DNA of 64,000 bases from Microbotryum violaceum (lineage: Eukaryota). The position numbers and the translations under genes were made by a program. The stretch spans positions 558,001 through 622,000 of the forward strand of contig CDLV01000008.1 of assembly GCA_001244265.2 (NCBI GenBank), in the 5' to 3' direction. Positions 1-64,000 of this stretch are shown here, in pieces. A model generated the notes under the pieces. The model worked only from the letters and a program-made list of their open reading frames with translations. It made no database searches and had not been told where the DNA came from. The first letter of the stretch is position 1; every line of letters starts with the position of its first letter.

Positions 1-84
1 CTGCGCGATCAGGGTGGCGCTGTTGCTCAAACCGGATTAAGGAACGCGTCATCATACACCCTCCCCTCCCCAGATCCGGACGGA

Positions 85-3000
85 GTGTTTCCTGAGATCA
101 CTATATCGACCGTCAACGTCGCGGGAACGCCGATAGTCTTCTGTCGGGACGAAAAACACCTGGCCAAATGTCTGAGGAACGCTATCGACTCTGGAGCAAG
201 ATTGCTGTTCGGTGGTCTCGGATGCATTGCCTACCAGGATATGCTCACCATCCTGGGCGGACTGGAGTCGCGTCGTACTCTGTCTCGTCGTGATATGATC
301 GGGCGTGATCGTCAAGACGACAATGCAACACATCGGGCATTCTCCAAGGCGACGCTCGAACTCGTAACCGAACTCGCTGAAGACAAAAAACTCGACCCCG
401 ATGCGGTCGTATATCTCTTCCTATGTGGCGAGTTACACGATGCCATCCAGAACCGGTCGCTTCAGCCCCTTGAACGTATCAGGATGTTGCTCGTTGTCAG
501 GTATACGTTCGAGGCGTGGTATGACTTTGTCCGAAGTCGCCCCGGATCTAGCTCTCACTCGTTCCTTGCCAAAGAAACGCTTGATGGGGTCAGGAAGATG
601 GTTGACTCAACGATTGCTCTCGTCCGCAACTACCGAGATTTTTGGCCGAAGGAATCCTTCATTCCCTGGCGGCATGGCACAGAAATGGTGGAGCACTTCT
701 TCGGGGTATATGCCAGATTGTAAAGGAGTTCGATGCTCTAGAGTTCTTGCAGGTGCGTTCTTCATAAATCAATCTAATCTATACAGTAGTTAACCCGGCT
801 AGAATCCGACAGGCAACTGGCAAAGTCACTGCACTCTTGGAGCTCATGAGGAAGTTTAAGACCGAGGCGGCGGGATCACGTCAAGGCTACCGTCATACCT
901 ACAACGACCTCAACGATCTTGACCTTGTTGCGATGCGAACGTACCCCAGTGATGGCGACATCTCTCTCACCAGTTTTGCAGCGGCAAATACTGCGCGTGA
1001 ACTGCTTTCAGGTTTACGCATGTGGGAGCCTGTGCAACGCATCGCGTCCAACAGACGCAACCAAGGTCCGCAACCTGACATACTCGTCGAGGACGTACTC
1101 GCCCATGGCACAACAGTTCAAGGTAGTTCCGAACGACTTGGTCTACAAGTGATGCGTATCTGACACGGGATACCATGCGCACTTGAAGTAGATCTTGAAG
1201 ACCATCATCCTACCAAGGAAGATCAAGGTCTGCTCCGCACCGAATTGCAGGATTCTGCTCTTGATGGCATGCGGCGTAGCACGTGCGAAGGTGTTGTGAA
1301 ACTGGACCCAAACGAGCGGGAAGCTGTCGACCGTGCAATTCGATCGCTTGCAGCTCAGGACTTTGACGTTGAGGCAGCCTTGTGAGTGGACACTTTTCTG
1401 TGCCACGTGCGCTGAAGCGTTCTTCTACCTTTTAATCCGGACCTCATATGGTTCTCCTTTCTCATTGGCCAGACTCGACGTGCAAATCGCTTACGACGAA
1501 GCTGACAGACAAGCTGAGGAACGCTACGTACTCGAGACCATTGAGAAGGCAAACAGCTCATTACGTCCAATCGTGCGTCTACCAAGCTTAACTAGCGTAA
1601 TTTCGATCTGAACTCATGCATCTTCGGTACTATAGAGCCTACACACTTGAAACTTCCGCCTCTTGTTGATGCTCGCGATACCAGTTTCTCGCTGAACTGG
1701 GCCAGCTTGATTGCCCTTCGAGCTGCTCATGAGTGTAGCCACCTCAGAGCTGTTCTACTCAAAGGGAGGCCAATGGAATTGAGCCACACAAGTCGCGGAG
1801 AGGCAGGCTTTGAGATTAGCAATACAGAGCAAGGACGCAGTGCAGTACATTCACGCGTCTTGAAAGGGTTGGTGCAGTCCATGGGACCATCTCGCTTCGA
1901 AGACATTGCGGGCACCGCAAAGAGCTTTCGCTGGACTGGAGGTGGCCAGGTGGCCCGAGCGCTCACAACAAACGAGATTCAGAAGAACGCCTATATTGAG
2001 GACGGACGCATTCAAGTGAGTTGTTGCTGAATTTAGGAACGAAGGCAGCTGGATCTAATGTTTTGCCGGTCCTATACTTTTAGGAAAAGCTCCCTGAGAG
2101 AGACAAGCAGTACGGAGCGCTAGCACAACGCTATCATTTTTTTATTTATTTGATAGACTTCATTAACAGCATAATTATATTAATACCTAGAAATCTTCGG
2201 AAAAGTCGGAGGGAATGCTGTTACGCACACTGGCAGAAGCCAGTAGTGTAGGACTCATTGACCCTGAACCAGGATCAACCATACCCACTAAAACCCCCTT
2301 TGGTGTCTTACAGAGACACTAGGCGACCCTTGGACTCCTGGATAGAGGCTCGAAGCCCTCGAACTCCGTTTCGGTGATCGGTTCCAAAAGATCCGACGAG
2401 AATCGACGACGGCGACACAGCTTCCAGATCGAGTGAAAGAAGAGGACTCGTAGTTCGACAAGTCGACGTTCCGAGCAAGACACGACCGGGCATACAAAGT
2501 CCACAAAGACTGGGTGGGGGGTCGGGGACAGAGCAGACCAGAGCCGCCGGGCAAATGGGCAGCCGACCGCGAGGTGAACCAGGCACTCGGGTGCTTCCGA
2601 GAGGCACATCACACAGGAGGTAGATCGATTGTTGGGATGTGGGCTGGTTGGGGAGGCGATTTGGCTTCCCGGATGGAGGGCTATCCTCATTTTGGATCGC
2701 TTGACGGAGCTGTAACCGCTGCCACACCATTGGAGATTGGATCTCTGATCTGCTTTGGCCTCAAGCGTGGCATGCATTCACCCAGCTGCGATCAAACTGT
2801 TTATGGAGAAGAAGCGCTGTCTATCGGAATTGGTACGTTGTTTTGAGTGGCAGTTGAGGAAGTTCTCGTTTGACACAAGTCTTGTGTCCTACAGTGCGAC
2901 ACATCTACAGCAAAGTGACAACAAACCACTGCAACCAAGACACGCTCGCCTCGTTGGTTCTACTCTCAAATGTCGTCGTACAGGAGCTTCGCCTCATCAA

Positions 3001-3340
3001 GAAAACATGCTATTCCACACACCTCATTGATGGCACTATGCCGTTCCGCATGATTGATGGTCGACAGGTCATCGAGTCATTAGGCCCGTCAACGGCTACA
3101 TATCGTTCAACCACGGGCCTTACCTCATGTTACCCGGACGAGCGCCTAATCAGCACGAGCGCACATGCCGAGCAAAGGTTTGCCGCCCTTCGGAGCGTGC
3201 CCGGCCTGCGAGATGCCGCCGGCAGAACCTCTACAAGTCGCACAAATGCCACCGCGGAAACAAGGAGCTCAACTTCAGCAAAAAGGAAGTCTGACAACGA
3301 AGCAGCGAGCCAGCCAGCAAAGCAAGGAAGGCTTGTTTGA
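85..3340 (+). pseudogene. Spliced P-like transposase, disrupted by a frameshift near 705 and a LINE insertion at 2136-2680
   Basis: Catalytic-core motifs in 85-723. The frame shifts at EHFFG/ICQIVKEFD. GT-AG introns are present (e.g. ~753-812, ~2016-2082). C-terminal exon 2870-3340 ends in a basic NLS-like KRKS...KQGR. Confidence 0.6.
2136..2680 (-). mobile_element. 5'-truncated L1-clade LINE insertion (3' 545 bp) with TSD CTATC
   Basis: Near-identical to the 3' end of the LINE at 55389-60579, with an A-rich tail at 2136-2150. CTATC flanks both sides (2131-2135, 2681-2685). The empty site GCACAACGCTATCCTCATTTTGG is seen in copy 2 at ~29448-29470. Confidence 0.95.
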
Positions 3341-3584
3341 AGCCTGGAGCCACGCGCGCCGCAAGCCACTTTCGATAGGCCGCCGCGCGCCCGCAAACGC
3401 TCGGAACGCGTTTTCGAGGACTTTTGAGCGATTTTTGGAGCATGTAGAACACATTTTGATAATATTTCCGAGGCGCATGCGAAATTTTGACATTTTGGGG
3501 CCAAAATAGGGTAAAAACCTTTGACAAAAAGGCCAAAAAAGGGCGTTTTTTCGCATGCGCCTCTGGCTGGGCTTTCGGGGGTCC

Positions 3585-3811
3585 TGTTGGAGCCTGCTGG
3601 AGCCTGCTGGCGCATGCTGGCGGCGCTACGGCTCTGCTACGCTTTGCTCCTGCCTGCACTCACGGCTCTTACGGATTGTTTGCGACTCCCTTCCATCGTC
3701 GAGCCCGCGTGATTGATTGCCTGACCGCGACTTGGAACTCGACGCCCGTTGCTACACATCTGTAGCTCTTCGTTCGGACCTCCCTGCTTCGAACGTGTGT
3801 TGTGTGCGCGC

Positions 3812-3860
<49 letters not shown>

Positions 3861-4074
3861 GTGTGTGTGAGTGTCCTGTTTGTGTGTGCTCGCTTACCTG
3901 CGCACGGCCATCTCTCGCCTACGACGACCGATACCACGCCTTGGATCTGGATTTGATGGAGTGGGTCGAGTGCGTTTGGCGGTCGGAGAGGAAGGGATGA
4001 TGGACGTGATCGAGTGCCGCATCGGATGTACGGAACGCGACGGTGACGGGAGTAAGGGCGCTCTGGGGCCGCGG
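3585..4074. repeat. ~490-bp dispersed repeat containing a (GT)n microsatellite; inverted copy at 50021-50518
   Basis: Direct comparison shows 3585-4074 is the near-identical reverse complement of 50021-50518. The (GT)n tract is at ~3814-3870. Confidence 0.95.
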
Positions 4075-4501
4075 CGACGCCCGGGCCAGGGCCACGCCAC
4101 TCATGCCAGTGCCAGTGCTAGTGCCAGTGGGCCAAGGGCGGCACTGCTCCAGCGCTTCGGGCGGTCGCACAGGCGCGGATGTCGTCTGCGTGCGTGGAAG
4201 CCAGCCAAACCCCAAAGCAGCACAGCACTACAGCAGCACCCACGCCGGTCGCTGTAGCCGCAATCTCGGCGCACTCCAACTCCGTCTACAACTCTTACAC
4301 CTCAACAGTGTTTTTCCTTCAGTGCAGATTCAATGTTTTGACCTCGTTCTCCCTTTTGTCCCCCAGTCGTGCTGTTTGAACGACTATCGACGAGTTCACA
4401 CTCCGCCCGTCTTCCCTGCTCCACGCGTCTCACAACCTCCCTCACCCCACGGCCACGGCCACGCCCTCCCCACCTAATCTACCCCCAGCCCTTCCGACAC
4501 A

Positions 4502-6310
<1,809 letters not shown>

Positions 6311-7082
6311 GTAGACGAAGACCGCACAAGCGGATTTTGGGGTCGGGGTCGCTTGCCTCTCGAGCGATCGATTTGCCTTCTCTACAACACCAAAAGACAC
6401 GACATGATTTTCTTCCTCCTATTCCGCACCTTTTTCTGCCACGGCGTTCCGCCTTCTCCCTCTCGAATTCGATTGTACTACGCTCTATTCACCCCTGCTC
6501 CCAATGCTTGATCGCGTTTCGCCTTTATCTCCTCGGCTCGGTCACGCGACGATCGGGAAGGTTGGTTCGTGTTCTCTCTTGTCCGTATGTGTGAGTTGCT
6601 GACCTGTACTCCTTGTGTAGGGTTCCAGCTTACACTCAATGCTGCTCCCCTACTTGTCGTCTTGCGCAGCTCGGCCTGTCTAAAGCGTCTTCCCCCCCAT
6701 CGTCCCCCCCCCTCCCCCCCCACTCCCCACCCGATCCGCTCCTCGAGATGAGACGATATTCTTACTAGCCACTCCGCCGCCTTCTACTACTCTACATTGA
6801 CGATGACGATGATGCCAACGACCCCTTTCCTCTCCAAACCCTCCACGACCTCCGTTTTGTCTTTTGAAACTACTGCATGGCTGGATCATTTTACTACTTG
6901 TGCAAGTGCTCGCCTCACGCGCCTTTCGCCCTAACCCCCCTTTTCCCCTCTTTTTGGCTCTTTGTTTCTCCACTAGTCTCCCCCACTTTTTTTCTTTTTT
7001 GGCGTAAGGGTAGCAACTGCTGAAATGTGTGCATTCTTGATCAAGAGACCCATCTTGAGGGTGTGCCTTCTGTGTGGGTGGT

Positions 7083-7134
7083 GTGGGAAACACTTCGGAA
7101 ACAGTGGGAAACACTTCGGAAACAGTGGGAAACA
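7083..7134. repeat. 21-bp tandem repeat (GTGGGAAACACTTCGGAAACA x2.5) upstream of the AsnRS gene
   Basis: Read directly from the sequence. Confidence 0.9.
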
Positions 7135-7242
7135 AGGCTCCGACGCGCCAGGACTTGCGAAGTTGCGATCACTTGCGAGTATCGTTCGCCCTTTCCACGC
7201 TGCTGGGATCGTGACACGTGACCCCAACTTCAGGCTGCTCGG

Positions 7243-9074
7243 ATGCTGCTGCCACGACCCTGGTCGCTTGCACCCATCAGACGAGGGCTCGTATCCTCGA
7301 GAGCTCAGCACACCGGCTCTGCAGCTCTGGCGCCGACGATCGCTCAAGCGCTCGCACTCGCACTCGCTGCTCCCTCCCCCGGCTCAGACCTGACTCCAAA
7401 AAGCCATCAAGATGGTGAAATCACGACTTCATCGTCGGTAGCAGCAGCTGAAGCCAAGACAACGACTATCTCGGGGTGGATCCGCTCGTGCCGGAGACAG
7501 AAGAATGTCACGTTTGCGGTACTCAACGACGGCAGCGATGTCAAGGGCATTCAGGCCGTCATGGCCGCGGGGCTTGATCACGCGTGAGTATGGCTACTCT
7601 TGGCCGCTTTGGAAAGTCGATGATATGCGTTTGAGTGGACCACAGCGCTTAAACATGACCTCCCTTCATCGCAGACTCGCCGTCGGGTGTTCGGCCGCTT
7701 TGACGGGTCGGTTCGTCCCGAGTCGCGGACGGGGGCAGGAGATGGAATTTCAAGTCGACCAAATACAACTGCTCGGCTCGAGTGACGCAGAGGCAAGCAA
7801 GAAACCCACCTTTGCTGGTATCCACCCCCGCCGTACGAAATTATCTGACACTCGTTATGGTGTGCTACAGACGTACCCTATCCCCAACACGAAACAAGGC
7901 GTGCCGCTACCCATCCTGCGCAGGAATGCTCATCTTCGCCCGAGGACACCTTCGATTGCGGCCATGTTGAGGGTCCGGAGCGAGCTTGCTTTGGCTGCAG
8001 CCCAGCACTTCAGAGTCAGTCTCTCTACATTCCCAAGCTCGGGGCTTCACGCGCCTGATGGGAAAGCTGTGTAAACCGTTTCGTCAGAGTCAAGATTTTG
8101 TCCGGGTCGAACCCCCCTTGATCACCTCGAGTGATTGTGAAGGTGCAGGCGAGGTCTTTCGAGTAGAGTCGGGATCACCACCAGGATCAACACCTTCTTC
8201 CTCTTTTGCTACTGCCACAATACCGACCAGCCCTCCCCCTCCGCCACGGCCGTCGCGCTATTTGACGGTTTCGTCCCAACTCCACCTCGAAGCGCTCGCT
8301 TCGTCCCTGGCGCGGGTCTGGACCTTGTCCCCGACATTCCGCGCCGAGGAATCCGACACCTCCCGCCACCTCCAAGAGTTTTACATGCTCGAAGCCGAAC
8401 TTGGGTTCCTCCCCGCCCGAACGCCAGACGCGAACCAGGTCGTCATGAACGTCGTCGAGGACCTCGTGCGACATCTCGTCACGACCGCGATCACGATGAA
8501 GGAACTCGAAGCGTTCGTTACGCTGCGTCCAACGCTCTTGGACGAGTTGAATCAGTTGGCTCCTACGAACAAACGATATGCGCGCATGACGTACACCGAA
8601 GCGATTCAAGTCCTGCAGCACCAAGAGGCTTCCTTCCCCGGCACGTTCACTTTTGAGCCCGTGTGGGGTAAAGGTTTGCAGACCGAACACGAGCGATGGT
8701 TGGCCGAGACGTGCATCCGAGGACCCTTGTTCGTCACCGACTACCCCAAAGGGAGCAAACCTTTCTACATGCTGTCCAACGACGAACCGTCGAGGGAGAC
8801 GGTCGCTTGTTTTGATCTGCTCGTGCCGAGGTTGGGGGAACTCGTCGGCGGGTCGTTGAGGGAGCATCGCGCTGAGCGCATGGAACAAGCCCTGGATCAA
8901 CATGGTCTCAACAAGGAGCGGTACGGCTGGTATCTTGATCTAAGGCGATTCGGCACGACGCAACATGGGGGGTTTGGACTGGGCTGGGAGCGCTTGATCG
9001 CGATCGTGACGGGGCAGGAGAACGTGAGGGAATGCATCGCGTTTCCTCGCGCAGCCGAAGGAAGTCGATTCTAG
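7243..9074 (+). CDS. SLM5: Mitochondrial asparaginyl-tRNA synthetase (class IIb)
   Basis: Presequence-like N-terminus and OB-fold (GWIRSCRRQKNVTFAVLNDGS). Motifs LTVSSQLHLE, FRAEESDTSRHLQEFYMLEAE and GGFGLGWERL. Three introns (~7584-7674, 7793-7870, ~8016-8087). Confidence 0.93.
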
Positions 9075-9412
9075 ACGCGTGATAAACTTCCTGTTGTAAT
9101 CATCAGCAACCATACTCTTGATTGCCGCCTGCCGAGGAGAAAAAGGAGGGTACGAAACGAGAGGGGTTCGGGGTTTGGACGATTGCAGCACAGGTTTCAA
9201 CGAAGAGAGGAGGGCTCGGAAAGCTAGACCGGCGCCCGCTCTAAAGCTTCCTTCTCCTTCCAAGGATCGAAGAGCTTCCCGAAAACCCTTCGGCAAAATA
9301 CTTTGACTTGCTCCCTCGCAAAGGATGCTCGAATGCGAACAGAAGAGAAGAAAACACGACCCGAGTGCAACGATCAATGATTCCGCAGACGAAGCTGGGT
9401 TTGTCGGTTACA

Positions 9413-10472
<1,060 letters not shown>

Positions 10473-12101
10473 GATTCAGGAGCACGGAGGGGGAACGGGG
10501 AGCGTTATCAGAGCAGAGCACGGGATGGAGAGAGCGCGAACGGAGCTGGAAGAAGAGGGTCTGTAGGATCTGGGGGCGAATGAGGGGTGTGTGTAAGGGT
10601 CAGTAGGTGCCACACATCGAAGGGGCAGCGACGAGGGGCTACGAGGGGCCGGCCAGCAGTGTTGAGAGGGCCTAGTGCACGCCACCACCAGCGAACCCCG
10701 ACCGACTGCCGGGGCCACGACGCACGAGCGAGCCAGCCAACGCCCAGCGGTGCTCTGCAGGTGCTGGTGGTACGACCTCCACGGGAAGGCCCAGGCTCGT
10801 CACGTCGTGGACGTACTGGAGCGGCACAGCGGCCGAGCACCCGTGGTAGGAACGTCGGGCGGGTTGGTGCACGGAGAAGGTGACTTACCCGTTGATGTGG
10901 ATGAGGTGCGATGAGGTAAGGCACCAGCGGCCGCCTGTGTCTCGTTCACTCGGAAAACTTTCAATCTGATCTTGCCACGAGGGCCGCCCCCCTGGCGGTG
11001 GCGCGCCTGCGCTTAAAGTGGAGCAAGGCGAGAGCAATGCCTGTTACTAGGCTGTTCGCTTCTGCACCTTAATCGTTTCGCTCCAACGGCAATCGTGCTC
11101 ACTTGTAGGAGAACTCGAGATATCGCACAAACGGCGCCGTTCTTTTCGCGCGATGTTTTTATGAAATATGTGTGGAAGACGACGCGGACCCGGCCTGACG
11201 CGATCGGCGCGTCCATCCCTTTCAACAGACAGACAAAAAAAAGGTGCGCCTTGAATCGGGTCTACTCGACCTTCCGGAAGGTGATTTTATGTGAAAGCGC
11301 TTTCATTTGAGATGGTCGATGAAGAAGAAGTACACTTGGCATCGCGTCTTGTGCCACCAGCTCTCCACAAGAAACCCCTTACCGTGTATTTGGCGCGCCC
11401 ATGCCGGGGGCATGGGCGCTCTCTTGGCCCCGACGTGCTCTTGAATGCCATGGCCAATGCAGGGCTTGTTACCAGGACTTCATGTCACTACAGGCGTTTA
11501 GCCTATCATGTGAGTGCGTCCCGAACTGTTGTCTCGATTAGAGTTAAGAAACATTCACCGCAAACTGTGGCAAATCCACCAAAATGACGTGTGTTATTGA
11601 GGTGGACATCTCAAAGCGCGCACAAAGGCCCCTATCTTCTTAAGCGAGCGTCTTCACAGAGCGCCCTTTTTCTCAGTTTGGGGTTTTTTCTCGCCTCCCG
11701 TATAAGGTATATCGGAAAGGCCTGATTTTCCGAAGTTGCCAACCACGGTCCCTTGGGTGAAAGTTTCATCCTAGGATCTCGTCCAGGAAGCTCAACCATC
11801 TTCCTCCTCTCAAAACAACCAAATAAACTGGACTTTCTGCACGGTGAAGTCGTTCCCCTGCGTGACTACGACTCATTGCATCTGATGGAGCTAGCGGAGG
11901 AGCCGATGAACTGACCGAACTGATGCGAATCGTATCGAAGCATCCCCACAGCTTGTGCGGACTGCAGACTCAGCTTCTCGTGGCCGAAACGGCAGAATTC
12001 GACTTGAGCCGAGTCACCGAACGGCAATTATCAGAGGTCATGTGAGTTCGTCAATGACTGTATGTTTCACACCAAATCCGAAGAATCTAAAATGCGGATC
12101 A

Positions 12102-13717
12102 TCATCCCAACCTCCTGATCGCCTCCAGAGACTGCTCCAACCCATCTCTCGAGCCGATGCGCACGGCCTGCGCTCGGCTCTTTTCGAACCACTTTCTCGC
12201 CGAGTCCTTGTCCTTGGCCAGCTCGGCCAGCTTTCCGAGGTTGTAAGCCCCGACGAGCGCAACGAGCTCGCACTCGACCTCTTCTCGGTCCTTGGCCGCA
12301 ACCTCGTTGCCGCCCCGTTTGCCAATCATCTCGGTCCGGACCCCATGCGCAACCGCGAGAGATTGCCGGGCCCATCGGGACGCCGAATCGATTGAGGCGA
12401 CCGAGGGGGACGGCTCCTGCACGAACGCAGACGCAAGATTGTTCATTAACGTCGCCGCGTGACACCGATCTGCGACCGGTGGGGGTGGGAGCTTTTTCCG
12501 AGGGTTGGCGTCTTTGCTCGGAGGTGGCAAAAGCGTCGCGATCGCTTGTTGGAGCAGCGGTTGCGCGTATCTGTAGAGCGGTGATCGGAAAGAAGGACTC
12601 AGATGTCGTACGATCGGGGAGTTAATATGTGTGCTAGATGATCCAAAGCTTACTCGAGCTTCCCTTGGCGGGCATAGAGGCCTCCAAGCCTCTCCATCGC
12701 CCCGACGAGCTCAACCTTGCTGGCCCAAGTTGGCAGATCGTTGTCCCCCTCGCTGCCCTCGATCGGGGGAGGGTCTACTCTATGATCGGGCGAGCCGTGG
12801 CGTTGTTCGATGTCGACCTGTTGTAGTTGCGCCGGGGTCATATTTACGCGCATCAACTCCTGCAAGGCCCATGCGTACCGCTCCTCGGCATGGGCAAGGG
12901 CCTCCGTTCCGCCGAGGTCGCATGAGAGGTCGCCGACTTTGAGGGCAATGGCAGCGCCGCGCATGATCTCTAATTTGGTCGGCATGTCTGCCGTTGCCGT
13001 TGTTGTCGAGGTTGAAGTGGATGCAAGTTGGGCGGGCAATGCGGCGTCGACGAGATCGGCGATTTCGCGAAAACCCTTGTCGTAGACCTCGATCGCCTTA
13101 CCGAGCTCGCGTGCGGCTTCCCACATGGCCCCCCATCGGATCGCAATCCCGGTCGTCTTGATCAGCCGTTCCTGCCTCGTCTTGCCCAGCGTAGGGTCGT
13201 CGAGGGCGAGTTGGTAAGCCTGCGCAAAGGACGCATCGGCGCGCGAGTACGACTCGGTCGCAGCGGACCTGAGAGCGGCTCGGAGGTGGGTGCGAATTGC
13301 GGCTGGGTAAGCCGTGAAGGACGAATAAAAGTTGTAGAGACCATAGGACGTGGCTCCGATGCCTAGCAGTATGAAGCAATAAAGGTACGGGGAGAGATGG
13401 GGGATCAGCATCGATTTAGCCTGGCTGAAGATGACGGCGTCGTTTCTGATCGCGGACTGGAACGTGGGGGATCGCTACTGACCGACGAACGCAAGGACGC
13501 CAAAGACGTAGCCAATCTTGACCCCCTTGCTTTGACCGGGTGTGCCTGGTGGTCGAGGGTAGAAGCGTTGCGATGTGCTGCTGGTGCTGCTGCGAGTCGT
13601 CGATGCTTCTCGAAGGACGACGAAATGCCCGGAGCGAAGAGTCGGGGCGGGAAGGGGTTGCTTGCCTACCGACCTGGCGGCGGCGCCCACCGCACGACGG
13701 ACGACAGTCAAGGTCAT
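12102..13717 (-). CDS. Mitochondrial single-TM TPR-like helical protein, Mgr3-like (i-AAA protease adaptor)
   Basis: Arg/Ser-rich presequence, a TM segment (IGYVFGVLAFVG|IGATSYGLY) and helical repeats with LIKTTGIAI and AATLMNNLA. Spliced from ORFs 13475-13924, 12650-13411 and 12102-12530. The family call is by resemblance only. Confidence 0.65.
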
Positions 13718-14259
13718 GACGGGAGCGAGCCGAATCTGACCACGGAGTAGTCGATAGAACAAGGATCGAGTAAGCCGCTCCACTCGTCGGTTCGCGCGCC
13801 TCGGCAGCTTCGGCAAGTCGTCGCAGGTCGTCGCCCGACGCGCGCTCTCAGCCCGGACTCGGCCCAGCTTCTCGTTGCTCGTTTGCTTCCTGATCTCACC
13901 CTGCCACGGGGCACGGCACCACACATCTCAACTCTACGCACCGTGGCCCACCTGTACCCAGCTCGTGCCGTACAGTGTCACTTCCTCACCCGCTGGCGCC
14001 CCGACTCGATCGCTGTAGCCACACGCCCCGTCCCACCCCCACGCGCCCGCCCACACCAGCCCTCACCGGTCTCACCGGCCTCACCGGCCTCACCGGTCAC
14101 CAGCCTCGACCTCCTCGCACCGGCACAGAGTAGACCGCATCGAAGGAAGGCTCTTCTTCCGCGCGCATTGATCGCTATTTCACTTTTGCCTAGCCCTTCA
14201 AAACTAGGCCCATCCTCTCTGCAACGAATTCGTACCGTCCCCACCAGGAGCGGCTCGAC

Positions 14260-15396
14260 ATGGCATGGCGCTGTAGTGCAAAATCCAACTCGGGTCTGGT
14301 CGATAACCTCCTGTGTAAGCGTCGTGCCGTTCGCGCATTCCCAGCGCTGAGCTGTCGGCGGGTCAACACCCCGTTGTCAACGCTACTCGACTCGCAACCA
14401 GACAATTCTTTGCATTCGGTTCTCTCTCTTTGCGCGTTCGGACTGACCACGCCACTGGAGTGGCTTCGTTCTCATCATCAGCCTCAGGTTTGATCAGCAG
14501 CCCCAGAGTGTATCAGGCCTTCCTCCAGACCGACCGTGGGCATTTCACTCCGGCACAGCCCTACATGGACTCGCCTCAGGTGATCGGATACGGTCAGTCC
14601 ACCGACATTTTTGAGCCCTTGTCCTTCTCTCTGAACCGCTGCGCGGTCTCGCCTCTTGTTCATCAGAGGTCAGGCCGCGGCAGGCTGACCTTAGCATCCC
14701 CGCGGAACGCAGGCGCCACCATTTCTGCACCTCATATGCACGCTCACGCCGTCGAGAACCTGGAGGGGTTGCTCCAACCAGGGGCTGGCGTGCTCGATGT
14801 CGGTTCGTCAGCCCTTCACTTCCGTCTCGGAGTGTTTGTGGGCTACGTGCTCATCTCACGGCCTTTTTGAGTCTTTTCCATAGGATGTGGATCGGGCTAC
14901 CTCATCGCAATATTCCACGCGCTGGTCGGACCTTCGGGCCTCGTCGTTGGCATCGACCACATCCCTCAACTCACCTCGCTCGCGCGCACAAATCTCCTGA
15001 AAGCCCCCAGCACGTCGTCTGCGCTTACGGCGGGCTCGATCAAGCTCGTCCCCGCCGATGGTCGCCGTGGTGCGCCTTCCGAGATATTTCCCTCCGAAGG
15101 GTTCGATTGTATCCACGTTGGAGCGGCGTCTCCTGTGTGGCCGACGGAATTGGTCAAACAACTCAAGAGCCCGGGGAGGATGTTTGTTCCCATTGGCGAA
15201 GACGAGCAGGAGGTCTTTCAGATCGACAAAGATCGCAATGGCGAAGTCTCGAGCCAGAAGCTGTTCGGTGTGAGATACGTCCCGTGAGTCAGACCCGCCA
15301 GAATCCTCGCCGAGTATTAGAGCAGAAAGAGATCTGACCCGCATCCTCCCTTTGATGCGCAGCTTGACCGATCGAGACAAGCAATGGAAACCGTAA
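14260..15396 (+). CDS. PCM1: Protein-L-isoaspartate O-methyltransferase
   Basis: MAWRCSAKSNSGLVDNL, ATISAPHMHAHA, LDVG|CGSGYL, FDCIHVGAA and VRYVP|LTD motifs across spliced exons. Confidence 0.93.
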
Positions 15397-15675
15397 TGCG
15401 CAGAAAAGTTTCTTCCCCCGCCCCCGTCGTTCGTTTGCCCCTCGTCCTTTTCTTCCGATTAGCATCTGCCTCTCATCTTTCCCGTGTCGTTTGTACTCGA
15501 TGCGCTTGTAATAGCATGCAACCCTGTTGGTTCCTCGTCTCACCCGTTCGAACCAGAAAGAATCGGGCGTCACTCAGACAAGCATGCAATTGACAGGACA
15601 TCTTCGACTCTGATGTTACGGATACGGTACAACAAAGCGCAGCAAATGGAAACATAATGCACTTTCGACCTTGAA

Positions 15676-17672
15676 TTACCTCAGATACCTCTTCTCGCTT
15701 CTGACTTTGATCGCTTCGGCCCTACTCTCCTCCGCTTCTTCCTCCTCGACCTGCGCCGGTGTGGGCGGTAACCTTAACACCTCCCCCTCACCCAACGACA
15801 CGGCCAGATTTTCGGACTCGAAGAAGGGCTGTTCAAACTCGAACTCGTCGCCGTTGGCCCGCTGCGCTTCGCCGGTCTCGGCTGCCTCGAGCGCCTGGTG
15901 CAGTGCTTCGGCTTCGCGGGGGGGGCGCACTTTGCCCGTAAGGATGTCGCGTGGGGTGATGCCGGGCCAAAAGTACGCGTTCTCGTTCTCCTCGCTGCGC
16001 GTGACGTAGATTTGCGCGACCGCCTCGACACCAGCATACATTCCTCGACTCCGGACTGCGGGCAGAACGGGGAGGAAGAGACATAGGGTTGTGGCGTGAG
16101 CAAACTCGAGCGATGTAAGACGTTAACTCGGTCGGATCAGGTCCGTTCCACGCACGGTAGCTTAGTATTGGCACTCGACTTTTCCCCGTTTCGGCGACCG
16201 CGCCAGCGCCATAGGGGCCAGCGGCGACACCGAGCTCTGCGCCTAGAGTAACGGTATCTGGCGAAGTGGCAAGGGACCGATCAGCATTCTGACGAGTACG
16301 CGTGTGAGGCATGCTCTTCGTAAACCTACGACCCATGAACGCGTCAAGCACTTCCGCAGTTCGAAGAACTGCTCGTACAGGCAGGCAAGCGCAGGATGTT
16401 CGGTCAGCGTGAGATACGTCGCTATCGCCTCCCTGATGTCTGGTGACTGACTCAAGACCGCATCATATATATCTACACCCAACATCAGCCCGAAACTGAG
16501 ATTGTTGGGACTCATCGAGCTCGGGGCGGACCAACTTCCGTCCTCGAGGCGGGCAATCACCATTCCGGCCCCACCGGCGCCTCCCAGAGGTGCGATGCCG
16601 GAACGCATGCTGGTAAAGATGGCAACCCCTTTGGCCTCCCGAATGACCTTGGCCGGGATTTTCCTGGGTTTGAAGAAACCTGAGCTAGAGTCAGTCTTGC
16701 CCACGCACCGACCGCACGAAGGGCAAGCGTAGGGCCCGCGGGCGCGAACGAACCTAATGACTTTCTTCTGCACCTTGCGAGGCGCTCCGGAAGCGGTTTT
16801 CGATTCCACGTCTACGGCACCTTCGACCCCGTCGACGGTAAAGGACTGCAGAATCCTCGTCACTTTTTCCAACTCGGCCGTAAAGTCCCCCGTTACCGGA
16901 TAGAACCGTTCCGAGCCGGTCTGTGGAAGTGTCGATACCGATCGGGGCAGAGGGGTGGAAGGGGGGGGTTCTCAGTTTTGGCCCGAGCGTGCACGTGATC
17001 TCGAGTTTCCCCGCGGCCGTTTCGCTCCGTGGTGATTGATGTGAGCTCGAGTGCGCCACGAGCCGGACCGCGAGCGGCGTGTTTCTGACCTCAAAGCGAC
17101 GCACGCCAGTGCTCCCTACTCTTTCCACAAGCCTGTTGCCACCAATACCCGCAGAGCCGAGTCTCCGCTCCGGCATACGGATCAAGACAGCGTGCATCTG
17201 CCGAAACTCTCTGCCTCGCGCGATCCGCCCGCGGCGCTGACGGCGCCCACGGCAGGAGGCATGTTCCTCGAAGAACAGCTCGACTCTGTAGCGGCGTGAT
17301 GCACCAAAAACTCACCGCCTCGGCCCAACCGTTCATCTTAACGCCGAGCCAATCTGACCAGGCGATGCCCTTTTCTAAGGCCACCGTCCCCGTCTGCTTG
17401 CCGTGGCGCGAGAACCAGCCCGACAAGCCTTCTTTCGTCGGCGGCATCGCATCGCTATATGGGGTGTAGGCCTTGGGCGGGTCGCGTACGAGGCGTTTGG
17501 GTGGTGATGGGATCGGAGCAAGGTGCAGGTTGAGGCTTGTCGGGTTCGAGTGGGAATCGAGATTCGGGCTCGAGCTTGAACTAGAGCTTGAGCTGGGAGG
17601 AGTGGGCACCAATCGGACCGCAGGCCGAGACGCGACGCTGCCCTTCGCTTCGCCACGACTGTCCATCGTCAT
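15676..17672 (-). CDS. Ysc84/SYLF (DUF500) actin/lipid-binding domain protein
   Basis: KIPAKVIREAKGVAIFT, GGAGGAGMVIARLEDGSWSAPS, LGAELGVAAGPYG and ENENAYFWPGITPRDILTG. Multi-exon. Confidence 0.85.
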
Positions 17673-18449
17673 GTTGACTCGTTCGAATGGACTGTGGAGA
17701 GCGCGATCTCGTTGTATTGAATCTGTCGTGAGCTTAAGACTGTGTCGGCGAGCTTGCAGACGGCTGATGCGGGCGAATAAAGTATAGGTCAAGTGTGGGC
17801 AGAAGCTAAGGTGGAGGCTGCGCAGCACACCCGGGCCCGACAACGCTTCTCGCAGCCGCGACCTGCCGCGACGTGAAGCTCCGATAACAATGCCCGCACC
17901 GATGACATAATCTGACGCCGAGCGAGCGTCGGACCGAGGGAGTCGGATCAGAGTCATCGTGGACGCATATGACTTGCGCGATATTTGTCAAGATTAGTAA
18001 GTGCGTCACTCACTGTTTCAGTCGATCTGAGCTCACACATTTCCTTTGTTTCCAGCACCCACTTCGTGTTCAACATCGTCAAAAATCTAGCGGTCCGACT
18101 AGCTGTAAGGCATTGGCCTCCGCGCCTCGGCGCGACAACGTTCACGGCTGAGGGCGAGGCGCGCGGACGTGTAAAGCATACCTTAAAACGGCGGCGTCGA
18201 CGTGCAAATTTCATTATCCACTCGTGATTGAAAGTAGGCCCCCATTAAAACCCAGTACAGTAAAAACCAAGAAAAAAAATCCCAGCTATGACGGTAATTA
18301 TACATATATACGAGTGGCCCAGATCAAATCGGCTCGGTTGCGAAGGCCAAAAAAAGTGTCTGTAGGGGTCGTCCATCATGCCTAATGCTTGGCAGACAAG
18401 AAGCCGAAGAGGCAATATGATATATAGTAGAAGAGGTATGTGCCCTCTC

Positions 18450-20403
18450 CTAACGTATAACGGGGTACAAAGAAGTCATCAAGACCACAAACAGCAATAA
18501 CGGCGACACCGATGCGAATGCCGACGACACGTGTGGCGCAGCGGCGGATGTCGAAGCGGCGGCGATGAGAGGCGCAAAGCTGGGACCACAAGCTAGTGCT
18601 GTTTGTGTACGGGCCCCACCATAGGTCTGACTGATCACGTAGGTAGAGTTGCGGGCATATTGGCTGATGGTGGCGGAAGCAGCAGCGGCGGACACAGAGG
18701 CAAGGCATCGGTTCGAGCTCATCAGCCTGCTGAACGAAGCGGCATTCGGAACCCTTCACTTCGGACTCACGCGTAGATATTCATAAGGCCCTGGGTACAG
18801 GAGCCGCATTCGGGCACCGTTCCCGAGGGGAGGAAGGTCCCCTCGGGGAGATAATAATAGTACTGCGCCGAAGGGTCGGTCGCGACGTTGGCCTCGGCGA
18901 AGCAGTATTGCGCTGTGACGTTGTTGCGTTGGCAGCCGGCTTGGTACATCATCGCATAATTCTGGAATCCTTCGAGTGCTTCGAGGACGAGCGGGTTGCG
19001 CCGCGACAGGTCGTTGCCGCAGTTTCTGGCTTTGGCGAGCTGGCCAGCCAGTTGATTCATGAGCGTCGTGCAAGTGGCGACAGGAGCCGCACATGCCGCA
19101 TCGAGTACAGTCGGCAGAAGTGCGAACGGTGACCGTGCGGCCATGAAGAACCCATTGGATGTGCTCATCAGAAGCGAGAAGGGGGTGCATGCGATACTGA
19201 GACATCCGGTAGGGCCAGATCCGACGCCGGAGATACGATCGAATCAGCGCCAGAACACCGAGTTGGGCCACGCGGAATAACATCGAGTGTACTCACAAAG
19301 CGGGGTTGGCGAGAAAGGTGCGAAAAAACGAAGGGCATGCCGTGGAGGTAAAGTTGGTTCCGAGGGTAGCACTAAGGAAAATTTCAAGGTTTGCAAAGCC
19401 CCCCGTCAGTTCTGGAGCCGCAGTCTTCCGTGTTGGGGGAGATCGAGATGGTGTGGTCTGTTCTACGGCACCACATAAGGCTACGCAGTGAAACTCACTC
19501 GAAAGCTTGTGGGAGCGTGTAATTGCTGGGAACACTGGTCGAGGTTGATACCGCAGCGAATGTCGTCGACGACGGGGTCGAGGTCGAGGTCGACGCCGAA
19601 GCCGCGGAGGTCGTCGCTAATAAGGCCGTACTAAAGGCGGAGGGGTTGTTCGTAGTCTACACACCCAGACAGCGCAAAAAAAAACTCTACATTAGTTGCT
19701 CAGACCTCCAAGGTGTCGTTTACACATTCGTTCGTTCAATGAGACCTACGACAGCTGGTGCCGCTGTTGGCGTGCTCGTCGACGACTCGCCTGCTCTCGG
19801 GACGAGCACTTGCGCAGGAGCCAGGGCGCCGTCGCACGAGCGCGTGACACAGGAGGAGGCAGCCGATATTGACTTGTAGAGGTGGCGCAAGTCGACCATC
19901 GACTTGGCAGGTGCGAAGATAGCTAACTTGTTGGGTACGGGGGGGTATTGCTCCGACGCTGATATTCCGGGCGGCGGCGATCCCTTCGGCCGGTCGACCC
20001 CTATCGGCCGATGGGGCAGAGCGAACTCTTCGGCATCGGGGTCAGGCTTTCTCACGATCAACGCTCTGGGGCGAATCCCACTTGCATGGGCTAAGCCTCT
20101 CACGGGTAGAACGGCGGCACACGCGACCACGAGCGAGGTCGAGAAGGAGAGGGCCACCAAAGTGACGAGGCAACGGCGGCACCTGCAGCTCAGACCGCGC
20201 GGGACGGGGCGTGCTTGCGGCTCGGTCCCCGAAATTGACACTTCAGACGAGGGCGGCATGGAGGCGCCACCACGGCGCCGTTGGCGATGAGCAGCTTGAC
20301 GGTCCACGGTGGCAGGCTGAGCCGTCGGCAGATCGGGGTCGACGCGTGGTCGAGATGGTCCAGCTATAGCGTTCACGACCATTCTCGTGATGTCTTGTCT
20401 CAT
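18450..20403 (-). CDS. Cys-rich fungal membrane/secreted protein with a Ser/Thr-rich linker and hydrophobic C-terminus
   Basis: N-terminal hydrophobic segment (LVALSFSTSLVVACAAVL), conserved-looking Cys spacing (C...CGNDL...NPLVLEAL.GFQNY.MMY.AGC...YCF) and a hydrophobic tail. Spliced from ORFs 19720-20469, 18767-19168 and 18450-18722. Confidence 0.65.
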
Positions 20404-23400
20404 GGTCGTGAGCCTGGCAGTGAGCCGGGATCGTCGCCTTGCGGGAGCTCCAACTTGTTCCCTATCCAAGTTTCAAGCCGCTTCGACTAGTCGTCGATCC
20501 GAAGCTCCACCGAGTGGGCTCGGCCGGGCGGGTTCCAAGGCTGGCTGGGCGCCGGCGTTCGTGTAGTCCGGCCCCAACTTCGGCGTTCGCCGTCGACTGT
20601 CGTTCGACCGGCGACGATTGGATTTGCCCCTGCCGTAGGACGGATGATGTCTGGAAGCGTTGTGGCCAATGCTGTGGGTAGCTGTGGTCGAAGAGTAGAC
20701 ACGCAGAGACCAGTTGCGTATAAGGAGGTAAGGTAGGCAGGTGGGGGACCGACTTTAGATCGCGTGCAGGCCGCGAAATTTCTGGTCGCAGGCCTCGAGA
20801 CGATGGTCCCGGGGGTGGTCCATCGCTACCAAACGATCAAGGCACCACTCAGCCTCGAACTTCGCGAGACTTCGCTGCCGAACGGAGTCGAGGCTTTGGA
20901 CGCAATAGGCTCGTCGGCCCCTTACTCCACCTACCTACTACTACCTCCCTCGTTGTATTCGTTCGCCGGGGTAAGCTGTGCTACACCGGTGCAGGCACCC
21001 ACTGGGCGACCGTGTTTCTCCTCGGTTCTCGTGCATCTTATGTGTGATCAGTTTCAAGTGCCCTCAAATGACAAGCGTCGTTTAGCCAACTTCGGGTCTA
21101 AAGCTTCACTATAATGATTAGGTTTTTACTTTCGAACAAGAAGAAGTAGATTGCATAGAAGAAACTCCAGCTTTATTAGGCACTCAAACCTTCCCTTCAA
21201 CTTTTGGTTGCCCAGCTCTGTTGAGGGCGCCCGCCTCCGAGTCGGTCTCAGCTCGATCGCTTATTCCCTCCCGTGCATGGCCTCTGCATACCAGAAGGCC
21301 CGACGCCTCTCAATATTCCTCCAAATTTTCAGCCGGTTCCGCGGGGGCTTCAGCAAACGATGGAACCGGCGAAGCGAAGAAGTGGTTACTCAAACAGCCG
21401 CCATCGACACTTACCCTCTCGATCTTGCAAAGTCCGACCAATCTCTATTCACGAAGTTTTTTTGCTCGAGCCGATGGATCAATCGGCGGCCGGCCGGGGC
21501 ACAATCATAAAAGCGCAGACTGGCGCAGTTCTTGTGAGCAGCTGAGGCCCCTGGACCCATGGTGAGGAGATGGAGAAAGGATCGCCCGTGGATCCTTTTC
21601 CAGGTTGAGCGATTGTTGGTGCCCTCCTTCGCCGCATGCCATGCTCGATGAAGGCGAACTACCCAGCTCCGTCGTGTGTCTAGCAATACACGCGGCGCCA
21701 AACTCCGATCCCAGCAACGCGCATAAAAATCGGGTTCGCGTCAGCACCAGAGAGATTATTGGTAGCAGTTCTCGCTTGAAGGCTTCGTACCCCATAATTC
21801 TGCATGGGCCGACCGGGGATGTGGATCGCAGTGCCCGGAGGTATCAAGCCCCTATCAGATAGCCGACCGGCCCTCGCTCGCTGCCACTCGGACGGGCCGA
21901 GACTATCCCACACAAGTACTAGTCGAAACTGTGTGCCGAAAGCTGACGAGAGGTAGGGCAATTATCTCTTTTCCCGATGATTCTACATCATGTCCAAAGC
22001 TGACAAGTCACGAGCCCCTGGTACGACCGCCTGCGGCGCCCGGACAAAGGCCACGAAGTCGATTGGCTAACATGCGTGTGGGTGCATGAGCCTGCATCAT
22101 GATGCCTGATCGTGCACTTGCATTGTAGTGGCAGAGCAAGGTCACCGCAGCATGTGCAAGAGCCTTAATTCACGGCGCTAGTAAAATTGTCACCACCGCA
22201 ATCCTGCAGGTACTTTTCCCGATAGACCCGACTCGAGGCGAAAATGGATTCCTTCGACCGCTTCCACTCTCTCGGGCAGAGTACGTGCGGCACGAAGAGC
22301 GAGCTACTATTGCAGATAGTTGAAAAACGATGTCGGGAATTAACTCCTTCTTAAACCTCCATGCAATTCTTCTTGGTTGGGTGTTGGCTGGAGGCGGGGT
22401 GGCAACCTCAGAGTGAACACTGGGGTTCTCGGGTTGGTGGGTCGTGCGACACAGGTTTGCAGAGGTGTTGATTGGAAGGACTATGAGGTGGTATTAGTAA
22501 GGGCGGACGGGCGTGACGTCTGGCCGAGTGCCCAGAAGCAACTGTATAATGTCAGCTGCTGTTGAGTGTGCCTGCCCACGGCCCACCCCTCGGCTTGACC
22601 CGGCCACCTGGGCGACGGCGACCCCGTCAGCTGCCTGCGCCCGGCAGTGCCTCGATGTGCAAGGATACAAATCTAACGCCTACATCATTGTATCTTACCG
22701 GAGGAGGCATTTCGGTTTTCAAAACATCGTAGGTATTTTTTCTTCTTCCTTATTTCTGGATCCAAGTCCGACCGCGCCGGCTCCCATTGGCTCCTCGCCG
22801 AAAGGGAGAGGTCTTTCTTCGTTCGGGCTTCGCGCCGATGAGTCACTCGGAGGGACGGATCCGGATGTCGAGAGGCGTGGTTGAGGAACTCGACGAACAT
22901 CCACTTGCACCGACCGAATCGATGCGAAATGTGACGAAGTCTCCCCACAGCTTGTGCGGACATCTCACGGCAGATTTCATGTTGAGCCGAGTCGCCGAAC
23001 AGCAGTTATCCGAGGTCATGTGCCCCCGTCACGAGCTTGCGAGCCTAGTTCACACCCTAGTAACACCAGCTATCCTGGGCACGGAGGAGAACAGCTTAAC
23101 CGACGGTCAAATAAATCACAGGTTGCTTGCAGTGATATCTGCCGTGCCCTGGTTCTCGGGAGGCTTTATAATTTGCGATGGGAGTGGGTCCACCAAAGTC
23201 TGCGATAATTTCGATGCATCAAGCTCCTCGGAGCGTTGCCTCAGGGTTCCAAACGAGCGGTGATACTGGGTAAGCACACTTCCTACCCACCTCACTGTAC
23301 TCTGATCCACCCGGTGTGACGCATTACGTTATCGCATCAGCTTCACGCGGCATCGGTAGCTGACTCGGACCTTGCGTGCGACGTTGGCGTCTCGACCCTC

Positions 23401-23913
23401 CTCCCCCTCACCCTCAAGCGGCGGACTGTGATATGTCACTCAGCTCACCAGGCCGGCGACGTTTTCAATCCATTCTACCTCAAAAAATCCCTACAACCAT
23501 CGATGCGAGTGTGACATTCCACTTCGTGGGTGTTCTAGCTGGCCCAGCATGCGCCAAGTGGCACTCGCGAAGCGTTCCAGCGCGTACCATGAAGTGCCTT
23601 GCCCGTGAGAAACTCGACCAATCTCGTCAAGGAGGACCCATTTGCAACATGAATGGGATCGTATGGGAAGAAGGGAGGGAGTGGCGGGGACACTATGTCC
23701 CATGGAGGAGAAGCGGTCCCCTTTGCCTTGAAATGGCGAGGGCAAGTTTGCGGGCCAAATGCAATGCAATGCGATTGCAGATGAAGAGATATGCAGTACT
23801 GATGAAGAATGACGGATGACTCCCGAGGCGATACAAATACAAACCGTGGGGCTTGGGTCGAACCACAACCATCCGCGGGTCAGAGCAGGCGAATGAAAAA
23901 TGCGTACAACTGT

Positions 23914-26900
23914 CTACAGGCGCTCGAGAAAGCCAACCTCGAGTTGACCCCAGTGGCGCTTGTCAGAAGGGTAGATGGACGAACTAGCGCGCAACAAGTC
24001 GGTCAGTCGAGTGATGACAGATGAGGGGTATTGTGTTCGTTCGCAGGTCGACATTGGCGATGCAATAAATTCTTGACTGCGTGCGTTGCAGACAGTGGGG
24101 GGGGGGGGGGGAAGTGTCGAGCGACGCAGGTCAGCAGGTTCAAATAATGAGGCTAACTCACGCCAAGTCTTTCTCCGAGCGCACCATTTTTCGTCCATTT
24201 CGTTTTCCACAACAATGTAGAATATCTTGACGGCATTCATCGAGCGTCGTGTGGTCGGCTCGGTGCCAGAGACGGCCCCGCTTGGCTGGCGGGAGCTGTC
24301 TTCCAGCACTTCGACCGCAGGTGTTGTCATGACCGAAAAGGACAACCTAACCGAAGGATTGAAGAGCCAGAGCTGGACAAGGGAAATACATCCGGAGACA
24401 AAATTTAACTATAGTACGGGTATAGCCAGCGCGAGCAAAGGGAACGACTGGACTCACCAATAATCGGGCCTTATTGTGCTCACGATCCTCGACGATGAGT
24501 CGATGGCAAGCGTGCGCCTGCCCCAATTCGAGCAGCTCGGCGGTAATTTGGCTCGCCAGACTGTAGCGACGCGCGTCCTTAAGTGGCGAGCCAGGAATCC
24601 TGAGTGAGAGCGGGTACGTAGCGAATTTGAGTAACCGGAAACATTTTGTCGAGGTGTCCGAAGCTTGTGCGGGCGAGACTTCGAAGCCGATCATGGACGA
24701 ACACGAGTCGCACTGCGCAGGATACAGCGGGTCGCCGTTCTCCGTCCGTTCGAGCTGGGAATATAGGCAGGGAGACAACGGGCTGGGCGTCAGCTCGGAT
24801 AGTTCGGGGCGGGACCGAGTGATGGACTATGGCTCGGCAAGTGTGACCTCAAGTGTAGCCTTCCGTGCAGAGTGCTGAGGCAGGCAGGTTTGTTCAGAGA
24901 TCGCTTGTAACAGTCGATTTGGGACAGAGTGTATCAGTCCGCCCTCCCTAGAGATGATCAGCCCGGGACATCAACGCTCGCCACCTTCCGCAGTTCCCCC
25001 CAAGAAGGGCCCCAGCAGACAGGAATGCGAAAAGCGTCCTCAAAGGGCAAAGGAGGCGGACTTTCTTTTACGTCCGATATGGATGGAAAGAGGGGAAGGC
25101 GAGGAAACGATAAAGGGCATATGGCGAGCCAGAGTGAACGCCCGTCAATGTGATAAAGCCGGACTCACCTCGTCAGCAAATGGCATCCGGTGCCACTTTT
25201 TCGCGAGCGCTCGGTCGAACAAGAGATAACTCGACCCGACCAACCCTTCGCCTGCGCGGGGTTGAATACCTTTGCCCTTGGCGGTCAGATCGTCCGAGAG
25301 GGTCTGGTCTTGGTGGCACATCCAAGCGTCGAGCAACTCGGCCCAATGCTCGCTCGGCAGCGCATTGTACTTCGTGATGGCCGAGGCGTCGACGACTTCC
25401 GAGTGGCACGTCGAGCACGCGAAGGAGCGGGGAAGCGATTCGCGCAGCTCGGCCGTCGACAGCGGCGTATGGATCTCGAGGTCGGGTCGGGACCGAGTCG
25501 GAGACGGCTCAAACGCCACAAGCTTGACTTCAAAGTAAGAACCACGAGGCGTGACGTGCGCGACTTGGGTCGCAACGCGTGAGGGCAGTATGATCCGGGA
25601 TGGCTCTCCACCGATCGTCGGCCCGACGAGGATGCTTTCGCCCTCCAGGGACTTGACCTCCCATTCCTGCCGCGCCGAGCCAGGCGAGCGCGGCCAGAAC
25701 GACACGACGAGCGACCCCAGATTGCGGGCTTCTTCGACAAGATAGTCGATGACCGGAGGGGCAGGGGCGTCAAAGGGGCCTACGGGGCGCCTCAGTGCGT
25801 TCCCCAGGCCCAGCACGCCCAGCCCTGTCGATTCGACGGACGCTCGCCGAGCGCCTCGGTCCGCCGAGCCGAGCCTCGACATGGGCGACGATGGCGTCGC
25901 CTCCGAGGGAGAATTTATCCGAGAATCGTACGACGGCCGTCGGGATGCCGAAGGGGAACCAGGGCGCTTGAACATGCCCAAGCGCAGAGTCGAGAACCGC
26001 TTCTTCAGCGAGCTTCCGTCGACGGGGGGCGAGCCGTCAAGGGAATAGTCGGCCGGGGAGAGACTGCCGGTAGGCGGAGGACCGGGGAAAATCTCAACCG
26101 GATAGTGCGACGGGAGTTCCGCATCCTGCGACGCAAGTCGACCTTTACCAGTGTGGTGGAGGATGAACTCCCTTCGTGCAGCCTCGTTCAGATCCGACGG
26201 GACAAAGGGCGAGGAAGGTTTGACGATTCCTCGCTGCTCGCCACCGTTGACGTCGACCCGTTGGTCGCTTAGCGTGCGGGAGGCCGCCCTATTGATTTGG
26301 TCGATGAGCTTATCGAGCATCACTTCTTGTATCCTCTGGTTCCGTGCGGCCTTTTCGCCGGGATCCTCGTCCGCCGAGGAGACGGACACGGCGCGCTGGT
26401 CGTCCAGACGGCCTTTGGACAAACGCTCGATCGCGTTGCCCAGTTTGGCGAGCTGCCGCTCCCGGAGGGCTCGCCTGTCGGGCTCGACGCGTTGATTGGC
26501 GAGTTGCGGCGAGACGGCGTAGAGGCGCTCGATGGCGTGCGAGACCGAATCGAGGTCACGTTGCCTTTTTTCGTTGCTGCGGTGCGAAGCTTGATGGGTC
26601 AGCGGCGCGGCTTCGCCTTCGTTGTGGCGCTCGACCTTGCAGTCGACAACGTGATCAGCAAAGTAGGGCGGTGGCAATTGGGGATGCTCGAGCTCTACGA
26701 GACTCGGGTCGTGCGAGTACGAAGGGAGATCGCCGGTGACGCCGGCGACCGAGAGGGCAAACATGGTCGAGGACCGTAGTGACGAATAAGCGTTTATGTG
26801 CGCAAATTGGCCCTCCCGGGCGCACGAGATGAAACTTTGATCCTCTGCAAATATTGCGTCGGCTTCGGCCCGTTCCCGACACAATGCTCGCACCCGCTCG

Positions 26901-28153
26901 GATAGATCGTCGATGCAACCCCACAGCAGGTCCCGCTCGGCTCGCTCAACCTCCCTTGCCGCTCCAAAGACCGACGAAAGTGCGTGTGCAGCATCGTGCA
27001 ACAAACCCTCGTTCTTGCTCTGCTGCAACGCCTTGGCCTCGCGTTCAAGTCGCTGGTACACGTTTGCCAAGTAGACGCTCGAGGCCGACAGCTCTGCTCC
27101 CCGGTCCGTCGTCAACGACACCGATGCGGAAGCTGGCCCGGGCCCGGGCTGGGTAGGTAGGGGTACTGGGGCAACGAAGGTGTGGCCAACGTGAACGAGT
27201 CGTTCGATGCTGACAATCAAGGCGCCCAGGTTGTGAGCGAGTTGGGCATCGGTCGGTGGAAGCGCTGGCGCGAGCCGATCGATCTGGGCCTGTAACTCAG
27301 TGGCCAGGGCGAGACGGCTCACGGGCGTTGACGTGGTTTCGGTCTCGGGAAGACAAGAGCCCGTCGAGGACGGAACATGACTCTGACCGTCGACGTTGGC
27401 ATCCTCCCAACGTACGATCGCCTGGGCCCTCAGGCCGTTGATGAGGTGGGCGAGCAGCTCGTCTTCGGCCTGAGCGTCCGGCGCTGTGAGGGCTTGAGGG
27501 GGGGAAAGTCCCGAACCCGGTCCGGTCGCGTCTTGCGCTAACCAGATGAAAGCATCGGTGGGCGCGTTTGCTCTTGACGTAGATGCGATGGGGATCGAGT
27601 CCATCAGCTGCGTCGCCTGTGATGTCGTTAGCTCGTCAGAGCGAGGACGGAGAAGCGGTTGGAGCAAGCCCTGCAGTGCCGACAGGAACGCGAGCTTGGC
27701 GGCGCCGAGTTGACCAAAAGACTCCTGCAAGAAGGATCGTGTTTATGTGCGTGTATGAGTGTGAGGGCATTTGCTGCGCGAGAGCCGCTACAATTGATTA
27801 CTCACCTCTGACACCGCGGTAGGCGTTCCCAGCAACGGTGCGCCACGGCCGACCGCCTTCGGCGGCAGTGGCGGTGGCATAGCTGAGCTGGTTGTGGCAG
27901 TCGCGGTCCGAGCACCGGAAAAAAGTTGTTCCTGCCCTAATTCGATGAGATCAAGCTCGTCATGGCCGTGCATGGACAGAAGTGACCGGTCGGCGCTCGA
28001 TGCGGTGGGGAAACGTAGCGCGCCTTCGCGGTCCAGGTCGGCCGCGATCGGCGCTCGTGGTACAGCGAACGGGTCGAACGAAGCTTGGAGCGGACTGGTG
28101 GAGCGGCTGCCATCGTTTGTCACCGAAGACCGCGGCCTCTCGAGAGTGGTCAT
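23914..28153 (-). CDS. HECT-like E2-binding (HECT_2; IPA1/UBE3D-like) domain protein with a long N-terminal extension
   Basis: 861-aa exon 25145-27730 contains CSTC...LPSEHWAELLDAWMCH. Downstream exons have CDSC, LLLWFFNP and AVKIFY. Probable ATG at 28153. Confidence 0.8.
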
Positions 28154-28265
28154 GTCTGGTGGGGAGCTGCCGTGACGGTAGCCCGTCGCAAGGAAGGTTT
28201 TCTCAGAGAACAAAGGGTGCGCTCCGAGGCGAAGGATGGCGGTGGGGGCTCGGCTGCCACCGGAA

Positions 28266-28293
28266 GGACCCCCGGAAAGCCCAGCCGGAGGCG

Positions 28294-28335
<42 letters not shown>

Positions 28336-30373
28336 GTTTGACATTTTGAGGACCCAAAATCCTGAAAATCGTCGAGGCGCATTGCAAAAAATTGACATTT
28401 TGGGACGAAACACACGTTTCGCCCCCGAGGCGCCTGTCTACATTTTGACATTTTCCCGTGAGTCGGCCCAATTTTGGCCTACCCTGAGCAGCCTACGGCA
28501 TGACTTTGGGCCCGTTTGTCTTCGCTTCGAGACGCGTTTCGCGATGCTCGCGCTTGAACAAGTCACTTAGTACTAGCCATCTTCGGTAATCACTTGAGTT
28601 AAGTGGCTGTGAGGGATTAGGCCGATTTGATATTGAAAGGGCGCAGGTTCCGTTCCGCTTCACTTCGGTCCGAGATTGGAGCATAGCACGACAACATCAT
28701 CCCATGCAGGCCTTAAACGATGCCTTCGATTGATTATTACCGCTCACCAACATGAACATGACGATCGCCGAGCTCCTCCGAGTCGCTTTCGATGTCGCTC
28801 CCGCCGACGCGTCTCTTCACATCGAGTTGTCCAAAGACGAGCTCACCTTATCATCTACTCGAGGCCGTTGAGAAGGCAAACAGCTTCTCACGACCAATCG
28901 TGCGTCTACCAAGCTCAACTATCGAAATTTTGGTCTAAGCTCACGCGTGTTTGGTTCTACACAGCCCACACAATTGAAACTTCCTCCTCAAGTTGTCGAT
29001 GCTCGCGATACCAATTTCTCGCTGAACTGGCCAACCTGATTGCCCATCAAGCTGCTCATAAGTGTAGCCACCTCAAGCTGTCTCACTCAAGGGAGGCCGA
29101 TGGAATCGAGCGACCCAACTCGCGGAGAGGCAGGCGTAGGGGTTAGCAATACAGAGGAAGGACGCAGTGCAGCACATTCAAGCGTCTTGAAAGGGTTGGT
29201 ACAGTACATGGGACCATCTCGCTGTGAAGACATGGCGGGCACGACAAGGAGCTTTCGCTGGACTAGAGGTGACCAGGTGGCCCGAGCGCTCACAACAAAC
29301 GAGATTCAGAAGAACGCCTATATTGAGGATGGCCGCATTCAAGTGAGTTGTTGCTGAATTCAGGAACGAAGGCAACTGGATCTAATGTTTTGCCGGTCCT
29401 ATACTTTTAGGAACCTCCCTGAGAGAGACAAGCAGTATGGAGCGCTAGCACAACGCTATCCTCATTTTGGATTGCTTGACGGAGCTGTAACCGCTGCTAC
29501 ACCATTGGAGATTGGATCTCTGATCTGCTTTGACCTCAAGCGTGGCATGCATTCACTCAGCTGCGATCAAACTGTTTATGGAGAAGAAGCGCTGTCTATC
29601 GGAATTGGTACGTTGTTTTGAGTGGCAGTTGAGGAAGTTCTCGTTTGACACAAGTCTTGTGTCCTACAGTGCGACACATCTACAGCAAAGTGACAACAAA
29701 CCGCTGCAACCAAGACACGCTCGCCTCGTTGGTTCTACTCTCAAATGTCGTCGTACAGGAGCTTCGCCTCATCAAGAAAACATGCTATTCCACACACCTC
29801 ATTGATGGCACTATGCCGTTCCGCATGATTGATGGTCGACAGGTCATCGAGTCATTAGGCCCGTCAACGACTACATATCGTTCAACCACGGACCTTACCT
29901 CATGTTACCCGGACGAGCGCCTAATCAGCACGAGCGCACATGCCGAGCAAAGGTTTGCCGCCCTTCGGAGCGTGCCCGGCCTGCGAGATGCCGCCGGCAG
30001 AACCTCTACAAGTCGCACAAATGCCACCGCGGAAACAAGGAGCTCAACTTCAGCAAAAAGGAAGTCTGACAACGAAGCAGCGAGCCAGCCAGCAAAGCAA
30101 GGAAGGCTTGTTTGAAGCCTGGAGCCACGCGCAACACCAGCCGAAGCGACGCGCGCCGCAAGCCACTTTCGATAGGCCGCCGCGCGCCCGCAAACGCTCG
30201 GAACGCGTTTTCGAGGACTTTTGAGCGATATTTGGAGCATGTAGAACACATTTTGATAATATTTCCGAGGCGCATGCGAAATTTTGACATTTTGGGGCCA
30301 AAATAGGGTAAAAACCTTTGACAAAAAGGCCAAAAAAGGGCGTTTTTCCGCATGCGCCTCGGGCTGGGCTTTC
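28266..30373 (+). mobile_element. P-element-like transposon copy 2, internally deleted (non-autonomous); its right TIR is interrupted by the KDZ element
   Basis: Left TIR GGACCCCCGGAAAGCCCAGCCGGAGGCGC and right GCGCCTCGGGCTGGGCTTTC. Subterminal TTTGACATTTT motifs occur at both ends, with poly-T at 28295-28334. The 3' part matches copy 1 but the catalytic exon is missing. Confidence 0.8.
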
Positions 30374-30511
30374 CACCTGTGGCTATATACATAAGCACGC
30401 TAAAAAGTGGCGCGCACCGCGCGCCTCCGACCCTCGCTTCCGCGCGACGTAGCCATACATGTTCCCCCCCCTTCAACCCGGGTTGCTGGATGGCCCGAGG
30501 ACTAGCGCAAC
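30374..30511 (+). repeat. Left terminal inverted repeat of the KDZ element
   Basis: Reverse complement of 55163-55301 with scattered mismatches. Confidence 0.92.
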
Positions 30512-31072
30512 ACGGAGGCTGGTGTGGCCTTCAACACGTTCATCTCAGGTACGTGCGAGCTCGTATCGGGGTAATCCAACCTTATAAATGCTGCCATTGC
30601 GTATAAAGCATATTCGGAACACTCATCCTCAATTTCTTCTTTAGATTAGTAGCGAGAAGAAGCTCGATTAGAACATCATTACATCATTACATCATTATAC
30701 CATTAGCGGAGGGGATAAGGTAGCATTGATGGAGGTGATTAAGTCACGTGCCGTCTCACCACGCTGGCAGTAGCGAGCCTGAGCGCGAGCGAGCGATAGC
30801 GTTGCCGCTTGACGCGCCGTTATGGATCACAGTCCTGGTCTTACTACTTTCTGTTCCCTTCCGCTTTCGGTCGTATATCTTGACTCGAAGCCATCCGACC
30901 ATACGATATGTTGCCTCTCCTGTCTGCTCCCAGTAACGCGTCAGCGTTTGCCGCTCCGACCGTGAGACGCGTCCTCGTGTCTTGATTGTTTTGTTATTGT
31001 CTGCTGACCCTACTCCTCATTCCTCGTTGTTACCGCCGAAGATGCTTTGGTGCAATCGACCAGCAGCCCCGA

Positions 31073-32767
31073 ATGGGGTCTGTACTGTCGTCCTCAGCGA
31101 CCGTTCAGACACAACAGCACCACATTTCTGCTTCCAGCATCGCGGAAGATGGACGAAGCACGACGCTCGCCTCAAGGCCGACCACGTCCAACTCGTCCAA
31201 CTCAATGAGTCATCGAATCGAAGAGGTTCAGGATGAGATCCGAGCCCTCCACGATGCCGTTCGAGCGTTGCCTTCGACTTCGCGCCTGTCATCGTCGCAA
31301 AAGGAGACCCACGTGCTCTATAACTTGCAACGTCGCCTCGAAAAGATGCAATACTGTTTGCGGCATGGAGTTCGGGACGACGATCTCGACTCGTACACGC
31401 CCCCTGCGACTCGAAGCAACGACCGAAACGACTGGAATGACTTCAAGACCAGCCGCTTCTTCCGTTGTCTCCTCGAAAAGAACGGACTCGAGGGTAAGTG
31501 TAGCGTCTGCCTTCCTGACTCATCCCGAAACCGTTTACTCTCCATTACAAGACGCTACTCTGACAGACAAATCCATCACTCGGACCCCTACAAAGTCCCG
31601 AAAGACTTCTCTGCGCTACAGGCGATTGGATCACGCTACTGGGAACAAGTCAAAAACTCACCAGAACTCTGGGAACAATGGAAGGAAGCGAGGGCAAGTG
31701 AAGCGCGTGATCGAAAGGAGACCGCTCGGCCCCTCAAGCGATGGCGAATCGATTCTGCTACCATCTCCAAACTGCGGCGCAGATACGAAAATGCGATGAA
31801 CGAGCTGGTCCGTGAAGACTCGGCTCTCCGTTTCCGCCTCCTCAGAGGCCAAGTTCCCCCTGCTGACTTACGTAGCTCGGCACCGAATTAGGTTGAGCAG
31901 TATGCTGAGGGCTACGGCTTCGACGCGTTAGTCATCGTCAGCTCGAACAAGCTCGAGAACAAAAATGATCGTTTTATCGTTTCTACGCTTGGCGGCGCAG
32001 CTTTCATGCGGCGCCAAGGCTGGGATTCTGACCAGCGAAAAGATATTCTAGTCAACTTCACGGATTGCGTTAATAGGACTCGGTTTAATCAGAAGCAAAA
32101 TGAACAATATAAGATGCGGGGTTTGTCAAGCAAGCTTTAGGACGTATTTTGTGCTCGGTGATGGATTGGCGCTGATCCCAAATTCTGATGAGCAGCTAAT
32201 CATGGCGATGTTGACAAGGCGTCTCAACGAGTGCTCTGCGCATGGTATAGCATCATAATCGACGATCACTATAGTGAGCAACCATTCCACGGCTCTGCGC
32301 CCACATTTTGCAGCCTAGTACTGAACATCTGTGGCCGTGCAGATCAAGCGCTCCGTCGTCGCCACCAGAGAAATAGATCTACTCAGCCCTACGTGCTTTC
32401 CAAGCTTACGAGTTATAACCAGGCAACTCTTGCGAAGGATCCAATCGCTCTTATTGTCGAGTTCGGAAATGGTCTTCAAGAGCGTGATTTCTGCAGTCCC
32501 ACAAATGGCAAGAAGCCGACCGTTGCGGATTTGAGAAGAATCATCCCTCTGATGCGACAGGGTGGCCTTACTTTCTCACTCAAAGAGGAGATAGGCCAGG
32601 GCTCTTTTGACGGCACTCGTGCCGAAGGTACTGTGACAACCGGACAGTTGGAAACGGAGCCAGAAGACCAAGTCTCTGGATCTGATTCTGCTTCTGCTTC
32701 TGATCTTGGTTCTGATTCTAATTCTAATTCCGATTCTGATGCTGATTTGGGAGCTGCAACATCCTGA
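31073..32767 (+). CDS. KDZ-associated accessory protein with an HMG-box-like segment and acidic Ser/Asp tail
   Basis: Spliced ORFs 30986-31891, ~31892-32120 and 32231-32767. Motifs RNDWNDF and IGSRYWEQVKNSPELWEQWKEARA resemble HMG helices. The gene lies inside the TIRs. Confidence 0.5.
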
Positions 32768-33136
32768 TTCCGAATCCGACTACATTTCTGTTGTTCAGTA
32801 TATTGTTGGTGCGCCTATCGCGCGTTGAGATAGATGGCCAAACTTTTTTTAGTCGTTGAGGTGATATTGACCTGTGTGTGGCAAGAGGTATTCAACAAGT
32901 TTACACGCATCTTGACCAGCTGATTCGTCCGTTGATCAATTATGCGACGCGATTTTGATCGCAAAGCAAATAGATTTACTGACGCCTAACGTTTCAGACT
33001 TTACTCCGGACATTCAATTCAGGCATTTAATGGATGTCCAATTAAAGCACTCATGCATCCTACCCAATGTCAAACTGCAGTTAAGCTCGCCCCAGAGCTT
33101 GGGGGTGACAACAGCAAAGCACCCAAATTTCTCCGA

Positions 33137-33737
33137 CTACCCCTTCGGACCCCCGAGACGCCGGCGAAGTGAGAGCAGAACCTTCAAGCTGTCGAGAATG
33201 TCCGTAATAACACGCTTCGCGTTGGGTTCTCCAAACGGTGTGCCCGCAGTGAGAATGAAAGCCGAGATTATTCGTTGACGCTGGAACAATAGATATAAAA
33301 CAGAAGCAGGGAACAAGGTAGTTCGGCAGTTCTGACCTGCAGACGCAAGATCGCAAGGTGTCCGAGCTGGCCAGCTGACCATATGTGCCAGGGAAATACG
33401 ACGCTGCATTACGCGTAATCAATGCCTTTTCTGCTGAATTGTCAATGGAAGGGCGCGTAAACTCGGCATCGATATAATGGCAGCTTGGTGCTGAGGCGTC
33501 AATGACTTCGTAGTAGCAAAGCTCGCTGTTGGCCGAGTCGCTTGCATACACTGCAAGCTTTCATATAGGTCCGACGCGCTCGGTGCCGACTACGTATTCA
33601 AGTTGCTTCCCGCCTGGGACAGGCAATGTGCCAGGTGGCCAGTATATCTTGTCTCGTGCAAATACTCGATGACCTTGACCTTTGTGTCCTGCAGAGAGAA
33701 TCGCTGATTGTAACTTGTCGTGATTCGCTGAGGGCAT
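33137..33737 (-). CDS. Small spliced hypothetical protein inside the KDZ element
   Basis: ATG at 33737 (MPSANHDKLQ) and consecutive minus-strand ORF segments 33561-33884, 33081-33551 and 33137-33409. No recognisable family. Confidence 0.35.
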
Positions 33738-33910
33738 CGGATCGGATCGGCTGTGACGCGCTCGGTGTCGGTGATGCTGTGAGAGGAGAGCGCGCGCGCT
33801 CGGTGACGTGAGGTGACGCGAGGCGCGACGTGTACCCCGGGGGTACACATTGGGACACTGCTCTTTCCCTCTCACCGATCTCACCCCTCACCCCCACTCC
33901 AAGTTCCAAC

Positions 33911-35353
33911 ATGGCACCACGCGCCACCGAGGGCGAGCGCGCCTGGCTCGACATCGACTCGCATCTCATCCGTGACGAGTCCGGCCAATGGCGTGTCCGT
34001 TGTGAACTTTGCAACAAACACTACAAGCTGCCTGGAGGGTACAGGTCACTCGACGGACCAACTGTAGCACCGGAACATGCACATGAGGCCAAACGAAACC
34101 TAAAAAAAAAATCATTCGTATACACAAGCGCGCGTTCAATTCGTCTACGGTCGACAGTCGGTACAGATGCAACGAGGCGGCGTTTGAGCTGATCGGTACC
34201 GACCGTGAGGTCCAAGCAGTGAGTGCTAGACAGCTTTCCCAGGAGATCAGAAACAAACTATGTGGAGTTCGGCTAAACCTTTGTTGATGTACTTGTCTGA
34301 TCTGATTAGGGTTTTGGCCACCTAAAGAAAAGATACCGCCGGCAGTTGCAGGCCAAGCTTGACATGTTGGAGGCGCCGGGGAAGCGGACCGTGCGAGGCA
34401 CGACGAGTGGGCGGCGGAAAGGGCGCGTCGGCTGGTGATGGAACCCAAAGACATCATGACTCAAGACCCAATCCCGAGGACGTCGAAATTTTGACTATGA
34501 GGTCCGGGAGGAGATCGACTACGTTATGTGGCCTGTTTGGGATGAATGGGCAGGGTACAAAGGGAATGGACGTCTGCCTCGGAGCCTGTTGACCGTGCTC
34601 ATCCATTGGAGGAACGTGTTGTTCGATGCATACGATAACCAGAAGCGAAAGAGAGGTGGAGGGAGTGCGAGAGTTTTGAAGGAGTATAGGACCCGCATCC
34701 AAGACTTCGACGATATCCTCGCGCGCATCTTCACCGTCCCCGTCGACATTGCCGCCGAACATGAGGAATTGCGCCTATTCAGAGAAATCCTTTCACCCCT
34801 GTACCAAGAGTGCCAACGCCCCCTCCCTGAGGACGATGTAAGAACCGACGAGGACCAGGACGGGGAGTGACCGCCTTTTAAGATGGATCCGAAAGGTGTA
34901 CCGCCCTTTTCTCGGGAAACGTGTCCCGGACGATTACCGGGATCAGTTAGAAAGCGAACATCGCACCTGGCAAGCAGCGCTCAGACCATTTGCAACGACG
35001 GTGCTCGTCCACGTTCCCGAACCTCCCAAGCCGCCCACCGATGCGGACCTCGAGCCCGAAAGGAAGAAGATCTGGGACTCCTGGATTGTTGAGTGTGCCC
35101 ACATGTGGTTGGCGCTGTCGAGCAAACAGAGGGACGCGTATTGTTGGATGCGCAAGAAGGGGTCCGGCGGAGAGGGCGCCGCGTCGACCTCGGGGCACGA
35201 GAGGAGGACGCGATATCGGAACACAGCTCGGCGACCGGCCAACATTCCGACCACGGATCGGCAGCCGGTTCGGAGGCCGAAAGCAACCTCTCCACCCTCT
35301 CCGAGCTGACCAGTCTGAGCGAGCTGGAGCGCGGCCTGGATACTGGGACATGA
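33911..35353 (+). CDS. KDZ-associated hypothetical gene or pseudogene with an N-terminal CxxC zinc-finger-like motif and C-terminal HMG-like helix
   Basis: MAPRATEGERAW...VRCELCNKHY at the start and IVECAHMWLALSSKQRDAY later. Several frame breaks could be introns or decay. Confidence 0.4.
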
Positions 35354-35756
35354 GGCACCATGAGTGTCAATTCAACGGTTAGGCGATGACCATCCCGAGT
35401 TTTCCGTGAGCGTGTGTAGCTGTCTAGCTTGTATGTTGTGTTAATGGAGATCCTGCTCTGCAATCATGATTCACTCCGAGGTACAACGCACTCCGAAGGC
35501 GGAAATTCTAGTTCAATCTTAAACCTTAGGGCAGGGCGTAGATACACTACAACAGAGTCCTGCGCCTTCGGAAACGAGGAAGCGGTATGCGACGACATGC
35601 TTCATCAATTCTTGGACACTCTTAACAAGCACTGTACAACCGGCGTGGCGATGTGTACCCGCCGGAGGTACACACGACCGGTGCCCTCTCCAGCTGTGTA
35701 CCCCTGGGGTTCCACGGCTCAGGCGCGGTCCGTCGCCGCCGACGGCCTTGCTGACT

Positions 35757-36195
35757 GCACTACAACAAACTCCCACGCCCCCGTTCAGAGCTCAGGATGT
35801 GTCTGCAGTTACTGAATGGAACACCCTCCTGCGACGAAACCGACGAAATATTCGTTTGCTACATCCGACTTGCACTCTGAAAAGCCCGCAAGGCCCATGC
35901 ACTTCTCTAACTGAATCTCCGTTCGAACCACCGAGCAGAGCGAAACTGCACTAGAACAATCTTCCACGCACCCAATCGAAGCTCAGGATGTGTCTGCAGT
36001 TACTGAACGGGATACCCTCCTGCGACAAGACCGACGAAAGATTCGTTTGCTACATCCGACTTGCACTCTGAAAAGCCCGCAAGGCCAACGCACTCCCTAA
36101 CTGAATCTCCGTTCGAACTACCGAGCAGAGCGAAACTGCACTACAACAAACTTCCACGCTCCCGCTCAAAGCACAGGATGTGTCTGAAGTTACCG
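35757..36195. repeat. ~190-bp tandem repeat, ~2.3 copies
   Basis: CAGGATGTGTCTG recurs at 35793, 35984 and 36174, with the intervening sequence conserved. Confidence 0.9.
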
Positions 36196-36269
36196 AAAGG
36201 ATTAACCGCCTGCCGTTGTAGAATCGGACATGTTATTATACAGTGATCTGCCACCGGTGACCGGCTTGG

Positions 36270-36488
36270 CACCCCCGGGGGTACACAAGGCGCAAGCGGG
36301 AAAGCGCCTGTGTACTCCCGGGGGACCCCGCTTGCGCCTTGTGTACCCCGGGAGTGATCACACCCTGCGCGCCGAATGACTGTGTACCCCGGGAGTACAC
36401 AGCTTTGTCGACGGCACAGGCCGGGTCCCCGGGGTTACACTCTTGTCGCGCGCCGACTCTGTGTATGTGTACCCCCGGGAGTACACAG
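36270..36488. repeat. Cluster of palindromic TGTGTACCCCGGGRGTACACA motifs
   Basis: Variants at ~36271, 36309, 36340, 36381, 36423 and 36467; also at 33830, 35652 and 35695. Confidence 0.88.
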
Positions 36489-37017
36489 CCCCTACAAGGT
36501 CCTTGGCCGATGGACCAATATCCCTGCTCACTCGACTACATAAACTATCACGTCAACGGAGTAGGTATGCGGTGACGTATTTCATTGATTTTTGCTGACA
36601 TATTATCGCAAGCACTGTACAACGGAGCGCCGTTGGACGCGTCTGGACCCACTTCGGGGTGCTGTTGGAACAGAACAACTACAGCAACACCAATCCTCAC
36701 CGCCCCCGCCCCCTCTGGCAACGTTCCCAAACCTGAACCTGAAAATGTCAGCACCGATGCGCACCAATTTTAGTTTTCAACTTAGCAGAACCTTCAAGCT
36801 TGTCACGTACTGCTGCAGTTCGGTGAGTGGGGCCGTGGCGACCGGCTCGTGGGATCGTGGTCGTCAACGCGTCAACGCCTCATTAAGGCTGACATCCATT
36901 TTACTTTTGTGCACTGGCGTCCACATTCTACCATGTGTGATATGGGCCGCATACAAAAAGCAAAGTACTTCAATAACAAATAATCTACAGTCAACAAATG
37001 CGCCAAACCATCCCTAG

Positions 37018-40000
37018 CTAGCCCATGGGCTCGTCGAGAATCTCGAGGTCGTCCGAGTCTTCACCCCTTGTCGAGCCTGACTCTCCGCCGCCCTCCCCGA
37101 GCTCAGCATCATCTTCTTCCTCGACCTCCTGCTCCGATAGTGAACCCAAAAGTTCTTCCATTCGTCTTTCATACACGTCATCACGGTCTCGCTCGGCCTG
37201 CTCCGCGGCTGGATCGGGGGTCAGGCCAAGTTCCCTTCGGAATGCATCGAGGTCGATGGGTGTGTGGCGCACGTCCACGGCAGAAGGACCTGATAAGCTG
37301 CGGCTCGACTCAGCGATGGGGCTCTGCATTTGAGTATTATTTAGCGTCGAAAGGCGGCGACCGAAATGACGTGGACTGCCGCGCGAACGGCGCGACACCT
37401 GTTTCGCCCGTCCGGCGAAAAGTCCCCCGATCAAACCAAATGCCGAGGGCCGCGATTCATGAACTGCGGGTGAACGCGTTCTAAGCCAGACAACCGAGAG
37501 ATCATCGCGTTCGGCGAGCCGATCCAGACGCTCTTTGAACGAAATCTGCCGGCGTTGAAGCACATGCCACACCGCAGTGCCAATCTCGCCCGCGCCGTCA
37601 GTTCCGAGAAGTTTCTTAGCCGCTTCGATCGTTTCTTCGGGAACTAATAGAAGGGGCGACGTAAGGTACAGCACCAACACAAAGAAAGGGTGTGTCCATC
37701 TCACCTCGGTCCTCTGCCCATGCCTGAGATACCCTAACAAAGCGAGTGTCCTCATCTTCGAGCCACGCAAGTAGTTGTCGAACCTCAGCTCCGATCCGGA
37801 GAATCTCTTCTTCCGCCCTGGCTTTGAGTAAAACCGCCTTGATCCCTTTCTGAACATCGGTATCAATCGCCCAAGGCGCAGTGTCGTATACGAAAAAACC
37901 GTCTTGCCAGAAAGCGTCCGTTGGCGACAGAGTCACAAGCGACTTAATTGTGGTAGCGAGCGGTAAGTTGTCCAGAATCTGGGCCGATTGCTCGGTCGCA
38001 GCATTTCGGTAATCCCCGACCGCTTTATTGTACATATCGATTGCCACTTTTACTTTCTTGCTGTGCGTCTGTGAGACGCTGACAAGCTTGCTGGCTTCGA
38101 CTTGACCGATTGTCGCGCCGCTTCGTCCCCGACCCATTGAGTCAATTCGTTCTTGACAGCATTGCAATTGGACCGTCGCTTTGTGCAATGCGCGAAGTTT
38201 GACTACGCAGTTGCACAAATGCTGGAAATCTAGGTATGTCATGGGACATCAAACATCAGGTGGCGATACTCATAAAGATAGGACGCGCGCCGCACCTGAA
38301 GCTGCAAGCTCCTTCGTGCGATCGTATTCTTGTTGGTAAGCTCTTAGCTGTTGCTGCAAGCGAGCCTTCGCTTCATCGGAAGCCATTGGATCAAATCTGA
38401 ACACACAATGCCAAGACACAGTGTCAATTTTACGCCCTCGTCCTCCAATGGGGTTTGACGCGCCGAACGTACAGCCTTTCTTCCACGTGGTGTAGCCTCT
38501 GTACAATTTTAAACAGCTCTAATCGCTCCTTGTCCTCGTTCTCCCGACATTGACCCGCCGTTGTAGCCGCTTGAGCAGCTCGTTGTAAATCCCATTGCGC
38601 GAGAAGGTCAGACTCGGACCATATTGCCGAAACGTCACTCAGATCAGTTTGTGCCCTTCCAAGCTGATCTTGAGCATTCGACAGTCGTCTGCGGAGCCAA
38701 CGGCCTAGAATGGACGATGAATGAAGGGACCGCACAATTAAGTAACGAACACGGCGTGAAAGTGTGGATGGCAGAGCATACCGAGGCTGTCAACACCGTT
38801 CTTGTTCATCAGGTCGATGCGACGCGAGATGTTGACGCGCCGGTGAGAAGCGCTCGCAGGACGATTGATCGGGATGAGCGATCGGAGCTGACTCCAAACG
38901 CGTTCGCATCCCTCCCCATCCGTCAACCCAAAGTGCTGAATCAGGCGCGGGTTGTACTCAAGCTGGCAGGGCCATTGATGAGCAAAAGCATGAAACACGC
39001 TCGTGGCAAACTTCAATCTCGGAAACAGATCGGGAAGGATACTTCTCTGCAGGCGATCGAAGTACAGTACAGGTCAGCGGCGCCCGAGGGCCAGAAATCT
39101 GAGAAACGACGGATCCGCCACTCTTGCTGACCGATTGCATGTAGCCGTCCAAATTACACGCAACATCATACAGCACTCCGAGTGTATCGTTGGAAGGGAG
39201 TTGGTTCGAAATATGTTGCAGCAGCGATAAGCCGTAGTAGCGCCTGCCTCATCAAAATCGAGCGTCAGGCCTTGTAAGCGGTTGAAAGAGGAGCTGAGCT
39301 GACGAACTTTTCGCCTGATTGATACAAATTGACCATCTTCAACGCGATATCGTGACGGCAAACACAGGCAACTAGGCCCGTATCGGACTTGCCCCGCGAG
39401 ATTTGTGTCGCACCGCCGTTGGCCGCTTTCCACGAATCGGCACAGGCCTTCAAGACGCGAGAGGAAGGGCGTCAGCGCGTTGAAAGGATCGCAGGGGGCG
39501 GCTCGGATCAGCGGACCTTTTCTGACTTCTTGCTGTCGCCACCATCACAGATCTCCTTCATCGAATCAAGCTCGCCTTCGCCGATGAAGAGGGCTGGCGT
39601 CGACTCCTGAAAATCGTATTTGGCTGAGGTGTCGCGAGAATGTTAGAAGTTGCCATCCAGAGCGACAAGATGCTGCACTTCGACTCTATGGTGGGCTTGA
39701 TTTAGACGCGTCGATCCGTAGCATGCTGGACACTTATCCGAGAGAGAACCCGCGACACCGAGGACGAGGTCGCCCAATTCTCGCTCGGATGTCGTGAGAG
39801 CCCGAAATTCGTCAAGGGCGCGCTGGAGTTGCTTTCGCAGCTCCTTGTCCTGCGCGAACGATGATAAATATCAGATAATGATCAATAGCAACCATGACAG
39901 GGGGTCGAGCTCACGAATTTATGCTGACTCAGGCCCGGCCGACCCCATCCAGTTTGCTCGTAGAAAATGTCGAGCCCGCGAGCTGCTCCATCAACAGGAA

Positions 40001-40930
40001 ACGGCGCGGTGCTCCACCAGGAGTCGAGGAATTGTACAAGTCGAAAGGTGAAGGCAGAGCGAGGAGCAGCTGCGGTCGATCCGATCAATCCGATCTGAGC
40101 AAGGTGCTCGGCGTACGTAAGGCATGGGCTATCGCTGCTGGATCTCGGACAAAAAGCGATCGGTACCTCGACCACTGCATCCATTCGACCTTGTCAGCGC
40201 GTTATTCGACACAGTGACCCAACTTGCCTTATTCACATACAGCTTATGAGGTCGTACACGTCAAGCAGTAATGTGAGGGGGCTCTCGCATGAACAAGGCG
40301 GCGGCACTTCGCTAGCGACCGAACCCTGGCACAGCTCCTCGTCCACGTCAATCAAGGGCCGTAGATGACCTTTGACCCCAGCGCAAAACGCGATATACTG
40401 GCGCAGAAGCGCTGGCCGTTCCAAGCGCGACGAGAGTCGTTGAACACGAACTGCTTGTACGTTTCTTGCTTCGACTGACCACGTGTGGCTGGTTCGAAAC
40501 TTTCGTCTTGGCGCAGATCAGCCAGTGATAATCGCTCGGCGGTTGCACTATAGTCAGGCGCGATTGGTATATGGGATGTTCGATCCGGAAAGTATGGGGC
40601 CGGACTAAAGTCGCGTTCATAGCCACCACCGTACTCGCTGTGGCGTTCATCATCCCAATCCATCCCACTCGGGTTGGCGGCTTCGTCGAAATCGGCCTGA
40701 ATCGGAGGGGCCATTGGAGGCCGAGGAGACGGCGAGCTAGCTTCGCCACGAGCATGTTCATCAAAGGTTCTTTGCTGAATTTGGCGCGCAGTGTACGTAA
40801 CCATGTGCCGGGTTCCGGGGATGTTGGTGCGGAGTTGAGGGTCCGAACGAAGGCGTCGGGGCTTATAGTCAGGATGTCCCTCGAAGTAGTCAGGTCGGAA
40901 CTTGAAGCGATTCCATTTATGCCTGCCCAT
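37018..40930 (-). pseudogene. KDZ transposase with an N-terminal CxC domain; premature stop and frameshift
   Basis: Motifs CPACYG, LVALDGNF, GLVACVCRHD, LYDVAC, SVFHAFAHQWPCQLEYNPR and GLTDGEGCERVWS are diagnostic KDZ transposase motifs. The CxC region has PCSC...FC...GLIGSTAAAPRSAF. TAA at 39643-39645 follows DGNF, and a frameshift lies near 40420. Confidence 0.9.
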
Positions 40931-41020
40931 TGTCTGATGCAAATTCGAGAATGTATTACTGTGTGTTACAATAGTTGGTGCTCGTCTTAGAACTGAGGCG
41001 GGTCTGATTTGGCGCTGAGC

Positions 41021-41851
41021 GGGGGCTCGACGCATAACGGGCCGGGCAGTGCTGGGTGGCGTGCGAGGTGCTCGCGCAGGACTTGCACGCCGGGGCGACG
41101 GGGCAATCCTTACGGACGTGAGCCGCGGAACGGCAGAAGACGCAGTGGCGCATGCCACCGGTGATCCTCAGTGGGATTCGCTCAGTGACACCGTCACGAG
41201 CAATAGAAAGTGAGGCAGGGGGCAAAACATCTACATCCTTAAGGGAAAGGATAAAGTCGTACACCCCAGAGATGTGTTTCGTCTTTCCAATGTATTGGAT
41301 GCGACGACGGAGGACCGTGCCGTAAGCAGCGATCTGCTCATCGAATAGGCAGAGGCCCTCGGGGTCGGAGAAAAAGCCCGTAAGGGTGCATTGTACAACA
41401 CCTCCTCTAGTAGAGCTGTACAGCTTCTCGACTTTGCACAGAGTCTTGCCAACAGTGAGGCCGTTGGCCACCAGGGTGTCGAGATCGGCGGCCTTGGGAA
41501 AGCGGAGGCCGCGCTGACCCTTGATGACGCATGGCATTGCGCCGGTAAGGCCAGGGTAGTATTTGTCAAGCGCGAGGAGGACTTGCTCGACCGAGGTTGA
41601 GGGTGGGGTGTTGATGATGACACAATTCTCGATGTTGTGCATCAGTGGATGGGCGGCGACGGCAGTCGAGGCGTTGGCGGTGGCGTTTCCGTGCTTCGCA
41701 GCGGAGCGGGCGCCGACCGCGGCGGAGTATGATTTGGTGGTGGTGGCGGGGGCTTGGCCGGGAGGATCGGGAGGGTCAGGGCGAAGAGGTGGTATAGCAG
41801 CATGGCTGGCGTTGTTGGTGTTGTTGTTGTTGTCCATCCAATAGGAGTTTC
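41021..41851 (-). mobile_element. 5' half of an L1-clade LINE (5' end plus ORF1 with two CCHC knuckles), broken at a C5 run
   Basis: Matches 55389-56231 apart from a 12-bp Asn-repeat difference. Contains CVFCRSAAHVRKDC and CKSCASTSHATQHC. Confidence 0.95.
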
Positions 41852-42247
41852 TTCGTTACGTCGGTGTGGTTTGGGAGCGCGTGCAGCCAAAAGATAGATT
41901 AGTACCGAATAGAAAAGTCGATCGGGTTCGATCCCATTGAAAACTCTGCCGGACCAGTCGACGACTAGAAATGTCTAGAGTGATGCTCCATTATCAAGAC
42001 CTTCCAAAGACAATATCCCCCATCGGTACTTTGCAGCATGACACATCAACTTTGCTCGGTGCTACCCATTTCAGGACACGTAGGACCCGCGCGCCGACCC
42101 CCCCCGGCGCGCGGATCCGATTCGGGTACCCATTGGGCCCGGAGAAGCTGGAGAAGCAGCCTTTCGGTTTCTACTCCATTCCTGCTCCGCGACCGTCTTG
42201 GTTACAGTCCACGGGGTTCGCTCCTCGCTCAGAGTGCAGCGCGGATC

Positions 42248-44279
42248 ATGGCGTCGACGGCTCTTCGGATACCTGTCCTACGCGTTGGAAGTCGGCCTTG
42301 CTCGTGCCCACAATCGGTGCTCGGACAGCAGCCGACGCTCGGGACGTGCCGGAGCAGCCTGGCGGTCCAGCACCACCCCTTTCACCACCGGGCAGCGACC
42401 CCCCAGCTCGCTCGTTCGACCCCGACCCGCGTTGTAGGGTTTACCAAGAATCCGAGCGCTTCGGCTTCTATTCGACGGCACCTCTCAGCATTCCCTCCCA
42501 CCAAACCGGCGCACGTCCAGGGCCCGACCGCGGCCTACGATCATGAAGCCTCGACGGGCTTGATCCAGGATGACCCGCACCAACGCTCGATCGTCGCGCT
42601 CCTGCAGGACATGTACAACCGACTCGAGGCGTACAGGCCACCGACGATCCCACCTCTGCCGCCACCACGCAAGCCGTCGCTGTTGACGCGCATCTCGCGC
42701 TCAAGGTTCTTTGCGACGATGGAGGACGAGCTGCACCAGGCCAACACGGCGACGATCCCTATGCCGCCCGCCCCACCCCGCTTGCCGAAGGGCTTGTACC
42801 TCTTTGGCTCGGTCGGGTGCGGTAAGTCGTTTCTGATGGACCTGTTTTACGCGCACCTGCCGCCCAAGTACGAACACTCGAAACGTAGGGTTCATTTCCA
42901 CGCCTTTATGGTCGACGTCCATCGCCGCGGGCACAAGATCAAGCAGGAAAAGGGCGAGGCCCAGGATTGGATCCATCTCGCAGCTCGCGACATTGCCAAG
43001 GAGACGACCGTGCTTTGTTTCGACGAGTTCCAGGTGCGCGCGAGTCTATCTCGAAAGCCGACCTCTCGTAGGAGAATCAACAACTGACATTTTCCTTCGT
43101 TTCAATCGGGCTCCGACAGGTCACAGATATTGCCGACGCCATGATCCTGCGGCGGCTGATGGAATCGCTGAATGCGTACGGTGTGGTCACAGTCATGACC
43201 TCCAAGTGCGTTTTGGTAGGAGACTATGCGAGGGAAGAGAGCGTCAGCACGCGGGAGCGGTCGAACTGATCGCTGGCGGTGCTCTCTCCCCTCTGTGCCC
43301 AGTCGAACCCCCGATGACCTGTACAAGAATGGGATTCAACGCGAGCAGTTCATACCTTGCATCGAATTGATCAAGTCCTCCTTTGTGGTCAAGTGTCTCG
43401 ACTCGGAGATTGGTAAGTCGCCGTCATCCTCTAGCCCTCGTAATCGTGATCCTCGCTCGCTGACATGCGCTCCTGACCCTGGTCGACGACAGACTACCGC
43501 AAAGTGCCTCGCGCCTTGTCCAAAGTCTACTTTACGCCCATTGACGACGCCCATCGCCTCGAGATCAACAAGCTGTTCGACAGCCTGACCTCGAACGAGC
43601 CCGTGACCTCGGACCGCAAGCTGACGGTCTGGGGCCGACCTATCATCGTACCCGAATCGACGTCATCGGTCGCCAAGTTTGGCTTTAACGACCTGTGCGG
43701 CCAGGCCTTATCGGCATCCGACTATCTGGAGATCACCAAGACGTTTCAGACGATCTTCTTGACCGACGTACCCCAGTTGGGGTTGGACACCAAGGACCAG
43801 GCGCGCCGATTTATCTTATTCATCGACGCGGCCTACGAAGCCAAGGTGGGCATCTCGGTCTTGCCCTTCCTCCGTAGTTCCGGATGCAGGATGCGATGTA
43901 CTGAAGCAGTTCTTTCTGTTCGATTATTTGATGCAGACCAAATTGTTTATTCTGTCCGAAGTGCCGATCGCGACGGTCTTTTCGGATCAAAAGGGGAAGC
44001 GCGCCACCGATGAAATCTCGGACCACCAGCGCGCGCTCATGGACGAGCAGGGCTTGTCAGCCGATGTCGTCGGCGCGAGTTCGATTTTCACGGGCGACGA
44101 GGAGGTGTTTTCTTTCGCGCGGGCTGTGGTGAGTTTGAAAAGACAGTACCGTCAAAGCTTGGTCTCGTCCGGCGATCGACAGCTGACGCGACGCAATACC
44201 CCGTTGCCTACCCGCGCAGAGCCGAATTGCGGAAATGGGGGGTGTACAGTGGGCTCGCATCAGCAAGATCTCGAAGTGA
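42248..44279 (+). CDS. AFG1: AFG1/LACE1-like mitochondrial AAA ATPase
   Basis: PKGLYLFGSVGCGKS (Walker A), RRVHFHAFM, LCFDEFQ|VTDIADAMIL (Walker B), LYKNGIQR and QARRFILFIDAAYE. Spliced. Confidence 0.94.
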
Positions 44280-44544
44280 ATCCGGTCGAGCCGTGCAACG
44301 TAGATCATTCCATGTTGTAAAAAAAACATCACGGTGACCCGTGATCGATCGGCGAAGAGTTGAGAGGGTGAGCTCTTTTAGTAATACTCTGCGAATGCGC
44401 GGTCACCAGCCCTCATGGCCTCATTAGCGCCCGCTAGTGCCCGCCTTGCTCGCCGTATGAATGCTTGATTCGCACCCGTTCCGACCACATACACACACCG
44501 CCTCACACCCGCAACCCCTCTACTCTACCAGCACCACCCTCAAC

Positions 44545-45801
44545 ATGAGCTGTACGTACCTTTGGGCCTGCGTTTGGTCATCGGCGTAGTGTCGAGCCTG
44601 TCTGGGCCCGTTGCTGACTCCGCGTTGACCTCCACCTACTCACCTACTCTCCCTCTCCCTCTCTTGCACACCACAGACAACGGCGTCGGCTTGTCGACCC
44701 CACGTGGAACAGGCACGAACGGCCACATCCAACGCAACTGGTCCCACCTGCGAGCCCGCGACCCTCTGCCCCGCGTGACGGCTCCGGGGCCTTCTCATCG
44801 TCGACTTCGTTCGGCGGCGCTTCGACCGGACTCGCCTCGCGTGCGCCCGATGCGGGCATCCTCGATCACGAACGTCGGCGCAGGGTCGAGGTGCAATGCC
44901 TCGAAGTCCAAGTTCGGCTCGAGGACCAGGAAGCGCCGGTGCTGAGCGAGCAGGAGATCGAGCAACAGGTTGACGCGCTAAGGCAACGCCTGTTGGTGCA
45001 GAGCCAGGAAGCGCAAGGGAAGGAGAGAAAGGGCCTGATCCAGCCCACGAACGACACGAATTGGCGCAGGCCAAGGCTGTTGCGGATGAAAAGTTGCGCA
45101 AGGCGTTGGGGATCAGCAAGGACCATGTGGAGGGGAGGGCGTTCGACCGCGTCGAGCAGGAGCGGTTGAAGGAGGCGCGCAAGGCCGAGTGGGAACGCAA
45201 GGAGGAGGACAAGCGCTCCCGGCAAGAAGAGCGAGTCAAGCACCAGCAAGAACTTGAGAGGCTCAAACAGCAGCACGAGCACGAGAAGAGCCGACTCAAG
45301 AGGGACTATGAGAGGCGGGGTGGGGCACCGCCGGCGGGCACTTCGTCCGAGCTGCCGCTGTCGGCCGCAGCAAGGAGGTCGACCACGGATCGAAAGAGGT
45401 ACAGCCGGAGCCCCGAGGCTCTCGTGCGTCGTCGGAAGGACTCGAGATCGATCAGTCCCCCGCCTCGTCGACGCGGTCGCAGCCCTTCGCGTTCCCCGTC
45501 TCGCTCTCGCTCCCGCTCCCGCTCGTACTCGCGGTCCCGCTCCCCACCACCTCGTCGCGGTGCCGCCGCCGGCTCGTCTGCAAAGGGGAGAGGTCGCTCC
45601 CCGACTCGGTCCGTCTCCCGTTCCCGTTCGCCCATGTCGCGTTCGCCTTCTCCGAGGAGATCCAGGACGGCAGAGGCCATGGGGACCAAGCGGCCCCGAT
45701 CGCCGAGTCGGTCGCGCTCACGTTCGCCGAGGTCGAGGTCGGCTTCAATGTCGACGTCGTCGTCGTCGACGCCACCGAGGTCCAAGGCGAGGGATGACTG
45801 A
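44545..45801 (+). CDS. CWC21: Pre-mRNA splicing factor CWC21 (SRRM2 N-terminal homolog) with an RS tail
   Basis: MS|YNGVGLSTPRGTGTNGHIQRN, ILDHERRRRVEVQCLE and an RS-rich C-terminus. Two apparent single-base frameshifts (~44780-44845, ~45045) are probably assembly errors. Confidence 0.9.
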
Positions 45802-45987
45802 GCTCTTGCAAGGGGCGCGCATGTGTATGAATCAGATCATGGCGTATGAACGTTTAATGCACAGTGGGGAGGGATCGGTTCGTAGGATTCTTTTTTTTCT
45901 TCAGGGGGGCAATGCTTGATCAAGATGATATAGGATCCTCCCCATGTGGTGCCCGTGGGACCGCTCGCTCGGAATACTACAAAAGCT

Positions 45988-47232
45988 TTATTGCTTCAAC
46001 AACTGCTCGATCGTCGTCCGCTTCTCGATCACATCCGCTACAGCGTTCTGCAGGGCGAGGTGAAATGGAGGGAGAGAGGAATTTCCGATTAGTTGCGCTC
46101 CGTGCAAGGTGCTACGAAGCCAATGTCAGATCCGGGCTGACCTTGACCTGCAAGAACTGCTCGAACGCGACGTAGGGTATCTTTTCCCGATCGCAATGCA
46201 CGGACAGGTCGTTCGTATGGCCCGGAACGATCTTGACGAACAAGAGGTCCGCCGCACGCGCAGCCGACAGATCCGAGACGCCGTCGCCGCAAAAGAAAAG
46301 GGTCGGCTTGTGCTCGAGATCGCGGTAAGGGGACGTCGCCCGCGACTTGTCGTGGCCAAAGCCCGATTCGGGGTGACGAAACTTGATGGTCCATTTGCCG
46401 TTGGGGAGGTACTCGACGTCGTTGGCGATAATGTCGATCTTGGCCGCGTCCTCTTTGCCGACGAGATTTTCCATGATGGCGCGGATGATGGGGACCATGC
46501 CGGACGAGACGATGACGACGGGGACGTCATGGGCCTTACACCATTCGAAGAAGGATTTGAAGCCGGCATCGAGCTTGATCCTGTTGCGAAGGTACTCGCG
46601 CGTCTCGTCAAAGGTCTTGTTAGCCGCGACCGAGTCGATCATTTCTCGGAACGCGTCCCTGCACGCCAAAATAAAAAATTGGGAGGACGACATCGTGATC
46701 AGCACAAAGCCCTGCCCTAACGGACCATGCAGATCCCAAGGTTTGACTGACCTAAAGTTCCTGGTGCCGTTGAGAACCTCGAGGTTGATCGCGCGTCGTT
46801 TCTCGAGTCCACAGCCGAGCTGTGGAAAGACGAATTGATCTCGGCCGTCAGCGCTTCAGCACCGGTCCTAGTCGAGCCTGCGGAGTGGACGCCCGGGTGG
46901 ATTCTCCAGGATCTGTACTTACGTTGTCAGTGGCGGCATCGTTCGAGTCCTCACTGTAGACGAATGCAGACAGGATGTGAGCTACCTGCGGTGTGCGGTG
47001 GGTCACTCGGGAGCTGCCAAGTTGCTCTCGCGAACGAAGCCTGGAGGTACGCACGTGGTGATGGTGCCGTCAAAGTCGGTGAAGACGATGTAGGGCGCTT
47101 GAGCGTGGGGAAGCAAGGACGAGGATCTGGGGCAGGAGTGGAGTGGAGTAGGAGTCGGTGTCAGCGGAGTCCGGTTCGGGGTGTGGTGTGCAAATCGGCA
47201 CGTTCGCGTCGAAGGTGGAGGATGACGACATG
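45988..47232 (-). CDS. HAD-superfamily phosphatase (MtnX / yeast YNL010W-like)
   Basis: VFTDFDGTIT (motif I), IVSSGM, FGHDKS and FCGDGVSDLSAA. Spliced; the start codon is uncertain. Confidence 0.88.
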
Positions 47233-47651
47233 GGGTACTTTCCACACTCGATGCGACTTGAAGCGTCGAGAATCTTGAGCGTCCCCGTTGCGAGGCTCGT
47301 GATTGTTACTCACGCGCTCATTTCAAAAGATGCCAGAGATGAGCGAGTGCGGATGGGGTGACGGCAAGTGGTGGAGAGACGAAAAATCACCGAACGCGAA
47401 CGGGCTCATATTCGCGGTTATAGCGCGATCGTACGAGAACGTACGGGGCAGTACGGGGCGGTAGGGGCCTCCTGGGGCAGTGCTGTGTGAGGCCTGGGTC
47501 AGACAGTCGAGCCGGGCGGCGTGGCTTTCTCCTGGGGTCGCCGCTCGCGTCGCACTCGCGTCGCAACCTCAACCTCCGACTCGGCCCCTCCGATCTTTTG
47601 CACACCTTAACGGCCCTCTTGATTGAGTGGTCGTCCGCTGCGGCCCGGACC

Positions 47652-49845
47652 ATGTCGACGACGACGCCTTCCAAGCCGGCGCGAACGACGGCGGCGACGG
47701 CGGCCAGCGCCTTGTCGACGTCGGACACGGTCGTACTGCTGCTGCAACACATATGCCGTACCTTTTACGACACCGAGCAGTCCATCCTCGTCGACTCGAT
47801 CCGTCGCAAGTCCGTGTCAGTCATCGGTCGCGCTCCGAACCTTTCGCTTCTCCTGTCTTTCCCCACTTGGGTCCCGTCGTGTTCCCATTCTTGCCAGCGT
47901 GGACTGACCTTTGCTGCTGTCTCGCTGCATTTGTTCCCTCCAGACTCAGTATCAGGGACGATGAGCTGGCTGGGATGATGTTGATGCAGAAGAAGGACGT
48001 TGCCGCCGTCGCTAAGCGGCTGATTGAAGACCAACTCTTGTCGAGGTGAGCTTCAGAGGGCTGGAGATCATCCCAGAAAGCCCCACCACATGCATTCGCT
48101 ACAGCATTGCCTCTCCCGTCACCTCCCCACGCCTATCAGCTTCATGCGCCGGGAAGCGATCGAAGGCACGACCAAGAGCTTCACCTACAAGCGCAAGACC
48201 GAGGCGATGCTTAAGGGCCAAAAACTCGGCCAAGACGACGGCCCCAAGATGCAGAACAAGACCTACTACTACATCGACCCGTCCAAGACGACCGATAACA
48301 TCAAGTGGAGACTCTACCAGGTCAGAAAGGTTTTGGACGACCAGGACAGGAATGTGCGTACTCGTCGGTCGAGGACAACATTTGGCGGTGCCAGGGGGTA
48401 AAACCCTGACTTTTGTTACTTTCGTTCGCTCGCTCTCTCTTTCCGTGTCACGCCTCCCCCTGCAGGAGCTCGACGCACAAGGCTACTTCTGCCCGCTGTG
48501 CAAGGCCGAGTACACCCACCTCGACGCCGGCGGGTTGCTCGATTTCGCTCGCAACGTCTTGGCGTGCTCGATCTGCGGTACCGAGGTCGTCGACAAGGAG
48601 ACAATCGTCGTGTCCAAGAGCGCTCACGGGAACGTGCAGAAATTTATCGAGCAGACCAAGACCGTGAGCGAGCTGCTGAGGAGCATAGAAGAAGGTGTCT
48701 TGCCGAGGTCAGTCTTCTGGCAGCTTACTCGTGGTGGGTTCCTTTCAAAGTAGACGGTCACCGAGCCCTGATCACTCGTCATGGTCGCCTCGTTCTTCAC
48801 GGTCCCATAGGTTCGACATTGAAGAGTGGTTGGCCGCGAAGGACGCCGATAAGGCTCGCAACGTTACCCACGGCTCCGGTGACAGCCACCGGCTCGCTAA
48901 CGTGAACGTCCAGATCGCCGGCGACGAAGACGAAGAGATAGAGCGCTTGAAGCGCGAGGCTGAAAAGGAGGAAAAGCGACAGCAGAACCAGTTACCAACC
49001 TGGATCGCCAACTCGACCGTCACGGTCGAGGCGAGAGAGGCACCGGTTTACCATCCTGCGCAGTCGGATGACATGAAACCTCGGCTCGGGCTCGATGCAG
49101 CATTGTCGGCGGCAGCGGAAGAAGGCCAGCCGACGCCCACGACGGCAGCAACTGTGGGCGCGGGTGTCGAGGGAGAGTCACATGCAGGGCAGGACCCAGA
49201 AGAAGACGATCTCGACGCGTACTATGCCCGCATGGTCGCTAACAATGTACCGCCACCAGCAGCGACGACCACGAGTGTCGAGCGATCGCCCCTCTTCTCG
49301 CCGCTCGCGACGCCCGCGGCGCTGGAAGGATCTGCGACCCCCGTCGCCGCGACCGACTCTCCGCTCCCGCACGCAGTCAAACGAGCTCGTGAAGACACCG
49401 ATGGTTCCAACATCGCCGATCGCAGTAAAAAGTTCAGGGTCGAAGATGTCGTGAAGGGAGATGCGGATGCGGGCAGAACTGACGATAAAAGTGGAGGTGG
49501 AGGTGACGTTGCTGGTGGCGACGATCACGAGGATGACGACGACGACGATGACTTTGACGAGGTCGAGGACCCTAACCCGCTCATCACCGTCGGCGAACTC
49601 CAGATCGCGTTCGACCAGATCACCGAGGCACACACGGAGGCGATGGTAAGTTCTCAAGCACTGGCTGGGGAATACATGACTTTTGAACCTGACTGACCTC
49701 GTCCCGCGCGGCCGTTTCTCACCAATAAGACGCCGGAGGAATACACGGCAAGTCGAAAGAGCAACCGCTTACTTTCGCAAGTACTGACACCGCGCTTTTG
49801 TACCCTTCTTAGATCTATTTTGACCACTATAGTCGACTCGGTTGA
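47652..49845 (+). CDS. TFA1: Transcription initiation factor TFIIE alpha subunit
   Basis: Winged helix (YYYID...DNIKWRL), zinc ribbon GYFCPLC...CSICGTE, QQNQLPTW and an acidic C-terminus ending M|TPEEYT|IYFDHYSRLG*. Confidence 0.9.
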
Positions 49846-50020
49846 ATTCAGTCACTTTTTCGGCACCTGTTGTAACACAGAGCAGTTCTGCATCGACGGA
49901 CCCATCTGCGAGGCTTGGGAACTCTGCACAGAAACTTGACTTGACTCAATCGTGCTGTGCGATCCACTCGCGAACAAGATGTACTGGCCCATGATGATCG
50001 AAAACGAACGAAATCCCGGA

Positions 50021-50234
50021 CCGCGGCCCCAGAGCGCCCTTACTCCCGTCACCGTCGCGTTCCGTACATCCGATGCGGCACTCGATCACGTCCATCATCC
50101 CTTCCGCTCCGACCGCCAAGCGCACTCGACCCACTCCATCAAATCCAGATCCAAGGCGTGGTATCGGTCGTCGTAGGCGAGAGATGGCCGTGCGCAGGTA
50201 AGCGAGCACACACAAACAGGACATTCACACACAC

Positions 50235-50287
<53 letters not shown>

Positions 50288-50518
50288 GCGCGCGCGCACA
50301 CAACACACGTTCGAAGCAGGGAGGTCCGAACGAAGAGCTACAGATGTGTAGCAACGGGCGTCGAGTTCCAAGTCGCGGTCAGGCAATCAATCACGCGGGC
50401 TCGACGATGGAAGGGAGTCGCAAACAATCCGTAAGAGCCGTGAGTGCAGGCAGGAGCAAAGCGTAGCAGAGCCGTAGCGCCGCCAGCATGCGCCAGCAGG
50501 CTCCAGCAGGCTCCAACA
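50021..50518. repeat. Inverted copy of the 3585-4074 repeat with a (CA)n microsatellite
   Basis: Direct comparison with 3585-4074. Confidence 0.95.
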
Positions 50519-50762
50519 CGCTCCAGCAGGCTTCAGCAAGCGGGGTGCGGCTGTCCTGCGCCTGGGCCAAGCCTGGGGCGGGTCTAGGAATAGAAATCGA
50601 ATTGGCTCAATAACTGAAAATCGCTCTGCAAGTGCTTCTTGCGCTCCACAGCGTTGGTTGCCTCAGCGTTGGTTGCCTCCAAAAAAAAAACAAAAAAAAA
50701 AAGAAATCGAACACGCAGCGCTGCTCCTTTCAAGGCGACTCTGTGGCCCCCGACTTCTTTTT

Positions 50763-53700
50763 GTTTATTTGATAGACTTCATTAACAGCATAATTATATT
50801 GATGCCTAGAAATCTTCGGAAAAGTCGGAGGGAATGCTGTTACGCACACTGACAGAAGCCAGTAGTGTAAGACTCATTGACCCTGAACCAGGATCAACCA
50901 TACCCACTAAAACCCCCTTTGGTGTCTTACAGAGACACTAGGCGACCCTTGGACTCCTGGATAGAGGCTCGAAGCCCCTCGAACTCCGTTTCGGTGATCG
51001 GTTCCAAAAGATCCGACGAGAATCGACGACGGCGACACAGCTTCCAGATCGAGTGAAAGAAGAGGACTCGTAGTTCGACAAGTCGACGTTCCGAGCGAGA
51101 CACGACCGGGCATACAAAGTCCACAAAGACTGGGTGGGGGGTCGGGGACAGAGCAGACCAGAGGCGCCGGGCAAATGGGCAGCCGACCGCGAGGTGAACC
51201 AGGCACTCGGGTGCTTCCGAGAGGCACATCACACAGGAGGTAGATCGATTGTTGGGATGTGGGCTGGTTGGGGAGGTGACTTGGCTTCCCGGATGGAGGG
51301 ACCCCAGGGAGAGAAGGTGGCCGATATCCTCGGCGTCCGAGTGAACCCGGCGAACCTTGCGCAAAGCCTTCCACCAAGCGTTCCAGCGTTGCTCAGGCAA
51401 ATCGAATACCTTCTGGTGTCCCTTGGGGAAGATAAGGGGGAAGATGAAGACTTGGTGGCGTTTGGACGCGTTCACAAACGAAGACGGGGTCATCACCTCG
51501 CCATCGGGCCCTCGAAAAAGCGTCGGGTTTACCGAGAGTTGTATTCCGTGGCCCGCTGGGAGATAGAGTACGTGCGTCGCCCATTGCTCGAGGTTCTGGC
51601 TCTGGAGAGTTCCGGGGGATTGAGCGTGGTCACCGACGCCCAGGCTTCGAAGTATCGGACCCAACGAGCAGGAAGAAGTTTTGTCGTTTTTCTCACCACA
51701 TGGTCCCACTTTGGGGAGGGTGGCAAAATTGTGCCCACCAGATCCAAATCCAAGGGCAACGATGCTGGTTGGGGCCGGTCTGGACAAGGTGAAAGGGGTT
51801 GGTTCGTTTGGTGCCTGGAGGCGGATGCGGATGTCGAAGAGGTGGCGTGTGAAGCAGCCGTCCGGGGCCCGGAGCTGGAAGACCCACTTCGCGTGATCGA
51901 TTGCTAGACGCCGAGGCATATCAATCAAACCGAAGCCGCCGTGATCAAGAGGGGCGCAGAGGTGCGACCGGGAGACCTTCGGACGTCGCTGAGTACCATC
52001 CGAAGCTCGACCGTGAATGGCGAGCATGGCGGCCTCCTCGATCTCCTTGACAACGCTCTTGGGGGCGGGAAGGAATCGGCTGTAGTACAAGATCTTTGTG
52101 TAGCAGTAGATGTTGATGATCGAACACTTGGCTGCATATGGGAGATCGTACATCGGAATTGAGCGTATCCGAGCGATGGTCGAGGCCTTGACATCTTCCC
52201 AGCCCGCATCCTCGGCGATCTCCACCCCGACCTGAATACCAAGGTAGCGAAACTGCGAATCGCTGAGACGCCAGGTCCCGAGATCTGGGGCGATAGACCG
52301 ATCCCGAAAAGCTCCAAGGGGGTAGAGGAAAGATTTGACGTTGCTGAGCTTGCTGGCACTTGCCCGTTCGTAAAGCTCAATCGCCCGATTGAGGTGGTCG
52401 AGGTCCGAGAGGTTGTGGAGTGCGCAGCAAGCGTCGTCGGCAAAAAGGAGTTCGCGAACGTTTTGGAGGCCCGCAATATCGATGCCCTTGACTCTCAATC
52501 GAATCTGACAGGCAAAACCTTCGATCGCCAGGACGAAGAGAGACGGAGCCAAAGGATCACCTTGCCGAACGCCCGACAAGATGTCGAAAGTGGCAGAGAG
52601 CCAACCGTTGAGGAAGACCGATGCAGATTGGTTGGTGTAGGTCGCTCGGTACCATTGGCGGGCTTTGGGGCCGAGGCCAACGGCGCAGAGGACTGCATCA
52701 AGGTACGGGTGGGAAAGACGATCGTAAGCCTTTTCAAAGTCCATCACCGCTAGCATGCCAGAGAGCCCGGAAGTCCAGGGTCCATGAGACATTGGACTTC
52801 AGCGATGTTCGTGCCGATCCAACGGTTCGGAACAAAGCCACGTTGGGTTGGGCCGATCAGGGACTCGAGCAAGGGAGCGAGGCGCTGGTTGTGGGCTTGC
52901 GAGATGATGCGCTCGTCCGCATTGATGAGCGATATGGGGCGTTTGTTCGAAAGCTGATCCCTCTCGCCGCGTTTGTGGATGAGATGGATGTGGGCGGTGT
53001 TGCGGGGAAGAGGTCCAGGCTGACGGGCCTCGGTGGGGATCGAGTTGATGACGTCTCGAAGAATCGGGCCAGTGGCCGGCCACGTAGCGCGATAAAACTC
53101 AACCGGGAGGCCGTCAGGCCCTGGCGAAGAGTTCGACTTACACGCCGCTTGAGCCTTTGTCATCTCCTCCAACGGGTACGCTTCTTCGAGCTTGAGTGAG
53201 TCCGCGGGGAGAGGCGAGTTGAAGCGAGGCCGTCGATGATCGCCTTCAGGGCCGCGTCATCGATGGGGCGGTCCTCATAGACCCGCTCGAAGTAGTCGCT
53301 GGCCGCTCCAAGCATCGAATCAGGGTCGGAATCAGGGTCGGAATGAACAACATCGTTGACCGTGAGCGAAGAGATCAGGTCGGATGCTCGCACTTTGCGC
53401 AGGCGGATGAAGATGGAAGAGGGACCCGCCAGAGATGGGTCGAGGCGGGACCGCAGGGCCGCGCCGTAGCGCGAGTGGTCAGCCCTCTCTTGCTCCGACC
53501 CGCCACGACGGAATCGAGCGAAAGTCCGGGCCAGAGCCTGCAGCTCGGGCAGCAGGCGGTGTTTGGTGGACGTCCAAGCTGCTGGTGGATCGTTGGGCGT
53601 CTGGAGGAGGGCTTTGTTGTAAAGGGTGCGGACAATGGAGGTGAGGTACTCGCAGGTCGCGTCGCCCTCGATCACGTACAAACCCAGCTTGAATTTGCCC

Positions 53701-55092
53701 GGACCGATGTCGATTGCGCCCGGCACTTGGAACCGTGCCACAACCATTGAGTGCGTCGATTTGAGGACAGGAGCCCAAATTTTGTGATCATGGAAGAGGT
53801 CGACCCAATCAGGCGAGACATAGATGCGGTCAAGGCGACGGCACGTGCCGGGCGCTGAGCGATTCGTCGTGGCTCGTCCTTTGGGATGATGGAGCCGATA
53901 GGCGTCGAAAAGATTGTTGGCCGTGGCAAGGTCGCGCATCTCCTGACCCCCATAATTCGTTCCGTTTTGGTTCTCCGAATCGAGGGGCTGGGACTCAACA
54001 CAATTCCAGTCCCCCCGACTAGGAGCGCAGGCGGCGAGGGTTCGTCACGTACAACTTGTCGGAGGGCGGTGCTGAGGTGTGAGAGGAAGCGTTTTTTGTC
54101 TGGCTTGTCGGAGGAAGGCGCGTATATTGGTACAACCCGGACTTTTGAATCACCCACACAAAAGGTGGCGTCGGTGACTCGGTCCGGGAAAGAGAAAGAG
54201 GCACGAAGAGTGTTTGGAGGCGACTCGGGATCAAAAGTAATGACCACGGAGTCGCTCTTCCAAAGTATGGCAGTGTTGTTGAAAGGAGTGAAAAGAGCGG
54301 AGAGCTTTAAGTCTTGGCACTCCTGAGTCCACTGGGCCACCCTTTCGGGGGAAGGTTGGCCAGTTTCGCTCAGGAGAAAGACGTCGGCGTTATGGGAGCG
54401 GAGATTGGAGAAAAGAGAGGCACGCTTACGGTCTTCATTGATTGACTGCACGTTGGCAGCAACAAAAGACACGTTTGGGATTTTAGTTGTGCTCATCATC
54501 TTGGTCCATAGCGTCTTCCACGTCCTTAGGAGGTGCTTCTTGGTCTTCGGCTTCTTCGTCGGCCTCGTCGTCGGTGTCGGCGTCATCGGGTCGGGCTTTG
54601 GGCGCGGCTGAGGGCAACGGCGTGGGCGAAGACGGCTCGGGCTCGGCTCGGAGGCTTCGAGGGCAGGCGCAGTGGGAGGGGCTTCACGAGTGGCTGGCTT
54701 GGAGAGGGCGGCAATCGACTTGGATCGAGTTATGATCGACTTTGGCGTGGCCGGAGGAGGGCTTGGGGATGGAGAGGTGGTCTCTGAGCTGGGGGACTCG
54801 GAGGATTTTTCAACGAGGGAGTAGGCAATTCCCTGATTGGAGGCAGGCTGGGGGCAGGAGGAGTGGCAGTTTTGCAAGGGAAATTGAAGGAGAACTCGGG
54901 GCGGGCATTCTTCGACAGAGAATCGGGCTGAGCTCTGTTGGGCAGATCTTCAGTCTGGGCTGCCAGATCCTGTTCCACTCGACGTTTTTTGGTCATGCGG
55001 TCGTGGGCGGAGGCCGGGGAGATCGACTTGGACACGGCGGCGGGGGCGGCGGTGGTAGCGGTGGAGGCTTGCGGGGCACGTGACGTGGGGGG
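50763..55092 (-). mobile_element. 3' part of an L1-clade LINE (ORF1 tail, APE endonuclease, RT, zinc-finger C-terminus, 3' UTR), starting at a C6 run
   Basis: Near-identical reverse complement of 56237-60570. Contains NVQSIN, LSET, RLDRIY, DFEKAYD, GVRQGDPLAP and FADD. Confidence 0.97.
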
Positions 55093-55162
55093 AGGTTTGA
55101 AGAGACAGCTCTGCGGGCGACTGCACAAGTACTCCCTAACAATAGGTCAATCTCATTAGCAA

Positions 55163-55301
55163 GTTGCCCTAGTCCTCGGGCCATCCAGCAACCCGGGTTG
55201 CATGGGGGGGCAACATGTATGGCTACGTCGCGCGGAAGCGAGGGTCGGAGGCGCGCGGCGTGCGCCACTTTTTAGCGTGCTTATATATATAGCCAGAGGT
55301 G
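55163..55301 (-). repeat. Right terminal inverted repeat of the KDZ element
   Basis: Reverse complement of 30374-30511. It is followed by CAC and then CTGGGCTTTC. Confidence 0.92.
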
Positions 55302-55388
55302 CACCTGGGCTTTCGGGGCTACCAACTAATTTTTCCTCTCCCCCTCTTCGGGGTGACTTAATTTTTGGATTTGGCCGACTTGAAAAAG

Positions 55389-58300
55389 GAAACTCCTATT
55401 GGATGGACAACAACAACAACACCAACAACAACACCAACAACGCCAGCCATGCTGCTATACCACCTCTTCGCCCTGACCCTCCCGATCCTCCCGGCCAAGC
55501 CCCCGCCACCACCACCAAATCATACTCCGCCGCGGTCGGCGCCCGCTCCGCTGCGAAGCACGGAAACGCCACCGCCAACGCCTCGACTGCCGTCGCCGCC
55601 CATCCACTGATGCACAACATCGAGAATTGTGTCATCATCAACACCCCACCCTCAACCTCGGTCGAGCAAGTCCTCCTCGCGCTTGACAAATACTACCCTG
55701 GCCTTACCGGCGCAATGCCATGCGTCATCAAGGGTCAGCGCGGCCTCCGCTTTCCCAAGGCCGCCGATCTCGACACCCTGGTGGCCAACGGCCTCACTGT
55801 TGGCAAGACTCTGTGCAAAGTCGAGAAGCTGTACAGCTCTACTAGAGGAGGTGTTGTACAATGCACCCTTACGGGCTTTTTCTCCGACCCCGAGGGCCTC
55901 TGCCTATTCGATGAGCAGATCGCTGCTTACGGCACGGTCCTCCGTCGTCGCATCCAATACATTGGAAAGACGAAACACATCTCTGGGGTGTACGACTTTA
56001 TCCTTTCCCTTAAGGATGTAGATGTTTTGCCCCCTGCCTCACTTTCTATTGCTCGTGACGGTGTCACTGAGCGAATCCCACTGAGGATCACCGGTGGCAT
56101 GCGCCACTGCGTCTTCTGCCGTTCCGCGGCTCACGTCCGTAAGGATTGCCCCGTCGCCCCGGCGTGCAAGTCCTGCGCGAGCACCTCGCACGCCACCCAG
56201 CACTGCCCGGCCCGTTATGCGTCGAGCCCCCAGGGACCCCCCACGTCACGTGCCCCGCAAGCCTCCACCGCTACCACCGCCGCCCCCGCCGCCGTGTCCA
56301 AGTCGATCTCCCCGGCCTCCGCCCACGACCGCATGACCAAAAAACGTCGAGTGGAACAGGATCTGGCAGCCCAGACTGAAGATCTGCCCAACAGAGCTCA
56401 GCCCGATTCTCTGTCGAAGAATGCCCGCCCCGAGTTCTCCTTCAATTTCCCTTGCAAAACTGCCACTCCTCCTGCCCCCAGCCTGCCTCCAATCAGGGAA
56501 TTGCCTACTCCCTCGTTGAAAAATCCTCCGAGTCCCCCAGCTCAGAGACCACCTCTCCATCCCCAAGCCCTCCTCCGGCCACGCCAAAGTCGATCATAAC
56601 TCGATCCAAGTCGATTGCCGCCCTCTCCAAGCCAGCCACTCGTGAAGCCCCTCCCACTGCGCCTGCCCTCGAAGCCTCCGAGCCGAGCCCGAGCCGTCTT
56701 CGCCCACGCCGTTGCCCTCAGCCGCGCCCAAAGCCCGACCCGATGACGCCGACACCGACGACGAGGCCGACGAAGAAGCCGAAGACCAAGAAGCACCTCC
56801 TAAGGACGTGGAAGACGCTATGGACCAAGATGATGAGCACAACTAAAATCCCAAACGTGTCTTTTGTTGCTGCCAACGTGCAGTCAATCAATGAAGACCG
56901 TAAGCGTGCCTCTCTTTTCTCCAATCTCCGCTCCCATAACGCCGACGTCTTTCTCCTGAGCGAAACTGGCCAACCTTCCCCCGAAAGGGTGGCCCAGTGG
57001 ACTCAGGAGTGCCAAGACTTAAAGCTCTCCGCTCTTTTCACTCCTTTCAACAACACTGCCATACTTTGGAAGAGCGACTCCGTGGTCATTACTTTTGATC
57101 CCGAGTCGCCTCCAAACACTCTTCGTGCCTCTTTCTCTTTCCCGGACCGAGTCACCGACGCCACCTTTTGTGTGGGTGATTCAAAAGTCCGGGTTGTACC
57201 AATATACGCGCCTTCCTCCGACAAGCCAGACAAAAAACGCTTCCTCTCACACCTCAGCACCGCCCTCCGACAAGTTGTACGTGACGAACCCTCGCCGCCT
57301 GCGCTCCTAGTCGGGGGGACTGGAATTGTGTTGAGTCCCAGCCCCTCGATTCGGAGAACCAAAACGGAACGAATTATGGGGGTCAGGAGATGCGCGACCT
57401 TGCCACGGCCAACAATCTTTTCGACGCCTATCGGCTCCATCATCCCAAAGGACGAGCCACGACGAATCGCTCAGCGCCCGGCACGTGCCGTCGCCTTGAC
57501 CGCATCTATGTCTCGCCTGATTGGGTCGACCTCTTCCATGATCACAAAATTTGGGCTCCTGTCCTCAAATCGACGCACTCAATGGTTGTGGCACGGTTCC
57601 AAGTGCCGGGCGCAATCGACATCGGTCCGGGCAAATTCAAGCTGGGTTTGTACGTGATCGAGGGCGACGCGACCTGCGAGTACCTCACCTCCATTGTCCG
57701 CACCCTTTACAACAAAGCCCTCCTCCAGACGCCCAACGATCCACCAGCAGCTTGGACGTCCACCAAACACCGCCTGCTGCCCGAGCTGCAGGCTCTGGCC
57801 CGGACTTTCGCTCGATTCCGTCGTGGCGGGTCGGAGCAAGAGAGGGCTGACCACTCGCGCTACGGCGCGGCCCTGCGGTCCCGCCTCGACCCATCTCTGG
57901 CGGGTCCCTCTTCCATCTTCATCCGCCTGCGCAAAGTGCGAGCATCCGACCTGATCTCTTCGCTCACGGTCAACGATGTTGTTCATTCCGACCCTGATTC
58001 CGACCCTGATTCGATGCTTGGAGCGGCCAGCGACTACTTCGAGCGGGTCTATGAGGACCGCCCCATCGATGACGCGGCCCTGAAGGCGATCATCGACGGC
58101 CTCGCTTCAACTCGCCTCTCCCCGCGGACTCACTCAAGCTCGAAGAAGCGTACCCGTTGGAGGAGATGACAAAGGCTCAAGCGGCGTGTAAGTCGAACTC
58201 TTCGCCAGGGCCTGACGGCCTCCCGGTTGAGTTTTATCGCGCTACGTGGCCGGCCACTGGCCCGATTCTTCGAGACGTCATCAACTCGATCCCCACCGAG

Positions 58301-60579
58301 GCCCGTCAGCCTGGACCTCTTCCCCGCAACACCGCCCACATCCATCTCATCCACAAACGCGGCGAGAGGGATCAGCTTTCGAACAAACGCCCCATATCGC
58401 TCATCAATGCGGACGAGCGCATCATCTCGCAAGCCCACAACCAGCGCCTCGCTCCCTTGCTCGAGTCCCTGATCGGCCCAACCCAACGTGGCTTTGTTCC
58501 GAACCGTTGGATCGGCACGAACATCGCTGAAGTCCAATGTCTCATGGACCCTGGACTTCCGGGCTCTCTGGCATGCTAGCGGTGATGGACTTTGAAAAGG
58601 CTTACGATCGTCTTTCCCACCCGTACCTTGATGCAGTCCTCTGCGCCGTTGGCCTCGGCCCCAAAGCCCGCCAATGGTACCGAGCGACCTACACCAACCA
58701 ATCTGCATCGGTCTTCCTCAACGGTTGGCTCTCTGCCACTTTCGACATCTTGTCGGGCGTTCGGCAAGGTGATCCTTTGGCTCCGTCTCTCTTCGTCCTG
58801 GCGATCGAAGGTTTTGCCTGTCAGATTCGATTGAGAGTCAAGGGCATCGATATTGCGGGCCTCCAAAACGTTCGCGAACTCCTTTTTGCCGACGACGCTT
58901 GCTGCGCACTCCACAACCTCTCGGACCTCGACCACCTCAATCGGGCGATTGAGCTTTACGAACGGGCAAGTGCCAGCAAGCTCAGCAACGTCAAATCTTT
59001 CCTCTACCCCTTGGAGCTTTTCGGGATCGGTCTATCGCCCCAGATCTCGGGACCTGGCGTCTCAGCGATTCGCAGTTTCGCTACCTTGGTATTCAGGTCG
59101 GGGTGGAGATCGCCGAGGATGCGGGCTGGGAAGATGTCAAGGCCTCGACCATCGCTCGGATACGCTCAATTCCGATGTACGATCTCCCATATGCAGCCAA
59201 GTGTTCGATCATCAACATCTACTGCTACACAAAGATCTTGTACTACAGCCGATTCCTTCCCGCCCCCAAGAGCGTTGTCAAGGAGATCGAGGAGGCCGCC
59301 ATGCTCGCCATTCACGGTCGAGCTTCGGATGGTACTCAGCGACGTCCGAAGGTCTCCCGGTCGCACCTCTGCGCCCCTCTTGATCACGGCGGCTTCGGTT
59401 TGATTGATATGCCTCGGCGTCTAGCAATCGATCACGCGAAGTGGGTCTTCCAGCTCCGGGCCCCGGACGGCTGCTTCACACGCCACCTCTTCGACATCCG
59501 CATCCGCCTCCAGGCACCAAACGAACCAACCCCTTTCACCTTGTCCAGACCGGCCCCCAACCAGCATCGTTGCCCTTGGATTTGGATCTGGTGGGCACAA
59601 TTTTGCCACCCTCCCCCAAAGTGGGACCATGTGGTGAGAAAAACGACAAAACTTCTTCCTGCTCGTTGGGTCCGATACTTCGAAGCCTGGGCGTCGGTGA
59701 CCACGCTCAATCCCCCGGAACTCTCCAAGAGTCAGAACCTCGAGCAATGGGCGACGCACGTACTCTATCTTCCAGCGGGCCACGGAATACAACTCTCGGT
59801 AAACCCGACGCTTTTTCGAGGGCCCGATGGCGAGGTGATGACCCCGTCTTCGTTTGTGAACGCGTCCAAACGCCACCAAGTCTTCATCTTCCCCCTTATC
59901 TTCCCCAAGGGACACCAGAAGGTATTCGATTTGCCTGAGCAACGCTGGAACGCTTGGTGGAAGGCTTTGCGCAAGGTTCGCCGGGTTCACTCGGACGCCG
60001 AGGATATCGGCCACCTTCTCTCCCTGGGGTCCCTCCATCCGGGAAGCCAAGTCACCTCCCCAACCAGCCCACATCCCAACAATCGATCTACCTCCTGTGT
60101 GATGTGCCTCTCGGAAGCACCCGAGTGCCTGGTTCACCTCGCGGTCGGCTGCCCATTTGCCCGGCGCCTCTGGTCTGCTCTGTCCCCGACCCCCCACCCA
60201 GTCTTTGTGGACTTTGTATGCCCGGTCGTGTCTCGCTCGGAACGTCGACTTGTCGAACTACGAGTCCTCTTCTTTCACTCGATCTGGAAGCTGTGTCGCC
60301 GTCGTCGATTCTCGTCGGATCTTTTGGAACCGATCACCGAAACGGAGTTCGAGGGGCTTCGAGCCTCTATCCAGGAGTCCAAGGGTCGCCTAGTGTCTCT
60401 GTAAGACACCAAAGGGGGTTTTAGTGGGTATGGTTGATCCTGGTTCAGGGTCAATGAGTCTTACACTACTGGCTTCTGTCAGTGTGCGTAACAGCATTCC
60501 CTCCGACTTTTCCGAAGATTTCTAGGCATCAATATAATTATGCTGTTAATGAAGTCTACCAAATAAATAAATAAATAAA
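55389..60579 (+). mobile_element. Full-length L1-clade non-LTR retrotransposon (ORF1 from 55403; ORF2 ~56833-60404), frameshifted as assembled
   Basis: 14-nt leader GAAACTCCTATTGG-ATG. ORF1 has CCHC knuckles. ORF2 has APE, RT (FADD) and a CxxC...H...C finger. Ends in a (TAAA)n tail. Confidence 0.97.
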
Positions 60580-60886
60580 GTCCTGCCCCGGACCGCGCAA
60601 GACCTCCCAAGACCACCTCGCAGACGGCGACATGTCACGTGCGCCATCCGGGCCATGAATTCGGCTTTCGAAGCTTCGATGCTAACCGCCAACCTGCCAA
60701 TATTGACATGCCAATGGCCGGTCGATTCTGCACGGGGCAATTTCAGGCATTATACTCGCCTGCCTTCAGAATTGATGTTCAGTGAAGTCGATAATCCCGG
60801 AAGCTCTCTAGCTGAAGGTTTACTCAACGAAAAATAGGGGCCGACCAGGAGCAGGGTCTGGACACTCCCTTGTTGCGGATGCAGTA

Positions 60887-62157
60887 CAGTCAAACCTGAG
60901 AAAATTTATATTTTTGGTGGACGGATTTTCCCATAAATTAAGACAGGTATAAGCTTGGAGAGTTCGGCTTCAGATCAGTACATTATGACCTGAAACTCCG
61001 TGTTTGAGCTTCCTACATCAAATCAAGAATTTTCGTGCATCGTTTGAGTCGATACATTGACTTTTTGAGGGGTAGGAAATTCAGAAGGCCCGAATTACTG
61101 AATTGCAGCCAATGTACGGCCTCTACTGAGGCATGATGACATCTAACAAGTTTAGAAAGCTCCAAGAAAAAATGTCTTGACCTACTGACGCTGGAAATAC
61201 GAAGTCATTGTCGTCTGAATCCTCGCGGCATCCTGCTCGGCAACAAGAGTCCTGCGAATCCTCCTAGCCTCGTGCTCAAAAGAAATCAAACACGTTGGAC
61301 ATGAGTGCCCATTCATAGCAAACCTAAGGAAAACATCAAGGGCTGAGATTGCCTCCTTCAGCGTCGTTCGCTCCGCCGGTCGGAGCTCTGTCTCCGCTTC
61401 CTCCTTTCCTCCTTCTCCCTCGCAATTCTCCTCCAACTCTTCGGCAATGACCCCAGGTCCACAATCTCCTGATCGGTCATTTCAGCCCCCCCAGCAAGGT
61501 TCTCCTCCACCACATCGACGAGAAAGTGGATACTCATCTTCTCGTTGCTCGTAACTATCCCCTTTTCGACCAGCTCATCGTTCGCCGTCTTTAGAGCGTT
61601 CATCGCGTTGATGATGCCGCGATCGCCACCGAGAGGCCCGCGACCGTTGGGAAGAGGTGTAGCGTCGATCGATCTTTTCTTCTTGCAATCAGACAAGCTT
61701 TGAGCGTGGCGTCAGCAGTTGAATTCCGGGAAGGGAATGAGACCATGATGATATGAAGAGGAGTTTCTGATGAGGGCTTCTCGGATTGTGAAGATGTTCA
61801 TTTCGGCGTCGTTGTTCGTTCTCGGCGGAAGAGGAGAGAGAAGCACGTCGCGACTAATAGCCTGTCAACGGGTCAACCGCCGCCTTTGCTCTACTGTGCT
61901 CGCTTCTCGACTGTTTCGGGGCATTTCGGACTGTTCCAGCAAGCGGCTCGTCAACAAGACCGCCGAAGGAGAGGCCAATTCCTGATCTATCGCTCATTTC
62001 CGGCTCTCTCTTATCTTATAATTTGACCTGTAAACCCATAAATCATAAGGTATAAGATTGGACAGGTTCTGTCAGCCAAAAAAGTCGGGAGATTGAAAAG
62101 TCCATAAATTTTGCCAGGTATAAGATTGGGCGATATAAATTTTCTCAGGTTTGACTG
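60887..62157 (-). mobile_element. Non-autonomous pogo/Tigger-type Tc1-mariner element (1271 bp)
   Basis: TIR CAGTCAAACCTGAGAAAATTTATAT at both ends and TA duplication (60885-60886, 62158-62159). Residual C-terminus ...QTTMTSYFQRQ (61182-61436) resembles pogo/CENP-B transposases. Confidence 0.9.
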
Positions 62158-62159
62158 TA

Positions 62160-62620
62160 GCAGCTCTGGGAGTCTCGGCCCCGAGCTTGGGCACGTTGCC
62201 TCTGGTTGCGAGGATGCCGATCGTAGTCACGAAGAATCTGGCCAAACAACTGGAAAATGTTAACGGATTTACAGGCGTTGTGTACGGGGTGCTTTCTGAG
62301 CCTTGTCGAAACAAACAGGTAGCTGTGTGCCTGCTCGTGCGGCCGGGGCGAACCGTGGACCGTCCCGAGATATGCAAATCCAGGGGCTGCCAAAAGGTCC
62401 CTATTGTTGCGGAAAGGGAGACCTTCGCCATTCCGAAGGGGGCACCCAAGTTTAGCTTTACCTGACGCAAGGTGCCTTTGCAGCCATTTATGCTCCAACT
62501 AACTATGAAGTGCAGGGTCAGGCCCTTGGAAAAATTGTCGCGTGCCTTGATTCAACGACGTCGCTTCCCGGTCGGTCCGTCGCGCTATCCCGAGTGAGGA
62601 AGAGTGAAAATCTTCACGGT
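62160..62620 (+). pseudogene. PIF1-family helicase C-terminal relic (Helitron-like)
   Basis: LPLVARMPIVVTKNLA...NG.TGVV, R.VPLQP, QGQALGK and VALSRV motifs, with a stop and frameshifts. Confidence 0.7.
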
Positions 62621-63699
62621 TTGTTCTCTAGTGGAATCTGATGATGACCACGACTCAGTCCAATGGACAGGGATGAGAATAGAGTGGCCAGAGACTAAGG
62701 GACAGACTCGCGAAAGGCTAACTAGTAAAGCGCTGCAATAATAGAGGAACTAAGGAGACAGTTAGAGCTGGGAGATTGAGATACCAACGGGCCAAATGAA
62801 GGCACGTTGGGCTCAATCCCAAGAGATGTTGTAATCGGATGAGAACAGTGAAACCAGCTATCCTTGACAAAAACTTGATTTGATTTGGCCAATGGGATGC
62901 GGCAACGGCGTGAAACTTGGTAGACGGTGACCGGCAAGCAGATTGACAAGGTTGGCTTCCGGAATACCGGAAAGGGTGATTCTTTGTTTCGCATGGACGG
63001 CATCGATCTGTGCGACATCGGCCGCTCAGAAAGAACAGCGCGCTCGGCGTCCGAGTCGTTGTGATCATAGAACGCAGTTCTCGAGCCTTTGATCGCCGAA
63101 GAGAGTAGCCTTGCGGGTTGTGAGTCTGGCAGAAATTGCGCAGTTTCTGTTGACGTTGGACAAGACGAGCTGTCTCAACGAGTATTTGAGTCCTGACCAC
63201 TAGATCCTCCGAGTCGTCAAGTGATGCGAGGCACCAGATCTGTTCGGTCCATAGTAAGGGTACTGTACTCGTTCGTCAGGTTGGCACGAGCGACTGGCCA
63301 TTTTTAAGCCAAGCTCCGAGAGGCTGTCCAGTGACTCGGCGCCGAGAGGCACTACTAAAACACGTGAACTGGAAAAGATGCCATCCCCGCAGGGAAGGGG
63401 AGGGGGGGGGGGAAAACACAAATCATGCCGCTTGATAACAAGGACTGGTTTGTCGGACCGACAGAGCACTGTTCGTGACAGCTTAACTACTCCAAGATGC
63501 TATGAGGAGGGCTGTACCATAAGCTACTGTGATGTCGATGTTCGTACATAGCTATCAGAAGAAGCCCACGCCTACAGGACGTTGTACTTCGCGCCGTGAC
63601 CCGTTCTGCGCTCCCAAGCTCGCCCCCCAATTCTCGTTGAACAAACTTCCAGCTCTAAAGAGCTTCAAGAATCACTGGAAGAGTCGGAGGAGATGCAAC

Positions 63700-64000
63700 T
63701 AAGCACACTGGCTAAGCCAATAGTGTAGGACTCGTCGATACCGCAACAGAACCAACCATACCCCCTGAAAACCCCTTGAGTGTTGTCGCAAAGATACGAG
63801 GCGACTCTTGGACGCCTAGCTCGAGCGAGGCCCGTACATCCTCGAAAGCCGTTTCGGTGATCGGCATCAAAGGTTCCGACGAAAATCGGCCGCGGCGGGA
63901 AAGCTTCCAGATCAAGTGGAAAAAAGAGCACGTGACTCGACCAGTCCACCCTCCGAGGGAGAGACAACCGGGCATACGACCTCGGAAAGAGCGGGGTGAG
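63700..64000 (-). mobile_element. Diverged 3' fragment of a related LINE subfamily, running off the window end
   Basis: FFHLIWKLSRRGRFSSEPLMPITETAFE versus FFHSIWKLCRRRRFSSDLLEPITETEFE. Shares the 3' UTR motif TAGTGTAGGACTC...AACCATACCC. Confidence 0.85.

Follow-up and report, generated by a model that had tools for sequence, protein, structure and literature searches.

This locus raises the question of whether a KDZ DNA transposon can take core nuclear genes along as cargo. The window, that is, the whole stretch of DNA analysed (64,000 nt of Microbotryum violaceum assembly GCA_001244265.2, contig CDLV01000008.1, positions 558,001–622,000 of the forward strand), was interpreted in the original prediction as holding a 25-kb KDZ transposon whose ends enclose four host genes and could be mobilized in trans. 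As a whole, this interpretation is partly supported: the four genes do lie between the two repeats in this assembly, and a KDZ element with these repeats as its bounds is borne out by what follows; the existence of a giant cargo-carrying element is not.

The inverted repeats of about 138 bp are present where they were predicted (Table 1; 138 and 139 bp, 94.2% identity over 139 columns by blastn). With up to three mismatches allowed, the window contains the repeat's first 37 nt at these two sites only, zero being expected from shuffled sequences, and the element ends are CA..TG. Both flanks carry the same 10-mer, CTGGGCTTTC, at 30364–30373 and 55305–55314, as had been noticed; the three extra bases CAC (55302–55304) that separate the right inverted repeat from the right 10-mer had been passed over. 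The 10-mer has four matches within the window (0.26 expected). One further match, at 3567–3576, occupies the equivalent position in another copy of repeat X, the sequence that flanks the element. Copy 2 of this repeat is 89–96.5% identical to copy 1, the similarity reaching exactly to the element junction, and its order is 10-mer, element, CAC, 10-mer, GGGG; at the end of copy 1 (3567–3581) the 10-mer is followed directly by GGGGG, which constitutes a paralogous empty site. The target duplication is genuine, because repeat X copy 1 supplies an empty site within the window. The direct repeat can be described as 10 bp plus three extra bases or, alternatively, as an 8-bp repeat together with CACCT, whose reverse complement forms the last five bases of the KDZ element, both descriptions being drawn from one insertion only.

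Table 1. Features of the window (positions are those of the 64,000-nt stretch).
Feature	Position	Strand	Evidence or remark
Repeat X copy 1	1529–3581	+	split by a 545-bp 5'-truncated LINE fragment, 2136–2680, TSD CTATC
Repeat Y, second copy	3585–4074	-	98% identical; adjoins repeat X copy 1, upstream of PP1 gene
Repeat X copy 2, left part	28856–30373	+	left target-site duplication copy in its last 10 nt (30364–30373)
Left terminal inverted repeat	30374–30511	+	starts CACCTG; blastn, repeat search
U, KDZ element body, 10,647 bp	30374–41020	.	depth 4–11 times that of host block in four runs
KDZ transposase gene, exons 2–11	37021–40933	-	mapped with sister-species protein P0200; pseudogene in this copy
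B, LINE 5' part	41021–41851	-	GGGGG at the joint with U (41020/41021)
S, host block	41852–50757	+	flat, lowest depth in four runs
AFG1	42248–44276	+	Pfam; orthologues cover it end to end, without stops
CWC21	~44679–45794	+	Pfam cwf21; orthologues cover all but the first 3 residues, without stops
HAD gene	46112–46855	-	Pfam
TFA1	47652–49648	+	homologues with PF02002; orthologues without stops cover to residue 520 of 529
Repeat Y, first copy	50021–50518		within host block S
A, LINE 3' part, RVT_1 domain	50758–55092	-	3' end at 50758; GGGGGG at the joint with V (55092/55093)
V, KDZ subterminal sequence, 70 bp	55093–55162	.	exon mapping and contig joint
Right terminal inverted repeat	55163–55301	-	blastn, repeat search
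CAC, right 10-mer (55305–55314) and GGGG, end of repeat X	55302–55318	+	
Full-length LINE, same family	55368–60576	+	inverted, just outside the KDZ element

The KDZ transposase gene predicted inside the repeats was found by Pfam KDZ (PF18758) matches to three exon pieces in minus-strand ORFs at 38741–39471 (E 1.7e-22, 0.033 and 4.2e-11). For mapping we used P0200, a 98% identical protein of 1066 aa from another KDZ copy in the sister species M. silenes-dioicae (KDZ domain score, 177 bits); the family gene comprises 11 exons that encode 1066 aa. CxC1 matches, of 23.1 bits at 39885–40193 and 19.4 bits in P0200, are both below the cut-off of 26.9 and sit where expected in the protein. Residues 22–189 of P0200 map to 40933–40430, and residues 1–25 (80% identical) map to 55184–55110 on the minus strand, which is exon 1 and spans V and the inner end of the right repeat. 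With exon 1 displaced by 14 kb, the reading frame shifted near 40428 and a TAA stop codon at 39643–39645 where P0200 has Gln, the window copy of the gene is, judged by its sequence, dead. With its own gene broken, this copy would depend on transposase acting in trans, in agreement with the original prediction. Contigs at 39645 read G (that is, CAA) in all four runs at a depth corresponding to several KDZ copies, from which it follows that other copies with an open reading frame exist. When a RIP-like context was checked, CGA>CAA fitted only 3 of the 11 sites with A in the window and G in other copies. U also houses a 191-bp tandem repeat (35754–36201) and ORFs at 30.9–36.9 kb, putative counterparts of the three predicted accessory genes, that matched no Pfam family; a 301-aa ORF had no usable Atlas match.

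The element of this family is about 10.86 kb long and consists of 30374–41020 joined to 55087–55301. The joint from 41020 to 55087, which skips 14,066 bases and has five shared letters, was present in all four public runs at depths of 6.6, 145, 210 and 46; its shorter side measures 19, 19, 34 and 19 letters, respectively, that is, just 19 letters in three of the four contigs. P0200 maps across the block junction independently of the contig joint. The depth of the KDZ part in the four runs (38–65, 578–1326, 140–273 and 125–210) compares with 10.4, 118, 42.6 and 23.3 for the host block. Among the matches listed, contigs of other KDZ copies differ from the window copy at ca. 0.5% of sites, and the KDZ protein cluster at 90% identity has 10 members, nine of them from the sister species, on eight contigs. 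Several near-identical KDZ copies are thus carried per genome. The 25-kb unit, in turn, is not a transposon family: the usual family form is without host genes, which leaves the giant cargo-carrying element unsupported.

The segment inserted into the KDZ element measures 14,072 bp (41021–55092) and is flanked by 5' and 3' parts of a LINE in permuted order. These are the LINE halves of the original prediction; 41021–41833 and 50760–55092 match the full-length copy (55419–60571) at 99.9% and 99.8%, respectively, the start of the full copy being 55389 by self-similarity or 55368 by a contig joint. The LINE has an RVT_1 domain (E 7.6e-14), two ORFs with weak Exo_endo_phos matches (E 0.012 and 0.015), a weak zf-RVT match and an (AAAT)n tail, its 545-bp truncated copy carries a 5-bp duplication, and it is classified as an APE-type non-LTR retrotransposon. 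In the intact LINE, GGGGGG is followed by TCCCT (56232–56236) and GGGGG. The split LINE lacks TCCCT; at the A/V junction GGGGGG is followed by AGG, and at the U/B junction GAGC is followed by GGGGG. Both junctions, known from the assembly alone, lie at runs of five to six G common to KDZ and LINE, with a loss of 5 bp from the LINE. Because permuted LINE halves bound the 14-kb block and G-run microhomology is found at both junctions, the block appears to be a product of repair or recombination. As far as sequence can tell, these features point to re-integration of a circle or to paired inversions, not to capture by a transposase, and they also oppose the giant-element reading. Candidate target duplications of the LINE, 3–6 bp beside its A-rich tail, are ambiguous between the circle and the two-inversion models.

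The four predicted host genes were found by Pfam or, for TFA1, through homologues carrying PF02002. A literature search for MVLG_07024 retrieved no paper. From its flat depth the host block was at first taken to be single-copy, an assignment that was dropped when a half-depth bubble and the protein catalogue showed two copies. A joint from 49177 to 55368, present in all four runs at about half the block depth with sides of 19–25 letters, may represent the LINE 5' end inserted in TFA1 of the other block copy. The intact TFA1 is the one in the window; the copy at the ancestral site is without its first 241 codons.

The block is single-copy in M. saponariae (consecutive tags g05604–g05607, HECT_2 being g05617) and in M. 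intermedium (consecutive tags 6705–6708, HECT_2 being 6697). In M. silenes-dioicae two block copies lie on one contig, as g00638–641 and g00651–654, and g00656 is an N-terminal fragment of AFG1. The tail of g00656 maps to 18133–18171 of the window and the head of g00641 to 17969–17995, which fits a tandem duplicate on the PP1 side and one inversion; the sister-species order is read from locus-tag numbers and these two short junction peptides, not from DNA. We conclude that the gene block was duplicated in this Microbotryum lineage and that in the sister species both copies have stayed, as a tandem pair, at the ancestral place. Since the window block is on the opposite side of the PP1..HECT_2 group compared with the sister species, it has changed place. 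The sister arrangement likewise opposes a giant element: between g00638 and g00658 there is no tag of any of the 10 proteins in the 90% KDZ cluster, which KDZ pseudogene fragments could escape.

Taken together, an 11-kb-type KDZ transposon probably acquired a 14-kb, four-gene piece of chromosome by a repair-type accident involving a LINE. A canonical element of about 10.86 kb, with a KDZ transposase (1066 aa, 11 exons) that has a candidate CxC1 domain, 138-bp inverted repeats and CA..TG ends, would have inserted in a repeat X copy beside the HECT_2 gene, duplicating its target, and the AFG1-CWC21-HAD-TFA1 block would have been duplicated in tandem between LINE copies in this lineage. Later, the 14,072-bp segment with one block copy would have entered the KDZ element 70 bp inside its right repeat, at a point that belongs to the first intron or the 5' region of the transposase gene. 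Circular extrachromosomal DNA that arises between direct repeats can re-integrate, and the permuted LINE halves are the trace that such a circle would leave. LINE–LINE recombination could have released a circle of LINE and block, which microhomology end joining then put back into the genome; an inversion mediated by microhomology, followed by inversion between inverted LINE copies, would yield an identical end product. The order of events goes beyond what can be read from the sequence and is, like any choice between these two routes, an inference; entry of the KDZ element into repeat X may have come first, or a composite assembled at another site may have transposed there.

The last possibility leads to the idea that the 25-kb composite is or was mobile, a KDZ transposase acting in trans having moved the whole unit with its genes into repeat X, so that the target duplication belongs to the 25-kb element. 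That both repeats are retained and 94% alike, that the target duplication and its empty site are genuine, that KDZ copies with an open frame exist elsewhere (CAA at 39645 in 4/4 runs) and that the place of the block differs from that in the sister species (the other side of PP1..HECT_2) all speak for it. However, it requires every step of the origin proposed above and one extra, and the LINE-bounded segment alone accounts fully for the block's change of place. No second 25-kb copy was seen, within a scope short of whole genomes, excision of the composite would take away the only intact TFA1, and KDZ elements with demonstrated movement measure 6.4–11 kb in the accessible text of the reports (PMC11343200, PMC12810828). 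We therefore consider past movement of the composite unlikely, and it is equally doubtful that the locus is a nascent cargo-carrying KDZ element whose 25-kb unit, with four genes, a trans-acting transposase moved or can still move.

The enclosure itself could be an assembly artefact, or the assembled order could be one isomer among several that flip; the junctions would then be real, and near-identical inverted LINE segments of 4.3 kb and 0.8 kb would be mis-threaded or flipping. In other isomers the KDZ repeats would be in direct orientation, or the block would lie outside them. The inverted LINE arms are indeed 99.8% identical over 4,336 bp, 1,144 bp apart, and 99.9% identical over 813 bp, and the evidence from the runs consists of contigs, without reads spanning the LINE arms; the several 1-bp indels that distinguish the LINE copies were also counted on this side. 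Against it, U/B and A/V are reciprocal non-homologous junctions that repeat collapse is unable to make, a contig of one run (X1 record 5, from 41822) enters the LINE by 30 letters at the block's left edge, and the assembly resolves 5-kb repeats in the window, which suggests long reads. An explanation of this kind has, in our estimate, a small chance of being correct. Much less probable still is that the genes stayed put and that two independent events brought KDZ halves to their flanks. Only the bare arrangement favours this; the LINE halves break at one LINE position and the KDZ pieces at one KDZ position, and the target duplication links both KDZ ends to a single insertion. The matching breakpoints in LINE and in KDZ already contradict two independent events.

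The canonical element resembles the mobile KDZ DNA transposons KDZ1, KDZ2 and KDZ3 of Cryptococcus neoformans as these are described in the available text (PMC11343200, PMC12810828). Those elements measure 9.2–11 kb, with inverted repeats of 139–241 bp (PMC12810828), compared with an inferred 10.86 kb and 138 bp here; both have a KDZ transposase, which is combined with CxC1 in Cryptococcus and with a candidate, sub-threshold CxC1 match here, and both have extra ORFs without known domains and a few to about ten copies per genome. KDZ target duplications are about 8 bp, given as 4–8 bp for Cryptococcus (PMC11343200, PMC12810828) and as 7–8 bp for Kyakuja, Zisupton and Dileera (PMC12730594), against 10 bp plus 3, or 8 bp with a 5-nt palindromic right-end extension, in Microbotryum, a discrepancy that counts against the origin proposed above. 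Whereas KDZ1–3 are mobile, the Microbotryum element is known here from sequence alone, and the window copy has 14 kb of host DNA inside it. The Zisupton, Dileera and Kyakuja families share the KDZ transposase and, for Kyakuja, the CA..TG termini; in the accessible text they also carry extra genes (TET/JBP), but in every copy, whereas host genes are found here in one copy only (PMC12730594). No TET/JBP gene and no Pfam family of a tyrosine-recombinase "captain" was detected around the element in 82 chosen ORFs of at least 90 aa (27.8–63.3 kb) and 105 ORFs of at least 55 aa (30.3–41.9 kb). In Starships, according to the portions available, a tyrosine recombinase moves the element and cargo travels along in several genomes (PMC9156397, PMC11162782). 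Like them, the composite is large and encloses host-like genes; it is, however, without a tyrosine recombinase, has its cargo in one copy, and was not seen to move. TIR transposons such as Pack-MULEs and CACTA elements capture host DNA, the captures of Pack-MULEs being gene fragments of a few hundred bases. Host DNA between transposon ends is common to them and to the locus studied here, which differs in holding four whole genes with introns and intergenic DNA.

The KDZ family is thus documented in an anther-smut fungus, Microbotryum, with a build like that of the recently found mobile Cryptococcus elements; no description of Microbotryum KDZ elements was found in the accessible literature, and PMC12730594 mentions Microbotryum once. 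The locus outlines a stepwise route, tandem duplication between LINEs and then a LINE–KDZ microhomology event, by which whole host genes would land between transposon ends without transposase-driven capture. Since the enclosed copy kept TFA1 intact and the ancestral-site copy is truncated, the place of an essential gene has passed to a transposon-bounded segment. If mobility of the composite were true, it would provide the first demonstration of a DDE-type KDZ element with core genes as cargo, including the lineage's only intact copy of the TFIIE-alpha gene TFA1. Excision of the enclosed segment would either be lethal or amount to a true transposition of cargo, and the locus is in this respect well suited as a natural test case.

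The inverted repeats on which the original prediction of a 25-kb KDZ transposon enclosing host genes was built are real, sharing 94.2% identity over 139 columns; their first 37 nt occur at no further place in the window (0 chance matches expected). The 10-mer CTGGGCTTTC immediately precedes the left repeat, and its second copy, continued by GGGG, lies 3 bases (CAC) beyond the right repeat. Both flanks of the insertion are parts of a repeat, X. Since X copy 1 runs uninterrupted through the 10-mer into GGGGG, it represents a paralogous empty site. We conclude that a single insertion, which duplicated its target, is bounded by both inverted repeats. In this one insertion the duplication can be read either as 10 bp with a 3-base filler or as 8 bp, as known from KDZ elements, with CACCT. 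CACCT (55302-55306, after the right end) reverse-complements the final five bases of the element and, in this single case, is like the palindromic addition left by off-centre hairpin opening.

Direct copies of X (in the 1529-4074 region and at copy 2) also flank a 24.8-kb host gene group (PP1, class II tRNA synthetase, UBC, PCMT, Ysc84, DUF7729 and HECT_2), in which an unbroken run of 40 T (28295-28334) precedes the start codon of HECT_2 by 140 bp. A further repeat, Y, comes after X copy 1 and again after TFA1; neither X nor Y has a Pfam match.

Features of the window and gene block copies of M. silenes-dioicae
Feature	Position or locus tags	Strand	Remark
X copy 1	1529-3576		89-96.5% identity
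X copy 2	28856-30373		ends exactly at left inverted repeat
Left inverted repeat	30374-30511		
KDZ domain	38741-39471	minus	three exon pieces (Pfam)
CxC1 match	39885-40193		weak (Pfam)
LINE 5' part	41021-41851	minus	left edge of block
Host DNA, 8.9 kb	between 41851 and 50758		middle of block
LINE 3' part	50758-55092		right edge of block; same LINE
Right inverted repeat	55163-55301		
Whole LINE copy	about 55368-60576	plus	just outside element
M. silenes-dioicae copy 1	g00638; g00640; g00641		TFA1 without first 241 residues; CWC21; AFG1 C-terminal part
M. silenes-dioicae copy 2	g00651; g00652; g00654		AFG1; CWC21; whole TFA1
M. silenes-dioicae, after copy 2	g00656; g00658		AFG1 N-terminal part; HECT_2

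Contigs from four public runs (four studies), picked from 21 listed runs of which 20 contain 36300-55420, were aligned to this interval. In all four, a joint leads from 41020 to 55087, skipping 14,066 bases, with five letters common to both sides (depth 6.6/145/210/46; shorter side 19/19/34/19 letters). A search of 1.8 billion proteins gave as best representative (98% identity over the query piece) P0200, a 1066-aa protein of the sister species Microbotryum silenes-dioicae with KDZ at 177 bits and CxC1 below threshold. Its residues 1-25 map to 55184-55110, adjoining and partly within the right repeat, and residues 22-1066 map without gaps to ten further exons, 14 kb off, at 40933-37021, so that the protein spans the same junction as the joint. 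Together, joint and mapping give the canonical family element, which carries no host genes and measures 10,647 + 6 + 209 = 10,862 bp. In the contigs of the four runs, the depth of the KDZ part is 4-11 times that of the host block, and the P0200 cluster at 90% has 9 sister-species members, spread over 8 contigs. PMC12810828 and PMC11343200 describe the mobile KDZ1-3 of Cryptococcus as 9.2-11 kb long, with repeats of 139-241 bp and duplications of 4-8 bp; the window's element is alike in size, repeat length and gene content.

The window's KDZ gene is broken three times: exon 1 lies apart from the remaining exons, four bases lost near 40428 shift the frame, and CAA has become TAA at 39643-39645, where contigs of all four runs, with a depth equal to several KDZ copies, have the Gln codon. 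This KDZ transposon is now dead. Its body also contains a 191-bp tandem repeat (35754-36201, 2.4 copies, 88% matches). At KDZ position 55120, a contig in three of the four runs continues through TTGTTTTA into a LINE 3' end (50760); another KDZ copy thus has a LINE insertion of its own, 28 bp away from the breakpoint of the window's copy.

The block, i.e., host DNA between two LINE parts, was inserted at a single point of the KDZ element. Since the whole LINE copy has TCCCT alone separating the end of the 3' part from the start of the 5' part, the block amounts to LINE plus host DNA in circular permutation. At the insertion point, the KDZ element reads GAGC-GGGGGG-AGG and the LINE GGGGGG-TCCCT-GGGGG; both new junctions have kept the G runs and lost TCCCT. 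Such junctions are the signature of microhomology-mediated joining rather than of a transposase.

The LINE is of the APE type, as supported by RVT_1, matched at E 7.6e-14, weak endonuclease and zf-RVT matches and an (AAAT)n tail. Its depth of 126-8558 in contigs of the runs indicates a very high copy number, and a truncated copy with a 5-bp duplication lies inside X copy 1. Several single-base indels between copies 50758-55092 and 56237-60571 are either real frameshifts or homopolymer errors in the assembly; the reverse-transcriptase ORF is 290 + 483 aa in the "whole" copy versus a single 623 aa in the split copy.

Among the host genes, AFG1 is covered essentially end to end by its orthologue, CWC21 from residue 4 and TFA1 up to residue 520 of 529, with no stops; the latter two enclose a HAD hydrolase gene. 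In all four runs, 47464-48681 is at half the depth of the remaining block (4.9/69/20.7/11.1 versus 10.4/118/42.6/23.3, in material of unstated ploidy), and a contig at about the other half of the depth joins 47488 to 48652, skipping the 5' half of TFA1 (47489-48651). It follows that a second block copy lacks TFA1 residues 1-241. The same deletion is carried by g00638, and in the haploid reference gene set TFA1 is likewise in pieces, on different contigs. Thus, the runs agree that two copies exist, alpha and beta; that of the window is beta, with intact TFA1, on the HECT_2 side of the gene group and within the KDZ element. Another joint, at about half depth in four of four runs, connects 49177 in TFA1 to 55368, a point that precedes the LINE 5' end by 21 nt; it is probably a LINE inserted in TFA1 of the other copy, and suggests that the LINE starts at 55368 rather than 55389.

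The window comes from Microbotryum lychnidis-dioicae or a very near relative; its HECT_2 matches MVLG_07024 at 100% identity. The four genes are single-copy in M. saponariae and M. intermedium, where they have consecutive locus tags and HECT_2 lies on the AFG1 side, 10 and 8 tags away, respectively. M. silenes-dioicae has two block copies on one contig. There, the 13-residue tail of g00656 has an exact coding match at window 18133-18171 and the head of g00641 one with a single mismatch at 17969-17995, both within the PP1..HECT_2 gene group. Tags and peptides fit an ancestral tandem duplication plus one inversion in M. silenes-dioicae. The block would have been duplicated on the PP1 side to give the order HECT_2..PP1, beta, alpha, the copies being separated by one gene model, and the later single inversion would have had its breaks in AFG1-alpha and the gene group. 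Region 17969-18171 of the window marks the breakpoint of the sister-species inversion, which falls within AFG1 and between the genes for Ysc84 and DUF7729. None of the 10 KDZ cluster members is tagged between g00638 and g00658.

From an assumed starting order of X with KDZ, HECT_2..PP1, LINE, beta, LINE, alpha, two routes yield exactly the structure of the window. The two LINEs could recombine to give a circle of one LINE and beta; once opened at TCCCT, the circle would be joined to the KDZ element at a break in its G run. Alternatively, one inversion could link the first LINE with the KDZ G run, after which the LINE copies, by then in inverted orientation, would give rise to a second. For separating the routes, the LINE target duplications, which sit beside an A-rich tail, are too short; both routes predict that beyond the left end of the window come a whole LINE and, after it, copy alpha.

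We think that the block entered a KDZ element which X already contained, an order favoured because it needs one step fewer; transposition of the 25-kb composite of element and block into X as one unit is unlikely. It is also improbable that the assembly has the wrong order across the inverted LINE arms (4.3 kb and 0.8 kb) or shows one of several flip isomers, the others of which would leave the genes without enclosure by inverted ends. The observation behind the original prediction thus stands and its interpretation does so in part, short of a demonstrated cargo carrier: a repair-type event brought a host gene block, duplicated and bounded by LINE sequence, into an ordinary-sized KDZ transposon.

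Follow-up and report, generated by a model that had tools for sequence, protein, structure and literature searches.

A 14-kb insert (41021–55092) within a KDZ transposon of Microbotryum violaceum is a circular permutation of the segment [E + LINE + block], where E is an intergenic segment and the block a stretch of host genes. A single intergenic site, between E and the block, had received one full-length LINE, which is now broken at the motif AGGGA; its halves are joined to either side of a C6 run in the transposon, and the block and E meet at their far ends, giving the permuted order. All coordinates refer to the window, the whole 64,000-nucleotide stretch analysed. We favour, at odds of roughly one in three, an origin in which C-run microhomology let a broken KDZ C-run use the LINE adjacent to the block as its repair template, the native copy then being lost.

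The interrupted transposon lies on the minus strand. Its left part (30374–41020) comprises one TIR (30374–30511) and the transposase gene, in which a KDZ domain (38741–39073, minus strand) scores 80.6 bits (cut-off 26.6, E 2e-22); a CxC1 match at 39885–40193 reaches 23.1 bits, under its cut-off of 26.9. The right end (55093–55301, minus strand), which is the 5′ region of the element, holds the second TIR (55163–55301), and the two repeats are 94% identical (30374–30511 against 55301–55163). Beyond it, 55302–55318 reads CAC, the right copy of the target duplication CTGGGCTTTC (55305–55314), then GGGG. The left copy (30364–30373) forms the end of a region that we call X2 (28856–30373, plus strand), and the same letters occur once (3563–3572) in X1 (1529–3584, plus strand), an older paralogue of 28856–30373 with 89% and 96.5% identity. 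In paralogue X1 both the KDZ target site and the target site of a second, full LINE are uninterrupted (…CTGGGCTTTCGGGGGTCCTG).

Minus its insert, the element measures 10,856 bp. It is multi-copy, with a depth several times that of single-copy sequence in the runs, and intact copies read across the insert site as ...AAACCT-C6-GCTCAGCGCC, n = 6, as the original prediction had anticipated for an unbroken element. This joint (41020→55087, five ambiguous letters) is found in three of the four runs compared; the matches listed include at least two contigs from X15, at least two from run X1 and at least one from X19, the last with 116 nt on its shorter side. The fourth run contains a diverged KDZ form that ends as a loose end. 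A search of the window for further copies of the two KDZ flanks returned only the known ones.

The mobile element in the insert is a non-LTR retrotransposon (LINE), whose full copy occupies 55389–60571 (plus strand; frameshifted in this assembly). This copy has ORF1 at 55403–56599, the AGGGA motif at 56232–56236, a reverse transcriptase region near 58350–59000 and a (TAAA)n tail. The 398-residue ORF1 product carries two CCHC knuckles, just past which the split copy is broken. An RVT_1 match at 58531–59403 scores 49.9 bits (cut-off 29.6, E 4e-13), with a second piece at 58073–58579; Exo_endo_phos is represented by two sub-threshold pieces in consecutive frames (E 0.012 and 0.015), the frames being broken in part by assembly indels. 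After ...GAAGTCTAYCAAATAAA the LINE copies carry three different A-rich or simple-repeat 3′ tails. A 5′-truncated 3′ fragment (2136–2680, minus strand, 98%) is bounded by a 6-bp target duplication, GCTATC; the flanks of the two full-length copies show no clear target duplication. Scans of the window for tRNA and Rfam families, aimed at a possible LINE target or structured RNA in E, gave no match.

The second LINE is split across the insert, and the claim that its two complementary halves bracket the gene block and lack only AGGGA is borne out to the base by alignment. The 5′ part (41021–41851, minus strand; ORF1 to the break) is the reverse complement of 55389–56231, the sole difference being 12 nt of length in a (CAA)n run. 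The 3′ part (50760–55092, minus strand; end of ORF1, endonuclease-like region, reverse transcriptase and its own tail) is the reverse complement of 56237–60571 with four one-base indels and three substitutions, at 59732, 59771 and 60559 of the full copy; beyond this match the A-rich tails diverge. The full LINE reads GAGCCCCC-AGGGA-CCCCCCACGTC at 56222–56247. Read on the minus strand, the left piece runs to ...GTCGAGCCCCC and its counterpart on the right opens with CCCCCCACGTC, so that AGGGA between the two C-runs is the only part missing. End points that are complementary and exact, differing by 5 nt, cannot be a product of chance. As predicted, both insert junctions fall in C-runs, as read at 41020/41021 and 55087–55092: the 5′ part meets KDZ through a run of 5 G/C and the 3′ part through a run of 6 G/C (55087–55092). 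The insert is preceded on the minus strand by ...TCTTCAAACCT and followed by GCTCAGCGCCAAATC, some 90 nt short of the KDZ ATG near 40931.

Between the LINE halves lies the block core (41874–50020), with an AFG1-like ATPase and a cwf21-domain ORF on the plus strand, a HAD hydrolase on the minus strand and weak TFIIE-alpha/zinc-ribbon matches on the plus strand. The block is a nine-kilobase stretch of ordinary fungal genes at single-copy depth in all three DNA runs, and its introns are confirmed by spliced X19 contigs whose joints have GT..AG or CT..AC ends. A 22-nt copy-specific leader (41852–41873, minus strand) separates the 5′ end of the split LINE from the block. E (50021–50759, plus strand), which includes an (AC)n run, follows the block on its other side.

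The arrangement that preceded the LINE is preserved in run X14, a strain about 3% divergent. Its record 9, a single-copy contig of 13,211 nt at depth 27.5, reads 50312–50756, a T, 41874–50049 and then 4,455 further letters, with no LINE. The junction 50756–T–41874 is the empty site of the split LINE, which assigns the two LINE halves to a single insertion at a single site; the junction also lacks the 22-nt leader. The E part 50312–50756 lies on the opposite side of the block from its place in the window. The circular permutation claimed earlier is thus upheld, X14 having E then block where the window has block then E. An X15 contig also departs from the window at 41874. A metagenome match (L001) to a 22-mer from the left edge of the block was discarded as chance, since the unrelated contig shares only those 22 letters.

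The original prediction derived the insert from an ancestor ordered KDZ, LINE, reversed block, LINE, with the block between two direct LINEs next to KDZ and either released as a LINE–LINE pop-out circle that reintegrated at the C-run or rearranged by a microhomology inversion followed by a flip between the inverted LINEs. On paper the present sequence follows from either route; AAAAAG, a 6-nt match shared by the 5′ flank (55388) and 3′ flank (50760), could be a target duplication, and the paralogue shows X then reversed E. The X14 joint 50756→41874 contradicts this ancestor, whose LINE-free form would never join the two block ends. LINE–LINE recombination, common to both routes, is further opposed by the unlike tails of the two copies (CAAATAAACAAAAAG against CAAATAAA(TAAA)3G) and by the paralogous empty site that the full LINE has of its own. 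There the 3′ flank GTCCTG continues the 5′ flank GGGG, 11 of 11 letters. The full LINE is thus an independent, simple insertion at GGGG/GTCCTG (target uninterrupted at 3572–3582 in the paralogue), preceded by a copy-specific 70-nt leader (55319–55388, plus strand) that the empty site lacks. We regard the LINE–LINE routes as very improbable.

Part of E (50021–50518) recurs inverted at 3585–4074 (minus strand), 99.4% identical, with 3 substitutions in 498 nt and an 8-nt microsatellite difference. This 0.5-kb repeat and its inverted copy constitute a third partner, absent from the original prediction. The inverted copy meets paralogue X1 at GTCC-TG-TTGG (2-nt TG overlap, 3582–3585), just upstream of a phosphatase gene; the X1–E joint must be young, because the E copies differ by 3 of 498 nt while the adjacent X1 and X2 differ by 3.5–11%. 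To the right extends Z (4075–28855), an ordinary gene region with a PP1-type phosphatase, a class II aminoacyl-tRNA synthetase, UQ_con, PCMT, Ysc84, DUF7729 and HECT_2. Given the inverted E copy beside the phosphatase gene, the native site of the block was likely there, about 46 kb to the left, an adjacency read from this window alone. The paralogous region 1529–4074 is scar-like, yet retains 0.5 kb of E that is also present in the insert.

Contigs from independent runs support most of the internal joints. Those of run X1 and X19 extend 30 nt into the LINE 5′ end from the block, an X19 contig bridges E and the LINE 3′ part (50759/50760), and the block–E joint is covered by contigs of run X1 (to 50050) and X15 (to 50036). 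Among the contig matches listed for the four runs none spans 41020/41021 or 55092/55093 as the window has them, and the two C-run junctions consequently rest on the assembly. An assembler could have made these junctions, or set the orientation of a segment between repeats: the window contains systematic one-base homopolymer deletions (all four runs add a base at 44768, 45043, 51602, 51770, 53205 and 54010), and repeats of 4.3 kb and 0.5 kb with near 100% identity stand at the critical places. Misjoins would be expected within long repeats, however, and not at two reciprocal 5–6-nt runs that lose exactly AGGGA, and the three internal joints recur in independent runs. We consider an artefact distinctly unlikely.

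The repair that we favour would have proceeded as follows. E and the phosphatase gene would originally have been the neighbours of the block. The KDZ C-run would then have suffered a double-strand break, repaired using the LINE adjoining the block: C/G-run microhomology would have let the two broken ends prime on either side of AGGGA, each copying outwards. Copying from one end would have taken in the LINE 5′ part, the block and 29 nt at the start of E; copying from the other, the LINE 3′ part and E. The new strands would have annealed in the overlap 50021–50049, generating both the permuted insert and the second copy of E; X14 tracks the window to 50049 and the paralogous copy begins at 50021, so that the two share 29 nt where the block joins E. 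Finally, the redundant native copy would have been deleted between paralogue X1 and E position 50518. This route makes heavy demands, with about 14 kb of outward synthesis resolved by annealing over 29 nt, and a strain with two block copies, the predicted intermediate, is absent from the matches listed for the runs compared.

The 3′ arm may have been copied, over its first 3.5 kb, by fold-back onto the full LINE, which lies 296 bp away from the junction. The two LINEs form inverted arms around a 1,144-nt spacer bounded by G6 (55087–55092) and C6 (56237–56242), and the three substitutions between the arms are confined to the distal 840 nt, with none in the proximal 3.5 kb or in the 5′ part. Substitution-free proximal arms fit a template switch, but would also fit later gene conversion.

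The final sequence would be identical had it arisen by inversion plus flip or through a circle. Two balanced reciprocal exchanges, to which we assign a lesser though appreciable chance, would start from X1-E-block(reversed)-LINE-E-Z-X2-KDZ, with E already on both sides of the block. An inversion of about 42 kb, with breaks in the LINE (at AGGGA) and the KDZ C-run and joints by C-run microhomology, would render the E copies inverted, and homologous recombination between them would then flip the 45,946-bp segment 4075–50020. This scheme accounts for every junction in the window: inverted E copies of 99.4% identity flank precisely 4075–50020, no gene is lost at either step, the single-copy block included, and the near-spacer identity of the LINE arms, which are close and inverted, would follow from later gene conversion between them. 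Its cost is a prior duplication of E next to paralogue X1. The X14 contig continues past 50049 into 4,455 letters without a placement on E and reads 50312–50756 as unique sequence, so that it does not display E on both sides of the block, and a break 296 bp from another LINE is a coincidence unless the LINEs paired ectopically. If a diverged E copy follows 50049 in X14, E flanked the block beforehand and two plain reciprocal exchanges suffice.

The same prior duplication is required if direct E copies recombined to release [block + LINE] as an extrachromosomal circle, leaving the scar X1-E-Z at 1529–4074; the circle, opened at AGGGA, would have entered the KDZ C-run via microhomology. The gene order, circularly permuted relative to X14, and the scar-like single E at the inferred native site agree with this proposal, and permuted integrations of a 17-kb segment via an extrachromosomal circle, by non-homologous joining, offer a precedent in wine yeast (Galeote et al. 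2011, PMC3053389). It would have placed the only copy of the block, with its probable TFIIE-alpha gene (a weak match), on a circle without a centromere, and the circle junction would be the present block–E joint, hence no separate signature. We judge the circle improbable. The yeast segment is similarly a multigene stretch, circularly permuted and joined at its breakpoints without long homology; ours differs in being single copy and of non-foreign origin, in opening within a LINE and in having a transposon as its target, and a circle is just one of three routes that fit here.

Other events were also rejected. A single inversion has the wrong topology: the C-run junctions are of insertion type, and inverting 41021–55092 restores neither partner. 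A staggered-break inversion creating the E duplication would leave 50021–50049 twice at the block–E joint, where it is present once. LINE-1 twin priming and 5′ inversions also place two LINE parts in an unexpected relative order, as here. Unlike in those products, both parts share one orientation, no tail stands at the outer ends of the insert, and 9 kb of intron-containing genes lies between them, which excludes reverse transcription, whether of a read-through transcript or by twin priming.

Microhomology-mediated, replication-based rearrangement of the MMBIR/FoSTeS type, including fold-back inverted duplication, also resembles the present case. Shared features are junction microhomology of 2–6 nt, a small templated and inverted duplication (E) and inverted arms with a short spacer bounded by complementary runs. 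Gene content is balanced here, unlike in such events, with no terminal deletion or amplification seen; the order of template switches is our reconstruction. The event is of a known kind, and the present case is well documented.

The host transposon can be set beside KDZ1 of Cryptococcus neoformans, which has a length of 10,944 bp, an 8-bp target duplication and 236-bp TIRs (PMC11343200). The two are similar in length (10,856 bp here without the insert) and alike in KDZ domain, long TIRs, target duplication and multiple copies. In the Microbotryum element the TIRs are 139 nt, the duplication is apparently 10 bp plus 3 extra letters, the host is different (G+C near 56%), and 14 kb of host genes and LINE sequence interrupts the copy, some 90 nt 5′ of the transposase ATG.

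Within the resulting 24.9-kb composite, which keeps both TIRs and the target duplication, lie four single-copy host genes. The case illustrates, in nature and at base resolution, how mobile elements of two kinds, together with runs of only 5–6 identical bases, can carry a single-copy housekeeping block across tens of kilobases without loss; both the empty site in a sister strain and the scar-like paralogue are preserved in the data. It also makes plain that ‘complementary’ LINE halves need not imply LINE–LINE recombination. Host genes are now flanked by the termini of a transposon belonging to a family with known activity in other fungi, and other KDZ copies are expressed, as an RNA-type contig of the uninterrupted form in X19 attests. 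That the composite is a first step of gene capture by a giant cut-and-paste transposon, through microhomology-primed break repair and not transposition, is a doubtful reading; if true, transposase from other KDZ copies could act in trans, mobilising the host genes.

The full-length element, delimited in the window by repeat search and self-BLAST, occupies 55389–60571 on the + strand (5,183 nt). An RVT_1 match (E 4e-13), two weak endonuclease pieces and a 398-aa ORF1 bearing two CCHC knuckles identify it, judged by sequence, as a LINE. Segment 41021–41851 matches the first 843 nt of this element in reverse complement, the sole difference being a 12-nt length change within a (CAA)n run; 50760–55092 likewise matches 56237–60571 in reverse complement, with three substitutions (all within the distal 840 nt) and four one-base indels. 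The break lies just past the knuckles, at GAGCCCCC-AGGGA-CCCCCCACGTC in the full copy; one piece ends and the other starts within the C-runs of GAGCCCCC and CCCCCCACGTC, AGGGA being the only part absent. With flank reading, these searches bear out exactly the two complementary LINE halves and the KDZ flanks described in the original prediction. The 3′ tails of the split and full copies are unlike. Copy-specific leaders of 22 nt (41852–41873) and 70 nt (55319–55388), alike in their last ~14 nt and absent from empty sites, precede the two full-length copies. An old LINE 3′-end relic (63677–63977, reverse orientation) shares ~75% identity with the young copies.

The insert (41021–55092) lies inside a KDZ transposon (30374–55301) with 139-nt TIRs (30374–30511 and 55163–55301, 94% identity) and target duplication CTGGGCTTTC. 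On the minus strand, ...TCTTCAAACCT precedes the insert and GCTCAGCGCCAAATC follows it, ~90 nt ahead of an ATG, behind which the frames carry a KDZ domain (E 2e-22) and a sub-threshold CxC1. The element measures 24,928 nt; with the insert removed its length is 10,856 nt, close to the 10,944 bp given for Cryptococcus KDZ1 in an excerpt of PMC11343200. It also contains three tandem units of ~190 nt (35713–36213, 62–89% identity).

We compared contigs of four public runs (X1, X14, X15 and X19) with window 40000–55400. A joint 41020→55087 (14,066 nt skipped, five ambiguous letters) occurs in X15, X1 and X19, so other KDZ copies read AAACCT-C6-GCTCAGCGCC, as had been predicted for intact copies; in run X14, ~3% divergent from the window, a diverged KDZ form appears as a loose end. 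Joint 55092→41021, with TCCCT between in X15, X1 and X19 and CCCT in X14, confirms the canonical LINE sequence. At eight LINE places (41246, 41322, 41325, 50804, 50852, 51562, 51955 and 54130) both window copies share a letter carried by no contig of X15, X1 or X19; since contigs can drop rare variants, this does no more than hint that the two are most closely related to each other. RNA-like X19 (spliced joints) includes the uninterrupted KDZ 5′ region (40644–41020 plus 55087–55202) as a high-depth contig, so that some copies of KDZ appear to be transcribed. Near 55120/50760, a low-depth X15 contig links a LINE 3′ end via TTGTTTTA to a KDZ position 28 nt away from the C-run. It records a further LINE insertion into this short stretch of a KDZ copy, suggestive of a preferred target. 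All four runs show an extra base at several homopolymers, with one at 44768, 45043, 47463, 51602, 51770, 53205 and 54010 in contigs of three or four runs. The window assembly therefore has one-base deletion errors, making C-run lengths soft and some LINE and gene frameshifts probably assembly errors.

The gene block (core 41874–50020) encodes an AFG1-like ATPase, a cwf21-domain frame, a HAD hydrolase and weak TFIIE-alpha/zinc-ribbon matches. It is present in 20 of the 21 listed public runs, from six studies, at baseline depth in DNA runs, with KDZ and LINE several-fold to tens-fold higher. Spliced X19 contigs with CT..AC introns (44219–47314) indicate a minus-strand transcript overlapping the plus-strand cwf21 frame; the block's gene models need checking.

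A single-copy X14 contig of 13,211 nt reads 50312–50756, T, 41874–50049, then 4,455 more letters. The edges of the block and of the intergenic segment E (50021–50759) that border the LINE halves in the window are thus contiguous there, without a LINE. A run X15 contig likewise leaves the window at 41874; run X1 and X19 contigs cross the 22-nt leader and cover the first 30 nt of the LINE 5′ end, and one X19 contig spans E into the LINE 3′ end. A run X1 contig ends at 50050, exactly 30 nt (k−1) inside the repeat starting at 50021. Reciprocal 5–6-nt junctions and independent support for three of five joints make an assembly artefact unlikely, although neither C-run joint of the window is bridged among the contig rows listed.

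The paralogue at 1529–4074, left unused by the original prediction, is informative. Its 1529–3576 part, split by a truncated LINE that has a 6-bp duplication, matches the KDZ flank 28856–30373 (segment X2) at 89% and 96.5% identity. It reads ...CTGGGCTTTCGGGGGTCCTG, lacking both the KDZ element and the full LINE, whose flanks GGGG and GTCCTG are contiguous here. From 3585 on it is the reverse complement of 50518–50021, with only three substitutions and a microsatellite length change; the joint of segment X1 (1529–3584) to E, at GTCC-TG-TTGG, is young. Beyond the E copy come ordinary genes, first a PP1-type phosphatase. The gene region also holds a short direct repeat (11913–12044 and 22912–23022, ~72–82% identity).

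An ancestor whose reversed block is flanked by LINEs on both sides, as first proposed, would in LINE-free form have E meeting the KDZ flank and the block meeting 60572; in X14, E instead meets the block exactly at the LINE ends. This junction, the contiguous full-LINE flanks in the paralogue and the differing tails contradict that ancestor; there were two independent insertions: a full LINE beside KDZ, still in place, and another between E and the block, now split. A single inversion is ruled out on topology, and RNA-mediated routes by retained introns and insert ends without a tail.

One ancestral order fits all facts (window orientation): block reversed, LINE, E reversed, phosphatase region, X2 with KDZ, full LINE. 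Reaching the arrangement seen today takes an exchange between the LINE AGGGA site and the KDZ C-run, a block–E joint within 50021–50049 and the young X1|E joint. Three routes yield identical sequence. We prefer, at a probability of about 35%, break repair by microhomology-primed copying, after which the native copy was deleted. On this view, a KDZ C-run break would have been repaired on the LINE beside the block, with outward copying, annealing of copied strands within the 29 nt (50021–50049) and later loss of the native block. This route uses X14 as is, and accounts for the young E duplicate and its truncated microhomology joint to old segment X1. If copying began by fold-back on the full LINE nearby, this would also explain the spacer bounded by G6 and C6, and all three arm differences falling in the distal 840 nt. 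An inversion followed by a 46-kb flip between E copies is a weaker candidate, and a circle is doubtful; both require E on both block sides beforehand, an arrangement not seen in X14. The case is one of known processes, a carefully resolvable TE-associated microhomology rearrangement, possibly with a circle of the type described in wine yeast (PMC3053389), rather than a novel type of system. Of its consequences, the most interesting is that a KDZ transposon, both of whose ends are intact, now encloses four host genes.
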